Part shown: in pieces, positions 1-64,000 of the stretch
Layout of the letters: each line of letters opens with the position of its first letter
How positions within the stretch are numbered: the first letter of the stretch is position 1
Virus record (IMG/VR): IMGVR_UViG_3300035698_032311
Span: 1 to 64,000 of that record
Length of the DNA: 64,000 nucleotides
Source: a virus
Reading direction: 5' to 3' (one strand)
Program-made: the position numbers and the translations under genes
Notes under the pieces: model-generated
What the model was told of the DNA's origin: nothing
Databases searched by the model: none
What the model saw: only the letters and a program-made list of their open reading frames with translations

Positions 1-1
1 G

Positions 2-145
2 TTAATAATAAAACCATTATTAAGAAATGAAAGTATTTCTAATTTAAAAGATATAGCAGAAGGATTGCCAGATAAAAAAATGAAAGTTAAATATAAGATA
101 ATTCAACATTTTGCTAAAGAAATTTTAGAAGAAATAAAACCATGA
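2..145 (+). CDS. C-terminal fragment of a gene entering from upstream of the window (hypothetical)
   Basis: Open frame from position 2 to TGA at 143-145 (…DKKMKVKYKIIQHFAKEILEEIKP*); no recognisable domain. Confidence 0.3.
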   Translation, partial: LIIKPLLRNESISNLKDIAEGLPDKKMKVKYKIIQHFAKEILEEIKP

Positions 146-414
146 ACAAAGAAACAACAACAGGTAATCCAGAATATGTAGGAGATTGTCCAATATGTGG
201 TTATCCTTGTTTTAGGGGGGTATGGCACAATTGTTCTACTGCCCCAAAACTTGAAGATAAAATAAAACACAGTTGTATGGGGTGTGAAAAAGAATACGAG
301 CCAGACCAATACTATGCTTGGTGTAATAAATGTGGGAAGAGATTGGAAAAAGAGTTTTGGAGCTCATATTTTAGCTGGTATAAAGGATATATTTTAAAGG
401 TCAAATCTAAATAA
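142..414 (+). CDS. small Cys-rich zinc-ribbon-like protein
   Basis: 90 aa with CPICGYPC…CMGCEK…CNKCGK, i.e. multiple CxxC pairs. Confidence 0.4.
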   Translation: MNKETTTGNPEYVGDCPICGYPCFRGVWHNCSTAPKLEDKIKHSCMGCEKEYEPDQYYAWCNKCGKRLEKEFWSSYFSWYKGYILKVKSK

Positions 415-426
415 AATAACAAAACT

Positions 427-759
427 ATGAAGAAATACTACGGTCACCCCAAATTTTACGAACTATTAGAGGAGATTAAAGAAATTCACAGCTCTAAAAA
501 CCACGATTACGCTAAAACAACAGATCCATTTTCTAATCTAAAAATGTGCGAGGAGATTTATGTCAAGTGTCCACACTGTAAAAAATCACACCCTATTCCG
601 GCTCATATAGGAACTCTTATAAGAATGTCAGATAAATGGTCAAGATTAATTCAGCTCACTAAAAAAGAAGGCAAGAATGAAAGTGTAAGAGATAGCCTTA
701 TGGACTTAGCAGTATATTCGCTATTAAGAATAATACTTTTAGAAGAAGAAAAAAAATGA
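427..759 (+). CDS. small nucleotide-metabolism-associated protein (DUF1599/MazG-like guess)
   Basis: 110 aa; motif HSSKNHDY…DSLMDLAVYSLL recalls DUF1599-type phage proteins; recognised from memory only. Confidence 0.3.
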   Translation: MKKYYGHPKFYELLEEIKEIHSSKNHDYAKTTDPFSNLKMCEEIYVKCPHCKKSHPIPAHIGTLIRMSDKWSRLIQLTKKEGKNESVRDSLMDLAVYSLLRIILLEEEKK

Positions 760-1241
760 AAAAATATTTTAAATATCTTAACTATCTTATAAAGCATAAA
801 TGGTTTGTTTTTCTTGAATGTTGTAAAGAAGGAATTTTCTGGCAAGGTGTTATTCATGATTTATCCAAATTTAAGCCAGATGAATTTTTTCCCTATGCAA
901 ATCATTTTTATGGGGAAAAAAAATATCAAGATGTTAAAGATAGAAATGAAACAGGTTATTATAAACCAATTGATACAGGAGATGATGCATTTGATTTTGC
1001 TTGGTTATTGCACCAAAAAAGAAACAGGCATCATTGGCAATGGTGGATTTTGCCTTACGACAATGGAACTTTTAAGATTTTAGAAATGCCTCTTAAATAT
1101 AAAAAAGAAATGTTCTGTGATTGGAAAGGAGCGGCGAAAGCACAGGGTTATAAAGATAATACAATAGTATGGTATGAAAAACATAAAGATAAAATGCAAC
1201 TAGGTCCAGAAACTAGAGCATGGATAGAAATAAAAATATGA
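756..1241 (+). CDS. conserved phage/bacterial protein with HD-like motif (DUF5662-like)
   Basis: 161 aa; N-terminal HKWFVF.ECCK.GI.W.G..HDLSKF pattern, which I recall from DUF5662. Confidence 0.3.
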   Translation: MKKYFKYLNYLIKHKWFVFLECCKEGIFWQGVIHDLSKFKPDEFFPYANHFYGEKKYQDVKDRNETGYYKPIDTGDDAFDFAWLLHQKRNRHHWQWWILPYDNGTFKILEMPLKYKKEMFCDWKGAAKAQGYKDNTIVWYEKHKDKMQLGPETRAWIEIKI

Positions 1242-1329
1242 AAAAAAAAATCCAAAAAGAAAAAAAAGCAGAAAAAGACTAAAAGACTCAATTATTTCAA
1301 GGGTCCTAAGCAAAAAAATAAGTGAAGTT

Positions 1330-1617
1330 ATGAAAAAAATAAAAATAAAGCGAGTTTGCCATGATTGTGGCAAAGAACTCGTAATCAAAAACAAAAGAAT
1401 AATTGGGGGTAAACTTTTAGTGTATAAAGAAGGAGATAAAGAAATAAACATTTTAAAATGTAATGAATGTTTCAAGAAAAATCCTTCTTTGAATAATTTT
1501 AGAAAATGCGAAGTTTATTCAAGGATTGTCGGTTATCTCAGGCCCGTTAAACAATGGAACATAGGAAAAAAACAAGAGTTTAAGGATCGAAAAAATTTCA
1601 ATATAAAAAATGAATAA
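1330..1617 (+). CDS. stand-alone NrdD C-terminal-like protein (zinc ribbon plus glycyl-radical motif)
   Basis: 95 aa; CHDCGK…(24 aa)…CNEC zinc ribbon, then SRIVGYLRPVKQWNIGKKQEFKDRKNF. This matches the class III RNR glycyl-radical tail pattern R-x-C/V-G-Y-L…(F/W)N-x-G-K-x-x-E…R. Confidence 0.5.
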   Translation: MKKIKIKRVCHDCGKELVIKNKRIIGGKLLVYKEGDKEINILKCNECFKKNPSLNNFRKCEVYSRIVGYLRPVKQWNIGKKQEFKDRKNFNIKNE

Positions 1618-1737
1618 AAATAAACGCAGGCAACGGACCCGCCGAAATAAGAAAAAGAGAAAAAGAGCAAAGAAAAAAATGAATTGCAAAAAAACTGAAT
1701 TTAAAATATCGTAGTAGAAGTAGAAAAAAATTAAAAT

Positions 1738-1808
1738 TCCGAAGTAATGTAATGGTCGCATAGGAGACTTTGATCCTCCTAATCTAGGTTCGAATCCTAG
1801 CTTCGGAG
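1738..1808 (+). tRNA. tRNA-Gln (anticodon TTG)
   Basis: Manual cloverleaf: acceptor tccgaag/cttcgga, T-arm ctagg-ttcgaat-cctag, anticodon loop ctTTGat. Confidence 0.55.
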
Positions 1809-1813
1809 CATAT

Positions 1814-1888
1814 TCCAACGTGGACAAGCAGTATGTCGTCTGTCTCATAAGCAGAAAATCGTAGGTGCAATTCCTACCGTTGGAACCA
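1814..1888 (+). tRNA. tRNA-Met/Ile2-type (anticodon CAT), CCA encoded
   Basis: Acceptor tccaacg/cgttgga plus A plus CCA; anticodon arm tctgt-ctCATaa-gcaga; T-arm gtagg-tgcaatt-cctac. Confidence 0.6.
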
Positions 1889-1889
1889 T

Positions 1890-1975
1890 GGAAGATTGTC
1901 GGGGAAATGGCTATCCCACCTCTCTTGAAAAGAGGAGCTGTAAAAGGCGTGTAGGTTCGAGTCCTACATCTTCCG
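1890..1975 (+). tRNA. tRNA-Ser (anticodon TGA)
   Basis: 86 nt with long variable arm; anticodon arm cctct-ctTGAaa-agagg; T-arm gtagg-ttcgagt-cctac; acceptor ggaagat/atcttcc. Confidence 0.65.
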
Positions 1976-2003
1976 CAGCAAGTAAGTGTGTTGTCTGTTG
2001 TAC

Positions 2004-2089
2004 GGAAGAATATCCAAAATGGACAAGGAAGCGGTTTGCTAAACCGTAAAGGGTAAAAACCTTTGTAGGTTCGAGTCCTACTTCTTCCG
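2004..2089 (+). tRNA. tRNA-Ser (anticodon GCT)
   Basis: 86 nt; anticodon arm gcggt-ttGCTaa-accgt; long variable stem aaaggg/cctttg; T-arm gtagg-ttcgagt-cctac. Confidence 0.6.
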
Positions 2090-2212
2090 CCTATGTTTTT
2101 AATACCAAGTGACATACCTCTATTATTAGAGGCATTAAAGGAAAAAGGATTTATAACTAAAAAAGAATTGATTAGCTATTTAATTAGTTTCTTAATTCGT
2201 TTAATATAAATA

Positions 2213-2286
2213 AGCCAATGTAGCTCAATTTGGCAGAGCAGTTGCTTTGTAAGCATCAGGTTGGGGGTTCGATGCCCTTCATTGGC
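2213..2286 (+). tRNA. tRNA-Thr (anticodon TGT)
   Basis: Acceptor gccaatg/cattggc; D-arm gctc..gagc; anticodon loop ttTGTaa; T-loop ttcgatg. Confidence 0.5.
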
Positions 2287-2292
2287 TCATAT

Positions 2293-2365
2293 ACTACCCT
2301 GTCCTAATTGGCAAAGGAGAAAGTCTTAGACACTTTTTATCTGGGTTCGAGTCCCAGGGGTAGTA
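2293..2365 (+). tRNA. tRNA with Leu-type anticodon TAG but short (4-nt) variable loop
   Basis: Acceptor actaccc/gggtagt, D tcct..agga, anticodon arm aaagt-ctTAGac-acttt, T-arm ctggg-ttcgagt-cccag, discriminator A. Confidence 0.45.
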
Positions 2366-2371
2366 CTATAT

Positions 2372-2444
2372 GTGCCAGTAGCCCAATGGCAGAGGCAACA
2401 GATTTAAGTCCTGTTCAGTGTAGGTTCGAATCCTACTTGGCACA
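2372..2444 (+). tRNA. tRNA with Leu-type anticodon TAA but short variable loop
   Basis: Acceptor gtgccag/ttggcac; anticodon arm acaga-ttTAAgt-cctgt (one A-C closing mismatch); T-arm gtagg-ttcgaat-cctac. Confidence 0.45.
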
Positions 2445-2450
2445 CAAAAT

Positions 2451-2525
2451 GCCACTATGATGCAATTTGGTAGACATATTAGTTTCAAAAACTAAAAATT
2501 GAAGGTTCGAATCCTTCTAGTGGCA
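2451..2525 (+). tRNA. tRNA with Leu-type anticodon CAA but short variable loop
   Basis: Acceptor gccacta/tagtggc; anticodon arm ttagt-ttCAAaa-actaa; T-arm gaagg-ttcgaat-ccttc. Confidence 0.45.
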
Positions 2526-2531
2526 TATAAG

Positions 2532-2602
2532 GGCTTCATCTTCTAGTGGCAGGAAACAAGATTCTCAATCTTGTAACAAGAGTTCAATTCTCTTTGAAGC
2601 CA
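2532..2602 (+). tRNA. tRNA-Glu (anticodon CTC)
   Basis: Acceptor ggcttca/tgaagcc; anticodon arm caaga-ttCTCaa-tcttg; T-arm aagag-ttcaatt-ctctt. Confidence 0.55.
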
Positions 2603-2607
2603 CAAAT

Positions 2608-2678
2608 GACCTTATCAGCTAATGGCAGGCTAGAAGACTTTCATTCTTCCAATGTGGGTTCAACTCCCGCTAGGGTCG
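2608..2678 (+). tRNA. tRNA-Glu (anticodon TTC)
   Basis: Acceptor gacctta/tagggtc; anticodon arm gaaga-ctTTCat-tcttc; T-arm gtggg-ttcaact-cccgc. Confidence 0.55.
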
Positions 2679-2689
2679 CAAATAAAGAT

Positions 2690-2763
2690 GGGAATGTAGC
2701 TTAATAAGGCAGAGCAATTCTCTCTTAAAGAAAAGGTTAAAGGTTCGATTCCTTTCATTCCCA
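2690..2763 (+). tRNA. tRNA-Lys (anticodon CTT)
   Basis: Acceptor gggaatg/cattccc; D gctt..gagc; anticodon loop ctCTTaa; T-arm aaagg-ttcgatt-ccttt. Confidence 0.5.
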
Positions 2764-2773
2764 CTATTGAAGA

Positions 2774-2845
2774 TGGCTTATAGTTCAACGGTAGAACACT
2801 TCTCTGATAAAGAAGAAGTTATAGGTTCAATTCCTATTAAGCCAA
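2774..2845 (+). tRNA. tRNA-Ile (anticodon GAT)
   Basis: Acceptor tggctta/taagcca; D gttc..gaac; anticodon arm cttct-ctGATaa-agaag; T-arm atagg-ttcaatt-cctat. Confidence 0.6.
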
Positions 2846-2959
2846 CAATATTTATTATTAGAATATATAAATAAATGAATTGTAAGAGGTTGCCGATTAA
2901 TAAGGCAAAATAAATTTTCAAAAGAAGATTTAATTGATAACTCTATATAATTCATAAAA

Positions 2960-3031
2960 ACCCCATTAACTCAACAGACAGAGTATTAGCCTTCGAAGCT
3001 AAAAATCTGGGTGCGAATCCTAGATGGGGTA
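2960..3031 (+). tRNA. tRNA-Arg (anticodon TCG)
   Basis: Acceptor accccat/atggggt; D actc..gagt; anticodon arm ttagc-ctTCGaa-gctaa; T-arm ctggg-tgcgaat-cctag. Confidence 0.55.
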
Positions 3032-3032
3032 C

Positions 3033-3104
3033 AGGGATATAGCTTAAAAGTAAAGCTCTATTCTTATAAAATAGAAGATATGGGTGCAAGTCCTATTATC
3101 CCTA
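3033..3104 (+). tRNA. tRNA-Ile (anticodon TAT, reads ATA)
   Basis: Acceptor agggata/tatccct; anticodon arm ctatt-ctTATaa-aatag; T-arm atggg-tgcaagt-cctat. Confidence 0.55.
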
Positions 3105-3110
3105 CTATAC

Positions 3111-3182
3111 TGCAGGGTCATCTAATCGGTAGGATATGAGATTCTGACTCTCATAATTTAGGTTCGAATCCTAATCCTGCAA
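3111..3182 (+). tRNA. tRNA-Gln (anticodon CTG)
   Basis: Acceptor tgcaggg/tcctgca; D atct..ggat; anticodon arm tgaga-ttCTGac-tctca; T-arm ttagg-ttcgaat-cctaa. Confidence 0.5.
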
Positions 3183-3187
3183 CATAA

Positions 3188-3261
3188 GGGAATATAACTC
3201 AATTTGGTAGAGTACCTGTCTTTTAAACAGGAGATTCTAGGTTCGATTCCTAGTATTCCCA
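3188..3261 (+). tRNA. tRNA-Lys (anticodon TTT)
   Basis: Acceptor gggaata/tattccc; anticodon arm cctgt-ctTTTaa-acagg; T-arm ctagg-ttcgatt-cctag. Confidence 0.65.
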
Positions 3262-3264
3262 CAC

Positions 3265-3405
3265 GGAGGCAGAAGACATTGGTCTGAAGCACATTGCAAA
3301 ATCTTATCTCATTCTAGTAGCGGGTAAGTGCGTGAAGTGTATCGATGAAAAAGAGACTTGCTAGAAGTTCTTGAGTAGTTGTTGGTTCAACTCCAACTGC
3401 TTCCA
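3265..3405 (+). tRNA. aberrant 141-nt tRNA-like locus (insertion-disrupted or degenerate tRNA)
   Basis: Perfect T-arm gttgg-ttcaact-ccaac followed by tgcttcc plus A. A 7-nt 5' partner ggaggca (6 WC plus 1 GU) lies 130 nt upstream. No canonical D or anticodon arm could be folded in between. Confidence 0.3.
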
Positions 3406-3454
3406 CAAAAACATGATTATAAAACTAACAATAATAAAGTATTAAAATTCAACA

Positions 3455-3525
3455 AGACCTAGTTACCGAGTAGTCAGGTGGGAGTCTGCAAAACTCTCTA
3501 CATAGGTGCAAATCCTATCTAGGTC
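3455..3525 (+). tRNA. tRNA-Cys (anticodon GCA)
   Basis: Acceptor gacctag/ctaggtc; anticodon arm ggagt-ctGCAaa-actct; T-arm atagg-tgcaaat-cctat. Confidence 0.55.
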
Positions 3526-3526
3526 T

Positions 3527-3817
3527 CATTTAGATATGATTGTGGCAGAATAGACGATAAACCAATATACCAAACGCAATAACTATTAGGCGAAGAAGGT
3601 GGCAAGTCATCTCCAGAGTTCTTGATACGCTTAATGGGAACTGAAGTTTGGTTGATAAGCAAAAAGAACCAGAAGCGATGTTGGTCTAAAAAGTATTGCA
3701 TTATGTTCTACCTGTAGCTGGTAATAAACCAGAAGTAAAAACTGTGAGGGAAGCGGTAGAGATACGCCTCACACTGTAGGGTGGAATATCGAGAATCCCT
3801 ACCAATCATATCTAAAT
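3527..3817. other. 291-bp element bounded by a perfect 15-bp terminal inverted repeat (MITE-like insertion or structured RNA)
   Basis: atttagatatgattg at 3527-3541 is the exact reverse complement of caatcatatctaaat at 3803-3817. The element sits precisely between tRNA-Cys and tRNA-Arg. The interior has an internal hairpin gtaggg…ccctac and no convincing ORF. Confidence 0.45.
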
Positions 3818-3820
3818 AAT

Positions 3821-3893
3821 ACCCCTGTCATCCAATTGGATAGGATACTGGTCTTCTAAACCTGAAATAGTGGTTCGAGTCCACTTGGGGGTA
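3821..3893 (+). tRNA. tRNA-Arg (anticodon TCT)
   Basis: Acceptor acccctg/tgggggt (two GU); D atcc..ggat; anticodon loop ctTCTaa; T-arm agtgg-ttcgagt-ccact. Confidence 0.5.
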
Positions 3894-3899
3894 CATTTT

Positions 3900-3971
3900 G
3901 CCAACGTAGCTCAATGGTAGAGCATTCGCTTGAAAAGCGAGGGGTAATAGGTCCAATTCCTATCGGTGGCA
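3900..3971 (+). tRNA. tRNA-Phe (anticodon GAA)
   Basis: Acceptor gccaacg/cggtggc; D gctc..gagc; anticodon arm ttcgc-ttGAAaa-gcgag; T-arm atagg-tccaatt-cctat. Confidence 0.55.
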
Positions 3972-4009
3972 CTGACAAAAATATTTAATTAGTATAAATA
4001 AACGATAAT

Positions 4010-4097
4010 GGCAAGGTGTGCCGAATGGTGAAGGCACTAGTCTGTAAAACTAGCACCCTAGTGGTAAACATTACAGGTTCGATTCCTGTCCTTGTCA
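4010..4097 (+). tRNA. tRNA-Tyr (anticodon GTA), class II
   Basis: 88 nt; acceptor ggcaagg/ccttgtc; D tgcc..ggca; anticodon arm ctagt-ctGTAaa-actag; long variable arm; T-arm acagg-ttcgatt-cctgt. Confidence 0.6.
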
Positions 4098-4102
4098 CAT
4101 AT

Positions 4103-4174
4103 TTCCGTGTAGTTTAACGGCAAAACAGCTGTGTTACATACAGAAGAGTGTAGGTTCAACTCCTATCACGGAAA
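4103..4174 (+). tRNA. tRNA-Val (anticodon TAC)
   Basis: Acceptor ttccgtg/cacggaa; D gttt..aaac; anticodon loop gtTACat; T-arm gtagg-ttcaact-cctat. Confidence 0.5.
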
Positions 4175-4193
4175 CAGTTGAATTAATTTTTAT

Positions 4194-4264
4194 TCCTCCG
4201 TAGTATAATGGTAATACACTTCTCTGTTAAAGAAGAATTAGCGGTTCGAATCCACTCGGAGGAG
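4194..4264 (+). tRNA. tRNA-Asn (anticodon GTT)
   Basis: Acceptor tcctccg/cggagga; D gtat..atac; anticodon arm cttct-ctGTTaa-agaag; T-loop ttcgaat. Confidence 0.6.
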
Positions 4265-4391
4265 CTAAATAGTATATCTTTCATTTTAATAGTAGTACCT
4301 ATGTACAAAAACGTCTAAATATGATATAATATACTTATAAAGGTCAAAAATATCAATAAAGGTCAATTTAATATAAAAATAAAATAAGACA

Positions 4392-4748
4392 ATGACTAAC
4401 AATACAACAAAAGAAGAAAAATGGGAAGAAGTTAAACCTGGAATTTGGGATTATGTAAATGAGCCAATCTTAATTGGAAATCTCATTGAAATAAAAACTA
4501 ACGTAGGTCCAAATTCATCAAAATTATATACTATTCAGAAAGATGATGACACTTTACTTTCAGTTTGGGGCACTACAATATTAGATGCAAGACTTCAATT
4601 TGTTACTGTTGGAGAGAGAGTTAAAGTTGAATTTACAGGAAAGGGTACACCTAAACCAGGTCGAAAGCCAACATTACTTTTTACAGTATATCATTCTTTA
4701 GCAAAACACGAAGAAAATTTATTAGAAGAAGACGTTCAACTTGATTAG
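4392..4748 (+). CDS. hypothetical protein
   Basis: 118-aa ORF immediately after the tRNA array; no recognisable motif. Confidence 0.35.
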   Translation: MTNNTTKEEKWEEVKPGIWDYVNEPILIGNLIEIKTNVGPNSSKLYTIQKDDDTLLSVWGTTILDARLQFVTVGERVKVEFTGKGTPKPGRKPTLLFTVYHSLAKHEENLLEEDVQLD

Positions 4749-4977
4749 TATGAAGAAACAAATTAATGAAAGAATATTAAAAACATATGGAAGTGTAATA
4801 ATTTCAAGACGTCAGGGGATACTTTTAGCAAAAAAGTTGAAAGATGAAGGTGATATTCGATTAATATTAATTGGAGGTGTAGAAGGAATTGAAGACAAGC
4901 CGACTCATACTGATGGAATGTTAGATTGTTATTTTAAAGTAAAAATGGTCAGAGTTGAAAGTATTAAACCGTGTTAA
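4741..4977 (+). CDS. hypothetical protein
   Basis: 78-aa ORF, overlaps neighbours by a few nt (operon-like). Confidence 0.3.
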   Translation: MISMKKQINERILKTYGSVIISRRQGILLAKKLKDEGDIRLILIGGVEGIEDKPTHTDGMLDCYFKVKMVRVESIKPC

Positions 4978-5182
4978 TAAAATGAAAAATAATTTAAAAC
5001 AAAATTCTCAGCAATTATTGAAACTTTCAGAAGTTGCAAAATATCTTCGTGTTAGTATGAGAACAGTATATAGATATATTTTATCTGGTAAATTAAAAGC
5101 TCATAAAATGCCTGCATGGAGAGTAAAAAAAGCAGATTTAAATACTTTTTTAGATAAATGTGCTAACTATGAAACCAAATAA
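4955..5182 (+). CDS. HTH DNA-binding protein, excisionase/AlpA/MerR-like
   Basis: LLKLSEVAKYLRVSMRTVYRYILSGKLKAHKM..WRV.KADL is a typical helix-turn-helix of the excisionase (HTH_17-type) family. Confidence 0.5.
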   Translation: MKVLNRVNKMKNNLKQNSQQLLKLSEVAKYLRVSMRTVYRYILSGKLKAHKMPAWRVKKADLNTFLDKCANYETK

Positions 5183-5354
5183 AGAAGTGATTAAAACACA
5201 AATTTCAAATCAATTAAAACTTCATTGGTTTTGGCTTAAAAAATTAGAAGATAAAGATATTATTGTTTTTATAAATTGGACTATTGATACATGGTGGAAT
5301 GGAGAACCCAAGATAAAAGCAAGAACTTTAAGAGAAAATATTAGCATTAAATGA
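5160..5354 (+). CDS. hypothetical protein
   Basis: 64-aa ORF. Confidence 0.25.
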   Translation: MLTMKPNKEVIKTQISNQLKLHWFWLKKLEDKDIIVFINWTIDTWWNGEPKIKARTLRENISIK

Positions 5355-5412
5355 AATCTAAAAGATTAAAATATATTCTATTGAGTAAAAAGAATATTAC
5401 TCTTAACAAAAT

Positions 5413-5604
5413 ATGCCAACAAGTAATTCAATATATAAAGGTAAAGGAGTTCGAATAGAATCAGATAAATATGAAAGTTGGTATGGTTGGAGAAAAGATA
5501 AAAAATCTGAAAGGTCGAAAAGTTGGCGTAAAAGACAAAGTCAAAGTGCTTATAAATACCATAAAAAAATACGAAAACAAAAAGTAATAGATCATGACAT
5601 ATAA
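5413..5604 (+). CDS. small highly basic protein
   Basis: 63 aa, K/R-rich (…RKDKKSERSKSWRKRQSQSAYKYHKKIRKQ…). Confidence 0.3.
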   Translation: MPTSNSIYKGKGVRIESDKYESWYGWRKDKKSERSKSWRKRQSQSAYKYHKKIRKQKVIDHDI

Positions 5605-5812
5605 ACAACGACTTAGACAAATAAAAATTACATTGAAAAGACCATATCATGTATTTACTCTTGCTCCAAGAGCACGCAGTGTTAAAGAAAGGATTTTAAT
5701 ATTAGAAGCAGCAAACAAAGAAGTTTTATCTTTTTCAGGTGAAAGCAGGTTCAGTTGTATAAAAGAAGCAGAAAAATATATCAAACAACTTAAAGACACT
5801 GGAAATCTATAA
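5594..5812 (+). CDS. hypothetical protein
   Basis: 72-aa ORF. Confidence 0.3.
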   Translation: MTYKQRLRQIKITLKRPYHVFTLAPRARSVKERILILEAANKEVLSFSGESRFSCIKEAEKYIKQLKDTGNL

Positions 5813-6031
5813 TTGTACTAACGACTTTCTGGCTTCGGCGAGAAAATACGTAGAAGGAGAAGGTTTAATTACTTTTTACGAAGTAAGGAACCATACATTC
5901 TTTTGGAAGGTTGAAATTTCTTTTAAGGAGGAATTTCCCTTCGGATAATTTTCTAACCGAGAGGTAGTATGGACTAGCTTTCTCCTTTAAATTTAAAAGT
6001 CGAAAAATATTAATTAACTTGTTATATTAGT

Positions 6032-6340
6032 ATGGAAGAAGAAAATAAAGTAGAAGAAGAAACTGAAGAATCTTTAGAAAATAAACCTGTTGATGAAGAA
6101 AAAGAAGAAGAATTAGAAGATGATGTTAAAGAAGGCACTGAAGACAAAGAAGAGGACGAAGAAGAGGATGATGAAGAAGAAGATGATGAAGAAGAAGACG
6201 AAAAAGAGGATGATGAAGAAGATGATGAAGAAGATGAAGAAGAGGATGAAGAAGAAGATGAAGAAGAAAGTGATGAAAAAGATGAAGAAGAAAGTGATGA
6301 AAAAGATGAAGAAGGGGATAAAAAAGAAGATGAAGAATAA
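6032..6340 (+). CDS. extremely acidic E/D-rich low-complexity protein
   Basis: 102 aa, >70% Glu/Asp (GAA/GAT repeats). Overlapping ORFs in other frames are repeat artefacts. Confidence 0.5.
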   Translation: MEEENKVEEETEESLENKPVDEEKEEELEDDVKEGTEDKEEDEEEDDEEEDDEEEDEKEDDEEDDEEDEEEDEEEDEEESDEKDEEESDEKDEEGDKKEDEE

Positions 6341-6345
6341 ATAGC

Positions 6346-6564
6346 ATGACACGAAAATATTGTGACATTTGTGGAAAAGAGATTGTGGCTGATTCTTTAT
6401 TTGGGTTATTAGTCAGGTTTGTAAAAACACCGTTTTTTGACAAGAAAACCCAAGTAATGGAAATGAAAGTGAAAGAAGAACATCTTGAGTTGTGTGAAAA
6501 ATGCACTGAGCAAATTTCACAAAAACTTTCTGAAATGAGTAAGAAAGTTAAAAAGGTCAAATAA
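6346..6564 (+). CDS. zinc-ribbon protein
   Basis: 72 aa with CDICGK…CEKC. Confidence 0.4.
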   Translation: MTRKYCDICGKEIVADSLFGLLVRFVKTPFFDKKTQVMEMKVKEEHLELCEKCTEQISQKLSEMSKKVKKVK

Positions 6565-6588
6565 AATTAATTAGAGTCATTAAAGACC

Positions 6589-6819
6589 ATGAAAAAAGTA
6601 AATAGGATTACTGTCGTTATCGGACGGTTTGGAATTGAACCCGAAAGTATTGAAATACCCAAAGGTTCTACTGTCAAAGAAGCATTAGAAGAAGCAGGCA
6701 TTGCTTTAGCCACTGGTGAAAAGGTTTATGTTGGAGGAGACAAAGCTACTTCTAAAGACATTTTAGACGATGGCGATGTAATTAATGTAGTCGGAAGTAA
6801 AGAAGGCGGGGTTCTTTAG
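6589..6819 (+). CDS. ubiquitin-like β-grasp protein (ThiS/MoaD-like) with C-terminal GG-VL
   Basis: 76 aa; ITVVIGRFG…EIPKGSTVKEALEEAGI…ILDDGDVINVVGSKEGGVL parallels ThiS/MoaD …DGDxI……GG. The diglycine is followed by a 2-residue tail. Confidence 0.5.
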   Translation: MKKVNRITVVIGRFGIEPESIEIPKGSTVKEALEEAGIALATGEKVYVGGDKATSKDILDDGDVINVVGSKEGGVL

Positions 6820-6869
6820 AGAATCGCGCCTTTTTTAAAGGTCGTTTAAGTTAAAACAGAAAAAAGATT

Positions 6870-7661
6870 ATGAATCCAAGAGATTTAAAAAAACTCGTTA
6901 TAGGAGTCGTTATCTTAGTATTGTTTTTACTTCTTAACCCCTTTGGTACAATTGGTGCAGGAGAAAGAGGTATTCGATTAAGGTTTGGTGCTGTAGTTGA
7001 TGAGATACTAAACGAAGGTTTATATTTTAGAATACCTTTTGTTGAAGTAGTTAAAAGAATAGATGTAAAGATTCAAAAAGAACAAGTAAAAGCAACTGCT
7101 GCATCTAAAGATTTACAGGAAGTTACTTCTGTTGTGGCTTTGAATTTTCATCTTGATCCAAATAAAGTAACAACAATATATCAAGAAGTCGGAATTGACT
7201 ACGATGATAGAATTATTGCACCTGCTATCCAAGAATCAGTTAAAGCTTCTACTGCTCAATTCACAGCAGAAGAATTGATTACTAAAAGAGCTGAAGTCAG
7301 AGAAAAAATTAGAATTATATTAATAGGAAAAATTGAAAAAAGAGGAATAATAGTTGATGACTTCAATATTATTGATTTAGACTTCTCGGCAGCATTTAAT
7401 AGAGCTATTGAAGCTAAAGTAACTGCAGAACAAGATGCATTAGCTGCTCAAAATAAGTTAGCACAAGTAGAATTTGAAGCAACACAAAAAGTGACCAAAG
7501 CTACTGCAGATGCAGAAGCAATTAGAATTCAGGCTCAAGCTATTACTCAGCAGGGTGGTAAAGATTATGTCCAATTACAAGCAATTGATAAATGGAATGG
7601 AATACTACCAGTAAATTGGTATGGTGGTTCAGTGCTTCCTTTTATAGATATCGGACACTAA
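6870..7661 (+). CDS. SPFH/band-7 (prohibitin/HflKC-like) membrane protein
   Basis: N-terminal TM segment, then GERGIRLRFGAVVDEILNEGLYFRIPFVEVVKRIDVKIQ and a long Ala/Gln-rich coiled coil, classic for the SPFH domain. Confidence 0.75.
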   Translation: MNPRDLKKLVIGVVILVLFLLLNPFGTIGAGERGIRLRFGAVVDEILNEGLYFRIPFVEVVKRIDVKIQKEQVKATAASKDLQEVTSVVALNFHLDPNKVTTIYQEVGIDYDDRIIAPAIQESVKASTAQFTAEELITKRAEVREKIRIILIGKIEKRGIIVDDFNIIDLDFSAAFNRAIEAKVTAEQDALAAQNKLAQVEFEATQKVTKATADAEAIRIQAQAITQQGGKDYVQLQAIDKWNGILPVNWYGGSVLPFIDIGH

Positions 7662-7662
7662 T

Positions 7663-7905
7663 ATGAAAAAAGGTTTTACAGTAATAGAACTTCTAGTAAC
7701 AATAGCAATTATCGGTACTTTGTTAGGAATTTTTATGGTTTCTTTACAAAATGCTAGAGAAAAAATAACAAATCCTGCTTATAAAGAATGTCAAGAAGAA
7801 GAAAACGAGTGTCGAAATGATTGCGCCAATTTTGCTGTAGATTTAAGTGATTGTCTTTTAAGATGCAATATTTTAAAAGAAAGTTGTTTAAACGTAATTG
7901 ATTAA
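7663..7905 (+). CDS. type IV pilin-like protein (prepilin-type N-terminal cleavage/methylation domain)
   Basis: MKKGFTVIELLVTIAIIGTLLGIFMV matches the G|FT(L/V)IEL prepilin peptidase site plus hydrophobic helix. Short Cys-rich C-terminus. Confidence 0.65.
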   Translation: MKKGFTVIELLVTIAIIGTLLGIFMVSLQNAREKITNPAYKECQEEENECRNDCANFAVDLSDCLLRCNILKESCLNVID

Positions 7906-7912
7906 TTATAGA

Positions 7913-8141
7913 GGCATAAGTAGTTCCTATTATATTTGCGATTTCAGGATCAAAAGTCTTGAAATTGCAAGCAACCTTATTACTACTCGCCTCTTAATAA
8001 AAAATAAAAGTGGCATAGGCAGTTCCTATTACAATTACATTTTGGATTTAAATACTGCCCGCCACCAACAGGAAAGTAGTTCAATGGTAGAACACAGGCT
8101 TAATTTACTTTTCGCTTTTAGCAAAAAAAGTTCCTATTATA
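7913..8141. repeat. three direct copies of an agttcctatta-containing repeat at about 100-bp spacing
   Basis: ggcataagtagttcctattata at 7913-7934 and ggcataggcagttcctattaca at 8012-8033 match 19/22; the agttcctattata core recurs at 8129-8141. Confidence 0.6.
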
Positions 8142-8183
8142 AACTGGGTGCCTGTGATGTAGGTTCGATTCCTACCTTTCCTA
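8070..8183 (+). tRNA. tRNA gene interrupted by a ~43-nt insertion in the anticodon loop (possible anticodon TGG, Pro, if spliced)
   Basis: Perfect acceptor aggaaag/ctttcct (7 WC), D-arm gttc-aatggta-gaac, T-arm gtagg-ttcgatt-cctac. The anticodon stem halves caggc (8095-8099) and gcctg (8150-8154) are separated by 50 nt instead of 7. The insert carries the third copy of the agttcctattata repeat. Confidence 0.45.
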
Positions 8184-8225
8184 CAAATATAAAAAGGTCA
8201 TATATTAATTTAACAAAGTAAATAC

Positions 8226-10190
8226 ATGAACACTTCAATTCTTAGGCTTTTTAAAGCTTTACCCATAAAAACTAAAAGAAAAAAAACCAACAAAGATTTG
8301 TTGATGAAAACCATCAAGAAAGGTTTTATATTTTCTCCAGAAGTTATTTATACTTATCCAAACTATATCAAGCTAATAGAAATGGTAGAAAAACTCTTTG
8401 GAATAACTGCTGAAAAATTAAATAGTTCTTTTCACAAATCTTGGGTTAAGGTAAAAAATGCTGATATAGAACAATTGGTAGTGGAACAAATAGCACACTA
8501 TTTGACAACATATGGTAAAGAGCAACCAAAAGAATATTTGATAGAAAAGGAAGTACAATGGGGTGTTAATCATTTAGCTGAAAAGATACTTGAATTGAAA
8601 GATTTTGAATCAAATAAAATTCAAGATGAAAATTATATTTATATTCCCAAAGAAAAGTTAGATATTCCTGAACTTGATATTGATGGAATAAAATTAGTAG
8701 TTATTAAAGGATATACTAAAAAAGAATTGAAAGAGAAGTTATTGAAACTGCTTGGTTTAGGAATAGCGTTAGGTGAAGATACAATAAAAGATGTGTTAAA
8801 TGTAGCTACTTTTGTTGAATTAAATGAAAAAGATTTAGAAAATATTAAAAATAAAGAAGTAAGAGTCACGCTTTATGATAATTTGAATTTGTTGCCGGAA
8901 AGCCCTATTGAATTTTTGAGATTTGTTATTTATAAAGCAACAGATAAAACTCTTCTGATTAAAAGTTCTGTATTAATAAAAGAGATAAAAGAACATAAAA
9001 ATACCGGTATTACTAAACTTTTTACTGAATATAAACAAAAGTATGGATTAGAAAAACTAGCAGAAATATTTTATCGTTTTAAACCCCTTTTTCTAGCGTT
9101 CAGAATAAACAAAACATCAAAAAAGACAATAAATAAAATAAGAAGATTAGCTGTAAAGTACCACAAACCACTACCAGAAGATTATCTTAACAACATTACA
9201 TCCAAGTTGAAGAAAGGAGAAAAAGTAGGCAGTAATAAACTAAAAGAAGAACTGGACAAAGTTAACGTGTTTCGCAAGATTAGATTGGCTTATGCTTTGA
9301 AATTTAGAACAAAAGATGTTAAATCAATTTTGTACAAGATAAGGAATGGAAAAGGATATGCTACATCTTTCGATTTTATAAAGAAAGCAGGTGCCAAGAG
9401 AATATTAGACATTGTATTAGATTCAATTGTTAAAGATATTAGCAAAAATGTAAAGAACAAAAAAATCTATATTCCTGAACATATAACATATAGTTTGCCT
9501 GCAACTGAAAAACAATTTACAGGAAATTTTCCCTCAGGAACATTTGTATCAATTCCCAAAGATATGATTGTTGGTATTAGTTGGGCAAACGTAAACGGTG
9601 ATATGATTGACTTAGACTTATCTATGATTTCACCAACAACTGGTAAAATAGGTTGGGATGTGGGTTATAGAACAAAAAGTAAAAATATATTGTTCTCGGG
9701 AGATATAACAAATGCTCCTAATGGTGCTACAGAGTTGTTTTACATACAAAGACAAACTAAAAAAGCACTTATACTTCTTGTTAATTATTATAATTTTAAT
9801 GAAGACATAGAAGTTCCATTTAAAATAATTGTAGCTAAAGAAAAAACAGATGATTTTAAAGAAAATTATATGGTAAATCCTAACAATGTTATGTCTGTTG
9901 CTGAATCAAAAATCAATCAAAGAGAAAAAATATTAGGTTTATTGGTTACAACTTCTGATGAATGCAGATTTTATTTTACTGAAACATATATAGGTAAATC
10001 AATAACTTCTACTGGCTCAGATTTTGTAGAACACAGTAGAAAATATCTCTTTGATTTCTATGAAAATACTATTAGATTAGAAGATGTTTTGATAAAAGCG
10101 GGTGCTAAAATAGTTGATAAAGATAAAGCTGATATTGATTTATCACCAGAAAACTTAGAAAAAGATACTATATTAAATTTGCTAGTTTAA
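8226..10190 (+). CDS. large protein with C-terminal TerD-like (tellurite-resistance/Ca-binding) domain
   Basis: 654 aa; residues ~440-580 read GISWANVNGDMIDLDLSMIS…GKIGWDVGY…ILFSGDITNAPNGATELFYI…ILLVNYYN. This follows the TerD pattern GWDV…DLDLSa…SGDNLTG…E.I.I…A.vTIhd. Confidence 0.45.
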   Translation: MNTSILRLFKALPIKTKRKKTNKDLLMKTIKKGFIFSPEVIYTYPNYIKLIEMVEKLFGITAEKLNSSFHKSWVKVKNADIEQLVVEQIAHYLTTYGKEQPKEYLIEKEVQWGVNHLAEKILELKDFESNKIQDENYIYIPKEKLDIPELDIDGIKLVVIKGYTKKELKEKLLKLLGLGIALGEDTIKDVLNVATFVELNEKDLENIKNKEVRVTLYDNLNLLPESPIEFLRFVIYKATDKTLLIKSSVLIKEIKEHKNTGITKLFTEYKQKYGLEKLAEIFYRFKPLFLAFRINKTSKKTINKIRRLAVKYHKPLPEDYLNNITSKLKKGEKVGSNKLKEELDKVNVFRKIRLAYALKFRTKDVKSILYKIRNGKGYATSFDFIKKAGAKRILDIVLDSIVKDISKNVKNKKIYIPEHITYSLPATEKQFTGNFPSGTFVSIPKDMIVGISWANVNGDMIDLDLSMISPTTGKIGWDVGYRTKSKNILFSGDITNAPNGATELFYIQRQTKKALILLVNYYNFNEDIEVPFKIIVAKEKTDDFKENYMVNPNNVMSVAESKINQREKILGLLVTTSDECRFYFTETYIGKSITSTGSDFVEHSRKYLFDFYENTIRLEDVLIKAGAKIVDKDKADIDLSPENLEKDTILNLLV

Positions 10191-10212
10191 AGATTTAAAA
10201 GGATCAAGTAAG

Positions 10213-11109
10213 ATGAACAGTTGGTTTAAACAATATTATAATAAATGCATTCAAATTTTAGATGAAATGAGATCTAAAATTGAAAAAAAAGTTTCAAGAT
10301 TAAAAGAAGATATCGCATTTTATCTCGAAAGATCGACTAAAGCAACATTACGTTTGAGAGAACAACAAAAAATGGAAATGTTGTTTGAACAATTAAAAGT
10401 AGAAAAAGCTGCATTAGAAAAACTTAAAAAATACAGAAAAGAACTTGATACTAATGTTTTCATAAAAGAACAGTTTCTAAAATTGAAATCGCATCATAAA
10501 ATTGAAAAAGTATTATTCAGATTCGATAATAAAATTATTGATATTTACACAGAAGAATTAAAAGTTTCAGGATCAAGAATTGGAAAATTCAGAATATCTA
10601 TTGAATTAAATAATAGTACACCATTTAAAATTAAAAATTTAACATATAAAGTTAATGATAAGTTTGATCATTGGTTTGTTAAAAATGAAAAACCATGCTT
10701 TGGAAGCTGGCAACCTGTTGTTGATAAATATTTACAAACAGGACATGTCTTTTTATGTATTGACACATTAATTCATTTTTTATTATCAATAAAAGGCGAA
10801 CACGGTTTTTTAAAATCTAAAGATTGGCTTAAAAGTTTTACTGAACAAAAACATTATAAAAGTAACACAAATTCAGGTTATCTAACAGTTGATATGGAAA
10901 CTACTGTAAATGCGGGCGATTCATACTATCTTAATCATATTATGAGTAGAACAAGAGTTGGTCCTAGCATTTATGCTTCTGTGCCCGAAATAGCAACTAG
11001 TCCAAGAAATGTATACATGGCAGTATCTCCAGGATTTATAAATGAGTCACCTTCAACAACTAATATGCCTATAACAACATGGTTATATGACAATAATGCA
11101 GCTAGTTAA
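10213..11109 (+). CDS. hypothetical protein, coiled-coil N-terminus; weak E2/UBC-like patch
   Basis: 298 aa; HWFVKNEKPCFGSWQPVV…GHVFLCIDTLIHFLLSI loosely resembles the UBC HPN…C…W.P…LLSI order. Confidence 0.3.
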   Translation: MNSWFKQYYNKCIQILDEMRSKIEKKVSRLKEDIAFYLERSTKATLRLREQQKMEMLFEQLKVEKAALEKLKKYRKELDTNVFIKEQFLKLKSHHKIEKVLFRFDNKIIDIYTEELKVSGSRIGKFRISIELNNSTPFKIKNLTYKVNDKFDHWFVKNEKPCFGSWQPVVDKYLQTGHVFLCIDTLIHFLLSIKGEHGFLKSKDWLKSFTEQKHYKSNTNSGYLTVDMETTVNAGDSYYLNHIMSRTRVGPSIYASVPEIATSPRNVYMAVSPGFINESPSTTNMPITTWLYDNNAAS

Positions 11110-11111
11110 AT

Positions 11112-11777
11112 ATGAAATTAATATTTAATAAAAAAAGTTATCTCAAATTAAAATATTTCACTCGGAATGTAAATACAGAAATATCAGGATTGGGTGAAAG
11201 TGTGCTTGTTACACCCTCAATAATACGAGTTGATAATATAGAAATTTTTCCCCAAACATGTTCTTACGCAAGTACTCAATTAGACGAAGATATGTTAGCT
11301 AAGTTCTTACACAAGAGAACTGTAAATAATGAAGATGTTTCAAAATACAATATTTGGTGGCACTCACACAATGATTTTTCAACATTTTGGAGTGGTATAG
11401 ATGAAAATACCATTGAAACAACCACAAGCAATCCTTATTTAATTTCAATAGTTGTCAATAAAAAATTAGATTTTTTAGCTCGAATTGATATTTTCAAACC
11501 GATTAGATTAACCTTTTCATTAGACGTCTTATCACCCCTCAAAATTCGCAATAACCAAAAAATAAAAGAGTATTGCCTTCGAAGAATTAAAAAACATGTT
11601 AAAAGACCGAAAATATTTATTCCTCAAAATATTAAAAAACTTTCTCGATATCCAATATTTAAAGATTTTTTAGAAGAAAATAATATCCTTCAATTAAAAC
11701 CATATTCAAAATCAACTTTAGATGAAATAGATCGTTTTTTAGAAAGTGTGGGTATATATTATAAACATACTCTGTAA
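11112..11777 (+). CDS. JAB/MPN (JAMM) metallopeptidase
   Basis: Complete JAMM signature H-S-H-NDFSTFW-S-GI-D (HxHx7Sx2D) with upstream EISGLGES. Confidence 0.65.
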   Translation: MKLIFNKKSYLKLKYFTRNVNTEISGLGESVLVTPSIIRVDNIEIFPQTCSYASTQLDEDMLAKFLHKRTVNNEDVSKYNIWWHSHNDFSTFWSGIDENTIETTTSNPYLISIVVNKKLDFLARIDIFKPIRLTFSLDVLSPLKIRNNQKIKEYCLRRIKKHVKRPKIFIPQNIKKLSRYPIFKDFLEENNILQLKPYSKSTLDEIDRFLESVGIYYKHTL

Positions 11778-12452
11778 ATGTCTAAAAAAAATACTAAAAT
11801 AGATTATTCAAGGCAGAAAGACCTTTTTAATCCGATTCTTTTTCCAGAGGGTGTAAGTATTATAGGCTTAGGCACAATAGGCTCTAATGTTGCTTATTGT
11901 TTGGCACGATTAGGAATACACCATCTAAGCATTTGGGATCACGATATTGTCAATTTTGTAAATCTTCCGAGCCAAGCATATTCATATAGCGATGTTGGTA
12001 AATCTAAGACATTATCATTGGCAAAATCTTTAAAAAACTTTTTGAAGACAATTATTTTATATAATAATATTAAACCCAAGACAAAATTTACTTCAAAAGT
12101 AGATGTACATTTTATAGATCCAATTATTGTAATTGCAGTAGACAGTATGAAAGAAAGAGAAAAGCTCTGCAAAATACTAATAAAAAAGCAGAAAAAAAGC
12201 AATAAAAGGTTTGTCATTATTGATGGAAGAATTGGAGGTTCTCAAATTGAAATATATACAAGAACTAATCTTGAAAAATGGAAAAAAACCTTTTCTAAAT
12301 ATCCAGATCAAGATCCGTGCGGTGCTCGAAATATTTCTTATATTGGAACTATAATTGCAGGGCTTATTAGTAATCAAGTTAAAAGAATTCTTAAACATGA
12401 AGGAATCAAGCTTGATATTCTTTTTAATATAGATTCTTTACAACTTTTGTAA
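11778..12452 (+). CDS. E1-like ThiF/MoeB-family adenylyltransferase (Ubl-activating)
   Basis: DYSRQ…VSIIGLGTIGSNVAYCLARLGIHHLSIWDHDIVNFVNLPSQ…DVGKSKTLSLAKSLK is the diagnostic ThiF/MoeB/E1 Rossmann region; compact 224-aa form. Confidence 0.75.
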   Translation: MSKKNTKIDYSRQKDLFNPILFPEGVSIIGLGTIGSNVAYCLARLGIHHLSIWDHDIVNFVNLPSQAYSYSDVGKSKTLSLAKSLKNFLKTIILYNNIKPKTKFTSKVDVHFIDPIIVIAVDSMKEREKLCKILIKKQKKSNKRFVIIDGRIGGSQIEIYTRTNLEKWKKTFSKYPDQDPCGARNISYIGTIIAGLISNQVKRILKHEGIKLDILFNIDSLQLL

Positions 12453-12709
12453 TGCCTAATACTATTTTAAATTCTCAAGAACATAAAAAAAGACTTCTTA
12501 CTATAGCAGGTTATCTGCCTTCTCGTTCTGAATATAGAGAATTTTCTAATGTTCTTCATGTCGGTTCTCGTATCACTGAAACACATATTAGATATATGAC
12601 AATAGAAGAATTAAAATTTATGTTAATAGGAATTAAAAGGCGTCAAATTCAAGAACTAATTAATAAATTAGAAGAAGATATTCGTAAAATAGAAAACTAT
12701 GAAAGTTAA
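12452..12709 (+). CDS. hypothetical protein
   Basis: 85-aa ORF abutting the E1 stop. Confidence 0.3.
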   Translation: MPNTILNSQEHKKRLLTIAGYLPSRSEYREFSNVLHVGSRITETHIRYMTIEELKFMLIGIKRRQIQELINKLEEDIRKIENYES

Positions 12710-12989
12710 TGAAGTTTTAAAATTCAATAAAAATACATGGTTATCTGTCGATAAACACTGTTATTCAATTAGATATCCTTCTACTCAAACATATTATTAT
12801 GCATCGTTAAAAGATGCTCTTGAAGATCTTTATGAAGAAAGAAAAAAAGCTAGATTATCTGAAAAAAAATGTCAATGTCTTAAAGAAATAATTGAAAAAA
12901 TTGAAGAAATAAACATCGAAACAACAGAAGAAATTAATAAAGCTTTAAAAATATACCAGAAAAATGAAAAAAAGAAAAATAAAAAATAA
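12699..12989 (+). CDS. hypothetical protein
   Basis: 96-aa ORF, K/E-rich C-terminus. Confidence 0.3.
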   Translation: MKVNEVLKFNKNTWLSVDKHCYSIRYPSTQTYYYASLKDALEDLYEERKKARLSEKKCQCLKEIIEKIEEINIETTEEINKALKIYQKNEKKKNKK

Positions 12990-13161
12990 AAGAAAAAAAA
13001 TCAATACACTGCCAATTTTTCTAATCAGCGACATAAGATCTATTTTTACTAGAAATGCTGCTGTTTTTCCTCATGTCATTTTGACAGAAGAGGGTGCTAT
13101 CACGTTATTAAATAAAATTAATGAAATAATTAATTATTTAAATGAAAAAAACCAAACTTGA
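12964..13161 (+). CDS. hypothetical protein
   Basis: 65-aa ORF. Confidence 0.25.
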   Translation: MKKRKIKNKRKKINTLPIFLISDIRSIFTRNAAVFPHVILTEEGAITLLNKINEIINYLNEKNQT

Positions 13162-13981
13162 AGATTTAATTATCGGCTACGGCGAAATAGGTCGTGCACT
13201 TTATAAATTATTTAAGAGAAATGTAGAAGTTAATAATAAAATACCACAAGATTTACTTAAAAGTAATATTATACATCTTCCACACATATATGATAAATAT
13301 AACGACAAATATTCTGATTATTCAAAAATTAAGAAAGCCAGATTTATGCATGTTTGTTATCCATATAATCAGTATTTTGAAATAACATTAGTTAATTATA
13401 TTGCTAAAATTAATCCGTATGCTGTTATCATTCATAGCACAATACCAATTGGAACAACAAGAAGACTTAACACTAGTTTAATAAGAAACAGAATAATATT
13501 TCATTCGCCTGTTAGGGGTGTTCACCCCCATCTTAAAATAGCTTTTACAACTTTCATTAAATATTTAGGTGTAGATCCACGAACATCTAAAAATGTTATT
13601 AAAAATGTCAAAAAACATTTAAAACAATTAGGTATGAAAGTTAAAGTATTAAAGAGCGAAGAAACAGAGCTGGGAAAATTATTATCTACTTTTCAATATG
13701 GTCGTGACATATTATTAGCAGACGAACTATTTAAAATCTGCCGAAAATTTAAAGTAGATTATAATAATGTTATATTACATTTCAATAAAACTTACAATGA
13801 AGGTTATGCTAATCTCAATCTAAGTAAGTATTCACGGTCTTTATTGTTTCCTGATATTAAAAAAGGATTTGGAGGTCATTGTATTGTTCCTAATGCTGAT
13901 TTGTTAAAAAAAGCAGGTGTTTCTAACTATTATGTTAACAAAATAATAAAAACTGGCCAGAAATCTAAGAAAAGACATTAA
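13142..13981 (+). CDS. NAD-binding dehydrogenase, UDP-glucose/GDP-mannose-dehydrogenase-like (short form)
   Basis: N-terminal IIGYGEIGRALYKLF Rossmann motif; C-terminal GFGGHCIVPNADLL resembles the UDPGDH catalytic GxGGxC(F/L)xKD motif. Confidence 0.4.
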   Translation: MKKTKLEDLIIGYGEIGRALYKLFKRNVEVNNKIPQDLLKSNIIHLPHIYDKYNDKYSDYSKIKKARFMHVCYPYNQYFEITLVNYIAKINPYAVIIHSTIPIGTTRRLNTSLIRNRIIFHSPVRGVHPHLKIAFTTFIKYLGVDPRTSKNVIKNVKKHLKQLGMKVKVLKSEETELGKLLSTFQYGRDILLADELFKICRKFKVDYNNVILHFNKTYNEGYANLNLSKYSRSLLFPDIKKGFGGHCIVPNADLLKKAGVSNYYVNKIIKTGQKSKKRH

Positions 13982-13992
13982 AAGTATTGTTT

Positions 13993-14040
13993 AAAATGCC
14001 CAGAAGCATATCTAGAATGAGCCCTGAGGCATTTTTTATT
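13993..14040 (+). terminator. putative intrinsic terminator of the plus-strand operon
   Basis: aaaatgcc (13993-14000) pairs with ggcatttt (14028-14035), followed by TTTTTTATT. Confidence 0.35.
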
Positions 14041-14067
14041 AAAAGATAAGGAATTATACCCTTCAAT

Positions 14068-14110
14068 CAAAAAAAGAGAGAGAAAGCAGTTATGTTATCT
14101 CTCTTTTTAT
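14068..14110. terminator. bidirectional intrinsic terminator between convergent gene blocks
   Basis: aagagaga (14074-14081) pairs with tctctctt (14098-14105), with A-run upstream and T-run downstream. Confidence 0.45.
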
Positions 14111-14129
14111 ATACAAATATTTATTTTTA

Positions 14130-14624
14130 TTAGTAGTATTGATTCCAACAGTTTTCACTTTGCTTCCAAGGTAATCTGCCTCTTCGTTTATGCAGTTCAA
14201 TACAACAGTCTATATTATCAGTAGGATTAAATGGGTCTAATTTTCTACCCAACCATTTTTCACAATCTTGAAGTGTGCTTGGAATAATTTGGCCGAGACC
14301 CATCCCTGCCTTACATCCAAATTCTTTATTGCAAACATTTGGATCAAATTTACTTTCACAATTAAAAATTCTGTAAAAAATTGGTATTTCTTCAAATAAT
14401 TGCTCTAATCTTAAAATAATTTCAATATCAAGGAAATTATTATATTTCTCTCTATCAACTGTATATGGGGATGCAATTCCTTTAATACTATTATTTTGAA
14501 TAGTAATAAAAGATTTTGTTTCAAACTGAGGAATATTTGAATAAAGAGTATGCTCTGACATTTCATTTACCACACAAGGTGTTAATAATAATAAAATAAT
14601 CAAGAGCATACTTGCTCTATACAT
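14130..14624 (-). CDS. lytic transglycosylase (SLT-domain) with signal peptide
   Basis: From Met17: MYRASMLLIILLLLTPCVV signal; CESKFDPNVCNKEFGCKAGMGLGQIIPST matches the SLT catalytic ES…AGA.GLMQ(I)MP.T motif. Confidence 0.55.
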   Translation of the reverse strand: MYRASMLLIILLLLTPCVVNEMSEHTLYSNIPQFETKSFITIQNNSIKGIASPYTVDREKYNNFLDIEIILRLEQLFEEIPIFYRIFNCESKFDPNVCNKEFGCKAGMGLGQIIPSTLQDCEKWLGRKLDPFNPTDNIDCCIELHKRRGRLPWKQSENCWNQYY

Positions 14625-14628
14625 ATAT

Positions 14629-14919
14629 TTATTTCTCTCCGAATCTTTTACTAAGTCCCACCATACCAACAAGACCTTTCAAAATTGTCTTAAATGTACC
14701 GTAAGATGCTGTTAGTGCTAAAATCAAAATACCCAAGAAATCTTTACCTTCTACATTTTGCCCTAAAAAGTATATCCAAATAAAACCAAATGTAATAACG
14801 AATGATGTTATTTGTTTTCTTAAGTCAGTTTTAGCAAGCCACGGAATGAATTTAAAAATTTCAGTAACAATTGATGAAACGAACCCTATTAGAACTGCAG
14901 GTATAATTATATTTTCCAT
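14629..14919 (-). CDS. holin-like small membrane protein
   Basis: 96 aa with 3 predicted TM segments, adjacent to lysins. Confidence 0.4.
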   Translation of the reverse strand: MENIIIPAVLIGFVSSIVTEIFKFIPWLAKTDLRKQITSFVITFGFIWIYFLGQNVEGKDFLGILILALTASYGTFKTILKGLVGMVGLSKRFGEK

Positions 14920-14951
14920 ATTTATGTTGTGTTAAATATTATTATCGACCT

Positions 14952-16034
14952 TTATCCAAAAAGTTTATTTAATACTTTACGTGTAGCTGGCCCACATCTT
15001 CCATATCCTGAATCTCCTAATTTAGCGATATTTTCAGCAGATTGAAAACTTTGCACTGCTTTTGAAGTTATTGAATAGTAATTGCCCGTTTCAGAAATAT
15101 TAATAGGAAAAACGCCATACCACTTTAAACATTTTTGAAGCCAAACTACTTCAGGATCATTTTTTAATCCATAAAATAAATCACGATTAAACTGATGTTT
15201 TGGTTTTTCTATTGTAGCAGACTCTTTATCTCTCCAATTATCTGGTAAATTTAAAAAATAAAAGTTCCATTTAATCCACGGCAGATATTCTTCAGTAAAA
15301 AATACTTGACCATTATAACATGCAGATGAATTTGCTCCCCACGAATTATCTACAATCAAAGTTTTTTTGCCATTTATCAAACCATAATTCTTCCCTTTCT
15401 TATTTTCAGGAGTAATAACCATCGCATGATACCAAAGTTCATCAAATGAACGGGGGGGTAAAACCCATCCTTTTTTATTTGTCCATGTTGCATTAGTGCC
15501 TGCTACACCCAATACTACAGGAATATCTTGTTGGAGTATTGATGCAATTTTATCAAATGTCATATCACAATACAAAAAGCTTTTAGCCTTATATACTAAA
15601 GCAGTTTGTCTAACATCAGTAATAATATCATCTTCCCTATTCATTTGAGTTTCATTCATTCCTTGAGAAGGCAATAAATGTTCTAATGGACAACCCTGTT
15701 TTATGCCAAATTCCATACCTTCTCGTATATACATTCCGGGTCCTTGATATGTTCTTTGAGCATAAGGAAAACGAGCTGATAAATCTCTATAAACTCCACT
15801 TTCATAATATTCAACAATACCCAATGCCTTAGAAACAGATTGTCCAACACAAGAACTGGAATGATCTTGGTCTTTTATTGGAAACAAAGGATCAGGATGA
15901 GAATCTATTGATTGCCAAGAAATAGAAGATGGAGCACCCAATACTTCTTCATGTCTAAAATCGTGTGAGTCAGCTAAATCAGGAACCCAACCGGGCTCTT
16001 TAGGGATAGGAGTTTTTTTTCTAAACCAAAACAT
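14952..16034 (-). CDS. endolysin: papain-like cysteine peptidase with C-terminal peptidoglycan-binding domain
   Basis: Q…SSCVGQS (Cys), WYHAMVI (His), VDNSWG (Asn) in papain order; C-terminal WLQKCLKWYGVFPI…SKAVQSFQ…GYGRCGPATRKVL resembles PG_binding_1. Confidence 0.5.
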   Translation of the reverse strand: MFWFRKKTPIPKEPGWVPDLADSHDFRHEEVLGAPSSISWQSIDSHPDPLFPIKDQDHSSSCVGQSVSKALGIVEYYESGVYRDLSARFPYAQRTYQGPGMYIREGMEFGIKQGCPLEHLLPSQGMNETQMNREDDIITDVRQTALVYKAKSFLYCDMTFDKIASILQQDIPVVLGVAGTNATWTNKKGWVLPPRSFDELWYHAMVITPENKKGKNYGLINGKKTLIVDNSWGANSSACYNGQVFFTEEYLPWIKWNFYFLNLPDNWRDKESATIEKPKHQFNRDLFYGLKNDPEVVWLQKCLKWYGVFPINISETGNYYSITSKAVQSFQSAENIAKLGDSGYGRCGPATRKVLNKLFG

Positions 16035-16116
16035 ATATTTATTCTGAAAAAATTAACTTAAAAAATAAAATTAGTATTAACAGCCAAAAAACTGGAATAA
16101 ATAAGCTAGTATTCAT

Positions 16117-16380
16117 TTATTTGTGATTATTATTATCAAGCCAATGAATTAGTCGTTGTGTTACAAATGTGTTCTTTTCTATTTGATCGCCCATCTTCTC
16201 AAATTTATCTCCTAATTTTTGGCGACTTTCTAAATCTCCGTGAAAATGATTAGTAATAACATCAATAAATTTATCATCACGTTTTGATAATGATGCCAAA
16301 AACATTTTGACAATCAAATATAAGATTACAATTGATACTATTGCAACACCATATTGTGCAATGTCTATTAACTCTATCAT
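16117..16380 (-). CDS. small membrane protein (holin/spanin-like)
   Basis: 87 aa, one N-terminal TM helix then charged tail; lysis-cassette position. Confidence 0.3.
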   Translation of the reverse strand: MIELIDIAQYGVAIVSIVILYLIVKMFLASLSKRDDKFIDVITNHFHGDLESRQKLGDKFEKMGDQIEKNTFVTQRLIHWLDNNNHK

Positions 16381-16416
16381 ATTATAATTTTAATTGTATT
16401 TGAGTACTTTGTAAAC

Positions 16417-16617
16417 CTATTTTTTAACGACTTTTTTATCTTTTTCTTTAGAATTAGAAGATGCTTCTTGAAGCATTTCATTTAATAATGCTAACTGACC
16501 TCTTAACTCTAATATTTCAGTGACAAGAGTTTGACGTGTAATGTCTAGTTGAGCGACTTGCTTGCTTTTTGTATCTAATAGATTACGTGTGACTTGAAGT
16601 CTTTCTTTGATGTTCAT
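16417..16617 (-). CDS. small coiled-coil protein
   Basis: 66-aa ORF. Confidence 0.25.
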   Translation of the reverse strand: MNIKERLQVTRNLLDTKSKQVAQLDITRQTLVTEILELRGQLALLNEMLQEASSNSKEKDKKVVKK

Positions 16618-16649
16618 ATTATTTATAATTAATTTTTTATTAAAGTAAC

Positions 16650-19600
16650 TTAAGATTTTTCGACTTTTAATAATCGGATTTCTAATTCCTTAATTGCCCC
16701 AATCATAATTGAAACTAAAGCTGATAATTCTGCACCGTCTTCAGCCTTAATCTTTTTTTTCGTCTTTTTATCTATTTTATATGGTATATCATTTTTATCT
16801 CTTGGTAACGGTTTGCCGTTTCGATCAGTTGCAATTGAATAAACAGCTTTTGGCATTGTTCTATAATCAAATCTTGGAACACCATAACTTGTCTTAAAAG
16901 AAGGATGTTTTTTAATATTTTTAAGAGCATCAACATCAGAGACCTTTCTGCCATCTTGAAGTTCAACACCATCATCAAATACCCCTAAACATCCTCTGTC
17001 TTGTAAGTTCTTATAATTTAAATCATTGAAATAATTACTAGAACTACCCAAATCCCAAATTCCTGCACTTTCTGGCATAATATCACCGATATGATCAAAT
17101 CCACAAGCATAATGAGCCCCATAAGATTTTTGGTTTATATTAAGATAGTAAGAAGATGAACCTGCAATAAGTTTAGCTCCTGCAGTGATTGTTAAGCCGC
17201 TTGATCCTGGAGTAATACTTATGCCACCTGATGAGCTACCTGATGTTTCAAATATCATTGAAGTATAAGGTCCATAAATTTTATGAGTTCCATCTGTAAG
17301 ATAAACTGATAACGGAGTTATATTAATTCCATCTGAAGTTGAACTGTGATGAGCATTGGGAATACCTGTTCGAGTACCATGCATTGCATCGTTTATTGTT
17401 CCTGAATGATAAGTAGTAATAGCTCCACCATCATGAGCTGAAATATCAACCCCATCAACAGTTCCAGTAATAGCAAGGTTACCTGAAATTTTATTGCCTG
17501 CATCTGAACAATTTATATTTAAATGATTACCACTTAATACTCCAGCTGTACTAACTGAACTTGGAGTAATATTAAGACCATTTGAAACTGAACTATGATG
17601 CTGACTTGCTGTAACACTTGTTAAGTCTGAATGACTTTTAGTTCCTAACTCTGATAAAGAGCAAGTACTCAAATCACTACAGGTAAAAACACCCCCACTT
17701 GGCCAACTTGTCTTACAATCTCCACTTAAACATATTTCAGTTGCATAAAGATAACGCCAACGATTACTATTTGTACCTAAATCATAATCACTTCCATATG
17801 GTATAAAATCAGCATCACATTCTACGGTAGTTGCTAACAATCGTAAAGTTGCACCAGATATTAACATTACTCCTGAAAAACCCCACTCAATATATGCCTC
17901 TGCTACATTAGAAGAATTAACCCAATATATAGTTGATGACTCTCCAAATGAACTGTTACACATTTCAATTCTATTATTATTACTTGCAGCAGAACTAACA
18001 ACCGATCCAGTAATAGTACCTCCAGTAATAGTTGAAGCAGCAATAGTACCCTTAAAATAAGCATCTCCAGCACTAGAAATATAAAAAGTAGTCGCACTAG
18101 ATTTTCTTCCATAAATACCATTAGAATCAAATCTAATACCGTTAGCCGGAAGAGAAATACTAGTTAAATTAGCTTCAAGAAAACCTTTAGTAATTATAGA
18201 GCTAGCGTCAAGTCCAGTATAGGCCCTGCCGGCTCCTGTTTGTTGATTAGCAGTAAGTCTTTTATATGTACTTCCATCAGCTAAAATATCATCTGCTGTT
18301 GAACCTGTACCATCGGCTTGTTTTATTCCACTATCATATTTAAGTGCATTTCCTGCTGTTACTGTAATATTTCCTGATACAACAACATCACCAGAAGTAT
18401 TAATTGAAAATGTTGTAACACTTGCTTTTCTTCCATAAATACCTGTTCCATGAATAAGAATTCCATCGGCAGGTAAACTAGCAGTAGATATTTGGCTAAC
18501 ATCAATTGCAGCTAATTGATTACCTGTTATAGTATTTCCATAGATTTCATTAGCAGTAATGACATTTGCGGCTATTTGTTCTGCTAAAACTGTCCTAACA
18601 GCAATATTTGCTCCATCAATAACCATTCCTAATCCAGGTTTAACATTAACAACTGAAGCTCCTTTAGGTGCAATAGCGGGTATAGCATAACAAAGCCCAA
18701 TTTTATTCGGACCCATTGCATCAGAAAATGATGTTGATGTTTGTAGTGAATTAGTTGAAGCATCAGCATCAAAATAAATTACAGTTGTTGCTCCCATATT
18801 ACCAGTATCATCTTTAGCAATACTATATATAAGAGGACTACTCGCACTAGATGTTGCTGCTTTTATTGAACCTGCTTCCCAACCAACTGTATTGTGATCA
18901 ATTGAAGAGAAAGCTAAATCAGTAACCCAATCTTTGCTTCCTAATGTAAGATTATCTGGTGAAATCGATTGAAGACTTCGCTGTAATTGGTCAATAGCAG
19001 ATTGAACAACATCTTCTTGTTCTTGGGTTAAATCACTTAAATTAGCATCAAATTCTGTTAGTTCTATTAATGCCTCATCAACTTTATAACTAATTCTGAC
19101 AATAGACATATTAGTGCCAAAAAGAGTCTGAGCTTCATTAATATCCATAACCTTACAAGTATCACCGGGCTTAATTGATGCTAAATCATAATCACTTCCT
19201 ACTACTATTGTAATTCTTCTTTTGACATCTTTATTTTCAGCAATTTTTGGATTTCCTAATAAATTAGCATATGCTGTTGTGTGAACATCACTATCAATCT
19301 TTAAATCAGCAATAGTTCCATAATCAGTAATACTAGTTGCGTCAGAATATGTACTATCAACATAATTTAGACATACACTCCCAACCCCTGACCAGATAAA
19401 GAAACGATTAATGACTGTTTCAATATTTTTATGAGTTTTTAATTCCTTAATATGTTTTCGTAAAATGAACTTATGAGTAGCTGATGTAGATTTTTCCTTT
19501 AAATATAGTTTTCCAGAAGCATCAATAAACCAATACCAATTAGTTGGCAAAAACTCTTCAACTTTTCGAATTGCTTTACGATGCTTAATATCTTTGAATA

Positions 19601-20114
19601 GATAGGTTAAATTCTCACTTGTATCACCAACATTAGCATAATCATTACTAATCAATAAGTCTGTTTCACCATTCGTTCTATAGTTATCAATAATATTCTT
19701 CATTATTTGACCTAATTCAGTATCAGATTCTTGAATTGCAAAGCCAGTCAATACGGTTGTAGAAGATCTCCAGTAATCATTGTTAAGTTTTGAAATATTC
19801 GGTAAAAATGTAATTTCGACTCCTTCATCATTTTCTTTAATATATGGTCGAAAAGCAGATAGATATCCTGTATATATTAAAGTATCAGTATTGTCTGAAT
19901 CATTTAAATAGATTTTCAGACGATAATTAAGATCAAGATCAGTACCTTCTCCATAATCATCTACTTTTCTATTAAGATTTAATACAACTTCACTAAGTCC
20001 TCCATTTACTGAATATTCAAATGTAGGTGTATTCAAAACATCGTCAAGAACTTTGACGAAGACACCGCTTCGATTATAGATTTTAAATGTGAGTTTTCTT
20101 TTTATATCTGACAT
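16650..20114 (-). CDS. tail fibre / tail-associated lysin-like protein with C-terminal intramolecular chaperone
   Basis: 1154 aa; N-terminus resembles prophage-tail/Tal-type proteins; long Gly/Ser/Thr-rich β-repeats; C-terminal …SDVDALKNIK…AELSALVSIMIGAIKELEIRLLKVE resembles S74-type auto-cleaving chaperone. Confidence 0.5.
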   Translation of the reverse strand: MSDIKRKLTFKIYNRSGVFVKVLDDVLNTPTFEYSVNGGLSEVVLNLNRKVDDYGEGTDLDLNYRLKIYLNDSDNTDTLIYTGYLSAFRPYIKENDEGVEITFLPNISKLNNDYWRSSTTVLTGFAIQESDTELGQIMKNIIDNYRTNGETDLLISNDYANVGDTSENLTYLFKDIKHRKAIRKVEEFLPTNWYWFIDASGKLYLKEKSTSATHKFILRKHIKELKTHKNIETVINRFFIWSGVGSVCLNYVDSTYSDATSITDYGTIADLKIDSDVHTTAYANLLGNPKIAENKDVKRRITIVVGSDYDLASIKPGDTCKVMDINEAQTLFGTNMSIVRISYKVDEALIELTEFDANLSDLTQEQEDVVQSAIDQLQRSLQSISPDNLTLGSKDWVTDLAFSSIDHNTVGWEAGSIKAATSSASSPLIYSIAKDDTGNMGATTVIYFDADASTNSLQTSTSFSDAMGPNKIGLCYAIPAIAPKGASVVNVKPGLGMVIDGANIAVRTVLAEQIAANVITANEIYGNTITGNQLAAIDVSQISTASLPADGILIHGTGIYGRKASVTTFSINTSGDVVVSGNITVTAGNALKYDSGIKQADGTGSTADDILADGSTYKRLTANQQTGAGRAYTGLDASSIITKGFLEANLTSISLPANGIRFDSNGIYGRKSSATTFYISSAGDAYFKGTIAASTITGGTITGSVVSSAASNNNRIEMCNSSFGESSTIYWVNSSNVAEAYIEWGFSGVMLISGATLRLLATTVECDADFIPYGSDYDLGTNSNRWRYLYATEICLSGDCKTSWPSGGVFTCSDLSTCSLSELGTKSHSDLTSVTASQHHSSVSNGLNITPSSVSTAGVLSGNHLNINCSDAGNKISGNLAITGTVDGVDISAHDGGAITTYHSGTINDAMHGTRTGIPNAHHSSTSDGINITPLSVYLTDGTHKIYGPYTSMIFETSGSSSGGISITPGSSGLTITAGAKLIAGSSSYYLNINQKSYGAHYACGFDHIGDIMPESAGIWDLGSSSNYFNDLNYKNLQDRGCLGVFDDGVELQDGRKVSDVDALKNIKKHPSFKTSYGVPRFDYRTMPKAVYSIATDRNGKPLPRDKNDIPYKIDKKTKKKIKAEDGAELSALVSIMIGAIKELEIRLLKVEKS

Positions 20115-20115
20115 A

Positions 20116-20304
20116 TTATTTTATACGCTTCCATGCTCGTTCATGAATGTAATATTCAATAGTTGAAACTATCGCAGCAACAATAGTTATTTTTAATGAT
20201 ATAGCAAATTTTTGAGTATAGAAAAAAATAATCAATAATGAAGTTAATACTGCAATAATTCTCCAACTTATAGTTTTTAAAATTGATTTCTTTTTTGAAT
20301 CCAT
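20116..20304 (-). CDS. small membrane protein
   Basis: 62 aa with two hydrophobic helices. Confidence 0.3.
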   Translation of the reverse strand: MDSKKKSILKTISWRIIAVLTSLLIIFFYTQKFAISLKITIVAAIVSTIEYYIHERAWKRIK

Positions 20305-20517
20305 ATTATTATAAAATATCTCATCTCAAAAATAAGCAGTGGGTTCAAGTAAAGAGATATTCACTTTTTCACTACTTCTCCCTTTTATGGTTGAGATGAG
20401 ATATCTTATAACAAAATAATATTTTGCTGTAAAAATCGTAGAGTGTGATTGTGTAATTTTGTTGAACCCTTCTCTAAAAACTGGAGTTAAAATCTTTATT
20501 TAATTATTTAATTAGAT

Positions 20518-20796
20518 TTATAGTTGAACACTATGACCTTGAGATTGTGTTATCCCATCACTTTGTTTAAAAGCATAAAACTGGAAACCATACAAAATCT
20601 CTTGAATCTGATTTTTTATTTGGTCTTTAACGGCTTTGTTTTGTATTTCATTAACTATTGCACCATCAATAATAGTTAGGATTTTACCAGATAAATGTTT
20701 TATATTATTTTCTACATATTCATAAGGTAAATATCCTTCGTATTTTGGTATAGATGATTTTTCTCCTACAACTGACTTAACTTTATCTTTTGACAT
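20518..20796 (-). CDS. hypothetical protein
   Basis: 92-aa ORF flanked by a 10-bp inverted repeat ctggagttaa/ttaactccag (20472-20481, 20809-20818). Confidence 0.3.
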   Translation of the reverse strand: MSKDKVKSVVGEKSSIPKYEGYLPYEYVENNIKHLSGKILTIIDGAIVNEIQNKAVKDQIKNQIQEILYGFQFYAFKQSDGITQSQGHSVQL

Positions 20797-20920
20797 AACA
20801 TTATAACTAAACTTGACTTAACTCCAGATTTTAAAGAACTGTTATTAAAAAGTATAGAGATGTTTAAGCAACGATTTGTTGTCAAAGCCCTTGAACTATG
20901 TTATAGAAAACATCTCTTTA

Positions 20921-21142
20921 TTAGGTTGGGCTTTTTTTATCATCTTCTCCGGCAGTAAGATACAGCGGTTTTCCACAATTGGAGCATTTCTTTTTCAGCC
21001 CTGAGGACTTATAAGTTATCCTACATAGCCGACAATATGCTTCGTAGAATATCAGATACACCAAGGGATAACCACATTTAGGACACTTTGCTTTAATCTT
21101 TTCTCCACAATCAGGACAATAGAAATAAGCTAATCTTCCCAT
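20921..21142 (-). CDS. four-CxxC zinc-ribbon protein (paralog A)
   Basis: 73 aa CPDCG…CPKCG…CRLC…CSNCG; same architecture as 21724-21945. Confidence 0.4.
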   Translation of the reverse strand: MGRLAYFYCPDCGEKIKAKCPKCGYPLVYLIFYEAYCRLCRITYKSSGLKKKCSNCGKPLYLTAGEDDKKSPT

Positions 21143-21369
21143 TATGAATACAACCCGTTCTTTCCGTTTATAATCTTCTTCTTTTTAGACACAAATTCTC
21201 CAACTTCAATCTTTACAAACAGTTTTTTGGCATCAATTGTTTCCCAGCCTTTCTCTTTCCACCTGTAAAGTATCAAGTTAATGGCTTTCATTATGGATAA
21301 ACCTATGTCTTCTGCTGTTTCAAGTTCCTGTAGTTTCTTTTCCAAGATTTCTTCTTTGCTTTCGGTCAT
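21142..21369 (-). CDS. hypothetical protein
   Basis: 75-aa ORF. Confidence 0.3.
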   Translation of the reverse strand: MTESKEEILEKKLQELETAEDIGLSIMKAINLILYRWKEKGWETIDAKKLFVKIEVGEFVSKKKKIINGKNGLYS

Positions 21370-21677
21370 CTGTAAATCTCTCTCTTGTGATTGTTTTGGC
21401 TTCTGAGCAGTTTATACCATTCGTCAAACCTCTCTATAGCTGTCTTATGCCTATATCCAGGTTGCATCATTCCTTCTAAATGATTAAAAGTCAGTGTAGG
21501 GACTAATTCTATTCCATTTTCTACTTTCCTTTTGTATTCTTCATAGATTTTCCTGTAATTGTCGTGTATCTCTTTGTATTCTTTGGCTATTTTTTGGTCT
21601 ATCTCTTTATGATATTTCTCAAAGCTTTCAGCGAATTTAATCATTCTGTCATACATCTCTTTAATTGTTTCAGCCAT
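21366..21677 (-). CDS. hypothetical protein
   Basis: 103-aa ORF. Confidence 0.3.
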   Translation of the reverse strand: MAETIKEMYDRMIKFAESFEKYHKEIDQKIAKEYKEIHDNYRKIYEEYKRKVENGIELVPTLTFNHLEGMMQPGYRHKTAIERFDEWYKLLRSQNNHKREIYR

Positions 21678-21723
21678 TATAGATTCAAACTGTTCATCGG
21701 TTAAGATAAACTCTTCTGGTTCT

Positions 21724-21945
21724 TCATTTATCAGTATTGTCGCCTCCTTTAAATATCAATCCATACTTTCCACACTTGGAACAAATATTTTTTCCAATCT
21801 GATTCATAGAAAAGAACTGCTTGCAATTCCTACAAAGCGCTATAAATGAATCGACATAATCCAATTGTCTTTTACATAAAGGACATCGTGCCATTATTCT
21901 TTCATACTCACAGTATCTATTAGAACATACTTTCCATGCTTTCAT
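21724..21945 (-). CDS. four-CxxC zinc-ribbon protein (paralog B)
   Basis: 73 aa CSNRYC…CPLC…CRNC…CSKCG. Confidence 0.4.
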   Translation of the reverse strand: MKAWKVCSNRYCEYERIMARCPLCKRQLDYVDSFIALCRNCKQFFSMNQIGKNICSKCGKYGLIFKGGDNTDK

Positions 21946-22163
21946 TTACTTCACCTATTAAATTGTTAAAGGAAGTAGTGGATAGACGCTATACGAATCT
22001 CGTATTTTTTTATCTTTGTCCAATCTAATTCCCTCAAAGCTGGATATAAGGGTTTATTGAGATTAAGGAACTCAAAACCTTTATCCCTCTAAACATTATT
22101 CTGTCCACCCAGCTTTCAAGGAACTAAATTCATTGGGGAACGAAGCAAATTACTTCGCCCCCC

Positions 22164-23171
22164 TCATTTTGAGGAAGATTTATTTAAGTCCAATTTTATA
22201 ACGTGGCGAAAAGATACTCCGTAAACAGGATGAATCCCTAAAAGCAATTGTTCAGGAACTGAAGCCACTCCCAGTTGTTCTTCTGCATATTCGTCATCTG
22301 TAATCCAAGAACCATTTACGAAAATAGTTAAATCGTTCCATCTCATACCTGCATTAGCCGAATGAAAATGCGAGAATAAAAAGTTATCCAGTTTAATTCT
22401 ATTCCTGTAAGCTCCTTGCCATCTCTGACATTGGCGGGTCATACCATAATGAGGCAAATTGTAATATCGCCTAATCATATCTCCGTGAGTCGCTAAAAAT
22501 CCGTGTCCTAAAATGGTAAACATAGCTTTCCAGTCTTTCATTTCTACATGCCATTTAAGTCGGGGCTGATTTCTTGTGGTTGCTTCTAATGATTTATAAA
22601 ATACTAGGTCCCAGTTTGTACTTCTTGAAGAAACCCATTTTGCTTGATGCTGTCTTCCGTGATTTCCTTTGATGGCGTGGATTTCCACTTCCTTGAAATT
22701 CTTTAAGCAGAAAAGAATAAACTTCGTAAACTCGGGAACACCTACAGAGAATATTTGCTCCATTATAGGAATAGCCATAAAATCTACTGCTTGAGCCGGA
22801 TAGACTGCCTCACAATCTACCATATCTCCGTTAAAAACTATCACTAATTTTTTTATCTGTCGTTGACTTCTAAGAGCAGAAATAATGCTCATCATTGATT
22901 TTTCAAGAAATCTCAATCTTTTAACAAAGACTTTAGGGTTATAAGAAATAGTCTGCTTTCCTATATGTGTATCCGAAATTAAAATCAATGCTACTTCAGA
23001 GCTGTGTTTTGTTTTGGGTATGAAAAGTGTAGGCGCTTCTATCGCCGGCATTATAGCAATAGAGTCTTTGATAGATTTTACAATCCTATCAGCTATATCC
23101 AGTTTCTTATCTTGAGCTAATATCCTTCTTTTCAAAAGGCGAATCTTCGCTTCAAGTTTTTTATCACTCAA
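22164..23171 (-). CDS. calcineurin-like metallophosphoesterase (TTG start)
   Basis: SDTHIG, NGDMVD, KGNHG, THGD, SHFHS motifs in canonical order. Confidence 0.6.
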   Translation of the reverse strand: MSDKKLEAKIRLLKRRILAQDKKLDIADRIVKSIKDSIAIMPAIEAPTLFIPKTKHSSEVALILISDTHIGKQTISYNPKVFVKRLRFLEKSMMSIISALRSQRQIKKLVIVFNGDMVDCEAVYPAQAVDFMAIPIMEQIFSVGVPEFTKFILFCLKNFKEVEIHAIKGNHGRQHQAKWVSSRSTNWDLVFYKSLEATTRNQPRLKWHVEMKDWKAMFTILGHGFLATHGDMIRRYYNLPHYGMTRQCQRWQGAYRNRIKLDNFLFSHFHSANAGMRWNDLTIFVNGSWITDDEYAEEQLGVASVPEQLLLGIHPVYGVSFRHVIKLDLNKSSSK

Positions 23172-23216
23172 CTAAATCACCTTCCTCCTGCGTTCTATTT
23201 TTCATAGAATCACCTC
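23164..23216 (-). promoter_or_regulatory. conserved leader: GAGGTG RBS plus 14-codon uORF (MKNRTQEEGDLVE) overlapping the main start; palindrome ttctat-N5-atagaa
   Basis: Near-identical element upstream of the paralogous gene at 24363-24424. Confidence 0.45.
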
Positions 23217-23331
23217 AGTTTTTAAAGAGCTATAATTCGCTCAAGATTAAAGACAACTTTCCTTTAATCTTCAAAGAACTATTTAAATCCATCTTCTATA
23301 AAATAATCCTTTAACCAAGAAACATCATTCG

Positions 23332-24366
23332 CTACTTCGCCTCCCTCATTTTTTTAGGAAGAGAGATATAATCATTTTTAACAGGCACATAATATGTCTT
23401 ATTGTAAATTTCTATAGACTCAAGCCCTTTGTTTGACTGGTGTATTGTTAGAATCATACCCCCTATTGCTGGAAAATATCCTTTGGTCTTTAGATAAGTT
23501 GTTTGAGACTGAAAGCATTTAAGCTGAAATCCTTCTACATTTCTATATGCTTCCAAGTAAGCTGGTTGATGATAGTGCCCTAATAACAATATGTGCGGTT
23601 TTTGTTCTGGTGCAAACTGTTCAATTATCTTCTGCATTTTATAGCTTCTCGCATAAGCAATTCCACCAGAGCCGTGCATCAGATAAATTACAATTTTTCC
23701 AAAGGTTATATAAGCTCCAGTATATCCCAGATATTCTATATCGCTTCTTTCGTCTGCAAAATGTTGTAAAATGTCAAAGCCTGATTCCTTGTAAAAAGAG
23801 TAATCGTGGCTTCCACCGATAACATATGTTTTTATGCCCTCAATCTTAGGATAGTTGTTAACAATGTAATCCAGTTGGGTTTCAACTCCAAACATAAACA
23901 TTTCATAGAGTTGCCCCCTATAAAGTTTTCCATTGCCTTCCACCACATCGCCTCCGTGTAAAATAGCATCTACTTTAAAATGTTTGCAAAGCCTGTAAAA
24001 GTCCAGTAAGTGCTGGTGTTGTTGATGTTTAGACCCATAATGAGTATCTGATATTATACCCAACTTATAAGTCTTGACTCTTTTGTCATATTTATATTCT
24101 GCATCTTGTTTTAATTTCTGCTTATAGGCTATATAACCCCTCTTTGATACTTCTTCAAGCAGTTGCCTGTCTTTTACTTTTTCAATATTATATTGAGATT
24201 TAAGATTACTTTGGGGTGTATTTCTTTTAAGACTTATTCGATTGGCTTTAGTTTTGATGGACTCTTTGGTCCTGTTAGGTATAGCTTTTTGAAGCTCTTC
24301 CCAAGTGCCAGACTTCCATAGTTTTTTTAAAGAGTCAGCTTCTTGTTTAGTCCAATATTTAGTCAT
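23332..24366 (-). CDS. calcineurin-like metallophosphoesterase (paralog) with N-terminal SANT/HTH-like region
   Basis: SDTHYG, GGDVVEG, GGSHD, MHGSGG, GHYHQ motifs. Confidence 0.6.
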   Translation of the reverse strand: MTKYWTKQEADSLKKLWKSGTWEELQKAIPNRTKESIKTKANRISLKRNTPQSNLKSQYNIEKVKDRQLLEEVSKRGYIAYKQKLKQDAEYKYDKRVKTYKLGIISDTHYGSKHQQHQHLLDFYRLCKHFKVDAILHGGDVVEGNGKLYRGQLYEMFMFGVETQLDYIVNNYPKIEGIKTYVIGGSHDYSFYKESGFDILQHFADERSDIEYLGYTGAYITFGKIVIYLMHGSGGIAYARSYKMQKIIEQFAPEQKPHILLLGHYHQPAYLEAYRNVEGFQLKCFQSQTTYLKTKGYFPAIGGMILTIHQSNKGLESIEIYNKTYYVPVKNDYISLPKKMREAK

Positions 24367-24424
24367 AGAAATATCACCTTATTTATATCTTCCCATTGTG
24401 TTCTATTTTTCATAGAACCACCTC
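24363..24424 (-). promoter_or_regulatory. conserved leader: GAGGTG RBS plus 17-codon uORF (MKNRTQWEDINKVIFL) ending in ATGA overlap with main ATG; same palindrome
   Basis: Second copy of the element at 23164-23216. Confidence 0.45.
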
Positions 24425-24525
24425 GTAAGTTTTAAAAAAACCATATTTCGTTCTTTGAACTAAGTTCTTTTAAACCCAGAGGCAAAAAACAAAAGTTTAT
24501 TTAAAAATACCCTAGATATTTAATA

Positions 24526-25296
24526 TTACAAGTAAGTTGGGTAATATGAAACTAATGTATCTACCTGATGTGCAGTACTAGTGAAAGTGAGTGTTATACT
24601 ATTTGTACTTGGCTGAAATTCAGGAAAAACACCCGAAAAATCTGAATTTGTTGAACCAATTTTGACTGTTTTTGCATCACAATCTATTATGAGAACATTT
24701 CCTGCATTAAATGACTGAGATACTGATATTGAATTTGTCGTTCCATCTGCTGTTTGATTTTGAAATTGAATTTTAGTTAAAGTAGTTTCTGAATCAACTG
24801 TGAACTGAAGAGTTGGTGAAGGGTTTGCAGAGCCTGTCATAACTATCGAATTTGTATAAGTAGAAGCAGTAACATTATTATATGAAGAAGATACAGAAGC
24901 TGTTGCTTTTCCAAATGGTTGGCAGACAAAAGTAATTCTATATGGACACGAAGATATATGATAAAAATCGTCAGGCATTTCAATTTCTCGAACAGTCGCT
25001 ACATATCTTATAGTTGATCCGCCGTATGCAATATCTAAATTCTTACTTTTTGGTTTAAGAAATTTTTTCATTTCATCAATCTTAGTTCGCAAAGCAGCAT
25101 TTGTGCTGCAAACAAGCATTCCCTCAATCTCAATTGTTTTTTGGGTATGATATATATTTACAATTTTAAAACCATCTGATCTTGCAATATTCTCAAGATC
25201 AATTGTCCGTTCAGGCAAGTTTTTATAATGAATAATTTTTGTTTTCCAATTCGTGTCTTGCAATAAATATGAATTAAATGTTACATTATAAGCCAT
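24526..25296 (-). CDS. distal tail protein (Dit-like)
   Basis: 256 aa, β-rich, immediately downstream of the tape measure as in siphovirus tail modules. Confidence 0.4.
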   Translation of the reverse strand: MAYNVTFNSYLLQDTNWKTKIIHYKNLPERTIDLENIARSDGFKIVNIYHTQKTIEIEGMLVCSTNAALRTKIDEMKKFLKPKSKNLDIAYGGSTIRYVATVREIEMPDDFYHISSCPYRITFVCQPFGKATASVSSSYNNVTASTYTNSIVMTGSANPSPTLQFTVDSETTLTKIQFQNQTADGTTNSISVSQSFNAGNVLIIDCDAKTVKIGSTNSDFSGVFPEFQPSTNSITLTFTSTAHQVDTLVSYYPTYL

Positions 25297-25322
25297 TGTT
25301 ATTATTTTTTATTTATTAAAAG

Positions 25323-27677
25323 TTATCTTGCACCCAATTTTCTAAGCTCATTATTTCGAGCTAATACCTTTTCCAAAACTCTGCCCATTTCTTGTAAATC
25401 TTCAGATTTTCGGATAATTGGATTATTTATATTTATAGTTATTGGTGCTAATTCACCAAGTTGATTTGAAGGAATCACCCGTTCGCCACCATGTAAAATA
25501 GCAGGCACTCTTTCATTAGGAAAGCCGGGTACAATGCCACCGAGTTGATAAGAACGAAAGCCCTTCATAAAATTTTGAAATGCACCATACATCGCATCAG
25601 ATAAAACTTGTATTCCTTCAATTCCTTGCATTCCAAATTTCTGTATGTCTTGTGAACTTAATGGTTTTTCTATTCCCGGAACATAACTAGGACCCGAAAC
25701 AGGACCATACGGTGCACTCATTGCTTCTCCCATAAATTGTCCAATACTTTCCCAAATACCTTTTTGTTTTTTTACTTTTTCTGTATTTTTATCAGATTCT
25801 TCACCAAGTTTTATAAGTTTATCTACCATTTCATCAAGAGTAGTATTTGTACTTTCCAAAGTATCATTAACATTTGCTTGTTGATTGTCTATTCCTGCTA
25901 TTTGTTCTTCAGTTAAACCTAGTTTAGCTACTTGTTCATCTAGTTGAGCAATTCTTTCTTCATGAGTTCTTTTCATTTTTTCAAATTCATCTAAAAACGC
26001 GAAATTTCTCCACTGTTGATATTCTTCTTTATGTTTTTTTCTCAACTCGTATTCAACATTTAACTCGTCAATAATACTATTCTTTTTTTCTTTTGTTGAT
26101 TCTTTGTGATCTGCAACGTCTTCATCGTAATCTCTTTGTTTTCTTTTTTTATCTTTAGCATATTCTTTATTTTCATCTTCAATTGCTTCCCTTAAATCTC
26201 TTAATTTTTCTTGATCTGCTCGTATACCCAGAGATTCTTCACATTCTAAATCTCTAGTCAAATCATCTATTCTATCTTTATGAGCTTCTTCCATGTCTGC
26301 CATTGATTCTGCATAATCTCTAGTTCTTCTATCTAAATATTTCTTTTCATCGGTTTCTAATTTTAATAAGTCAGCTTTAAGTTTATCAATAGTTTGAGAG
26401 TGTTTTCTAGCCAGTTCCATCAAACTTTCTTCATAATCTCTATTTTCTTTAGCTAACTGACTAGTAAACTTAGCATAGCTTTCAAGAGATGCAGCACTTG
26501 CTTTTGCAGCAACATCAGGCAATGTTTTAAATACATCACTTATTAAAGCTATGTTTCTTTTCAAACTATTAGTCCACTTATCCCACTTTCCTGTAATTTT
26601 TAAAATCATAATTGCAAGACCTCCTAATGCTACAACTAATGCAAGAATCACAGCAGTTGCTTTAACACCCGCAATTATCATAGGCAAAAGTGCACTCCAT
26701 TTAAGAGTAGTAAACCCAAGTATTAACATCGGTAACAATGCACCAGCCATTGCTATAGCTGCTGTAAAAGTAGTTAACATAACTAGTCCCACTTGGAGAG
26801 CAGCTGCGACTTCTTTATTTTTTGAAATAAAGTCAGTAAACTTTGTTACTAAATTAGTTATATTTTCTGCTAATGTACCTATTACTGGCAATAATGCTTC
26901 ACCCATCCTTATTTTAAAAATTTCTATGTTAGCAGACAATCTATCTAATGTGCCACTGAAAGTATTCATAGCGAAATTTGCACCACCCGTGAAGCGTTTA
27001 GATTCACTAACTAACTTATTATAAACTGCCATATGACGGTCCAGCTCATTAAATTGATTAGTTGTTTTTCCTATAACAGCTTCATAGTCCTTATAAGTTT
27101 GAGTTAATTTTTGGTTGATACCAACTGCATCAATGTTTCTTTCATTTAAGACTCTAAAACCAAAAGACATTTTTTCCATAGCACTTCCTGTTGTATACAT
27201 TTCTTCATGTAAAAAAACAGCAGTATCTAAAGTACCTTTCATTAAAGTATCCACTTGATCTAAATTTAAACCACTTGCTAATAAATTCTGAACAGTCATT
27301 GCAGCTTCTGAAATTGACATTAACCCTGTTTGAGCATATTTTGTTGCAAGACCAGTAGCATCTTCCATGCTCTGTCCAGTAGTTTTAGCCATTACATTCA
27401 ATCCTAACATTCCTCTTTCATATTCTTTATATGAATCTACAAAACTTTTAGTGGCTAACATCATTGCACCAGATGTTGCACCTACTACTAAACTTAAATA
27501 TCTAAACTGGTTACCCAGTCCTCCAAGTCCATTCACTACTTCTTCATGACCCTCTGTCATTTTTTTGCTAGATTTCTGGGAAGCTGTTCCTAATTCTTCA
27601 GTAGCTTTTTTAGCTTTATCAGTTCCTGCAGAGTTGTAGTCACTACTTACATGTATTGTTATATCGTTACTTGCCAT
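25323..27677 (-). CDS. tape measure protein
   Basis: 784 aa, long coiled-coil segments plus central hydrophobic TM stretch; preceded by chaperone with G-T frameshift. Confidence 0.7.
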   Translation of the reverse strand: MASNDITIHVSSDYNSAGTDKAKKATEELGTASQKSSKKMTEGHEEVVNGLGGLGNQFRYLSLVVGATSGAMMLATKSFVDSYKEYERGMLGLNVMAKTTGQSMEDATGLATKYAQTGLMSISEAAMTVQNLLASGLNLDQVDTLMKGTLDTAVFLHEEMYTTGSAMEKMSFGFRVLNERNIDAVGINQKLTQTYKDYEAVIGKTTNQFNELDRHMAVYNKLVSESKRFTGGANFAMNTFSGTLDRLSANIEIFKIRMGEALLPVIGTLAENITNLVTKFTDFISKNKEVAAALQVGLVMLTTFTAAIAMAGALLPMLILGFTTLKWSALLPMIIAGVKATAVILALVVALGGLAIMILKITGKWDKWTNSLKRNIALISDVFKTLPDVAAKASAASLESYAKFTSQLAKENRDYEESLMELARKHSQTIDKLKADLLKLETDEKKYLDRRTRDYAESMADMEEAHKDRIDDLTRDLECEESLGIRADQEKLRDLREAIEDENKEYAKDKKRKQRDYDEDVADHKESTKEKKNSIIDELNVEYELRKKHKEEYQQWRNFAFLDEFEKMKRTHEERIAQLDEQVAKLGLTEEQIAGIDNQQANVNDTLESTNTTLDEMVDKLIKLGEESDKNTEKVKKQKGIWESIGQFMGEAMSAPYGPVSGPSYVPGIEKPLSSQDIQKFGMQGIEGIQVLSDAMYGAFQNFMKGFRSYQLGGIVPGFPNERVPAILHGGERVIPSNQLGELAPITININNPIIRKSEDLQEMGRVLEKVLARNNELRKLGAR

Positions 27678-27855
27678 ACTTGCTTGACATATTTTTTAAT
27701 TTATTAGAGTTATGGGTTTGAAATTGTTGTTCTATATTCATAATCGCAATAATTTCTTCATATTTTGTTTGGGGCAAAGAATTGACTTCTTCTACTGTCC
27801 ACCCAAATTTTTTACATATTAAATAATCCATCAAAGATTTGGACTTTACTTTTTT
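27667..27855 (-). CDS. T-extension of tail assembly chaperone, reached by -1 programmed frameshift
   Basis: -1 frame from the slippery site is open for 58 codons and stops at TAA inside ATGGCAAGTAA, the tape-measure start. Confidence 0.5.
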   Translation of the reverse strand, partial: KKVKSKSLMDYLICKKFGWTVEEVNSLPQTKYEEIIAIMNIEQQFQTHNSNKLKNMSSKYGK

Positions 27856-28202
27856 CGAGATGAAGGATTCGACAACTTTCTTGAGTTCATTTTTTTTTTA
27901 TTTTGACCTGCTATAATCAACTCTGAAATTTTAGATATTAAAAAAGTCATATCCCCAGAAGGGAAACGACTTAATATTTCTTGAGTTACTTTTACAGGAT
28001 TGTCTTTTTCATCAACAAAATTCCACTCTTTGATTAAATATTTAAGAGTGATTAATCCTGCTTCATATGGGTTTTTAGCATACTGAAGTTCAGCATTTTG
28101 ATATGCTAAAAGTTGGTCCCATAAAATAATTTTGCTTCCTTTATAAGAAGGTAATGAAACTTCAAAAGTTTTTCGAATATCCTTTAATACTGGATTTTTC
28201 AT
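27846..28202 (-). CDS. tail assembly chaperone (gpG-like)
   Basis: 118 aa between major tail protein and TMP; ends in frameshift heptamer. Confidence 0.55.
   Translation of the reverse strand: MKNPVLKDIRKTFEVSLPSYKGSKIILWDQLLAYQNAELQYAKNPYEAGLITLKYLIKEWNFVDEKDNPVKVTQEILSRFPSGDMTFLISKISELIIAGQNKKKMNSRKLSNPSSRKK
27849..27855 (-). other. slippery heptamer A-AAA-AAG for -1 ribosomal frameshift
   Basis: Minus strand reads cgA AAA AAG TAA: canonical X-XXY-YYZ immediately before the chaperone stop. Confidence 0.55.
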
Positions 28203-28241
28203 AGTATTATTAGATGGACATTAAAACTGTCTCTTTAAAAA

Positions 28242-29246
28242 TTATACTGGCTCGTATTTAGTTGAATCAGATTCTTTATTTGTAATTAGAATTTCTAAAG
28301 ACTGTGTTGTATTTGTATCATACTGAGCAACATATGTCGGATTTTCAGTTAAAAATCCTGCAATAGCTGTATCAATCGGTCTTTCTCTTAAATGAATTCG
28401 AGGAAGCCCAATGAAAATTTGTTCAGTTGTACTATCAACTGTCGCACCTTTAAACTGAATAATCATTGCTCTTTTATCCAATCCTTCATAAATATCTCTC
28501 TCAGTCGTATCTTCAAAAAACAAAGTATAATCCCCCTCAATTTCTACTTGTCCCATACTTACTGATTCTACATCTTCATCTCCACTAACATGCTGTATTT
28601 CAGCATTGTTATTGTATCTAAAAGAAAGTGCTGAAAGTTTAGTTGCAGTAGCAGTGTTTGCTAATACAGCAGCTTTAAGAGTTGTATAAGTCGAGTTAGT
28701 TGTAGTAGTAAAATACAAGTTGTAATCTTTAAATCCCAAAATAGTTTCACCAGTAATTGATTTTGTACCTGTTTTAGTAGTAGGAAATTTTGAAAGCACC
28801 GATGCTGAAAGCGTTGCCAATCCATCAGAAACACCTATTTCAAAAGTGTTAATAACTCCATTAGTGAATACTCTACTTGCAATGCCATTGTCATAAATCA
28901 ATGTCATAGTTTTCGGTGCATTAGTAGATTTTACACTAATAGTATGAGTATATGCTTGAGTTGTTGCTGCAGTAGTACTAACAGCTCCTAAAGCAGGAAC
29001 AATAAGATATGGTGCATTCATCGCATCTAAAAGCATTTCAACATCTCCTTCTCCTCTTTTAGGTCCTGCAATTGCACCGCCTACTCTTTCACGAATGCCT
29101 CTTGCGGCTTCATCTTCTAATATTTCCTGAGTTCCATGTAAAGTACATGTCAAAAATGGTATCCATTTACTAGCAGTAACTGAAGTTCCAGGTGTTCTTT
29201 CAATTCCGATACCTAAAGAACCTTCTCTTCCAATTTTAATTGCCAT
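28242..29246 (-). CDS. major tail protein (candidate)
   Basis: 334 aa, Thr/Ser/Ala-rich β protein immediately upstream of chaperone and TMP. Confidence 0.4.
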   Translation of the reverse strand: MAIKIGREGSLGIGIERTPGTSVTASKWIPFLTCTLHGTQEILEDEAARGIRERVGGAIAGPKRGEGDVEMLLDAMNAPYLIVPALGAVSTTAATTQAYTHTISVKSTNAPKTMTLIYDNGIASRVFTNGVINTFEIGVSDGLATLSASVLSKFPTTKTGTKSITGETILGFKDYNLYFTTTTNSTYTTLKAAVLANTATATKLSALSFRYNNNAEIQHVSGDEDVESVSMGQVEIEGDYTLFFEDTTERDIYEGLDKRAMIIQFKGATVDSTTEQIFIGLPRIHLRERPIDTAIAGFLTENPTYVAQYDTNTTQSLEILITNKESDSTKYEPV

Positions 29247-29254
29247 AATTTTGT

Positions 29255-29476
29255 TTACTTTTTGTCATTAATTCGACCTTTGTTATTTTTATTTTTTTGT
29301 GTCCATATTTCAAACAGCGGACGTAATTCAATAATGAGAGTGCTAAATTCATTATCTGCATAGCACTTCGTTTCCAACTCAATATATGTTGGATGAATTT
29401 TGTATTTATATAAGAGAGAATGACATCTTGGACATCTAAACTCTCTCAAATTAGCAGTAGAAGAACGATGATTCAT
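29255..29476 (-). CDS. small zinc-ribbon protein
   Basis: 73 aa with CPRCH…. Confidence 0.3.
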   Translation of the reverse strand: MNHRSSTANLREFRCPRCHSLLYKYKIHPTYIELETKCYADNEFSTLIIELRPLFEIWTQKNKNNKGRINDKK

Positions 29477-29485
29477 AATCTTTTT

Positions 29486-29953
29486 TTATCTTGTAATTAT
29501 TCGAACAACTGTAAGTCGTGCCCACGATTCTAATGTAACTGCTTGTTCAGAACGAACTCTTACACTATAATCAATTGAACTGACATTTTCTACATACCAG
29601 TTCGTGTCAATTTTCATATCGTTTCTTAATGCATATAGTATAGTATTCTCTTTTAAAGCTCCAGTAGTTTTTTTCTCTTCCATTAAAGTAGTTAAAAACT
29701 TCATTCCAACCATTTCTTTCTTAACTTTATTTAATTCAGTCAATGCATTTATAATTAAATAGACATCTATTGTATATCTATATTCATCTCGTGCAGTATC
29801 AGCAACATTAATATCTGTCCTTATCGGTACAATTGATACACAAGGCAATGAACTCATCTGTATCAATTTAGGATCATCTAAAAAATATAATTTAATCTTA
29901 TTGCCCAAAGCAGACTGGACTTTTGCTCTAATTTTTAAAAGTGAGTCATACAT
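29486..29953 (-). CDS. head-tail joining / tail terminator candidate
   Basis: 155 aa; position between virion morphogenesis protein and major tail protein. Confidence 0.25.
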   Translation of the reverse strand: MYDSLLKIRAKVQSALGNKIKLYFLDDPKLIQMSSLPCVSIVPIRTDINVADTARDEYRYTIDVYLIINALTELNKVKKEMVGMKFLTTLMEEKKTTGALKENTILYALRNDMKIDTNWYVENVSSIDYSVRVRSEQAVTLESWARLTVVRIITR

Positions 29954-29955
29954 AG

Positions 29956-30444
29956 TTATTTGATATATGGACGAAGTATTCGTTTAATCCACCCTATATA
30001 TAATGATATTGCAAGATTTTGTCGCACTTCATCAAATCGGAGCATTATTCTTTGAGGTATTCTTGATGTTCCAAGTTGATGAAATTTGAAGTATGGAGTT
30101 GGATTGAAAACTGTGAGCAAACCAGTTGGAATATAACCCGGTGTCATATGAGCTAAACTTCTTGTCCTGACTTGATAGCTAAAACTACCTTTCATTCTTC
30201 CTGTTTTAACTAATGGAATTGGAGGAAACCCCTGTTTAACCTTTTTAACTATTGTTACTGGTCTAAGTTTAGGCCATGCTTTTCCAAATTCACGACCGCC
30301 AGAAGCAAACTGCTCTTGAATATCTGGCATAAAAATTAAAGCATATTCCTTTAAAACCTCACGGGGATTCATCAAAGATGCTTCAATTTTTGAAAAATTT
30401 CTTAATACTTTGTCTATTCCTTCAATTTCAATACTTATATTCAT
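29956..30444 (-). CDS. virion morphogenesis / tail-component protein (HK97 gp10 / Mu G-like)
   Basis: …LVKTGRMKGSF…YFKFHQLGTSRIPQR… resembles the family motifs L.kTG.L..S and y..hQ.G. Confidence 0.4.
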   Translation of the reverse strand: MNISIEIEGIDKVLRNFSKIEASLMNPREVLKEYALIFMPDIQEQFASGGREFGKAWPKLRPVTIVKKVKQGFPPIPLVKTGRMKGSFSYQVRTRSLAHMTPGYIPTGLLTVFNPTPYFKFHQLGTSRIPQRIMLRFDEVRQNLAISLYIGWIKRILRPYIK

Positions 30445-30513
30445 CTATTTATCTTAAAATCAATTCTTGAAATTGTAAACTTTTCTTACAGAATTTTTGA
30501 TCAGTTATACTGT

Positions 30514-31470
30514 TTATGAAGTTGGATTGTCTGGATCTTTCATTTTAAAGTGTTCGTCACCAACGTTGAACATTTCACCTTCATCTTCTTGATTATACAC
30601 ATTTGAACTTGAAGCCTTAATTGTTGATGTTTTAGCCAATAAATCTCCACTGTCATCTCTTAAAGTTATTAATCCATCTCGTATTTTTTTAAGTAAGCTT
30701 TCAGCCCTGTCAATTTTTCTTTGACCTGTTTTGCTAATATTTATATCTGCTTCCATCCCGAATTCTTTAGCTAACAGTAAACCCGCTGCTAACAATCTAG
30801 TTATCTGCTCAAATATTTTTGGAGAAGAACTGAAGGGCAAAGAATACACAGTAGCGACTGAACTTTCAGCCTGATTTTCAGCTTCATTACGGTAATCTGA
30901 AATAATGCCGTCTGGAATATAATAGTTTTCTTCCATTCCTGCTTCTAATTTAATTTTATATAATGAAGTGTAATGTTCTGATTCACCTGCTTTAGTAGCA
31001 ATTGCATCAGTAGTTGCTGTTTCTGTTGATGTTGTTGAATTGTAATATGTCGCTTTATACCATGATGTACTCAGTCCATTTGTATCTTCAAACATCGTTC
31101 CATTCGGGCTATCTGCTTCTATATCAACAGGTGAGCCTTCAGCTAATAAATGACTATATGTACCTGATTCAGATGTTGCTCGATAAAACTTTCTTTGATT
31201 GTAAAGAATCTTAGTAATAGGTTCATTGGTAGAATGAGCATGTTTAGTAGCTGAACTAATAGTAATTGATTTTAAATCAGCCGAAACTGATGAAACTTGT
31301 TTTAATTCTGCTGTTTCATGTCCATTATAACCTAAAACGAGATAATTATTTTCTTCAAATCCTTGATTATTATCTACTGAAAGTTCAGTCTGGTTGATGT
31401 CTTCATCACCAGAAAAATATGTTTTTTCAGTAAGTACGAAGTCTTCAGTTGACGCGATTAAAATTTGCAT
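30514..31470 (-). CDS. virion structural protein (hypothetical)
   Basis: 318 aa, structural-module position. Confidence 0.3.
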   Translation of the reverse strand: MQILIASTEDFVLTEKTYFSGDEDINQTELSVDNNQGFEENNYLVLGYNGHETAELKQVSSVSADLKSITISSATKHAHSTNEPITKILYNQRKFYRATSESGTYSHLLAEGSPVDIEADSPNGTMFEDTNGLSTSWYKATYYNSTTSTETATTDAIATKAGESEHYTSLYKIKLEAGMEENYYIPDGIISDYRNEAENQAESSVATVYSLPFSSSPKIFEQITRLLAAGLLLAKEFGMEADINISKTGQRKIDRAESLLKKIRDGLITLRDDSGDLLAKTSTIKASSSNVYNQEDEGEMFNVGDEHFKMKDPDNPTS

Positions 31471-31485
31471 GTTAATTGAAAATTT

Positions 31486-32229
31486 TTATTTTATTAATGT
31501 TTGTCTTGAACCGATTGTATCTACTTCAAAATGAAAATCAAATTCTAGTATTGTTGGGCTTTGTGCATTTGTTGTTCCTACCCAAGTATCTCCAACAGAA
31601 TCTCTCCATAATCTACATACTAATATTGAAGAAATAGTTTTATCTGTTCCGTCAACAACAACTTCTGGTGTCATTAAATGGGCATCATTTGTAGATTGAC
31701 AAGCGTCTGATAAATCTGCTGTTGCACTAGAAGCAAAAGTTCCATCTATATGTGCCCAAGAATAATCAAGTTTCCAAACAACAATTGCTGTTCCTTCTGC
31801 AATTCCTCTATCACCAGGTGTCCAATGTAAATGGGCTTTAATATCAGTTCCTTCTTTATAAGAATGTGGCATTTGACAAGTAAAGAAAACTTCATCATTC
31901 TCTTTAAACTTATATACTTTAAATTCTGTACCCGAACCACCCGGTTGCCAAGTTTGTATAGAAGGGTCAGAAGTACCAGCAAACTGGAATGCACCTGGAA
32001 CAATTCTTAAATCGTCCCATACTACTGCATTTCCATTAAATTCTAGTGTTCCGTCTAATTCTATTTTAGAATAATTACCTCCGTCGTAGTCGCCTAAAAA
32101 AACGTTCCCATTACTGTCTACAACAATTCTTTTGACAGGGGCAGAGTCATCATTCGCAAAAACTCTATGAGATAATGAATGGTCTGGACTATTTAATGTA
32201 TTTGAACTAGTTGGTTGTTGGATTGCCAT
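31486..32229 (-). CDS. virion structural protein, β-sandwich-like (hypothetical)
   Basis: 247 aa, structural-module position. Confidence 0.3.
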   Translation of the reverse strand: MAIQQPTSSNTLNSPDHSLSHRVFANDDSAPVKRIVVDSNGNVFLGDYDGGNYSKIELDGTLEFNGNAVVWDDLRIVPGAFQFAGTSDPSIQTWQPGGSGTEFKVYKFKENDEVFFTCQMPHSYKEGTDIKAHLHWTPGDRGIAEGTAIVVWKLDYSWAHIDGTFASSATADLSDACQSTNDAHLMTPEVVVDGTDKTISSILVCRLWRDSVGDTWVGTTNAQSPTILEFDFHFEVDTIGSRQTLIK

Positions 32230-32230
32230 A

Positions 32231-35200
32231 TTATTTTGATAAAAGAGTTGTTTTACCTTTTTTAGTTGTTAATAATGTTTTTTGTTTTTTTGTCAATAAC
32301 ATTGCCTTATGACCTTTAGTAAGCAATATTGCTTTATGTGGCAATGGTGTTGTTGCAAATATATTTGAAATTATTTCAGCGAATGATATCGAATCTTTAA
32401 GCGGTAATTCGAATTCTCTGATTAATGTATCAATCAATTCAAAAGTATCACACACTTTAATTCGAATATCTTTAGAAAGTGTTTCAGCTAATGGTAATTT
32501 TTCTGAAATAACTAACTCACTGCTCTTAGCTTTTTTAAAATCTTCAGTCAATACTAAGAAATCTGTTTCTGATAATATATAATGTTTTTGGACAATTTCA
32601 GAAAGTAAAATCAATTCATCCACAGATACTGTCCAAACTTTTCCTAGTTCAATTACTTCATTTAGGGTAACAATATCTGTGAAATGTTTTTTGATTGTTG
32701 AAAATGTATTTAATGAATCTATTAAATCAAATACATCAAATTTTTGAAGTCTAATATTTTTATTTAATGAATCAGCGAAAGTCAAAGAATCAGATGGTTT
32801 CAATTCTAATGTTCTTGTTAATATATCTGAAAAACTTAGAGTGTCAGCAATATTCACGCTTCTCAATCTTTGCATTTGGTCAATAAAAGCAATACTATCA
32901 GTTTTCGACAATTCCACATTTTTAGCCAGAGTTTCTAAAAATTGTAACGAGTCTTGTTTTTTAACTGAAATGTCTTTAACTAAAGATTCAATAAGTCCAA
33001 TCGTATCAGCTAAACTAATTTCCTTAACAGCAATATGAGATAATGTATCAATAAAAGAAATAGCTTCAGTTTTTGAAAATGAGGTTAATTTAGATAAAGA
33101 ATCTGCTAAAGTTATATTATCAGATAATGCTCGCTGAAAAGCAGTAATATTTATTAAAACTTCTGTAAGACTAATTGATTCTGAAATATTCTTGCCAACA
33201 TTAAAAATAGGAATAGGACTATAGTTGTATTGGTCATATGGATATCCATACTCACCCTCTGCTCCACCGTAACTAATTGGGTGTCCTGACAAGAATAATA
33301 AACTTTCAATTTGTTGAATCCCTATTGTTTTTAAAAGTGTTTCAGATAAAACAAAACTATCATCTTTTTTCAAAGTAACTGATTTTTTCAATGCCTCAAA
33401 TAAGGTGAATGAATCTGAAAATGTTCGTTGAATTGATAAAAATGAACTCAAAATATCTGTTAACAAAAGTGTTTCATTCTTTGAAAGACCACTACCAGTT
33501 TTTAGATTTTCAGCCAATGATAAAGTTTCACTTATACTTTCTTCTACACCAGTCCATCTTTGCATTACTTCTGCGAATTGAAAACTGTCAGATAAAGGAA
33601 TATCTACACTTTTAGAAACAGCTTCAGCTATTATCAAAGTATCTGCCAATGCTCTTATATAAGCAGATATTGGCGAAATAGAATCAATCAATGAAAATGT
33701 TTCAGATAATCTTCTTTTAGTTGTAAGAATCTTATCTACAGTTTCTGATAAAGAAATTGTTTCTGTTTTTGTTAACTCAATATTTTTAGTTAAAGATTCT
33801 GTTAGTGCGATTGAATCAGTAATATTTTTACCAAAGTCCAGTAAATTCGATTCTGATATTGGCATTGTAGCAGTTTGGGCGATTAAAATATCTTTTATTA
33901 AACTTTCGGCCAGTGTGATTGAGTCAGATAAAGACTGCCCTCTTACTCTTAAAAGAGATTCTGCCAATGTAATAGCTTCTGATAATGTTCGTTCAGCAGA
34001 TATTAAACGGGCAAATGATTCTGCTAAGTTAAAAGTTTCAAAAACATTTTTGCCCAAAGATTTACTGTAAATAACTGAGAACAGGATTGAAGATGCTAAT
34101 GATTTCTTAATTGTTGATTCAGCAGACAAACTTTCAATAAGAGTTAAACTATCGGTTAACGACAAACCTTCTATGCTTTCTAAAATTGCAGAAAGTGTCA
34201 GTATTTCAGACAAAGAAAGTCCTGTATCTTTTATAATTGATTCTGCTAATGTAAGATTGTCAGTTAAAGATTGAGTAAGAATCCCACCAGTTGAAATTGA
34301 TTCTGCTAATGCAAAACTATCAGTTTTTGAAACATCAATAGCTTTCTTTAAAGCTTCACTAAATGTTAATGTGCTCGGTGTTGTAGATGTCCTGCCAATA
34401 TCTAAATATTTAAGAACTTCAGATACTGACATTGTATCTGTTAATGTTTTTGTATAAGATGTTCCTCCTGATGGTGTATAGGTGGCGTAGATGGAGTATT
34501 TATTACTATTAGTAGAAAAAGAAGCTGTGCTTGGCCAGGAATCATAAGTAGGATTTGTGTCTTTCCCACCTGCTCCACTTGAATTGTAAGCTATTCGGCC
34601 ACCTTGATCATTAAAAAATGCAGTAATATAGTAATTTTGGGCAGTAATAGGGGCATCAGAAATGTCATAATCATTAAATCCCGCAATAGCATCAGCGTTA
34701 TGTTCTGTGGTGCTTTGAGGATTTACTAACGAACTATCAGAAACCACATAAAGCCCCGCTTTACTCCTATGAGTAGACCCAGGTTCATACTTAAGACCAA
34801 CTGAAATAGTTTGAACTGTTCCTGACTCAGAAGCGGAATAATTACCACCCAATAAACCATCCTGTAAAAGAGTATTACTACTTCCAATAGTTTCATATCC
34901 AAAAGTCGTTCCCTTACTACTTAATGGATAAATCGCATTGTTCAAAAAGTCCTGCGGGATAGTAATAGTCATTATTCCCTTTTTCTCATCTATATTTCTT
35001 TCTTCCCAAGTCCAATTTCCCACACTATCAGTCATTCTCGGTCTATAAACTATTCCCATCTGTCCTGTTTTATATTCTTTACCAGTAGAACTATTCATTC
35101 TACCTTTTGTCTGATGATCAACTGCATAACTACCAACTACATTTTCGGGTCTATCTACTAAAATATTTCCCTCTAAATCTTTGACTTGAGTTTCGGTAAC

Positions 35201-35677
35201 CACTATCTCTGTTTTGAATTCTTCTGAATAGCCATTTTGATATTCTTGGGTGAGGGGTGGCTGGTAAAGAAAATCTAATCCTTTTGTTTCTATACTCATT
35301 TCTATCTTATTGGTAGTGGGTTTTTCTTTTAAAATAATTTCAAACTCGTATCCACCTTCTGGGTGAGTTTCTGAAATCGGCAAATCATAAAAATTACTTT
35401 CTATATTTCCCTTTGACCATTTGATTTTGCCTGCTTCTGTAGTAATTTGAGAAATTCCTATTTCATTATCAATCAACCTAACACTAAAATTTACTTCATT
35501 CGACCATCTCATTAATTTCACCTGTGGCAAAAAGTCATTTATCACCTTACTGTCTCCAATTTCAACATTTATTTCATCTTTTGGATCGTCTTTTGGAGTA
35601 AGTAAAAATGTATTATCTTTTATAAGATATTTATCCTTAACTTCTGAATTCAATTTTTTCAAATTTATTATTGACAT
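32231..35677 (-). CDS. large fibre-like protein: globular N-terminus, ~650 aa of Ser/Thr/Leu/Glu-rich degenerate repeats
   Basis: 1148 aa; contains SYTKTLTDTMSVSEVL junction shared with the next two genes, then dozens of x-D/E-S-x-x-L-x-E-S/T-L repeats. Confidence 0.5.
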   Translation of the reverse strand: MSIINLKKLNSEVKDKYLIKDNTFLLTPKDDPKDEINVEIGDSKVINDFLPQVKLMRWSNEVNFSVRLIDNEIGISQITTEAGKIKWSKGNIESNFYDLPISETHPEGGYEFEIILKEKPTTNKIEMSIETKGLDFLYQPPLTQEYQNGYSEEFKTEIVVTETQVKDLEGNILVDRPENVVGSYAVDHQTKGRMNSSTGKEYKTGQMGIVYRPRMTDSVGNWTWEERNIDEKKGIMTITIPQDFLNNAIYPLSSKGTTFGYETIGSSNTLLQDGLLGGNYSASESGTVQTISVGLKYEPGSTHRSKAGLYVVSDSSLVNPQSTTEHNADAIAGFNDYDISDAPITAQNYYITAFFNDQGGRIAYNSSGAGGKDTNPTYDSWPSTASFSTNSNKYSIYATYTPSGGTSYTKTLTDTMSVSEVLKYLDIGRTSTTPSTLTFSEALKKAIDVSKTDSFALAESISTGGILTQSLTDNLTLAESIIKDTGLSLSEILTLSAILESIEGLSLTDSLTLIESLSAESTIKKSLASSILFSVIYSKSLGKNVFETFNLAESFARLISAERTLSEAITLAESLLRVRGQSLSDSITLAESLIKDILIAQTATMPISESNLLDFGKNITDSIALTESLTKNIELTKTETISLSETVDKILTTKRRLSETFSLIDSISPISAYIRALADTLIIAEAVSKSVDIPLSDSFQFAEVMQRWTGVEESISETLSLAENLKTGSGLSKNETLLLTDILSSFLSIQRTFSDSFTLFEALKKSVTLKKDDSFVLSETLLKTIGIQQIESLLFLSGHPISYGGAEGEYGYPYDQYNYSPIPIFNVGKNISESISLTEVLINITAFQRALSDNITLADSLSKLTSFSKTEAISFIDTLSHIAVKEISLADTIGLIESLVKDISVKKQDSLQFLETLAKNVELSKTDSIAFIDQMQRLRSVNIADTLSFSDILTRTLELKPSDSLTFADSLNKNIRLQKFDVFDLIDSLNTFSTIKKHFTDIVTLNEVIELGKVWTVSVDELILLSEIVQKHYILSETDFLVLTEDFKKAKSSELVISEKLPLAETLSKDIRIKVCDTFELIDTLIREFELPLKDSISFAEIISNIFATTPLPHKAILLTKGHKAMLLTKKQKTLLTTKKGKTTLLSK

Positions 35678-35682
35678 ACAAT

Positions 35683-37566
35683 TTAGGGCGATGAAATTCT
35701 CAAGAAATATCTAATAATTGGATAAAGAGAAGGTACTTCATAACTTATTGATTCAGATAAATTCAATGTTTCAGAAAGAATCTTGCCGATTGCAACTCTG
35801 TCAGCTTCAGTTAAAGTAAATGTGTCTGAAAGAGTTTGACTGTGTGTCAATACACTAGTTAGAGCATCTGATAAAGCAACTGCTTCAGTCTGAGGAAGCT
35901 TAAATGTCTTTTTCAAAAGGGATGTTAATAATAAACTTTCTGTTTTTTTAATAATATTGTCTTTCTTTTCTGTTTCAGATATAGTTAAATTTTCAGACTT
36001 TTTGATATCAGTATCTTTCCTTTCTGCTTCAGATATAATCAAACTTTCAGATTTTTTGATATCACTATCTTTCTTTTCTGTTTCAGAGATAGTTAAATTT
36101 TCAGATTTTTTGATATCGCTATCTTTCCTTTCTGTTTCAGAGATAGTTAAATTTTCAGATTTTTTGATATCGCTATCTTTCCTTTCTGTTTCAGAGATAG
36201 TTAAATTTTCAGATTTTTTGATATCGCTATCTTTTCTTAATATACTAACTAAAGTTAAGATTTCAGTAAGTGTTTTTTCGGCACTAATTTCTTCTTTAAT
36301 AGAATCAGTAAGAGTCATAACATGCGGAGAAGTGGGATAATAATCAACATCAATATAATTAAGTTTAGAACTAATATTTAATGAATCCGTTAAAGTCTTT
36401 GTATAAGCAGTGCCAGTCGACGATTCCCATGCTAAATTACCCCCATCCTGAAATCTTCCATCTGTACCCGTCCCATCAATATAAACAAAAGCATAACCAT
36501 CATCAGGCAAATTAGTATGAGCACTAAGTATTATCGGATGTCTTGCAAAAATAAGAGTATTATTTCCCTGATTATTTGTGTCATCATCAGTCAAGCCAGC
36601 TTGAGTTTGCCAACCACCGAGCGGAGTTCTTTCACGATACTGGATATTGTAAATAGCAGTGTTCACCCCCCAACCAAGCCCTGTCCAAACAACGGAAACA
36701 TTATCATCATTATCCAATGCAATAGAGGGATAATCTTGATGATAATCTACATTAGTAACTGCTTCTGGATCATTCCATCCACCACTGTCTTCTGACCTAT
36801 ATCTAATTTGTTGTTTATCTGTATAATCTCCGACACCAATAGTAACCCAAACTATATGAGGATAATTGTTTGAATCAACAGCAATACAACAAGATGACTG
36901 AAACTCTAGATTTCCAGCGTCAGTAATATCTACTGTAACTGCCCAAGTATCCTCACTCACATCCTTAAATCTATACATTATATCTATTGTGAGTAATGCA
37001 CTTCCACCATACCATGCAACATGCACATCATCATTAGAATCAATAGCTATCGAAGGATAATTCTGAACATACTCATTATCAAAAACTGTTTCAGTATCAG
37101 CCCAAGTTCCTTCACTTGTATCTTTAAATCGGTACTTAATATCCGAATCTGACCAAACAACATGTACATCGTCATTCGCATCAACTGCTATTGCCGATTC
37201 TTCTTCCGACCCTGTACCTATGCTTTCTGTATCTCCCCACCCAACCCCTTTTGTCCTTTTACAGTATTGTAAAGTGCCTTGAGCACTTGGGTGATTACTC
37301 CAAGTAGCATGTAAATTATCACTTGAATCAATAGCCAATGCTGGTTTCCAAGCCCCCGCAGGACTCTCATAGGTCGTTACTTGTTCCTCTGTCCAATTCT
37401 CTCCACTATCTATGGAATAAGACACATAAATCTGATAATCATCGCTTCCATCCTGTCTTCTATAAATACACCAAAGTTTTCCATTACTTTCTCGAACCAA
37501 TTTTCTACTAGATACTGGCCAAAACCCATCACCTGATACACTTGCTTTTATTAAATAATCTGACAT
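35683..37566 (-). CDS. fibre-like protein: BNR/Asp-box β-propeller head plus tandem-repeat tail
   Basis: 627 aa; Asp-box SIDSGENW and repeated …D..H..W blades; junction AYTKTLTDSLNIS; 6 copies of KDSDIKKSENLTISETER. Confidence 0.55.
   Translation of the reverse strand: MSDYLIKASVSGDGFWPVSSRKLVRESNGKLWCIYRRQDGSDDYQIYVSYSIDSGENWTEEQVTTYESPAGAWKPALAIDSSDNLHATWSNHPSAQGTLQYCKRTKGVGWGDTESIGTGSEEESAIAVDANDDVHVVWSDSDIKYRFKDTSEGTWADTETVFDNEYVQNYPSIAIDSNDDVHVAWYGGSALLTIDIMYRFKDVSEDTWAVTVDITDAGNLEFQSSCCIAVDSNNYPHIVWVTIGVGDYTDKQQIRYRSEDSGGWNDPEAVTNVDYHQDYPSIALDNDDNVSVVWTGLGWGVNTAIYNIQYRERTPLGGWQTQAGLTDDDTNNQGNNTLIFARHPIILSAHTNLPDDGYAFVYIDGTGTDGRFQDGGNLAWESSTGTAYTKTLTDSLNISSKLNYIDVDYYPTSPHVMTLTDSIKEEISAEKTLTEILTLVSILRKDSDIKKSENLTISETERKDSDIKKSENLTISETERKDSDIKKSENLTISETEKKDSDIKKSESLIISEAERKDTDIKKSENLTISETEKKDNIIKKTESLLLTSLLKKTFKLPQTEAVALSDALTSVLTHSQTLSDTFTLTEADRVAIGKILSETLNLSESISYEVPSLYPIIRYFLRISSP
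35945..36265. repeat. six near-perfect tandem 54-bp repeats inside the BNR-fibre gene
   Basis: tatcgctatctttcctttctgtttcagagatagttaaattttcagattttttga repeated head-to-tail. Confidence 0.8.
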
Positions 37567-37673
37567 AAACTATGTTTTGTTAATCTGATGACTACAACAG
37601 ATAACTTCTATAACTATATTTTTACTAAAAAATCAATTGTTTTTTAATTAATAATAACTTTATTGAATTTTTG

Positions 37674-39188
37674 TTATGGTCCAATATGTAAAATATGCCT
37701 GATTACTACTGGCATTTCATAAGTATGATCTTCTGAAATCGACATTGTATCAGTAAATATTTTAGCAACATGAAGTCTTTGACTTTCAGTTAATGTAAAT
37801 GCATCAGAAAGCGTGGCTTGTCGCCCGACAACACTAGACAAGCTTTCAACAAAAGTCAATGCTTCAGTCGTTTTCAGCCCAAAAAGTTTTACTAAAGATT
37901 CTGTAAATGCTAATGAATCCGAAGACATTTTTCCAAAAATAGAACCAGTAGATTCAGAAACAGACATTGTTTCACTTAATGATTTTGAAAAAGCATTAAC
38001 TTTTTGAACAGATTCAGATATTGATAATGCTTCATTTTTCAAAAGAGTTGGACTTTTTTTCAAACTGTCAGAAACTGATAAAGTTTCTGTTAATGTTTTA
38101 GTGTAAGCAACACCTGCACTATAATCCTCTTCCACCCCCCAAGCTACTAAAGCATCTGTTTCAGAATAATAATTTACCTTTCTCCAATCATTTGAACGAA
38201 CAGTTGTAGATATTCTTGGTTCATCTATTGAGCCAATAAACCATCTTGCTGTGTTGTCGTTTTGGTGTCCTATGCGAGTTACCTGATTTGCGTCATATAT
38301 ATTTCCACTCCCAGTCCCTGCCGAACCTCCGTCGTTATCAAGAACATTGTCAATATATAAGTTTATTGTCGTTCCGTCCCATGTCATTTCTATCTTGTGC
38401 CAATTACCGTCATCTATTACATCGTCTCCTACTTGATATTTATAGGTATCACTTGCTCCTGCATAGATGGCAACATAAATTGTGCCGTCTATATATTTCC
38501 ACATTGTAAAACTACGAGAGCCAATCCCACCATTCCACTCTCCAATAATTCCACCATAGTCTCCCACCATTGTTGTTTTTATCCACACACTTAGGGTTAT
38601 ATGGTTTACATCAATATCTGCAATCTCGTTATAGTCGTCTCCGTCATAATCAACAGATTTGGCTATCTTTCCTGCGGAGTTGTAGGTTGGGTTTCCTGAC
38701 TCACCTGTTACATCATTATTGTTGGAGGTTGCATCATCTAAATCTGTATAAGCTGCACCAGTTAAATGTTGAACCATTTTAAAATTACTATCCCAAACTT
38801 CTGTCCTACTCCCACTATCTGCTACATAAGTTGTATTAGCGTCTTGAGCATCGTCATAATAAAAATAAAGTATATTTTGTTCTCCTGTTGCCGAAGCATA
38901 TAAAACCCAATCTGATTTAGAAATCCATAACTCTGCCGTTTCATTAGCATCATCCCACTTTTCTATCTCTCCATAGATTTGAGTAGTTCCATCTCCTAAA
39001 GTAATAGCAATTTTATTTCTGTTCTCATCACTTTGGAGTTCATCAAAGATACTTGAAATATCTGTGCTTCCAGTTCCAGAAGATGTGCTTATATTTAACC
39101 TAACTGGTAAATGCGTTTGATTAGAATCAATGTTTGTGTCTGATACTGTTATTGACCTTCTGTGTGTATATGTCCCTAACCAAGCCAT
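37674..39188 (-). CDS. fibre-like protein: LamG/concanavalin-like lectin head plus repeat tail
   Basis: 504 aa; …WHKIEMTWDGTTINLYIDNV… is LamG_3-like; junction AYTKTLTETLSVSDSL; C-terminus parallels the 35683 gene. Confidence 0.5.
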   Translation of the reverse strand: MAWLGTYTHRRSITVSDTNIDSNQTHLPVRLNISTSSGTGSTDISSIFDELQSDENRNKIAITLGDGTTQIYGEIEKWDDANETAELWISKSDWVLYASATGEQNILYFYYDDAQDANTTYVADSGSRTEVWDSNFKMVQHLTGAAYTDLDDATSNNNDVTGESGNPTYNSAGKIAKSVDYDGDDYNEIADIDVNHITLSVWIKTTMVGDYGGIIGEWNGGIGSRSFTMWKYIDGTIYVAIYAGASDTYKYQVGDDVIDDGNWHKIEMTWDGTTINLYIDNVLDNDGGSAGTGSGNIYDANQVTRIGHQNDNTARWFIGSIDEPRISTTVRSNDWRKVNYYSETDALVAWGVEEDYSAGVAYTKTLTETLSVSDSLKKSPTLLKNEALSISESVQKVNAFSKSLSETMSVSESTGSIFGKMSSDSLAFTESLVKLFGLKTTEALTFVESLSSVVGRQATLSDAFTLTESQRLHVAKIFTDTMSISEDHTYEMPVVIRHILHIGP

Positions 39189-39288
39189 AGTTATTTATAA
39201 GCAATTTTAATTAGTAAGTATGTTATGAATAATAACCATGGAATAGCTATAATTGCTTCCAGATGTATTGTATCTTGAAATTTTAATT

Positions 39289-39897
39289 TCATATGTTTTT
39301 GAGATTAATAGTTTTAAAATGAGAGCATTGATAATCTGTCGGACAAAAAATTTTAAAGCCCACTTCTTTAGCTTTTTTTGAAAAACTTAAATCTAAACCC
39401 ATTGTTTCAATACCATTTTCATCAAATATTCTTTCAAAGGGTGCTTTTATTTTTTCAAGCACATTTCTTTTTATTAAAATACAACCTGTCCCGCCTGCGT
39501 CAATTTCAATAAGGTCATTTTCAGGCAAATCTTTAATTGGTTGCCAGTAACCATTAGCATCAGTTTTATAAACATTCCAGCCAACTTTGTATTGATAAAT
39601 CAGTGTTGGACAAATAATAACATCTTTATTTAATAAAATGAGCTCAAATGGATTTTGAGAAGGCACAACATCTTCATCAATCATAATCAACCACTCATTA
39701 TTTGATTTTAAGAATTTTTGAACAATATGATTGCGTGCATGAGCACATGGCTTTTCTTCAGTAAAATTGACAAAAATTTTATATGGCGAGTTTTTGCACC
39801 ATTTAATCAGTTTAAGTGCAAGTTCTTTTCTGATACTACCTTGAGTCAAGATAGCTAAATATACCTCTGAATCATTTTTTAACTTGTTTTCTGCCAT
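39289..39897 (-). CDS. GT-A fold glycosyltransferase (DxD)
   Basis: IMIDEDVVP DxD motif; paralog of 40005 and 58675 genes (…GTGCILIK…). Confidence 0.45.
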   Translation of the reverse strand: MAENKLKNDSEVYLAILTQGSIRKELALKLIKWCKNSPYKIFVNFTEEKPCAHARNHIVQKFLKSNNEWLIMIDEDVVPSQNPFELILLNKDVIICPTLIYQYKVGWNVYKTDANGYWQPIKDLPENDLIEIDAGGTGCILIKRNVLEKIKAPFERIFDENGIETMGLDLSFSKKAKEVGFKIFCPTDYQCSHFKTINLKNI

Positions 39898-40004
39898 TTC
39901 TGTGTGATTTTTATAAGTAGTTAATGAATAACACCTCTTTGATATAAAAAACTCCCAGAGCATCATCTAGATATGTCTGAGAGAGCTCTAATAATAACTT
40001 TAGA

Positions 40005-40700
40005 TTAATTTCTTTTATAAAGTTCCTTGTCTCGAGCTCTTTTGTTTAAAAACCCCCTTAAGCCGTTATTCCATTTCTTTTTAGCTTCAGGTGATAAGTG
40101 GGCAATATAATAATTTTCATCAATAACTTGGTTGCTTCCAATATGTCCGATTTTAAGAGACGAATCTACCCAAATTTTATAGCCCAATTTAAGAGCATTT
40201 GAACACCAAGTAAGGTCACTACTGAACAAATGGTCTTTATAATAATAATAAGGCGGCTTCATTTTCTTAAACACGTCCATCTTAATCAGCATACAGGACA
40301 TTCCTGTCGCGTCTACACTCACGAGTCCGTGGTAATAAGCCATTGTATTATAAGATTTTTCTATATCGTTCCATTTGAAAATACAGGGATAATGCGGTTT
40401 TATTCTTCGAAAAGCAAGTGCATTTACAATATTTAATTTATGTTCTAATAATCTTTTTAATGCATCGGGAGGAAAAGTCATGTCAACATCAATAAAAAAC
40501 AGATAGTCACTATGACTTTTCAATGCTTCCGATACTATATAATTTCGAGCAAATGGTAATTGTACACCCAGCGTTGAAATAAACCGGACATCAGTATTTG
40601 GGGGATATTCAAGGGCAATCAGACACTGCACAAATTTTGTATGAAGAAATTCTGATGCACTCGGCATTCCAACTGCTATTTTTAATCTTTTTGACTCCAT
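40005..40700 (-). CDS. GT-A fold glycosyltransferase (DxD), paralog
   Basis: FFIDVDMTFPP…ATGMSCMLIK…IGHIG. Confidence 0.45.
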   Translation of the reverse strand: MESKRLKIAVGMPSASEFLHTKFVQCLIALEYPPNTDVRFISTLGVQLPFARNYIVSEALKSHSDYLFFIDVDMTFPPDALKRLLEHKLNIVNALAFRRIKPHYPCIFKWNDIEKSYNTMAYYHGLVSVDATGMSCMLIKMDVFKKMKPPYYYYKDHLFSSDLTWCSNALKLGYKIWVDSSLKIGHIGSNQVIDENYYIAHLSPEAKKKWNNGLRGFLNKRARDKELYKRN

Positions 40701-40962
40701 AGTCTTAAGACATACTGCCTCTCTACCTGAAGTTCTCGAACTTTCGGAGAGGCCTTGGTTCACGAACTTCAGTATAGCATGTCAAGGATTCATGTTTATT
40801 TTGGTTATCGATATCAACAACCAAATTTAAAGCTAGCTTGATCCGCAGGTCACTGTCCAAGTAATTGTTAGGGTCATTCTGTTACTTTTATAACCTCTTT
40901 GTTGAGGCGAGTAAATATTTCTATTTACTTCTCTATGTCGCCATAGAGTTCAGACTTTCTCA

Positions 40963-41682
40963 TTATCCTATATTTAAAGAATCAACACAGTTAGAAGAAC
41001 TTTCTTTAATCTCATTTTCTTTTAATCGTATTACCTGATATCCATTCTTCTTTAATAGCTGAGTATATTTTTTATCTCTCTCAATCACATTAGGTAAAGA
41101 ATGCCAGTATTTTCCATCACAATATATTGCAAGATTATATTTGGGTACAAAGAAATCAACTATAGTAGAAAATATTAAATATTGTTTTTTATAAACTATC
41201 TTTCGTGTCTTAAGTTCAGCTTCAATTATCCTCTCGATAAGTGTGTCTTTTTTTATCCAACTTTTAGATAAAATTTTCATCATTCGTTCCTTTTCAACAG
41301 GATTACTCCATCTTTTCTGTTGACCTGCTTTCATTCTTTCTACAACTTCTTCTGATATTTTTCTGCCTATTAATTTTTTCTTAATTTTATTAATCGTTTC
41401 TTGAGAATAAATTCCTTTTTTATTCTTATTCCAGGCTACTATTATTCCTTTAAGACCTTTATTCCATGGTATCATTCTTTTTTTAAACTCGCTTTTTGGA
41501 TGATTTCCTTTCTTAAATCCGTAAGTATTACCTTTCATAAATTTTCTCATCTTCTCTTTTCGTTCAGTTGACCAAGGACTATTATAATTTCTTCTCATTT
41601 TTTTGATTGATTCTTTTGTATGATGTGAATCTTTCTTCATATATAGGATACTCTCCGTCAAGTCGTTACACCTTCCGCACAA
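40963..41682 (-). CDS. homing-endonuclease-like protein: NUMOD3 repeats plus C-terminal Vsr/DUF559-like nuclease
   Basis: GNHPKSEFKKRMIPWNKG and IYSQETINKIKKKLIGRKISEE are NUMOD3-like; C-terminal …YCDGKYWHS…RD…LLKKNGYQVIRL is a Vsr-fold PD-(D/E)xK domain. Confidence 0.5.
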   Translation of the reverse strand: MCGRCNDLTESILYMKKDSHHTKESIKKMRRNYNSPWSTERKEKMRKFMKGNTYGFKKGNHPKSEFKKRMIPWNKGLKGIIVAWNKNKKGIYSQETINKIKKKLIGRKISEEVVERMKAGQQKRWSNPVEKERMMKILSKSWIKKDTLIERIIEAELKTRKIVYKKQYLIFSTIVDFFVPKYNLAIYCDGKYWHSLPNVIERDKKYTQLLKKNGYQVIRLKENEIKESSSNCVDSLNIG

Positions 41683-42218
41683 GCGGCTTGGCTCGGGATT
41701 GTCTTGAATATTTTATCAAGGTTTTCCCCGAATTTGAAGAGTTTTTCATTTAGGATTACTCCTAAAGCGGACAAATTTTTATCCGCAGCCCCTTTGTTAA
41801 TTACTGGGAATGTTGCTCCACAGAGCATTGTTCCTGCACCAGAACTATTGAAAACACCCGCTTCAGTTATTGCTCCTGTTCCATCTGCAGCTGCCCATGT
41901 AGCTTTATAAACCACATCATTATCATCTGCACCAGAAAGTTGATCTGGGTAATTAGCAGATAATGCATTTCTATCTAGTTGACTACCCAATGTAGTCGCA
42001 CCAGTAGTAAAAGCAGTAGCAGAAGTTCCAATCGCCATCCATCCCATTCCAGCTTCATCAGGAGAAACATCTAATTGATCTGCAACATGAGCATCTCCTG
42101 TATCCATAAATGTATTTTCCTGTATGTGAAAATCTTTCAATCGACCCTCTTCGTCGTATATTTCCAGCTTAATTTTTCCCTTCAATGGAACTAATTCATG
42201 AACTTTTTTCTTTTTCAT
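41658..42218 (-). CDS. higher-GC Ala/Gly/Thr-rich protein, possible decoration/structural protein
   Basis: 186 aa; composition differs from neighbours. Confidence 0.25.
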   Translation of the reverse strand: MKKKKVHELVPLKGKIKLEIYDEEGRLKDFHIQENTFMDTGDAHVADQLDVSPDEAGMGWMAIGTSATAFTTGATTLGSQLDRNALSANYPDQLSGADDNDVVYKATWAAADGTGAITEAGVFNSSGAGTMLCGATFPVINKGAADKNLSALGVILNEKLFKFGENLDKIFKTIPSQAACAEGVTT

Positions 42219-42236
42219 AATAAGAAAGAAGATTGG

Positions 42237-42452
42237 TTATTTAGGTTTAGCTTCCTTTTTAGGAACATCCTCAAAAGTAACAACATCAATTTCAACTTTT
42301 TTTCTTACAGGTCTCTTTCCAGGAACTTCAAGTACTCCTCTTTCAGCAAGAAGAGCTGCTGCCGGCCCTGGTAATTCCATCATATCACCGGGCTTTCTCA
42401 TTTTGCCAGCTTTCATAATCGGTACAAGAAATTTGACTTTTACCATCTTCAT
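42237..42452 (-). CDS. small basic protein
   Basis: 71-aa ORF, higher GC. Confidence 0.3.
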   Translation of the reverse strand: MKMVKVKFLVPIMKAGKMRKPGDMMELPGPAAALLAERGVLEVPGKRPVRKKVEIDVVTFEDVPKKEAKPK

Positions 42453-42486
42453 TTGTTTTTATTTACTAACATATTCGACCTTTAAT

Positions 42487-42792
42487 TCAATAATGAATTT
42501 CTTTAAAATGTTTTTGTACTTCTTGTTCATTTAAAAATTTCTGTTCACAAAACAAGCAATAAAAATTTCCTTTTTCGATATCTTCAGTGTCATATGGTGT
42601 TACAATCTCTACTTTTGAAACTCTTAAATGCTCTCTTGTTTTATCATAACTCTCAGGCTGTGTTGGCACCTGTTGAATAACTACACGAGGATTATTCTTT
42701 GCCCAGTTCGGTAATCTGTCTCGATATTCAACACTTCCATGCTTGATATTTCTATCAGACGGAAAATTTAATGGTGATGTTATTTTCCACAT
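42487..42792 (-). CDS. hypothetical protein with C-terminal C2H2-like zinc finger
   Basis: YCLFCEQKF…VQKHFKEIH. Confidence 0.3.
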   Translation of the reverse strand: MWKITSPLNFPSDRNIKHGSVEYRDRLPNWAKNNPRVVIQQVPTQPESYDKTREHLRVSKVEIVTPYDTEDIEKGNFYCLFCEQKFLNEQEVQKHFKEIHY

Positions 42793-42828
42793 ATTACAAA
42801 AACTACTTCATTCATTATAATTTTATAA

Positions 42829-43485
42829 TTAAACATCATTTTGTAAACTTTTCTTAATATATTTAATTTTAAATGCTTGGTATATTTTTAATAATACAAA
42901 AGGTACTATTTTTTTATTTAAATGAGTTTTGTCTTTTGAACTTTTGATAGGAAAATTAGAATATTTAGATGACACACTACCATTTTTATTTGAAACCATT
43001 GAAAATATATTGATAAACGGTATATTATTTTCTTTACAAAACATATCAAGTTTCTCATTAAATTCTTTTACTATTTGAACTCGAACAACCAATGGAGCAA
43101 AATATGGCAAATTCCAGAGATCTGGAGTATCCTGAGAGGGAGGAATACTATAAATGCAAATCTTAAAACCCATCTTTTCTATTTCTTTTATCATCTTTCC
43201 GTAATTCGCAATAGTATTGTCAATCAATATGCTAATAGGTATCTTATCTCTTTTATGAATGTTATAAATATGAAGCCCACAATCTATTTCACCAAAACTT
43301 AATAAGACTATATCATTTATTTTATCTATATTTTCTTCTTTTAATATTTTTAACACTCTCAATCTTGAACTGTGTTCACTTTCACCAAGTTTAAAAGCTG
43401 TCGCTGCCCAATTCTTATGAACAATAAAGTTATCATTTTCTTTAAAAGAAAAAATATGACTATCTCCGATTGCATGAATTTTCAT
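42829..43485 (-). CDS. SGNH/GDSL hydrolase (esterase/O-acetyl-modifying)
   Basis: N-terminal IHAIGDSH (GDSx block I). Confidence 0.55.
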   Translation of the reverse strand: MKIHAIGDSHIFSFKENDNFIVHKNWAATAFKLGESEHSSRLRVLKILKEENIDKINDIVLLSFGEIDCGLHIYNIHKRDKIPISILIDNTIANYGKMIKEIEKMGFKICIYSIPPSQDTPDLWNLPYFAPLVVRVQIVKEFNEKLDMFCKENNIPFINIFSMVSNKNGSVSSKYSNFPIKSSKDKTHLNKKIVPFVLLKIYQAFKIKYIKKSLQNDV

Positions 43486-44189
43486 TGTTTTTGAAAAACT
43501 AAAAGAGGATTTATATCTGAAAGTCTAATCATTTTTAATAATTTTAACTTCGCTAACCGTGCATGCAAATGAAGAAAAGCAAGATAAAATGTTTCTTTTT
43601 GATGTGTTTCTTGAAAAATTTCAAAATTTGGCAAAACTAAAAATCTCCATTTTATTACAGCTTGGCTTCTTTTAAAACTTGAAGTAGTCAATCTTATAAT
43701 TATTTTTTCTTGTGCTTTAAAACTTTTAATAATTACTTTTGTAAGACCATGAAGAATAACATCATCAGTGTCCCAATAATCAACAATAAACAATCCATCT
43801 TTTCGTAAATGTCGTGAAACTATTTTAAAAAATTGTGGAATATCACGTTTTTTTAGATATCCAAGTACATCAAAAAGACAAACACATGCGTCAAATTTTT
43901 GGGAACTCTTAAAGTTTAAAATATCATCACATTTAAATTTTAAATTGCTATTTTTTATTTTCTTTTGTGCAATTTTAATCATGTCAGGAGATTTATCAAT
44001 TCCAAACACAGTATATCCTTGTTGAGCTAAAATTGACGAATGTCGCCCTGTTCCACAACCAATATCAAGAACTTTTTTTATATTATGTTCTTTAAAAATT
44101 GTATCTAAAAAATCAACTTCAGCTTTATAGTCTTTTCTTTGGTATGTAATATCATAGATATTAGCATACTTTTCTTTAAAAACACTCAT
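43482..44189 (-). CDS. class I SAM-dependent methyltransferase
   Basis: VLDIGCGTGRHS motif I. Confidence 0.7.
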   Translation of the reverse strand: MSVFKEKYANIYDITYQRKDYKAEVDFLDTIFKEHNIKKVLDIGCGTGRHSSILAQQGYTVFGIDKSPDMIKIAQKKIKNSNLKFKCDDILNFKSSQKFDACVCLFDVLGYLKKRDIPQFFKIVSRHLRKDGLFIVDYWDTDDVILHGLTKVIIKSFKAQEKIIIRLTTSSFKRSQAVIKWRFLVLPNFEIFQETHQKETFYLAFLHLHARLAKLKLLKMIRLSDINPLLVFQKQ

Positions 44190-45262
44190 AATGTTTCTTT
44201 TATTACTTTAATAATTTCATCTTGTTCCTTTTCTGTTAAATCAGGAAATGTTGGCAAATATATTCCTTCATTCATTAATCGTTCAGAAACTGGAAAATTA
44301 CCGTCTTGTTTCAAATATGGCTGTAAATGCATCGGAATAAACCCCCTGCGAGTTTCAATTCCATTTTCTTTTAATGCTTTTTCAATCTCATTCCTTTTTG
44401 GTGTTTTAATAAAGTAATACCAGCTAACGTTTTTAGCAAACTTTTTTTCTACTGGAATTTCAACTAATCCTTCTAAATATTTATCGTAGTATTTAGCAAT
44501 TTTATTTCTTTTTTCATGCAATTCATCCCATCTTTCAAGTTGTCCAAGTCCAATTGCTGCATTCAACGAAGACAATCTTAAATTCCACCCAATTTTTTCG
44601 TGCCAGAAATGACCTACTTTGGGAAAATAATAAGCTCGAATCCCCCTTAATTCTGATGCTAAAGCATCATCATTCGTTGTAATTGCTCCACCTTCACCAC
44701 ATGTGATAATTTTGTTAGCATAAAACGAAAAACAATTACAAATACCAAAAGAACCGACTGTTTTCCCACCATACTCAGCACCATGAGCTTCAGCTGCATC
44801 TTCAACTACTTTTATATTTTTTCCTTTAATTGCTTCAAATATTTTGCTCATATTTACTGGCTGACCGTAAATATGTACAGGTATTATCACTTTAGTTCTT
44901 TCAGTGATTTTTTCTTTTATTAAATCAGGGTTAATATTACAAGTATCCCATTCTGCATCTACAAAAATAGGTTTAGCCCCACATTCAATAACTGCATTTG
45001 CAGTTGCGACCATAGTAAAATCAGGAACAATAACTTCATTATCACTTCTAATATTCAATGCCCATAAAGCTAAAAATAAAGCAGAACTTCCACTATTTAC
45101 TGCAATACAGTGTTTTACACCAATTCTCTCAGCGAATTTTTCTTCAAAAAGTTTCGTAAACCCTGCTATTGAAGAAATTTTACATTCATCAAGAGCTTTA
45201 TTGACCCATTTTTTCTCAACTTCTGTAATACTTGGACGAGATACGGGTATTTTATATTTCAT
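44186..45262 (-). CDS. DegT/DnrJ/EryC1/StrS-family sugar aminotransferase (PLP)
   Basis: …AVNSGSSALFLAL…GDEVIVPDFTMVATANAVIECGAKPIFVD… full-length match to the family. Confidence 0.8.
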   Translation of the reverse strand: MKYKIPVSRPSITEVEKKWVNKALDECKISSIAGFTKLFEEKFAERIGVKHCIAVNSGSSALFLALWALNIRSDNEVIVPDFTMVATANAVIECGAKPIFVDAEWDTCNINPDLIKEKITERTKVIIPVHIYGQPVNMSKIFEAIKGKNIKVVEDAAEAHGAEYGGKTVGSFGICNCFSFYANKIITCGEGGAITTNDDALASELRGIRAYYFPKVGHFWHEKIGWNLRLSSLNAAIGLGQLERWDELHEKRNKIAKYYDKYLEGLVEIPVEKKFAKNVSWYYFIKTPKRNEIEKALKENGIETRRGFIPMHLQPYLKQDGNFPVSERLMNEGIYLPTFPDLTEKEQDEIIKVIKETL

Positions 45263-45288
45263 ATATTTAAATATTTATATTAATAAGT

Positions 45289-46062
45289 TCATTCGACGTA
45301 AAATTCTAATTTTAGAATATTTTTAAGCATCGGATATCGCCACTGAGAAACTGCTCTTGGACCTATTCCAAGAAGAAAGTCCCAAAATGCTCCCATGTCT
45401 AATAGAAAAGATTTCTTTAATTTATTATGAAGATTACTTATAATAATATTAGAAGTAATTCCTGCAGTAAAACAATAAACTGCTGGTTTTCCATATCTTA
45501 AAATTTCATTTTCAACTCTATCATTTTCAAGATATGCCCCAAGTGTTGGAATTTCTATTAGTTTAAACTCTTTAAATAGACCTTTCTCTTTTAAAACTTT
45601 TAAATAACGACCACCTATTAATACTAATTCTTTTTTTCTTAAAGTTTCTATAAACTCTCTTGTTAAGGGCGGATATCTTATATCTCCTAAAGAAGTCCAT
45701 CTTAAAAGTTCATAAAATAATCTAGCATCATGTCGTTTCTGAATTCCAATCTTTTCTATCAATTTTTTTGCCTGTTTAATTAAGTTAGGGTAATCCTTAC
45801 CCCCCACTCCTTCTATTATTGTAGATAAATAAAGACCCGGAGATTTACAGTTATATAATGTTTCTATTAATTCTTTTCTACAATTTGGATAATAAATCTC
45901 TCTGTTAGAAATTGATGTTTTATCAAATATGAAACTAAATTCTCCGTCTCCATAACTTAACCAAGAAAAGTACTCATTATTTTTTAACTTATTGACAAAA
46001 AAATAAAATTTTGTTTTAAAGTCTTCAAATTTTTCATCATTTAGTTCTTTAGGCATATCCAA
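45289..46062 (-). CDS. GT-D (DUF1792)-like glycosyltransferase candidate
   Basis: N-terminal SYGDGEFSFIF (GDGE = DxE metal motif); paralog of next gene. Confidence 0.35.
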   Translation of the reverse strand: MDMPKELNDEKFEDFKTKFYFFVNKLKNNEYFSWLSYGDGEFSFIFDKTSISNREIYYPNCRKELIETLYNCKSPGLYLSTIIEGVGGKDYPNLIKQAKKLIEKIGIQKRHDARLFYELLRWTSLGDIRYPPLTREFIETLRKKELVLIGGRYLKVLKEKGLFKEFKLIEIPTLGAYLENDRVENEILRYGKPAVYCFTAGITSNIIISNLHNKLKKSFLLDMGAFWDFLLGIGPRAVSQWRYPMLKNILKLEFYVE

Positions 46063-46783
46063 TGTTTCGTTTCATCATTTTACGATCTAATTTAGGTAGC
46101 GTTTTAATTCTCCAATTCCTCTTAACAAAAGGGTCCCATGTATAACCAAAATCAATAAGAGAAGCATTTAATTTCGAATGAAGTCGCCCTATTAAAATAT
46201 TACTAGCGATACCAGCTGAAAAACAATATACATTACTTTTTGGTGCATTTAATATCTGTTGCTCAATCTCATCAATATGAAGAGTCGCACCTCTTTTTGG
46301 TACTTGAATAAATGCTTTATAATGAATCATATCATAAATCTTTTTTAGATGAATCGCACCAATCATTACAATTTTTCTTTTTCTTAACAATTCTATTAGT
46401 GGAAACAGTTCACCGTATTCAAGAGCATAATAATACATCATACAATGAAATCTTCGTTTATTGTAACTAATATCATCTAAATATTTTAAAGATTCCTTAG
46501 CGATTTTTATAAATTTACCGTATTCTTGCATCGTTGCTAAAAAACAATTGTCTTGTTGGACAGAAACATCTAATGCTTGCAATAAGCCGAGACGACTTTC
46601 TTCATTATAAATTTCTCTTTGTGTTGAACGCTCTCTTTTTCGAAGAATAAAATTCCATTCACCGTCTCCAAAATTCAACAAAGAGAAAGGTTTATTTTCA
46701 TCAAGTTTCTTTAAAAGTAACAGATAATCTTCTTTTATTTTATCTATGGGAATATTTTGACCAATGTTTAATATATCAGACAT
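46049..46783 (-). CDS. GT-D (DUF1792)-like glycosyltransferase candidate, paralog
   Basis: NFGDGEWNFIL; about 30% identity to the 45289 gene across its length. Confidence 0.35.
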   Translation of the reverse strand: MSDILNIGQNIPIDKIKEDYLLLLKKLDENKPFSLLNFGDGEWNFILRKRERSTQREIYNEESRLGLLQALDVSVQQDNCFLATMQEYGKFIKIAKESLKYLDDISYNKRRFHCMMYYYALEYGELFPLIELLRKRKIVMIGAIHLKKIYDMIHYKAFIQVPKRGATLHIDEIEQQILNAPKSNVYCFSAGIASNILIGRLHSKLNASLIDFGYTWDPFVKRNWRIKTLPKLDRKMMKRNIGYA

Positions 46784-46787
46784 TTTT

Positions 46788-47144
46788 TTATATTTTTTTT
46801 ACAAGAAAAATAGCATTTTGATTTTTACCATAAAGATCATCAACTTTAAAGGCTCTTTCAAAACCAATATCTAAATAAAAATGAATTGCCTCGATATTTG
46901 TAGCAATCGTATGAAGGTACACACTTTTATAACTCGGATATTTTTTTAACATTTCATAAAATAGTTTTGTTCCATAACCTTTTCTTTGAAATTTTACTGT
47001 TACATAAATATTATGAACTTCTAAGACTTTCCCTCCCGGAAAAGTATGCCAAGATATGAGTCCAATTTCTTCCTCTTCTTCTGTTTTAAAACTGATATTA
47101 TTGCCGTTCTGTTTGATTATTATTTCTTGATCAGGAACACTCAT
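46788..47144 (-). CDS. GNAT N-acetyltransferase
   Basis: QRKGYGTKLFYEML … FYLDIGFE acetyl-CoA binding motifs. Confidence 0.6.
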   Translation of the reverse strand: MSVPDQEIIIKQNGNNISFKTEEEEEIGLISWHTFPGGKVLEVHNIYVTVKFQRKGYGTKLFYEMLKKYPSYKSVYLHTIATNIEAIHFYLDIGFERAFKVDDLYGKNQNAIFLVKKI

Positions 47145-47148
47145 ATTT

Positions 47149-48081
47149 TTATTTTCTGTTTAAAAACCATTGATATGTTTCTTTAAGTCCTTCCTCGAAT
47201 GTATATTCTGGACGACTTTTGATAACTTTATAAACTTTAGTATTATCAGATAACAAATACTGTACATCGTCTGGTCTCATTCGTTCTTCCCTTACTTCAA
47301 TTTGTAGTACCTTACCCATGATTTTAGCAATAAGTACTGCTATTTCTTTAACACTATAACTTTTACCTAAACCAAGATTATAAACTTCTCCAACTTTACC
47401 TTTCTCAATTAGTTCCGAAACAATTCTAACTTGATCTTTTACATAAAGAAAGTCTCTGCAAGCACGAATATTTCCTAACTTGATAGTTTCTCGTATCGAA
47501 AGCTGTTTCATAATTACTGGAATAACATAGGGTTGAGTCCACTTTGGACCGAAACTATTAAACTGTCTTAGAATAATAACAGGAACACCGTGTTCGTTGA
47601 AAAAATTATAACATATTCTATCAGCTGCTAATTTTGTTGTTGCGTATAAAGAACGAGGAAAAACTGGAAAATCTTCAGAAATAGTTTGATGTCGATTTGA
47701 TGCACCACCATATACTTCAGATGAAGAATATACAAGCACCCGATATATATCAGCTTCTTGGCATGCTTTAAGCACATTTAAAGTACCTCTTATATTAATA
47801 TCAACAAACTCTTCAGGATTCTCATACGAATCAGGTATAAAAGGACATGCTGCTAAATGAAAAACATAATCGGTTTTAAAATCTCTTAAAATCTTAGACA
47901 GCCTGACAACAGAATATCGAATGTCTATTTTTCGAAAATTAACATTAGAATCTAAATATTCTCTTTTTCCCGATAAAAGATTGTCTAAAACTAAAACATT
48001 ATTTTCTTGGACTAAATAATTTGAAAGATGGTTGCCAAGAAAACCTGCTCCCCCAATTATAACAATATTTTTATTCTTCAT
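47149..48081 (-). CDS. NAD-dependent sugar epimerase/dehydratase (extended SDR)
   Basis: IIGGAGFLGNHL (GxxGxxG) and YATTKLAADRI (YxxxK). Confidence 0.8.
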   Translation of the reverse strand: MKNKNIVIIGGAGFLGNHLSNYLVQENNVLVLDNLLSGKREYLDSNVNFRKIDIRYSVVRLSKILRDFKTDYVFHLAACPFIPDSYENPEEFVDINIRGTLNVLKACQEADIYRVLVYSSSEVYGGASNRHQTISEDFPVFPRSLYATTKLAADRICYNFFNEHGVPVIILRQFNSFGPKWTQPYVIPVIMKQLSIRETIKLGNIRACRDFLYVKDQVRIVSELIEKGKVGEVYNLGLGKSYSVKEIAVLIAKIMGKVLQIEVREERMRPDDVQYLLSDNTKVYKVIKSRPEYTFEEGLKETYQWFLNRK

Positions 48082-48754
48082 GATTTTTAAATTTTATATT
48101 ATTAATAAAAAGCATCATAGCCCCCGTGGGAACTATTTTATCATTAGTTGTTACTTCAAATCCTTTCTTTTCAAAAAAATCTACTAGTGTTTTATAGGGT
48201 TTCATGAAATGAGCTTCCATAACAATTTTTTTTATTTTAGAAAGAATTGCATCTGGTGTGTTGGGAAAAATTTCATATTCTCCACCTTCGCAGTCTGATT
48301 TAATAAAATCACATATTTCAATTTTTTCTTTTTTAAAAATGCTTTCTAATGTATCACATTGAACAACTTCTGATTTTCTATCTTCTCTACTATAATAAAA
48401 ACCCAACATTCCAGTATTGATATGAGGACTCGGTAAATAAAGTTTTTTCAATTCTTTTTTTGAACTTAATGCAATTTTGTATGGAAAAACCACATCTTCT
48501 AGACAATTCAATTTGATGTTTTTTACTAACAAGTCAAAATTAAATTTAGTGGGTTCAAAACTATAAACCTTTTCAGCTCCATTTCTTGCAGCAAAACAGC
48601 TAAAACCCCCAATATGAGCACCTATCACAATAACAGTTCCTTGAAATTTTTTACCATATAACTTAGCATTTGATATAATGCCCATGTCGTTTGTACCACG
48701 TCTGATATAAAATTGGAGATTGCTTTTTGGAAATTTTACAAGCCGTTCTTCCAT
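48071..48754 (-). CDS. FkbM-family methyltransferase
   Basis: VIVIGAHIGGFSCFAARNGAEKVYSFEPTKFNFDLL resembles the FkbM core. Confidence 0.5.
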   Translation of the reverse strand: MEERLVKFPKSNLQFYIRRGTNDMGIISNAKLYGKKFQGTVIVIGAHIGGFSCFAARNGAEKVYSFEPTKFNFDLLVKNIKLNCLEDVVFPYKIALSSKKELKKLYLPSPHINTGMLGFYYSREDRKSEVVQCDTLESIFKKEKIEICDFIKSDCEGGEYEIFPNTPDAILSKIKKIVMEAHFMKPYKTLVDFFEKKGFEVTTNDKIVPTGAMMLFINNIKFKNHEE

Positions 48755-48784
48755 ATTAAAAGTGTTTCATATGATTTAAAATTG

Positions 48785-49177
48785 TTAGTTTTTTAATCTT
48801 TTTATGAAAAAAATAGCATTTTGATTTTTACCATAAAAATCTTTAACTTCAAAGACTTTTTCAAATCCAAGATGTAAATAAAAAGAAAGTGCCTTAGTAT
48901 TCGTTGATCGTGAATGACAATAAACATTTACATATTCTGGATATAATTTTATCATTTCTTGTACTAAATATGTTCCATAACCCTTTCTTTGAAACTCAGT
49001 TTCAGTATGAATATTATGAATTTCTAAAACCTTTCCCCCAGGAGACGCATGCCATTTAATAAAACCAATTTCTTGACCTCCTTTAGTCTGAAAACTTAAG
49101 TTATTCTTATCTCTTTTAATTATTATTCCTTGTTTTAAACCCGTTCTTCTAACAATAGCAATGTTTCTGTTTTTCAT
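48785..49177 (-). CDS. GNAT N-acetyltransferase (paralog)
   Basis: QRKGYGTYLVQEMI … FYLHLGFE. Confidence 0.6.
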   Translation of the reverse strand: MKNRNIAIVRRTGLKQGIIIKRDKNNLSFQTKGGQEIGFIKWHASPGGKVLEIHNIHTETEFQRKGYGTYLVQEMIKLYPEYVNVYCHSRSTNTKALSFYLHLGFEKVFEVKDFYGKNQNAIFFIKRLKN

Positions 49178-49179
49178 AT

Positions 49180-50316
49180 TTAAAAATGTTTCATGTTTAA
49201 TTTGACAAAATCCTTTGCTTCAGAATTATAAGAGATATCTAAAAATGTAGATATTTTTTTGACTTCATTTTCAGGATCTGTAAAAAAATCTTCAAAATAT
49301 ACATCTAATCTTAAAACTTCAGTTTCTTTTAAATGTTTCTCAATATTTTCTTCATTTTCTTTAATAGAATTTCTACACCACTCAATCTCCTTTTTTCCTC
49401 GCCATAATCCTTCACGAATACTCAATGCTTGAGCTTCTTTGTCTCTTCGATAACAAACAATACAATAGACTTTATCATAAACTTTAATAAGCCAAGGAAG
49501 TAGATAAAATCCGTCATTACTTTTCCACCCTTGAAGATTCCCTCTTTTTTTAGCGATGCCTTTTAATTCTTTTTCAAATCTGAGACTTGACTGTTCTAAA
49601 TTATCTTCTTTTGCTTTTTTTGTAGCATGGCCTAAGAAATCTAATTCTCTATCAAAAGATCTTTCTCCGTACCCCTCAACAATATCTGTTCCTTTTATTA
49701 ATACAATATCATCTTCATTCACTTTACCCCTAATATCTACTCCCAATTTATTTAAAATACCCGCAATCATGCTAGTGCCACAACGACCTCGACCCAATAT
49801 AATAACTAATTTTTTGGTCGTTAAATATTTTAATTCTATTTTTTTTAAGATTTTTTGAATAGATTCTTCAACTGTTTCTTTATCAGTTTCAACTATTACT
49901 TCGGGATTTTGAGGCTCTTCATAAGGTATGTCTATTCCATTTACATTTTTAATCTCTCCTCTATTAAATCTTTCATAAACTTTATTAACATCTCTTTCTT
50001 TACAAACTTTTAAAGAACACTTAACAAAAACTTCTATAAAATCTTTACTTTGACTTCTTGCTTCATTTCGAACTTTTTTATACGGGGACATCAATGCAAC
50101 GATGACTATATACCTCTGATTTTCATATTCTTTAGCTAATTTAATCGCCCGTCTCATATTCTCTTCCCTATCTTCTCTTGAATAACCCAACTCTTTGGAA
50201 GTTGTCTTTCGTAATTCATCGCCATCGATAATTTTCACTTTTTCAAAATGTTTAGCTATCTCTTTAGCTATTGTTGATTTTCCAGATGACGAAAGTCCAG
50301 TAAGCCAGATAATCAT
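49180..50316 (-). CDS. cysC: adenylylsulfate (APS) kinase fused to sulfotransferase-like domain
   Basis: N-terminus IWLTGLSSSGKSTIAKEI…DGDELR…LGYSREDREENMRR…IVIVALMSPY is canonical CysC. Residues ~170-378 begin LVIILGRGRCGTSMIAG, a PAPS-binding 5'-PSB-like P-loop as in sulfotransferases. Confidence 0.7.
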   Translation of the reverse strand: MIIWLTGLSSSGKSTIAKEIAKHFEKVKIIDGDELRKTTSKELGYSREDREENMRRAIKLAKEYENQRYIVIVALMSPYKKVRNEARSQSKDFIEVFVKCSLKVCKERDVNKVYERFNRGEIKNVNGIDIPYEEPQNPEVIVETDKETVEESIQKILKKIELKYLTTKKLVIILGRGRCGTSMIAGILNKLGVDIRGKVNEDDIVLIKGTDIVEGYGERSFDRELDFLGHATKKAKEDNLEQSSLRFEKELKGIAKKRGNLQGWKSNDGFYLLPWLIKVYDKVYCIVCYRRDKEAQALSIREGLWRGKKEIEWCRNSIKENEENIEKHLKETEVLRLDVYFEDFFTDPENEVKKISTFLDISYNSEAKDFVKLNMKHF

Positions 50317-50317
50317 A

Positions 50318-50638
50318 TTATTTTTTTGTTGAACTATAAAATAAATTTAAAATATCTTTCCAGTTTGTGAATCTAATACCTCTGTCATCTATATAAGCTT
50401 GTGCTGGAATTTTCTTATTAGTTATTTCAATCTCTTTATCAAAATCATATTTCTTCAACCAACTTCTAATAGCTTTTCTATCTTCTCTTGCTGTCAGTAT
50501 AACAACTTTATATTGCTCACTTAATTTTTTCAAAGCATCAATTGCTCCCTTCATTGGTTCATCGTAAATAGTTCCATCATGATAATGTTTACTGTATTTA
50601 TGAATTACTCCATCAAAATCTATTGCTAATATTTTCAT
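50318..50638 (-). CDS. small HAD-superfamily phosphatase
   Basis: LAIDFDGVI (DxDGx nucleophile motif). Confidence 0.45.
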   Translation of the reverse strand: MKILAIDFDGVIHKYSKHYHDGTIYDEPMKGAIDALKKLSEQYKVVILTAREDRKAIRSWLKKYDFDKEIEITNKKIPAQAYIDDRGIRFTNWKDILNLFYSSTKK

Positions 50639-50682
50639 TTTATAATAAATAAGTTTTTAATTGCAAGTATTATTAAAAACAT

Positions 50683-51672
50683 TTATTTAGGTTTTTTAAG
50701 TTTTCTCTCAATTTCATCTTTCATTGTTGCTCTTATTTTAGTGGCACTAATTTTTTCAATTTCTTCGGAAAGATGTATCTGACGCATTCTCCAACCCACA
50801 CCTCGACCATAACAAACTTCAGTAATATCTGGAACGGGAATAACTACTAAACGACCTTCTTCTATTTCTTTTTTAAATTCTTTATTGAACATGTTAATTC
50901 GTTCTTTGATGGTGAAAGGATTTTTTTCTGTAAGAGTAGTATTTCTTAATGCAACACATACATTTTTATCTTCTTTTAATGCTGTTCGTATAAGTTCAAT
51001 ATGCCCTCGGTGAAGCGGCATATATCTTCCTAAAAATAAAGACCAAACTTTACTTTTCTTTTTTTGTTCTAAAGATTTCTTAAGATATGCTATAAAAACT
51101 TTAACATTTGAACATATTTTATCCTCAAAAATTTTAATTTCTACTTGTCCATATTTACCTAATAAATGTTCAATATCTTTTTTGTTAAAACTCCAAAGAT
51201 GTTCTGTTGAAATAGTACCCTGACTAACTTCTTCTTCAATTGGAGTAGAAAGAGCAAAAATTCCACCTGGTTTTAAAACTCTAACTGCTTCTTTTATGAA
51301 TGATTTAGGATCTTCTAAATGCTCGATTAACTCACCCGCAACTAAATAATCAAAATAACCGTCACCAAACGGTAAATTCATCACATCTCCTACAATATAT
51401 TTCACTTCAGGAAATTGAGCTTTTAAATGATTAATAACTCTTTCTGCATAATCTATTCCCCAGACTTCTGCATCTGGATGTCGTCTTTTAAGCTCAACAG
51501 GCAGTGGTGAGTTAAAAACACCCAAGTCTAAATATTTACCATGTTCGAAATATTTTGCTAATAGGGCATACCGGCGGAAATCAATATAGTGCAGTTGTTT
51601 TTTCCATCTTTCAACAAAAATTTCATATGAAAGTTCAGGTGTATTAATATTAGATGTTCTTAATCTTTTCAT
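50683..51672 (-). CDS. bifunctional SAM-methyltransferase / HxGH nucleotidyltransferase (cytidylyltransferase-like)
   Basis: N-terminal …VGDVMNLPFGDGYFDYLVAGELIEHLEDP…LKPGGIF (type-11 MTase); C-terminal LFLGRYMPLHRGHIELI (HxGH). Confidence 0.5.
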   Translation of the reverse strand: MKRLRTSNINTPELSYEIFVERWKKQLHYIDFRRYALLAKYFEHGKYLDLGVFNSPLPVELKRRHPDAEVWGIDYAERVINHLKAQFPEVKYIVGDVMNLPFGDGYFDYLVAGELIEHLEDPKSFIKEAVRVLKPGGIFALSTPIEEEVSQGTISTEHLWSFNKKDIEHLLGKYGQVEIKIFEDKICSNVKVFIAYLKKSLEQKKKSKVWSLFLGRYMPLHRGHIELIRTALKEDKNVCVALRNTTLTEKNPFTIKERINMFNKEFKKEIEEGRLVVIPVPDITEVCYGRGVGWRMRQIHLSEEIEKISATKIRATMKDEIERKLKKPK

Positions 51673-51673
51673 A

Positions 51674-52324
51674 TTAAAAATGTTTAAGTTTCTTATCTAT
51701 GATTAATAATGCTTCGTCTTTATATGGTATCTCTAAAAATTGACAAACTTTTCGAACTTGAGATTCTTTTTCTTCATTAAAATATTTTTCATAATATACA
51801 TTTAATCTTGGATATCGATATTTTTTAAAAAACTTTTCTACTAATCTGTAATATTCTTTACTTAAAGACAGCCCCATTTCAACAGATAATCTGTCTCTAA
51901 AATTTAATGAATTAGCAATTGATGTAACATCTCTGTAATTTACTATAAAATATGGATTTTTTATAAATTCAGAAAAGAGTGGAAATGTCCATAATATTCG
52001 GGGGTCTTTCCAACCCCAAATAGTCTCTTTTTTATTCTTTTCAAAAAGTTCTTTAGTTTCTTTTCTATATTGCTTTTTAAGGGATATAAGACAATCTAAT
52101 TTTGGCAATGGCACTTTATTAATATAAAAACTATTATCTTCTAGTACTTTTATATTGAAGGCTAATATGTCTATGTTCTCAAAAAAACCTTTTTCATTAG
52201 CTTTGCCTGCTTTTTTTAACGTATCTCCTAAATGTACTCCTAATTGATATAAAATACCCGCAGTAAGAGAAGTTCCTGAACGTGCTTTTCCTATTACAAT
52301 TACAGTTTTTGCTATTTTATTCAT
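51674..52324 (-). CDS. sulfotransferase-like protein (start at internal Met)
   Basis: KTVIVIGKARSGTSLTAGIL P-loop, paralogous to the C-terminal domain of 49180-50316. Confidence 0.45.
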   Translation of the reverse strand: MNKIAKTVIVIGKARSGTSLTAGILYQLGVHLGDTLKKAGKANEKGFFENIDILAFNIKVLEDNSFYINKVPLPKLDCLISLKKQYRKETKELFEKNKKETIWGWKDPRILWTFPLFSEFIKNPYFIVNYRDVTSIANSLNFRDRLSVEMGLSLSKEYYRLVEKFFKKYRYPRLNVYYEKYFNEEKESQVRKVCQFLEIPYKDEALLIIDKKLKHF

Positions 52325-53306
52325 GAATTTTATAAGAAGTCCTCGGCTCAAAAGCATATACTTTTTTTGCAAAGGGCTTACATAATTCAAAAAATCCATC
52401 AGGCGAAAGTCTAAAAGCGTAGAGACATTGTATCTCAAATACAATATCAAATTTTTCTGAAGATTCAAAATCAAATATATTATCAACTCTAAAATCAGCA
52501 TTTGGAAATCTTTCTTTTGCAAGTTCTATCATCTCTTTACACCAATCTATTCCCACATAATTAGGTGTAATTTCTTTAATAATAGAAAACCATTTTCCAT
52601 GACCACAACCTATCTCTAAAACGCTATCACTTGGTTTGACTATTTCTTTTAATACTTTAATAAAATTTTTTTCTAAGTTATTAAAAATTAAGGGACCTTT
52701 ATACCAATCGATAGCTTCACTAACTCGTTTAGGCCAATACTCTTTTTCATGAGGATATAATTGTCGAATTTCTTCATTTATTAAAGCAAACTCATTTTTA
52801 AAATTCCAAGAAGAAAAAGAGTTCGGTTTATTAATATGACTTGTTTTTACTTGCCCCTGCTTAAAAGTTTTACTCTTTAGAGGAATAATAGTATTACCAA
52901 CAGCAAAATAAGAAAACTTTAAATCTTCTAAAACTTTTTGAGTATGTTCATTGTAATGATTTCCGGGTGCTTTGAATCCATATTTTTTTGGAAGAAATTT
53001 TTTTAAAATTTGAATTGATTTTGAAAACATTTCTTTTTGTTCTTCGTAACTTCTTTTGCACTCAACTGGTCTATTATAAATTTCACCAGTATGAGTATAC
53101 CCATGAATGGCAATCTCAACCCATTCCTTATTTTTTTCAAACCATTTACAAAACTCGCTGTCCTCATTGAGTGGTTTTATAAAATTCCAAAAGGGTACGG
53201 TGAATAAAGTTATTTTCATTGCGGGCATCCTTTTTTTTAATTTATCTATTCGAGAAAGTTCCTTCGAAGAAACCATTCCAATATCATCCATTGTTAAATA
53301 TATCAT
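52317..53306 (-). CDS. bifunctional polysaccharide deacetylase (CE4/NodB-like) / SAM-methyltransferase
   Basis: LTMDDIG (TFDD-like) and HGYTH (HxxH) motifs N-terminally; VLEIGCGHGKW motif I C-terminally. Confidence 0.5.
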   Translation of the reverse strand: MIYLTMDDIGMVSSKELSRIDKLKKRMPAMKITLFTVPFWNFIKPLNEDSEFCKWFEKNKEWVEIAIHGYTHTGEIYNRPVECKRSYEEQKEMFSKSIQILKKFLPKKYGFKAPGNHYNEHTQKVLEDLKFSYFAVGNTIIPLKSKTFKQGQVKTSHINKPNSFSSWNFKNEFALINEEIRQLYPHEKEYWPKRVSEAIDWYKGPLIFNNLEKNFIKVLKEIVKPSDSVLEIGCGHGKWFSIIKEITPNYVGIDWCKEMIELAKERFPNADFRVDNIFDFESSEKFDIVFEIQCLYAFRLSPDGFFELCKPFAKKVYAFEPRTSYKIHE

Positions 53307-54172
53307 AAAACTTTTCTTAATCGATGTAACATTGCCTTAGCCATCGCACTAGCAGTATATTTAGATATCGCCAAAGCATATGCACCTTCTACATCTAACT
53401 TTATTTTTTTATTATATAACTTTTTTAATTTAACTTTGAAATCCTCCAAATCGTCAGTCTTGAAATAAAGAGCATATTCACCCCAACATTCTTTATGTGG
53501 TTCAATATCTGACAGTAATAACGGTTTTTTAAAATAAGCTGCTTCAATAGAACTAAGAGCAGCATTCGCGTCTTCAGATGTTGCAACAACTAATAAGCGA
53601 CAATCTCTTAATACTTCAATATACTTTTTTCTGCTAAATTTGTATGGGTGACATGAAATAAATGGAATATCTAAGTCACGACAAGCGTCTTCAAAAAAAT
53701 CAAATCTTTTATATCTTTTGTCTCTTCTTGATGCTTGAACAACATAGCCAAGATCTTTTGTTTCGCCTATGCATTCTTCAACGACAGAGCATGTTTCAAT
53801 AACATGATGTTTTAAATTTAACTTTTTTTGCATTAACTTAACCATATATTTTGAAGGCGTCCAAATATCAATACTTTCTTTCATCAAGTCAGTAAATGCA
53901 GGCCAATATCCAGTAGTTTTATCTACAAAAGAAAGCCAGTCCCAGTTATATGTAATGATTGGAACTTTTGGATATAATAAATGAAATTTTTGAAGTCTGG
54001 AAGTTTGAGATATGCTCATACAAATAATCACATCACAATCTTCAGAACATTCGTTAAGAAGAACTTTTGCCCTTTTCGATAATTCGTTATACACCCACCA
54101 CAACCAATTTTTATTATCTGTATATACTCCAATTGATGGGATTAAAAATGAAATTTTAAATTTTTTCTTCAT
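53303..54172 (-). CDS. GT-B (GT4-like) glycosyltransferase, short
   Basis: C-terminal …SIEAAYFKKPLLLSDIEPHKE… resembles the GT1/GT4 sugar-donor domain. Confidence 0.4.
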   Translation of the reverse strand: MKKKFKISFLIPSIGVYTDNKNWLWWVYNELSKRAKVLLNECSEDCDVIICMSISQTSRLQKFHLLYPKVPIITYNWDWLSFVDKTTGYWPAFTDLMKESIDIWTPSKYMVKLMQKKLNLKHHVIETCSVVEECIGETKDLGYVVQASRRDKRYKRFDFFEDACRDLDIPFISCHPYKFSRKKYIEVLRDCRLLVVATSEDANAALSSIEAAYFKKPLLLSDIEPHKECWGEYALYFKTDDLEDFKVKLKKLYNKKIKLDVEGAYALAISKYTASAMAKAMLHRLRKVL

Positions 54173-54173
54173 A

Positions 54174-56456
54174 TTAATAATTTAAAAATAAATGTAAATC
54201 GACATTTTTATTTTGAACTACTCTTTTAAAAAGTTCAGCATATTTTGGGCCTAGCTCTTCCCAACTTAATTCATTTGCAATTTTATCTGAAAGTTTTGAA
54301 AAATTTGAAATTTTTGAAGGGCTCATTTTAGCAACTTCATCAATTTTTTTAGCAATTATTTCTGGCGAATGAATAGCAGCATAAAAAGTCCTACGACCAG
54401 CCGGCTCATCTCTCTCAAACGTAAGAGTAGTTGGACGGGTTTTCTTTTCTACTCCGATTGGTTTAATTAACATTTCTTTGGGCAGCCAACTATTAAAAGG
54501 TGGAAAGTCTGTCGCCATTATTAACATTCCTGTTGATAATGCTTCTTGAATTGGTAAACAAAGACCATTATATCTAAGAGGAAAAAGAAAAACATCTCCT
54601 TTCTTAAAAAGTTCCCAATAGTTGTCGATGTCTTCGACATTTAAAATTACACGTTTATCATCAATTTTAATATCAGTTTCATCTTGTACTTTTATTAAGA
54701 AAGTAACTTTTTTATTTTTAACTAATGGAATAGCTTTTAAAAGAGATGTTGTGCCATTTCTATTAAATGCTGTTTTACGACCCGCAGTATGAAGAAAAAT
54801 TTTAGCTTTTTTTCTACACTTAAATGGTAAAACTTTTCTTTCAACTGGCATGGGCAAAAAGATTTTTTTGTTGGATATACTTTGATAATCAACTAAAGAA
54901 GGACAGATAAAAAGATCTGCGAACTTATAATATGGAGAATCTTCAGGCATACACTCATACATCGGTATCCAAATTATTTTCTTTCTTTTTGCTTTTGCCT
55001 TTTCAAGAACTCGTAAAATAAATGGATGCTGAAGAACTACAAGAACATCGATTTGGTCTAAGAAATTGTCTAATATTTGATCAGTCACATCTTCTTCCGT
55101 TTCAAAAATTTTACAGCCAGGAAAACGTTCAGGGAAAATTCTTCTGGAAGTATTTTTGATAATTAACGCTTTCATATTGAAATGATTAAAAAATTCTTGA
55201 GCCAATGTTCCTAATCCTGTGTTATCTGCACGAATAATACTTCCTATTTTAATTTCAGGAATATATTTTCCCTTTAAATCTATATTAATTTGTTGTTCAG
55301 AGTTAAATTTTTCTGGAATAAAAACATTTTTTGTATTTTTTTCTTTTTTTTGAATGAAAAAAGAACTTCTTTCGTCTTCATTTTGTTTAATTCTTTCACC
55401 ATTAACTAGTTTTTCAAAAATATTTAAATACTTAGATTTAAGTTGTTTCCAACTCCATTTTTCAGCTAACATATTATTATAATTAGAATATTTTTTGATT
55501 GATTTATCTGCAATTTCGTCTATTTTTCCAGCTATTGTTCTTGGCGATATCGAAGAATGTAGAGTATTTCTTCTAATAAAAATATTCTCTTGTTTTATTG
55601 GAGTAAGTAATAATTCTTTGGGTAAAAAACTGTTTTCTGGAAATTTATTAATACTAATAACAGGCATTCCTAATGACATCGCTTCTTGAACTGGAAGAGA
55701 AAGACTTCCATATTTTTGAGGGTGTAATAAAATATCTTCTCCGTTGTAAAGATCTTCGTATTTAGAAAAATCTTTTTCTTGTATTTTAAGAGTTACTTTG
55801 TTATATCTAAACTCTTCTCCTGATATATATTTTTTTCCTGCAATTTCTTGTATTTTTCCAGATACACTTTTATTTATCCAAAATAATGCAGGTTGAAAAT
55901 TCATTACAAGTTTAATGGGGTTCTTAATTAATGGAAGAGATTCTAAAATTTCCATAGTTCCATTTCTACCTCGCACCCCTCCCTTTCCAATATTATGAAG
56001 AAAAATATTCGCTTTTTCTCTTAATTTAAATGGAAGAATTTTTCGATTTATTGGAATGGGTAGAAAAATCTTGGGTTCATTCATTTCTTGATAATCTAAC
56101 AATGTAGGACAAATACATAAATCAGGTAAAGAGGGCAGTTCAAGCGGCATCCATTCAAAATTAGGGATAAGAACTGTTTTCACTCCCATTTCTCTTGCAA
56201 TATTAAAAATTTCCCAGTTATACGGCGTCTCAAATGTCAATAAAAGATCTAAATCTTTAAGAAAGTCTCTAATGAAAGAAGCGTTTAAACTACCAACCCA
56301 ATAAGCATCAGGAAATTTCCACCTATACTCAACTCTATATGGTGATATTGCAACTACTTTTGAAAATGGCAAATGACGGTAGAATTCTAATGAAAGAGTT
56401 CCAAGTCCACACGAATCACTACGAGCAATAAGTCCATAACGCATTTTTTTTGCCAT
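54174..56456 (-). CDS. tandem double GT-B glycosyltransferase
   Basis: Two repeats each with …PVQEAMSLGMPVISI / …PIQEALSTGMLIMAT (E-x7-E-like GT4 motif). Confidence 0.55.
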   Translation of the reverse strand: MAKKMRYGLIARSDSCGLGTLSLEFYRHLPFSKVVAISPYRVEYRWKFPDAYWVGSLNASFIRDFLKDLDLLLTFETPYNWEIFNIAREMGVKTVLIPNFEWMPLELPSLPDLCICPTLLDYQEMNEPKIFLPIPINRKILPFKLREKANIFLHNIGKGGVRGRNGTMEILESLPLIKNPIKLVMNFQPALFWINKSVSGKIQEIAGKKYISGEEFRYNKVTLKIQEKDFSKYEDLYNGEDILLHPQKYGSLSLPVQEAMSLGMPVISINKFPENSFLPKELLLTPIKQENIFIRRNTLHSSISPRTIAGKIDEIADKSIKKYSNYNNMLAEKWSWKQLKSKYLNIFEKLVNGERIKQNEDERSSFFIQKKEKNTKNVFIPEKFNSEQQINIDLKGKYIPEIKIGSIIRADNTGLGTLAQEFFNHFNMKALIIKNTSRRIFPERFPGCKIFETEEDVTDQILDNFLDQIDVLVVLQHPFILRVLEKAKAKRKKIIWIPMYECMPEDSPYYKFADLFICPSLVDYQSISNKKIFLPMPVERKVLPFKCRKKAKIFLHTAGRKTAFNRNGTTSLLKAIPLVKNKKVTFLIKVQDETDIKIDDKRVILNVEDIDNYWELFKKGDVFLFPLRYNGLCLPIQEALSTGMLIMATDFPPFNSWLPKEMLIKPIGVEKKTRPTTLTFERDEPAGRRTFYAAIHSPEIIAKKIDEVAKMSPSKISNFSKLSDKIANELSWEELGPKYAELFKRVVQNKNVDLHLFLNY

Positions 56457-56468
56457 ATTTTTAATCTG

Positions 56469-57431
56469 TTATTTTTCGTTAATTGTTTCTAATAATTGTG
56501 TACAACGACTTTTAAATGAATGTTGCTTTTTGCAATACTCAAATCCATCTTTTTTAATTTTTTCTCTTTCTTTATTATGTGTTAAATAATAGTTAATTTT
56601 CTTTTTTAAATCAACAAAATTTCTATATTCAAATGGTACAAAATGTTTATAGTATTCAAACTCTTTTTCAAGACCATCAACACTTGGATGAAGCAAAAAT
56701 CCACCTCTTCCTAATACATCATAAATCCGAACTGACCAGTACTGTGGACTTGGTGAAGAATCACCAACTATTATTTTAACAGAAGCATATAAATCATTTA
56801 AATCTGCACCTCGAATTTCATTCGCCCCCATTCGTCCCCACCACTTGAAACTGTTTTTGAATGTACTTTGAAGTTTCCTTATCATTTCTGCTCGCCATGG
56901 GTGTAATATTGATGAAGAAGTACCAACAAATGTAATATCTGATTTTAAATACTTTCTATATCGCCCGATATAAGCATCTTCTTCATAAATACCTTGTCTC
57001 AATACATAATGATTAATTCTTGACCAGAAAAAATAATCTTGATGGCCACCATCTGTTGAAAAAACAAAATCACATTGGTATCGGGGATTAAAAAATAAGT
57101 CTATTGCCCTATCTGTTCCACAATAAAGATCAAATAACCAAAAAACTGTTTTTATTTTGCCCAAAATCTTAGAGAAATCTCCGTTTATTCTTCTATTAAC
57201 AGTTAATAAAAAATTATATTTTTTAGTGTGTATTTCACGAAGAACATCTTCAAGAGATGTTTCTTTTGCTTCAAATCTTTTAACTTCCCAACCTAACTTC
57301 TCAAATGTTCTTGCAATATACTCTTCATCCCATAGATTATAAAATGATCCAATCAATATCATTTTTGGCTTAGAAAAAATATCTAGCAACTTGGATTTTG
57401 ATTTTCTTTCCATAGTCTTGTTGACTCTCAA
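56469..57431 (-). CDS. CgeB-like glycosyltransferase (DUF3880-type)
   Basis: C-terminal …YRNFVDLKKKINYYLTHNKEREKIKKDGFEYCKKQHSF… resembles CgeB family; TTG start. Confidence 0.4.
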   Translation of the reverse strand: MRVNKTMERKSKSKLLDIFSKPKMILIGSFYNLWDEEYIARTFEKLGWEVKRFEAKETSLEDVLREIHTKKYNFLLTVNRRINGDFSKILGKIKTVFWLFDLYCGTDRAIDLFFNPRYQCDFVFSTDGGHQDYFFWSRINHYVLRQGIYEEDAYIGRYRKYLKSDITFVGTSSSILHPWRAEMIRKLQSTFKNSFKWWGRMGANEIRGADLNDLYASVKIIVGDSSPSPQYWSVRIYDVLGRGGFLLHPSVDGLEKEFEYYKHFVPFEYRNFVDLKKKINYYLTHNKEREKIKKDGFEYCKKQHSFKSRCTQLLETINEK

Positions 57432-57442
57432 GTTATGTTTCT

Positions 57443-57625
57443 TTATCTGTGCTTGCCTCCACCGCGTCCACCACCTCTACCACGTCCAGGACCTTTTGAA
57501 GGGCATGGTTTTTTGTTGCGACCACCTCTTTTCCCACCGGGCACACCACTACCTTTACCCCGACCATCTTTGGGTCGTTTTTGTCCTCGTGGATTTTTTG
57601 ATGAATTGAATTTATATAATGGCAT
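57443..57625 (-). CDS. small Gly/Arg-rich (RGG-like) basic protein on a local GC-rich island
   Basis: 60 aa: …GRGKGSGVPGGKRGGRNKK…GPGRGRGGGRGGGKHR; DNA here is >55% GC in a ~30% GC genome. Confidence 0.3.
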   Translation of the reverse strand: MPLYKFNSSKNPRGQKRPKDGRGKGSGVPGGKRGGRNKKPCPSKGPGRGRGGGRGGGKHR

Positions 57626-57629
57626 ATTT

Positions 57630-58382
57630 TTAATTATTATTAAATCTTAATATCTTTTGTTTGACTTTATTCAACTTTTTTAATTCGTTCTCCCAAATAA
57701 TCAATGTATCATAACCAAATTGTTTAAAGTAATTTATTCTATTTTGTTCGTGAACTTTTTTAGATTCGCCTGTTTTCCATTCTCCATGCCAATAATTACT
57801 ATTATATTCGATCAGTTTTTTATTCTTTTCGTCAGTAAAATCAGGATATTTTCCTCCTACACTAAATCCTCCATTACCAGTAAAAATAAACTGATTTGAT
57901 GAAATTGTTTGAAGTAATTCAAGTACTTGAATTTCTTTTTTGTTTGGCGAATTGAAACTTAAACACCTTTTAGCATATTCAGGATTTTTCCATAGTTTCT
58001 TTACCATTTTTCGATTCTTTATTTTAACTTCCTCAGTACGTTTTTTTCCTTTATTTGCTTTACTAACGCCCATACTCACTTTCTTTCGATACTCTGGATT
58101 TGTCCAAAGTTTTAATGTTATTCCTTCACGAGCTTTTTTTACTTTCTTAATATATAATGGATCTTGCCACTTTGTTTTTATTTTTTGTATATAAGTTTCA
58201 CGATATTTTCGATCTTTCCATTTTTCAATCATTCTTAAACGTTGAGCTTTTTTAACCTCAATAGATACTTTCCAATGTTTTCCATAAGTTGGATGTTTTG
58301 TAGGGTCTTTAAATCTCTTTTTTAATGCTTTACTAATATTCTGACAATGCGTTATAGTTCGTTTATAATTTCCTCTAGACAT
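57630..58382 (-). CDS. homing-endonuclease-like protein with Vsr-fold nuclease (I-Bth0305I-like)
   Basis: Repeated W-x-(D/N)-P-(E/L)-Y-(R/A)-x-K motifs, then C-terminal GGKYPDF…IEYNSNYWHGE…N.R..YFKQFGYDTLIIWENEL (DUF559/Vsr-like). Confidence 0.5.
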   Translation of the reverse strand: MSRGNYKRTITHCQNISKALKKRFKDPTKHPTYGKHWKVSIEVKKAQRLRMIEKWKDRKYRETYIQKIKTKWQDPLYIKKVKKAREGITLKLWTNPEYRKKVSMGVSKANKGKKRTEEVKIKNRKMVKKLWKNPEYAKRCLSFNSPNKKEIQVLELLQTISSNQFIFTGNGGFSVGGKYPDFTDEKNKKLIEYNSNYWHGEWKTGESKKVHEQNRINYFKQFGYDTLIIWENELKKLNKVKQKILRFNNN

Positions 58383-58390
58383 AATTAAAA

Positions 58391-58672
58391 TCAGAGTATA
58401 TCAACATACGCTTTCGCTCCCGTTCCAGTAACTGCTGCATAAACTCCATTTCCAAAAGATTTTGAGCCTAAATAACTAGTGCATGAAGTATTCGCAGTTG
58501 CTTTTATAGTAACTAAAATTGTTCCACTTCCCTCTGTGTTATCATAAACTATTACTGTAGAATTACTTGCACTTGCAGTCAGAACTACTGAAGAAATAGC
58601 ACCAATACCAGTAAAAAGTAAACTGTTTGTAGTAACTTCGTAACCTTTAGACATTTTTTTAATCTTTTTCAA
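58391..58672 (-). CDS. small β-rich protein (hypothetical)
   Basis: 93-aa ORF, Thr/Ser/Gly-rich. Confidence 0.3.
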   Translation of the reverse strand: MKKIKKMSKGYEVTTNSLLFTGIGAISSVVLTASASNSTVIVYDNTEGSGTILVTIKATANTSCTSYLGSKSFGNGVYAAVTGTGAKAYVDIL

Positions 58673-58674
58673 CC

Positions 58675-59331
58675 TTACTGCGAAGCTGAAAAAGGTTTAT
58701 TTATATTAGTTCTTTTTTCGACCATTTTTAAGAAATCCCCTTTACCCCTTACAGGAGCGTCACCAATATGTCCAATATTAATATTTGGTTCACAATATAT
58801 TTTAAAACCTGCTTTTTTCGCTTTTTTACAAAACATAAAGTCTACAGACCAATGAGTTTTATTTTTGTCGTAGAGTGTCTCAAAAAAAGGATATTTAACT
58901 TTTTTAAAAACTTCAGTTTTAATTAATAAAATTCCAGTGCCAATTGCATCAACTTCAGTAAACCTATTTACAAGCACAGGATAATATTTATCACCTCTTT
59001 TTGCATAAACACAAGGTTCATACATCTCTCTTCGTTTAAACGCTTGAACACCCACAATTTCTTTATTGTGGGCTAATAGATTATCCAGTGTTTCTGGAGG
59101 AAAAATCATATCATCATCTATAAAAAGAAGATGAGTATAATCAGGTTCCTCAAGAGTTTTTTCTACAATTATATTTCTTGCTGAATCTATCATTACTCTA
59201 GGTACCCATATAATCCTAGTATTATTTGGTGTTTTAAGTGCTGCAATTGAACTTGCAAATCTGTAATCAACAAGTCCAGAACCTGCTGGAATCCCAATTG
59301 ATATTTTATTTATTTGACTTTTTAGATTCAT
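58675..59331 (-). CDS. GT-A fold glycosyltransferase (DxD), third paralog
   Basis: LLFIDDDMIFPP … GTGILLIK … IGHIG. Confidence 0.45.
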   Translation of the reverse strand: MNLKSQINKISIGIPAGSGLVDYRFASSIAALKTPNNTRIIWVPRVMIDSARNIIVEKTLEEPDYTHLLFIDDDMIFPPETLDNLLAHNKEIVGVQAFKRREMYEPCVYAKRGDKYYPVLVNRFTEVDAIGTGILLIKTEVFKKVKYPFFETLYDKNKTHWSVDFMFCKKAKKAGFKIYCEPNINIGHIGDAPVRGKGDFLKMVEKRTNINKPFSASQ

Positions 59332-60068
59332 AATATATTAAAAGCTAAAATTCTCTTTTTTAATTTATTAATATTTAATAATTCATTTCCCCAAATAATT
59401 AAAGTGTCAAAACCAAATTTCTTAAAATATTCAATCCTTTTTCTTTCTTCTTTCTTTTCGTGCCAATGCTCTCCAAATAACTCGATAAGTTTCTTTTTTC
59501 CATTAATATTTAGAAAGTCTGGACATTTTCCTCCAAGAATAAATTGACCGTCTCCAACAAAAAAATATTCTTCAGGTATTGTTACTTGAAGAATAGTATT
59601 AAGAAATTTCTCAGAATAATTAGGACAAACATGACTAGCTTCTAAAATTTTTTGTACAGTTCTTTTTTTATACCCGGGCTCTCTCCATTTTTTCTTCATC
59701 GAACAACTTATTTTATTAGCATAAATAAGGTTTTTCCAAAGGATTCTAGAACTTTTAGCTCTTTTTAATCTAATCTTAGTTGTATTACATACTTGTTTAG
59801 TTTTTAATTGAATTAATTTTTTATGTTTTATTGATAATTTTTTCCCAGCCCAATAACCAATATGGCCCATTAAAGATTGGCTTCTTTTTTTTCTAGTTTT
59901 ACTATTTTGTATAATGCCCGTATGAGCAATAATCTGTTTTTTTCTATATCCAATGTCTTTCCATTTTTCTTTCATCGCTAGACTTAATTTCGGATATTTT
60001 ATTTTTTGGTCTTTTAGACTCATTTTACCTTGAAGCCTCTCCAACTCATTATTTTTTAGTTTATACAA
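59328..60068 (-). CDS. homing-endonuclease-like protein with Vsr-fold nuclease (paralog of 57630)
   Basis: W-x-(D/E)-(I/P)-G-Y-(R/K)-K-K repeats; C-terminal GGKCPDF…IELFGEHWHEK…KR.EYFKKFGFDTLIIWGNEL. Confidence 0.5.
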   Translation of the reverse strand: MYKLKNNELERLQGKMSLKDQKIKYPKLSLAMKEKWKDIGYRKKQIIAHTGIIQNSKTRKKRSQSLMGHIGYWAGKKLSIKHKKLIQLKTKQVCNTTKIRLKRAKSSRILWKNLIYANKISCSMKKKWREPGYKKRTVQKILEASHVCPNYSEKFLNTILQVTIPEEYFFVGDGQFILGGKCPDFLNINGKKKLIELFGEHWHEKKEERKRIEYFKKFGFDTLIIWGNELLNINKLKKRILAFNIL

Positions 60069-60132
60069 GGATAAACTTTACTATAAAATAATGAGTACTC
60101 AAGGATTATTTAATTAAATTATTGACTTGGAA

Positions 60133-61104
60133 CTAAGCTGAAACAAACGCTCCGTAAGCTGTTCTCCAATCGCCAAATGCAGCGAAACCCCTCCAATCTA
60201 CACCATAGTAGAGTTGTTTTCTCATAAATGAGCTTTCAGTACCCTTAATTAAGCTACTGAATATAGGAGTTTTTCTCATCTGGAGGATAATAGGCTTAAC
60301 AGTTCGTGATGTATCAACAAGAAACCAGTTATTCGTATCAGTCAAGTATGGCGATACTAGTAAGTTAACAATACCTCTCAAAACATTGGTAGCCAATTTA
60401 GTAGCACCTCCAACATTTTCACTATCAGCTTCATTTCTAACAGTTGTTGTTTCTGGATAATATGTAGAATTTAATAATTCTCGTGCTGTAAACTCTAAGT
60501 CAGGTGGAATCACTAACAAATTAGGAGAAATATGACAAGGCTTGCCCTGGTCATCTTTAAATTTTCTCATTGCTGTAATTGCTGTTTGCAATGAAGAAAC
60601 ACCTAATGCAGTAGTTCCATAGTTTGACTGAGATCCAGAAGAGCCTTCAGAATGGTCTGTCTTGAAAAATTCTGCACCATCATAACAACTAATACTTTTA
60701 CCAGCAAAATAGCCAGTACCAGTAGTGCTATTACCTTGTGCAATCAAACCAAATGCTAACTCATCATAAAATCTTTTTGCTTCAACTGCTAATTCTCTAA
60801 CTCTAATCATTATTTGGCCGTATTGTTCATCCTCAACTGAATTTCTATCAACTGCGATAGAAGCTTCCCAATCATAGTTAATAATCGAGAAGTTATATTC
60901 AGAAAGGCCTTTAGGCATTCTTTCATCTTTCCATTCTCTCATTTTAGGAGTTGTACCTAACCATGGATATGTTTCTTGGTTTTTACCAGATTTAATAGTG
61001 CTTGCAATAGCAGTATAATCTGCTGTCGCTTTTCCAAAAGCACCCATAAATTCAGTTTTCATTCCAGCTGTCAATAATTTAGGTATATCAGATCTAACTA
61101 ACAT
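60133..61104 (-). CDS. major capsid protein (HK97 fold, Mu gpT-like)
   Basis: 323 aa directly after protease-scaffold and small head protein; composition typical of HK97-fold capsid proteins. Confidence 0.55.
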   Translation of the reverse strand: MLVRSDIPKLLTAGMKTEFMGAFGKATADYTAIASTIKSGKNQETYPWLGTTPKMREWKDERMPKGLSEYNFSIINYDWEASIAVDRNSVEDEQYGQIMIRVRELAVEAKRFYDELAFGLIAQGNSTTGTGYFAGKSISCYDGAEFFKTDHSEGSSGSQSNYGTTALGVSSLQTAITAMRKFKDDQGKPCHISPNLLVIPPDLEFTARELLNSTYYPETTTVRNEADSENVGGATKLATNVLRGIVNLLVSPYLTDTNNWFLVDTSRTVKPIILQMRKTPIFSSLIKGTESSFMRKQLYYGVDWRGFAAFGDWRTAYGAFVSA

Positions 61105-61109
61105 AAAAA

Positions 61110-61520
61110 TTATCTAACAGCAACATCTATTCTCACTCTAAAGTGAGTAGAATCAGGAATTCCAACAATATATCCCGCTAGAATAGAGTTCGTACAAGTA
61201 GTATCTACAGTCTGGTCGTCACGAATATACGCAGCTTGTCCAATATCTGTCTGAGCGGCTGATGGCGTTGAAAATTCAAAACTACCAGTTTTATAAACTC
61301 GAACAGTCTTCGCACCATCTGCACCCGACGTATTATCGGTTTTTTCAACTGCTACACCCAAAAAAGTGTAAGCACCTGCATTAGATCCAGGACTAGCATA
61401 ACCAGTATCAACATCTACTACCAAAGCTCCTTTGTAGATTATATCATCTGCAATCACATCATAATCAACTATTTCAGAATCTTGTCGTTTCGCTTCCAAG
61501 TTATCACTTAATGCTGTCAT
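61110..61520 (-). CDS. small head protein (DUF2190-like, decoration/scaffold-associated)
   Basis: 136 aa between protease-scaffold and MCP. Confidence 0.3.
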   Translation of the reverse strand: MTALSDNLEAKRQDSEIVDYDVIADDIIYKGALVVDVDTGYASPGSNAGAYTFLGVAVEKTDNTSGADGAKTVRVYKTGSFEFSTPSAAQTDIGQAAYIRDDQTVDTTCTNSILAGYIVGIPDSTHFRVRIDVAVR

Positions 61521-61540
61521 TATTTATTTTTTAAATAAAC

Positions 61541-63913
61541 TTAAAATATTGTTGATTTTTTTCTCTCAGTCTCTGCTAATTTCTTAGCATCATGCCATGC
61601 TATATCAGCATTCTCTTCAGAAAGGTTCATCTTTTTAACATAAAAGTCTTTAACATCTTCTGGCATAACTTCCTCTTTTTTAAGAGGCAATTTTGTTTCA
61701 CCAGAAGTTTCAGATGTTCCCTTTTCTTCAAAGTTGATGATTTGAGGCTGATTTTCTAAAAATGTTTCCAAAGCTTTTCTGATATCGACCGCTTTATCTC
61801 CAAGCTCGACTACGTTTTTAGAAGTCAAGAGCGATATAATAGTATCCTTTTGAGCAGGAACTAATTTTCCCGCTTTAAGGAATTTATCATACACCCTTTC
61901 TGCATCAGCAAGCTCAACTTTCTCTTGCTGGGCAGATTCTTCAGACTCTTCTTCAGGCTTTTCTTTAGACTTTTCAGCTTCTTCTTTAGTTTCTTCTTCA
62001 GAAGTTTTTTCTTCAGCCGTTTCTTCAGAAACTTTTTCTTTAGAAACTTCTTCAGTTTCTTCTTCTTTAGAAGATTCTTTTTCAGAAACTTCATCCTCTT
62101 CAGATTTCTCCGAAGTATCCTCTGAAATATCTTTTTTAACTTCTTTCTTAATTTCTTCTTTAACTTCTTCTTTAGTTTCCCCTTCCTTTTCTTCTTTTTT
62201 ATCCGTTTCTTCGTCTCCTTTTTTAACTTTCTTAATACAAAACTTAACTGCATCGTTGAATGACATCCCTTCTTTTAATTTCTTACCTACACATGTTGTA
62301 TATGCAGATTTTTCAATATCAGTTGTAAGTTCTTTTGGTAATTCTAATTCCAAAGTTAGTTTTAATTTTTTCATATCTTTTATTTTATCGTTATCTGCTT
62401 GTATGTCCAACTTCTGAGCAATCTTTTCAACCAATTCTTTAAGAATAAGAAAATTTTGAGCAGGAGTAATTGCTTCATCTTCTAAAACAAAAACTGGTCG
62501 GTTTTTGAAGTCATCAGATAATGGAACAAACCCTTTCATGCCTTTAATGTATGGCTCATGTACTAAAGCAGTATGTAATAATACTGGTCCAGTAAATTTG
62601 CCCGTTTTCTTATCTTGATAATTTGGATCAATACTGGCAGAAATTGATTTAATTAGACCGTCTTTAATTTTTTTAGCAATACTTTTGTCTTTAATTTTGC
62701 ACACTGCGTCTAATCCATCTTTAGTTTCAATCAACTTTACTACTTCACCAGTATTCATTGCTGGATTTGTAGTATGAGTCAATGGAATTGTTACATTGTC
62801 AAGAACATGGTCTTTAAAATTCTTAATAATTTGAGCAATTTTTTCTGCAGTAATATTAAGAATACCACCTTCAGCACTCCAATGATACCATTTACCTTTC
62901 TTCAACACTTGTTTTCGAAAAGTACCCTCATCATCTAATGAAATCTTTCCATATGTGTTAAGTTGAAAAATTGGTCGAGTGTCACTCTCATCTGCAAAAT
63001 CAAACTCGTCACTAGCTTTCTTTGGAGAAAGATATCTATAAGGACTATAGTATTGACCGTAACCTGGTATATACCCGTAATAACCATGAGAGCCATATCC
63101 ACTCTTAGACAATGTGTTAATCACATCTTCAATAACCTCTTTATCGTCATCAGATGCTTTTTTAACTACTTTCTTTAATTTATCAATCAGCTCATTTTTT
63201 GCTTTCTTAATTTTTTCAGGACAAGGATACGATGCAGATATTTTATCTAAAAGATTTTTAATTGTTTTAGACATTCCATTAACGGTTTTTTTAGTTAGTG
63301 CGGTTTTCAGTGTTGATATAATATCTCCCGTTTTCATTATTTTTAAAACTTCTTCAATTTCTGTTTCAGGACTTCCAGAAGCAGGCCTAACTTCTTGAAG
63401 CTTGCTATCTTTCTTTTTTAATTTAGACATATCTTTTAACGATTTCGCAACATACCAGCTAATAGTTTTTGCTTCAGCATTAGCTGGAACAGATACAAGC
63501 GAAACCTCATATAATTCTAATTTATTAATTTTAAGGATTTTTTCTCCATCATGTCCGACAACTTCCTCAAAGTCGGACGCTCGACCTTTAATTGAAAATT
63601 TATTTATAATGCCTTCTTTAACTTTATTCCAAATTTCTTTTTCTTCTTTAGAAATAACAATTTCAACCAATAATCCTGTATGATCAATCGCTGTGTTTAC
63701 TACTTTTCCGATCGGTCTTTCAGTATCATGATTAAATAATACAGTAGAGTACTTTAATAAATCATCTTTAGCATCAGCAATAGCCTTTGGGGTAATAATA
63801 GTTTTATCCGAATCTAAATCATATGTTGTACAATAACCCACAACAACGTGTTCACCTTTTCTGATTAACTTAGATGTTTTTAAAACTTCGAGTTCAAAAA
63901 ATACATTTTTCAT
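61541..63913 (-). CDS. prohead protease (HK97/S78-type) fused to Mu gpI-like scaffold region
   Basis: N-terminus …LFNHDTERPIGKVV…GLLVEIV…GIINKFSIKGRA…EVSLVSVPANAEA… matches prohead protease motifs; then about 600 aa of K/E-rich coiled coil. Confidence 0.6.
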   Translation of the reverse strand: MKNVFFELEVLKTSKLIRKGEHVVVGYCTTYDLDSDKTIITPKAIADAKDDLLKYSTVLFNHDTERPIGKVVNTAIDHTGLLVEIVISKEEKEIWNKVKEGIINKFSIKGRASDFEEVVGHDGEKILKINKLELYEVSLVSVPANAEAKTISWYVAKSLKDMSKLKKKDSKLQEVRPASGSPETEIEEVLKIMKTGDIISTLKTALTKKTVNGMSKTIKNLLDKISASYPCPEKIKKAKNELIDKLKKVVKKASDDDKEVIEDVINTLSKSGYGSHGYYGYIPGYGQYYSPYRYLSPKKASDEFDFADESDTRPIFQLNTYGKISLDDEGTFRKQVLKKGKWYHWSAEGGILNITAEKIAQIIKNFKDHVLDNVTIPLTHTTNPAMNTGEVVKLIETKDGLDAVCKIKDKSIAKKIKDGLIKSISASIDPNYQDKKTGKFTGPVLLHTALVHEPYIKGMKGFVPLSDDFKNRPVFVLEDEAITPAQNFLILKELVEKIAQKLDIQADNDKIKDMKKLKLTLELELPKELTTDIEKSAYTTCVGKKLKEGMSFNDAVKFCIKKVKKGDEETDKKEEKEGETKEEVKEEIKKEVKKDISEDTSEKSEEDEVSEKESSKEEETEEVSKEKVSEETAEEKTSEEETKEEAEKSKEKPEEESEESAQQEKVELADAERVYDKFLKAGKLVPAQKDTIISLLTSKNVVELGDKAVDIRKALETFLENQPQIINFEEKGTSETSGETKLPLKKEEVMPEDVKDFYVKKMNLSEENADIAWHDAKKLAETERKKSTIF

Positions 63914-64000
63914 GTTTCTTATTAATAGTATATTTATAATATTTTTTTGTAAACTATTTCTTTTTTTTAGACATAGTAAGAGTTACAGTGTCATAATCTA

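What the first reader, a model, noticed from the sequence alone, without database searches (positions are those of the whole stretch)
39289..60068. ~21-kb sugar-modification island inside the virion structural module, including APS-kinase-sulfotransferase fusion (sulfated glycan synthesis)
Between the MCP (60133-61104) and the fibre genes lies a dense minus-strand block. It holds three GT-A paralogs, a tandem double GT-B, GT4-like and CgeB-like glycosyltransferases, and two DUF1792/GT-D-like paralogs (GDGE motif). It also holds a DegT sugar aminotransferase, an NAD epimerase/dehydratase, two GNATs, three methyltransferases, and a CE4 deacetylase-MTase fusion. There is an MTase-HxGH nucleotidyltransferase fusion, an SGNH esterase and a HAD phosphatase. 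Most notably, a canonical CysC APS kinase (IWLTGLSSSGKSTIA…) is fused to a sulfotransferase-like P-loop domain (LVIILGRGRCGTS), and a second stand-alone sulfotransferase paralog follows (IVIGKARSGTS). Together this is the toolkit for an aminated, N-acetylated, methylated and sulfated oligosaccharide. The location is the one where mycobacteriophages encode virion-glycosylating GTs. PAPS generation plus sulfotransfer encoded by a phage, and placed in the structural module, is to my knowledge not a described system. The HAD phosphatase next to the PAPS enzymes could remove the inhibitory PAP by-product.
Basis: partly seen in the sequence, partly recalled or inferred. Interest (0 to 1): 0.85.

Follow-up and report, generated by a model that had tools for sequence, protein, structure and literature searches.

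The report
Phage glycan island with sulfation module
An uncultured tailed phage carries, between its capsid gene and its head-fibre genes, about 17 kb of sugar-building enzymes that include their own predicted machinery for making activated sulfate and attaching it, plus a small enzyme that may be an unrecognised kind of ATP sulfurylase.

Summary
Window 39289-60068 is one minus-strand block between the Mu-gpT-type capsid gene and the LamG/BNR fibre-like genes. Twenty of its 26 genes are glycan-related. The APS kinase domain passes NCBI's equivalog cut-off.

The interval is not all sugar genes. It also holds three homing-endonuclease-like genes, a fibre-like protein, a zinc-finger protein and a 93-aa Ser/Thr-rich protein.

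New here: the "HxGH nucleotidyltransferase" fused to a methyltransferase belongs to a ~110-aa family that lies within 300 bp of an APS-kinase(-like) gene in 128 of 160 sampled loci. It is fused to one in 51 of 149 cluster representatives. I propose it is a minimal ATP sulfurylase, which would make the cassette a complete sulfate → APS → PAPS → sulfo-ester route. This rests on association only; by sequence and fold it is nearest to archaeal NMN adenylyltransferase.

The sulfation module is accessory. It is present in the window and one close relative, which also carries a TauE/TSUP permease, and absent from another relative. Virion glycosylation is inferred, not shown. Phage sulfotransferase and cysC genes are already annotated elsewhere; the combined arrangement found no description in the literature searched.

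The parts
58675..59331 (-). GT-A-fold glycosyltransferase next to the MCP gene (GTA3). It is the conserved core of the island.
   Evidence: Pfam Anp1 29.7 bits (> gathering score 28.8). phrog_1574 6.5e-24. A homologue directly follows the MCP in 16 of 21 clade relatives L099-L119 (48-66% id).
58391..58672 (-). 93-aa protein with 27% Ser+Thr and no family match. Candidate glycan acceptor or decoration protein.
   Evidence: No Pfam or PHROG hit. Ser+Thr content. A tblastn match was found in 10 of the 16 relatives that carry the MCP-proximal GT-A, downstream of it in each of the seven of these that were mapped. The role is inferred.
56469..57431 (-). CgeB-like glycosyltransferase (Glyco_trans_1_2).
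   Evidence: Pfam 1.6e-18. phrog_28745 glycosyltransferase 3.8e-36.
54174..56456 (-). Tandem double GT-B glycosyltransferase (760 aa).
   Evidence: Two Glyco_trans_1_4/GT1 stretches, 4.5e-15. phrog_2170 with 2 stretches.
53303..54172 (-). Probable GT-B-like glycosyltransferase (weak call).
   Evidence: Pfam GT1 1.2e-3, below gathering score. Conserved in L009, L100 and L010 (52-74% id).
52317..53306 (-). DUF2334/CE4-like deacetylase domain fused to a class-I methyltransferase.
   Evidence: Pfam DUF2334 5.8e-13 and Methyltransf_31 6e-11.
51674..52324 (-). Stand-alone PAPS-type sulfotransferase (ST2, 216 aa).
   Evidence: Sulfotransfer_3 31.0 bits (> gathering score 27). Motifs GKARSGTS, GFFE and YRD…S are conserved in A3. 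Orthologues P0243 (71% id) in L009 and P0246 (52% id) in L010.
50683..51672 (-). Class-I methyltransferase (aa 1-~196) fused to a mini HxGH nucleotidyltransferase (aa ~205-329; nt 50686-51072). The NTase is the proposed minimal ATP sulfurylase.
50318..50638 (-). Small cap-less HAD-IIIA-type phosphatase. Proposed pyrophosphatase or PAP 3'-phosphatase.
   Evidence: DFDGV motif. phrog_1238 5e-19 and PNK-phosphatase phrog_415 1e-8. BT0820-family 9e-7. It travels with the sulfation module (L009 79.6% id). A HAD-miniNTase fusion, P0329, exists. The role is inferred.
49180..50316 (-). APS kinase (aa 1-~165) fused to a sulfotransferase domain (aa ~166-378).
   Evidence: PF01583 1.3e-46. TIGR00455 173.4 bits (> cut-off 138.7). 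PDB APS kinase 5cb6 1.7e-37. C-domain: A3 invariant and near-invariant residues, profile versus TPST1 1.4e-8, Foldseek TPST2 4.5e-6. An identical protein appears in two independent assemblies.
48785..49177 (-). GNAT N-acetyltransferase 2.
   Evidence: Acetyltransf_1 4.4e-11. 58% identical to 46788-47144.
48071..48754 (-). FkbM-family methyltransferase.
   Evidence: Methyltransf_21 2e-15.
47149..48081 (-). NAD-dependent sugar-nucleotide 4,6-dehydratase/epimerase (LegB/RmlB-like).
   Evidence: GDP_Man_Dehyd 1.1e-54. TIGR04180 LegB 1.5e-62, below the equivalog cut-off.
46788..47144 (-). GNAT N-acetyltransferase 1.
   Evidence: Acetyltransf_1 7.5e-12.
45289..46783 (-). Two tandem GT-D-like (DUF1792-like) paralogues (46049-46783 and 45289-46062).
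   Evidence: PF22882 GT-D-like 34.1 bits (> gathering score 27) for one and PF08759 1e-3 for both. 36% identical to each other, 7e-30. GDGE motif in both.
44186..45262 (-). DegT/LegC/PseC-like PLP sugar aminotransferase.
   Evidence: PF01041 2.3e-108. LegC 1.3e-82 and PseC 3e-77, below the equivalog cut-offs.
43482..44189 (-). Class-I SAM methyltransferase.
   Evidence: Methyltransf_25 4.6e-22.
42829..43485 (-). SGNH/GDSL-like esterase or O-acyltransferase (weak call).
   Evidence: Lipase_GDSL_2 1.3e-5, below gathering score. GDSH and DKTH blocks are visible in the sequence.
41658..42218 (-). Fibre-like structural protein embedded in the island.
   Evidence: phrog_4176 tail fiber 1.8e-8 and phrog_5417 1.4e-13. 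It lies about 300 bp downstream of p93, with no other matched gene between them, in relative L100.
39289..40763 (-). Two further GT-A-fold glycosyltransferases (40005-40763 and 39289-39966).
   Evidence: Anp1/GT2 weak hits. Paralogous to 58675-59331 at 2.4e-34 and 2.7e-16. Conserved in L100 (61-63% id).
40963..41682 (-). DUF559/Vsr-like endonuclease. It is an interspersed mobile-element-like gene, not part of the pathway. Two genes that are paralogues of each other, also with basic repeat-rich N-terminal halves, lie at 57630-58382 and 59328-60068.
   Evidence: DUF559 1.3e-9. 59328-60068 DUF559 4.6e-3. 57630 versus 59328 are 33% identical, 3.9e-26. Absent from L100 and L009.

Best explanation
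The block is a late-module, entirely cytoplasmic glycan factory.

Proposed pathway:
1. Sugar-nucleotide tailoring enzymes (4,6-dehydratase, DegT aminotransferase, two GNATs) make an N-acetylated amino-deoxy sugar from a host nucleotide sugar.
2. Up to nine glycosyltransferase domains (three GT-A, three GT-B, one CgeB-like, two GT-D-like) build an oligosaccharide.
3. Four methyltransferase domains, a CE4-like deacetylase and an SGNH enzyme decorate it.
4. A four-gene accessory module sulfates it.

Proposed steps within the sulfation module:
- The mini HxGH nucleotidyltransferase (C-terminal third of 50683-51672) adenylylates sulfate to APS.
- The small HAD phosphatase pulls the pathway forward, either by removing pyrophosphate or by removing the PAP by-product.
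- The APS kinase makes PAPS, which is used at once by the sulfotransferase fused to it and by the second, paralogous sulfotransferase.

The most likely acceptor is a glycan on virion proteins: the 93-aa Ser/Thr-rich protein, the capsid or decoration protein, or the fibre proteins.

Shown: domain identities, paralogy, synteny, the accessory nature of the module, and the nucleotidyltransferase-APS kinase linkage.
Inferred: every catalytic activity, the sulfurylase assignment, the HAD role and the acceptor.
For: Domains.

No membrane protein, flippase, polymerase or priming phosphoglycosyl transferase is present in any island gene (maximum 19-residue hydropathy below the TM range). Assembly must therefore occur on a soluble acceptor.

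Position: the island lies between the MCP and the adaptor, on the same strand, with mostly overlapping or nearly abutting genes.

A GT-A directly follows the MCP in 16 of 21 clade relatives, and a p93 homologue was found in 10 of them.

Sulfotransferase domains:
- Invariant 5'-PSB and 3'-PB Arg, with a near-invariant 3'-PB Ser.
- Profile hits to TPST, CurM and SULT structures.
- Sulfotransferase fold.
- Two ST subfamilies are co-conserved in the distant relative L010.
- The APSK-ST fusion arose twice, with different ST subfamilies: the window's fusion and P0002.

Mini-nucleotidyltransferase linkage to APS kinase:
- Adjacent to an APS kinase in 7 of 7 looked-up contexts.
- Within 300 bp in 63 of 80 IMG/VR loci and in 65 of 80 genome loci.
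- Fused to an APSK(-like) domain in 51 of 149 cluster representatives, in both orders; 38 of these have a full-length APSK.
- It occupies the place that Sat holds in Sat-APSK fusions.

Other support:
- The close relative L009 has a TauE/TSUP six-TM anion permease inside the same module.
- A HAD-miniNTase fusion, P0329, exists.
- SAR11 genomes carry aprBA and an "APS kinase" but mostly lack sat (PMC3448164). The mini-NTase sits next to that kinase.
Against: - No experiment of any kind exists; the phage is uncultured.
- Many partner kinases elsewhere are short APSK-like proteins without the C-terminal lid. In SAR11 the pair lies among unrelated core genes, so the pair could make a different 3'-phospho-adenylyl compound in those lineages.
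- The nearest solved relatives of the sulfotransferases are protein-tyrosine sulfotransferases, so the acceptor need not be a sugar.
- The relative L100 keeps most sugar genes at a different genomic position, upstream of the protease. Placement inside the structural module is therefore not obligatory.
- Promoter and terminator scans are uninformative.
Confidence: 0.5

Rival explanations
1. The sulfation module is real, but APS comes from the host's own ATP sulfurylase. On this reading the mini-nucleotidyltransferase is a truncated NMN (or other) adenylyltransferase serving NAD salvage or another adenylylation. Its linkage to APS-kinase-like genes would then reflect a different two-step pathway, such as an NR-kinase/NMNAT-like or PPAT/DPCK-like route.
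For: - Best sequence and fold matches are NMNAT, PPAT and NadR.
- NCBIfam NMNAT models hit, though below cut-off.
- In SAR11 the pair lies among C1 and CoA-related core genes.
- Many partner kinases are truncated APSK-like proteins.
- Cultured phages such as Xylella phage Salvo carry the fusion without any sulfotransferase nearby.
Against: - The match to NMNAT covers only the first ~75-83 residues. The whole domain is ~110 aa against ~170-180 aa for NMNAT.
- The family has its own invariant RD, YGRGVG(Y/W) and ISATKIR motifs.
- 38 of the 149 cluster representatives are fusions to full-length APS kinases. An NMNAT has no obvious business with an enzyme specific for APS.
- In the window, L001, L005, L008, L009 and L013 the gene sits in cassettes with sulfotransferases.
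Confidence: 0.3
2. The sulfotransferases act on protein tyrosines (RaxST/TPST-like) or on a small molecule rather than on the glycan. Glycosylation and sulfation would then be two separate modifications.
For: The top structural and profile matches are tyrosylprotein sulfotransferases 1 and 2.
Against: - Identity to TPST is only 13-17%, and the substrate-binding region (residues 33-53 of the model) is of low confidence.
- This ST family recurs next to glycosyltransferases, DegT and epimerases in L001, L005, L008, L009 and L010. It also occurs in a cellular polysaccharide cluster with a Wzx-like flippase, L011.
Confidence: 0.15
3. The island does not modify the virion. It would instead remodel a host cell component, or supply activated sulfate as an auxiliary metabolic function during infection, or hypermodify phage DNA with glycans.
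For: - Phage glycosyltransferases are best known for DNA glucosylation and serotype conversion (PMC12619734).
- In relative L100 the main sugar block lies outside the MCP-adaptor interval.
- The mini-NTase/APSK pair occurs in many phages without glycan genes.
Against: - No Wzx/Wzy/ABC exporter, lipid-carrier priming enzyme or any membrane protein is present.
- No hydroxymethylase or DNA-metabolism genes are in the block.
- A GT-A follows the MCP in 16 of 21 clade relatives, with a p93 homologue in 10 of them.
- GT-D enzymes are known from cytoplasmic protein O-glycosylation of serine-rich adhesins (my own knowledge of the DUF1792 literature, not tested here).
Confidence: 0.15

Closest known systems
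Mycobacteriophage virion glycosylation (Che8, Corndog, Myrna; Freeman et al. 2023, as cited in PMC11256854 and PMC11600133)
   Same: Phage-encoded soluble glycosyltransferases plus an O-methyltransferase that glycosylate capsid and tail-tube proteins in the host cytoplasm.
   Different: - Those systems have 2-4 genes and no sugar-nucleotide tailoring, acetylation or sulfation.
- In cluster F1 they lie near the 3' genome end, not between the MCP and the adaptor.
- Here there are ~20 genes, including a sulfate-activation module.
- Glycosylation of this virion is not demonstrated.
Bifunctional PAPS synthases (Sat-APS kinase fusions, e.g. Aquifex 2gks; metazoan PAPSS)
   Same: Two-step ATP-dependent sulfate activation. 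The APS kinase here is a canonical member. Mini-NTase-APSK fusions have the same N-to-C order as bacterial Sat-APSK.
   Different: - The proposed first enzyme is ~110 aa, lacks the Sat PUA-like and catalytic-domain signatures, and is nearer to NMNAT.
- Here the kinase is fused to the consumer (a sulfotransferase) rather than to the producer.
Archaeal/NadM-type NMN adenylyltransferase (1f9a, 1ej2)
   Same: HIGH-type Rossmann nucleotidyltransferase fold; GRxQPxHxGH and ISxT-K-IR ATP-binding motifs.
   Different: - Only the first ~80 residues align.
- The region that binds the nicotinamide moiety in NMNAT (from memory of the M. thermautotrophicus structure papers) is replaced by an invariant YGRGVG(Y/W) loop.
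- The domain is about 60 residues shorter.
- NCBIfam NMNAT models are far below cut-off (48.8 versus 127 bits).
Predicted sulfotransferases in viral genomes (OM43-phage MVGs and Synechococcus phage S-SRM01, PMC10580990; Megavirinae glycosylation clusters, PMC11625862; BFVD entries)
   Same: Sulfotransfer_3/1-type genes carried by viruses, in giant viruses alongside glycan genes. None has been characterised.
   Different: - None is reported with its own APS kinase fused to it, with a candidate sulfurylase, or inside a tailed-phage structural module.
- ST2 has no PHROG family and only one dubious hit among 50,697 phage records.
Tyrosylprotein sulfotransferases and CurM-type sulfotransferases (3ap2, 5wri, 4gbm)
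   Same: Fold, 5'-PSB and 3'-PB PAPS-binding motifs.
   Different: 13-17% identity, a much shorter protein (~215 aa), and an unknown acceptor.

Membership tests
APS kinase (CysC; PF01583 / TIGR00455) | Whole-domain score above the curated cut-offs. | tested here: met
   PF01583 158.9 bits (gathering score 21.1). TIGR00455 173.4 bits (cut-off 138.7). PDB APS kinases 1e-37.
APS kinase (CysC; PF01583 / TIGR00455) | P-loop GxxGxGKS/T, the DGDxxR motif, the (F/Y)S…DRxxN APS-binding motif, and the C-terminal lid. | tested here: met
   GLSSSGKST, IDGDELR, LGYSREDREENMRR and the full lid region align to the APSK profile over aa 1-161.
PAPS-dependent sulfotransferases (Sulfotransfer_1/_3 clan) | 5'-phosphosulfate-binding loop (R/K-x-G-T-S/T) and 3'-phosphate-binding Arg…Ser. 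| tested here: met
   In A3, R13, G15, S17 and R125 are invariant and T16 and S132 nearly invariant, counted in the fusion's C-domain numbering. ST2 has GKARSGTS and YRD…S.
PAPS-dependent sulfotransferases (Sulfotransfer_1/_3 clan) | Pfam gathering score. | tested here: inconclusive
   ST2 scores 31.0 against a gathering score of 27 (met). The fusion's C-domain scores 26.0 against 27 (just under). The family profile hits TPST1 at 1.4e-8.
PAPS-dependent sulfotransferases (Sulfotransfer_1/_3 clan) | Sulfotransferase fold. | tested here: met
   AF2 pLDDT 82. Foldseek versus PDB: the top 22 hits are all sulfotransferases, with TPST2 at E=4.5e-6 and TM 0.60-0.68.
PAPS-dependent sulfotransferases (Sulfotransfer_1/_3 clan) | Catalytic base and sulfuryl-transfer activity; acceptor identity. 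| not testable with these tools
   An invariant Glu (GFFE/GYGE, E53) is a candidate base, but it lies in a low-confidence model segment.
ATP sulfurylase, Sat type (PF01747) | Sequence membership (QxRNPxHxxH and GRDHAG motifs, PUA-like N-domain). | tested here: not met
ATP sulfurylase (function, any family) | ATP + sulfate → APS + PPi activity. | not testable with these tools
   Only association evidence is available: adjacency or fusion with APS kinase and cassettes that include sulfotransferases and a TSUP permease.
NadM-type NMN adenylyltransferase | Full-length match above the curated cut-off, including the NMN-binding part. | tested here: not met
   PRK01153 48.8 bits (cut-off 127) and TIGR01527 38.8 bits (cut-off 181). 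Alignments stop at residue ~83 of ~122.
HIGH-signature (HxGH) nucleotidyltransferase superfamily | Rossmann-like fold with the HxGH motif and a C-terminal ISxT-type motif. | tested here: met
Phage virion glycosylation system (mycobacteriophage type) | Phage-encoded soluble glycosyltransferases. | tested here: met
Phage virion glycosylation system (mycobacteriophage type) | Glycans covalently attached to capsid or tail proteins. | not testable with these tools
   The phage is uncultured. Only synteny with structural genes is available.
Lipid-carrier-dependent surface polysaccharide loci (Wzx/Wzy or ABC type) | Priming phosphoglycosyl transferase, flippase or polymerase, or an ABC exporter (membrane proteins). 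| tested here: not met
   No island protein has a TM-range hydrophobic segment, and there are no matching Pfam families.
GT-D (DUF1792) glycosyltransferases | GT-D-fold family match and a DxE-type metal motif. | tested here: inconclusive
   46049-46783 scores 34.1 bits on PF22882 (> gathering score 27). 45289-46062 gives only 1e-3 on PF08759. GDGE is present in both.

The most novel reading that the evidence does not exclude
The ~110-residue HxGH nucleotidyltransferase may be a third, previously unrecognised and minimal type of ATP sulfurylase, evolved from an NMNAT-like ancestor.

Together with an APS kinase it would form a compact PAPS synthase. That unit is spread through thousands of phage genomes. 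It is also present in SAR11 (Pelagibacteraceae), CPR bacteria and marine archaea.

In SAR11 it would fill the long-noted gap of having aprBA and an "APS kinase" but no sat. In this phage it would make virion-glycan sulfation independent of host sulfate activation.
Probability: 0.45. Interest if true: 0.88.

Novelty: new variant of a known kind. Interest (0 to 1): 0.72.

Why it matters
If the island works as proposed, tailed phages can coat their particles with elaborate, negatively charged sulfated glycans built entirely from phage-encoded enzymes. That would bear on adsorption, on particle behaviour in mucus and sediment, on immune recognition and on defence evasion. It would also extend virion glycosylation well beyond the few simple mycobacteriophage cases.

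The by-product may matter more. A very small enzyme family is tightly coupled to APS kinases in phages and in SAR11, the most abundant marine bacteria. If it is an ATP sulfurylase, it would revise viral "cysC" auxiliary-gene annotations and SAR11 sulfur metabolism. It would also give biotechnology a compact PAPS-generating and sulfating cassette.

Tried and rejected
1. A viral-contig scan with the whole APSK-ST fusion found no confirmed relative. The word-based patterns were too specific.
2. phmmer of ST2 alone against PDB found nothing. Only the family profile and the fold search worked.
3. Alignment A1 (fusion + kinases + sulfotransferases) misaligned the two P-loops and was discarded for structure prediction. 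A3, the C-domain only, was used instead.
4. The Sat-family hypothesis for the mini-nucleotidyltransferase was tested and rejected at the membership level.
5. The 150-aa CTP_transf_like gene in L010 is a different, TagD/RfaE-like cytidylyltransferase and not a family member.
6. "Pseudomonas phage Y4", the only phage record with both an ST2 homologue and an APS kinase, is an UNVERIFIED, unannotated record and was not used as precedent.
7. Promoter and terminator scans of the island equal chance expectation.
8. The afdb50 fold library was unavailable.
9. The Freeman et al. 2023 paper itself is not held. Its content was taken from papers that cite it.
10. The host could not be assigned. The best cellular hits of the mini-NTase and ST are in CPR MAG contigs and SAR11. 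The lysin has a peptidoglycan-binding domain, which points to a bacterial host.

Full report
**What the window is**

The window is part of a large tailed phage. The minus strand carries, in order:
- an S78 protease-scaffold gene (61541-63913);
- a 136-aa virion protein (phrog_1731, 2e-27);
- a Mu-gpT-type major capsid protein (60133-61104, 2.5e-61);
- the block in question;
- LamG- and BNR-containing large proteins;
- a head-tail adaptor, a tail tube, a tape measure, Dit, and a lysin with a peptidoglycan-binding domain.

An array of 22 tRNA genes lies at 1738-4265. GC content is about 30% throughout, and the island is not compositionally distinct.

**Check of the observation**

Almost every domain assignment is borne out by Pfam, NCBIfam or PHROGs.

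Strong calls:
- DegT (2e-108).
- An NAD-dependent 4,6-dehydratase/epimerase (1e-54, LegB-like).
- Two GNATs, three free-standing or fused class-I methyltransferase domains, and one FkbM methyltransferase.
- A DUF2334/CE4-like + methyltransferase fusion.
- A CgeB-like glycosyltransferase and a duplicated GT-B protein.
- The APS kinase.

Weaker calls:
- The three GT-A genes are mostly below gathering score but clearly paralogous, at 1e-11 to 1e-34.
- One of the two GT-D-like genes is weak.
- The SGNH and HAD proteins are weak by score but show their catalytic motifs.
- 53303-54172 is weak.

Paralogy of the GT-A, GT-D, GNAT, sulfotransferase and endonuclease genes was confirmed by all-against-all blastp.

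The interval is not purely a sugar island. It also holds:
- three DUF559/Vsr-like endonuclease genes (40963-41682, 57630-58382, 59328-60068);
- a fibre-like protein (41658-42218);
- a small C2H2 zinc-finger protein;
- a 93-aa protein with 27% Ser+Thr.

The second sulfotransferase begins at the ATG at 52324 (216 aa). This agrees with an independent gene call on another assembly.

**The sulfation enzymes**

The N-terminal 165 residues of 49180-50316 are a canonical APS kinase. The domain scores 173 bits against the TIGR00455 equivalog cut-off of 138.7 and 1.7e-37 to a solved APS kinase. The P-loop, DGDxxR, the FS…DR…N motif and the lid are all present.

The C-terminal domain is 1 bit below the Sulfotransfer_3 gathering score, so I tested it further.
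- An alignment with 26 homologues (A3) shows the 5'-phosphosulfate loop (R13, G15, S17), a Gly-x-x-Glu motif (G50, E53), K100 and the 3'-phosphate Arg (R125) to be invariant. T16 and S132 are nearly invariant. All are kept in the phage protein.
- The family profile finds tyrosylprotein sulfotransferase 1 (1.4e-8), the CurM sulfotransferase and cytosolic SULTs.
- An AlphaFold model (pLDDT 82) matches only sulfotransferases at the top of the PDB list: TPST2 at E=4.5e-6, probability 1.0, TM 0.60-0.68.

The stand-alone paralogue (30% identical, 8e-18) is above the gathering score. The identical fusion protein occurs on two independent assemblies, so it is not a frameshift artefact.

Among the 120 best of 2,200 homologues, only one other protein, P0002, has the APSK + sulfotransferase architecture. 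Its sulfotransferase half belongs to the other subfamily, the ST2 type. The fusion therefore arose twice, which argues for functional coupling.

**The overlooked first step**

This ~125-residue domain belongs to a well-defined family with four motifs: GRYQPxHxGH, RD…NP(F/Y), IPDIxxVxYGRGVG(Y/W) and ISATKIR. An exhaustive HMMER search finds 1,317 50%-identity clusters at E≤1e-10.

Its association with APS kinase is striking.
- All seven genomic contexts I looked up have an APS-kinase gene next to it or one to three genes away.
- In 80 IMG/VR loci, 72 have an APS-kinase-like gene and 63 have it within 300 bp on the same strand.
- In 80 loci from species-representative genomes, the figures are 73 and 65.
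- Of the 149 best cluster representatives, 51 are direct fusions to an APS-kinase(-like) domain, in both orders. Thirty-eight of these carry a full-length kinase.
- In the mini-NTase-APSK fusions the small domain occupies the N-terminal place that Sat occupies in bacterial Sat-APSK proteins.
- One representative, P0329, is a fusion of the small domain to a HAD phosphatase homologous to the window's 106-aa HAD protein (33% id, 1.5e-9).
- In the close relative L009 the module also contains a six-TM TauE/SafE (TSUP) anion permease.

ATP sulfurylases of the Sat type belong to the same HIGH-nucleotidyltransferase superfamily. The pair "adenylyltransferase + 3'-kinase" is the logic of both PAPS and CoA synthesis; this is established biochemistry, from my own knowledge.

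I therefore propose that this domain adenylylates sulfate. That would make the four-gene module (ST2, MTase-miniNTase, HAD, APSK-ST; 49180-52324) a self-contained sulfate → APS → PAPS → sulfo-ester pathway. The HAD protein would remove either pyrophosphate or PAP.

**Limits of the sulfurylase proposal**

By sequence and fold the domain is not a Sat-family member.
- PF01747 reaches only 16.6 bits.
- No Sat appears in a profile search of the PDB.

It is not a bona fide NMNAT either.
- Only the first ~80 residues align.
- NCBIfam NMNAT models are far below their cut-offs.
- The domain is some 60 residues shorter.

Many partner kinases in other lineages are short APSK-like proteins that lack the lid. 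These include Xylella phage Salvo gp32 (annotated "kinase", = phrog_10255) and the SAR11 gene. In SAR11 the pair sits among unrelated core genes. A different 3'-phospho-adenylyl product in those lineages cannot be excluded.

On the other side, Grote et al. 2012 note that SAR11 strains have aprBA and an APS kinase, but that only one strain has sat (PMC3448164). SAR11 hypervariable regions also carry sulfotransferases (bioRxiv 10.64898/2026.04.03.716430). A sulfurylase next to the "APS kinase" would close that gap.

I found no paper describing this family or its linkage.

**What the island as a whole does**

No island protein has a membrane-spanning segment. There is no flippase, polymerase, exporter or priming transferase, so the glycan must be assembled on a soluble acceptor in the cytoplasm.

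Twenty-one relatives with 42-71% identical capsid proteins were recovered from IMG/VR.
- In 16 of them a homologue of the GT-A 58675-59331 directly follows the capsid gene. Ten of these also have a detectable homologue of the 93-aa Ser/Thr-rich protein, downstream of the GT-A wherever it was mapped.
- The rest of the island is variable.

Three relatives are informative.
- L009 (capsid 80% identical) has the same order, including ST2, MTase-miniNTase, HAD and a stand-alone APS kinase.
- L100 (71%) keeps GT-A, p93, the fibre-like protein, two GT-A genes, LamG, the 1148-aa protein and the adaptor between capsid and tail genes. Its dehydratase, DegT, GNAT, MTase and GT-B block lies upstream of the protease. 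L100 lacks the sulfotransferases, the APS kinase, the HAD protein and the nucleotidyltransferase domain; its methyltransferase ends at residue ~196.
- The more distant L010 has both sulfotransferase subfamilies between capsid and adaptor, but no kinase.

The sulfation module is thus an accessory add-on to a variable glycan island whose core is tied to the capsid gene.

This pattern favours modification of virion proteins. So do the same-strand packing with late genes and the presence of GT-D-like and CgeB-like enzymes, families known from cytoplasmic protein or spore-coat glycosylation (my own knowledge). It does not prove it.

The likely sugar chemistry is a host nucleotide sugar converted by the 4,6-dehydratase, then the DegT aminotransferase, then GNAT acetylation. 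This would give a bacillosamine- or viosamine-like sugar. The inference comes from LegB/LegC/PseC-like scores that lie below the equivalog cut-offs.

**Comparison with what is known**

- Virion glycosylation by phage-encoded glycosyltransferases and an O-methyltransferase is established for mycobacteriophages.
- Sulfotransferase genes have been noted in OM43-phage genomes and in Synechococcus phage S-SRM01, "function unclear" (PMC10580990). They have also been noted in Megavirinae glycosylation clusters (PMC11625862) and appear in BFVD annotations.
- APS-kinase-like genes are common in viral contigs.
- Among 50,697 deposited phage records, only five have a detectable homologue of this kinase. 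None has the fusion, and only one unverified record matches ST2.
- My literature searches found no description of the combination: a ~17-kb glycan island in the structural module, two sulfotransferases, an APS kinase fused to one of them, and a candidate sulfurylase.

**Verdict**

- I classify the finding as a new variant of a known kind: phage glycan and virion-glycosylation loci, and sulfate-activation pathways.
- The embedded lead, a minimal ATP sulfurylase shared with SAR11, would be categorically new at the enzyme level if biochemistry bears it out.

Noticed in passing
window 1738-4265 (+ strand): A compact array of 22 tRNA genes covering 15 amino acids, unusual for a siphovirus-like genome.
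   Followed up: no
window 40963-41682, 57630-58382, 59328-60068: Three homing-endonuclease-like genes (two with a DUF559/Vsr-like hit, the third a paralogue of one of them) with repeat-rich basic N-terminal halves interrupt the island. The relatives L100 and L009 lack them, and L100 has the large sugar block at a different genomic position. This suggests rearrangement associated with these elements.
   Followed up: partly
L009 10239-10979: The close relative carries a six-TM TauE/SafE (TSUP) permease between the MTase-miniNTase gene and the HAD gene. This would be a phage-encoded candidate sulfate or sulfite transporter.
   Followed up: partly
L185-L258 (Pelagibacteraceae genomes), e.g. L221 5553-6333: SAR11 genomes conserve a short APS-kinase-like gene overlapping a 124-aa mini-nucleotidyltransferase gene, among GcvT-like, MTHFR-like, enoyl-CoA hydratase and CoA-binding genes. 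SAR11 is reported to lack sat in most strains.
   Followed up: partly
L097 5578-6324 (Xylella phage Salvo gp32); L098 4590-5321 (Stenotrophomonas phage DLP_6): Cultured phages encode a short-kinase + mini-nucleotidyltransferase fusion annotated only as "kinase" or "hypothetical" (= phrog_10255). In Salvo it lies in an early region about 3.5 kb downstream of a gene annotated as cysteine dioxygenase.
   Followed up: partly
window 42487-42792; L001 7216-7476; L107 ~19047-19187: A small C2H2 zinc-finger protein recurs beside the fibre-like gene in related phages. Its function is unknown.
   Followed up: no
window 22164-23171 and 23332-24366: Two calcineurin-like metallophosphoesterase genes sit inside the tail module, between Dit and the distal tail genes.
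   Followed up: no
window 6870-7661, 11778-12452, 13142-13981 (+ strand): The plus-strand arm carries an SPFH/Band-7 protein, a ThiF/E1-like protein and a weak UDP-glucose/GDP-mannose dehydrogenase-like protein. The last could feed the glycan pathway.
   Followed up: no
L013 (658-kb contig, JGI 3300043534) 5415-7725: A very large contig with giant LamG proteins carries a full-length APS kinase, then the mini-nucleotidyltransferase, then DUF2061, with a sulfotransferase on the opposite strand. DUF2061 is also found fused to APS kinases (P0010, P0032, P0037…).
   Followed up: no
L102 6578-7957: One relative has the 136-aa head decoration gene duplicated in tandem upstream of the capsid gene.
   Followed up: no
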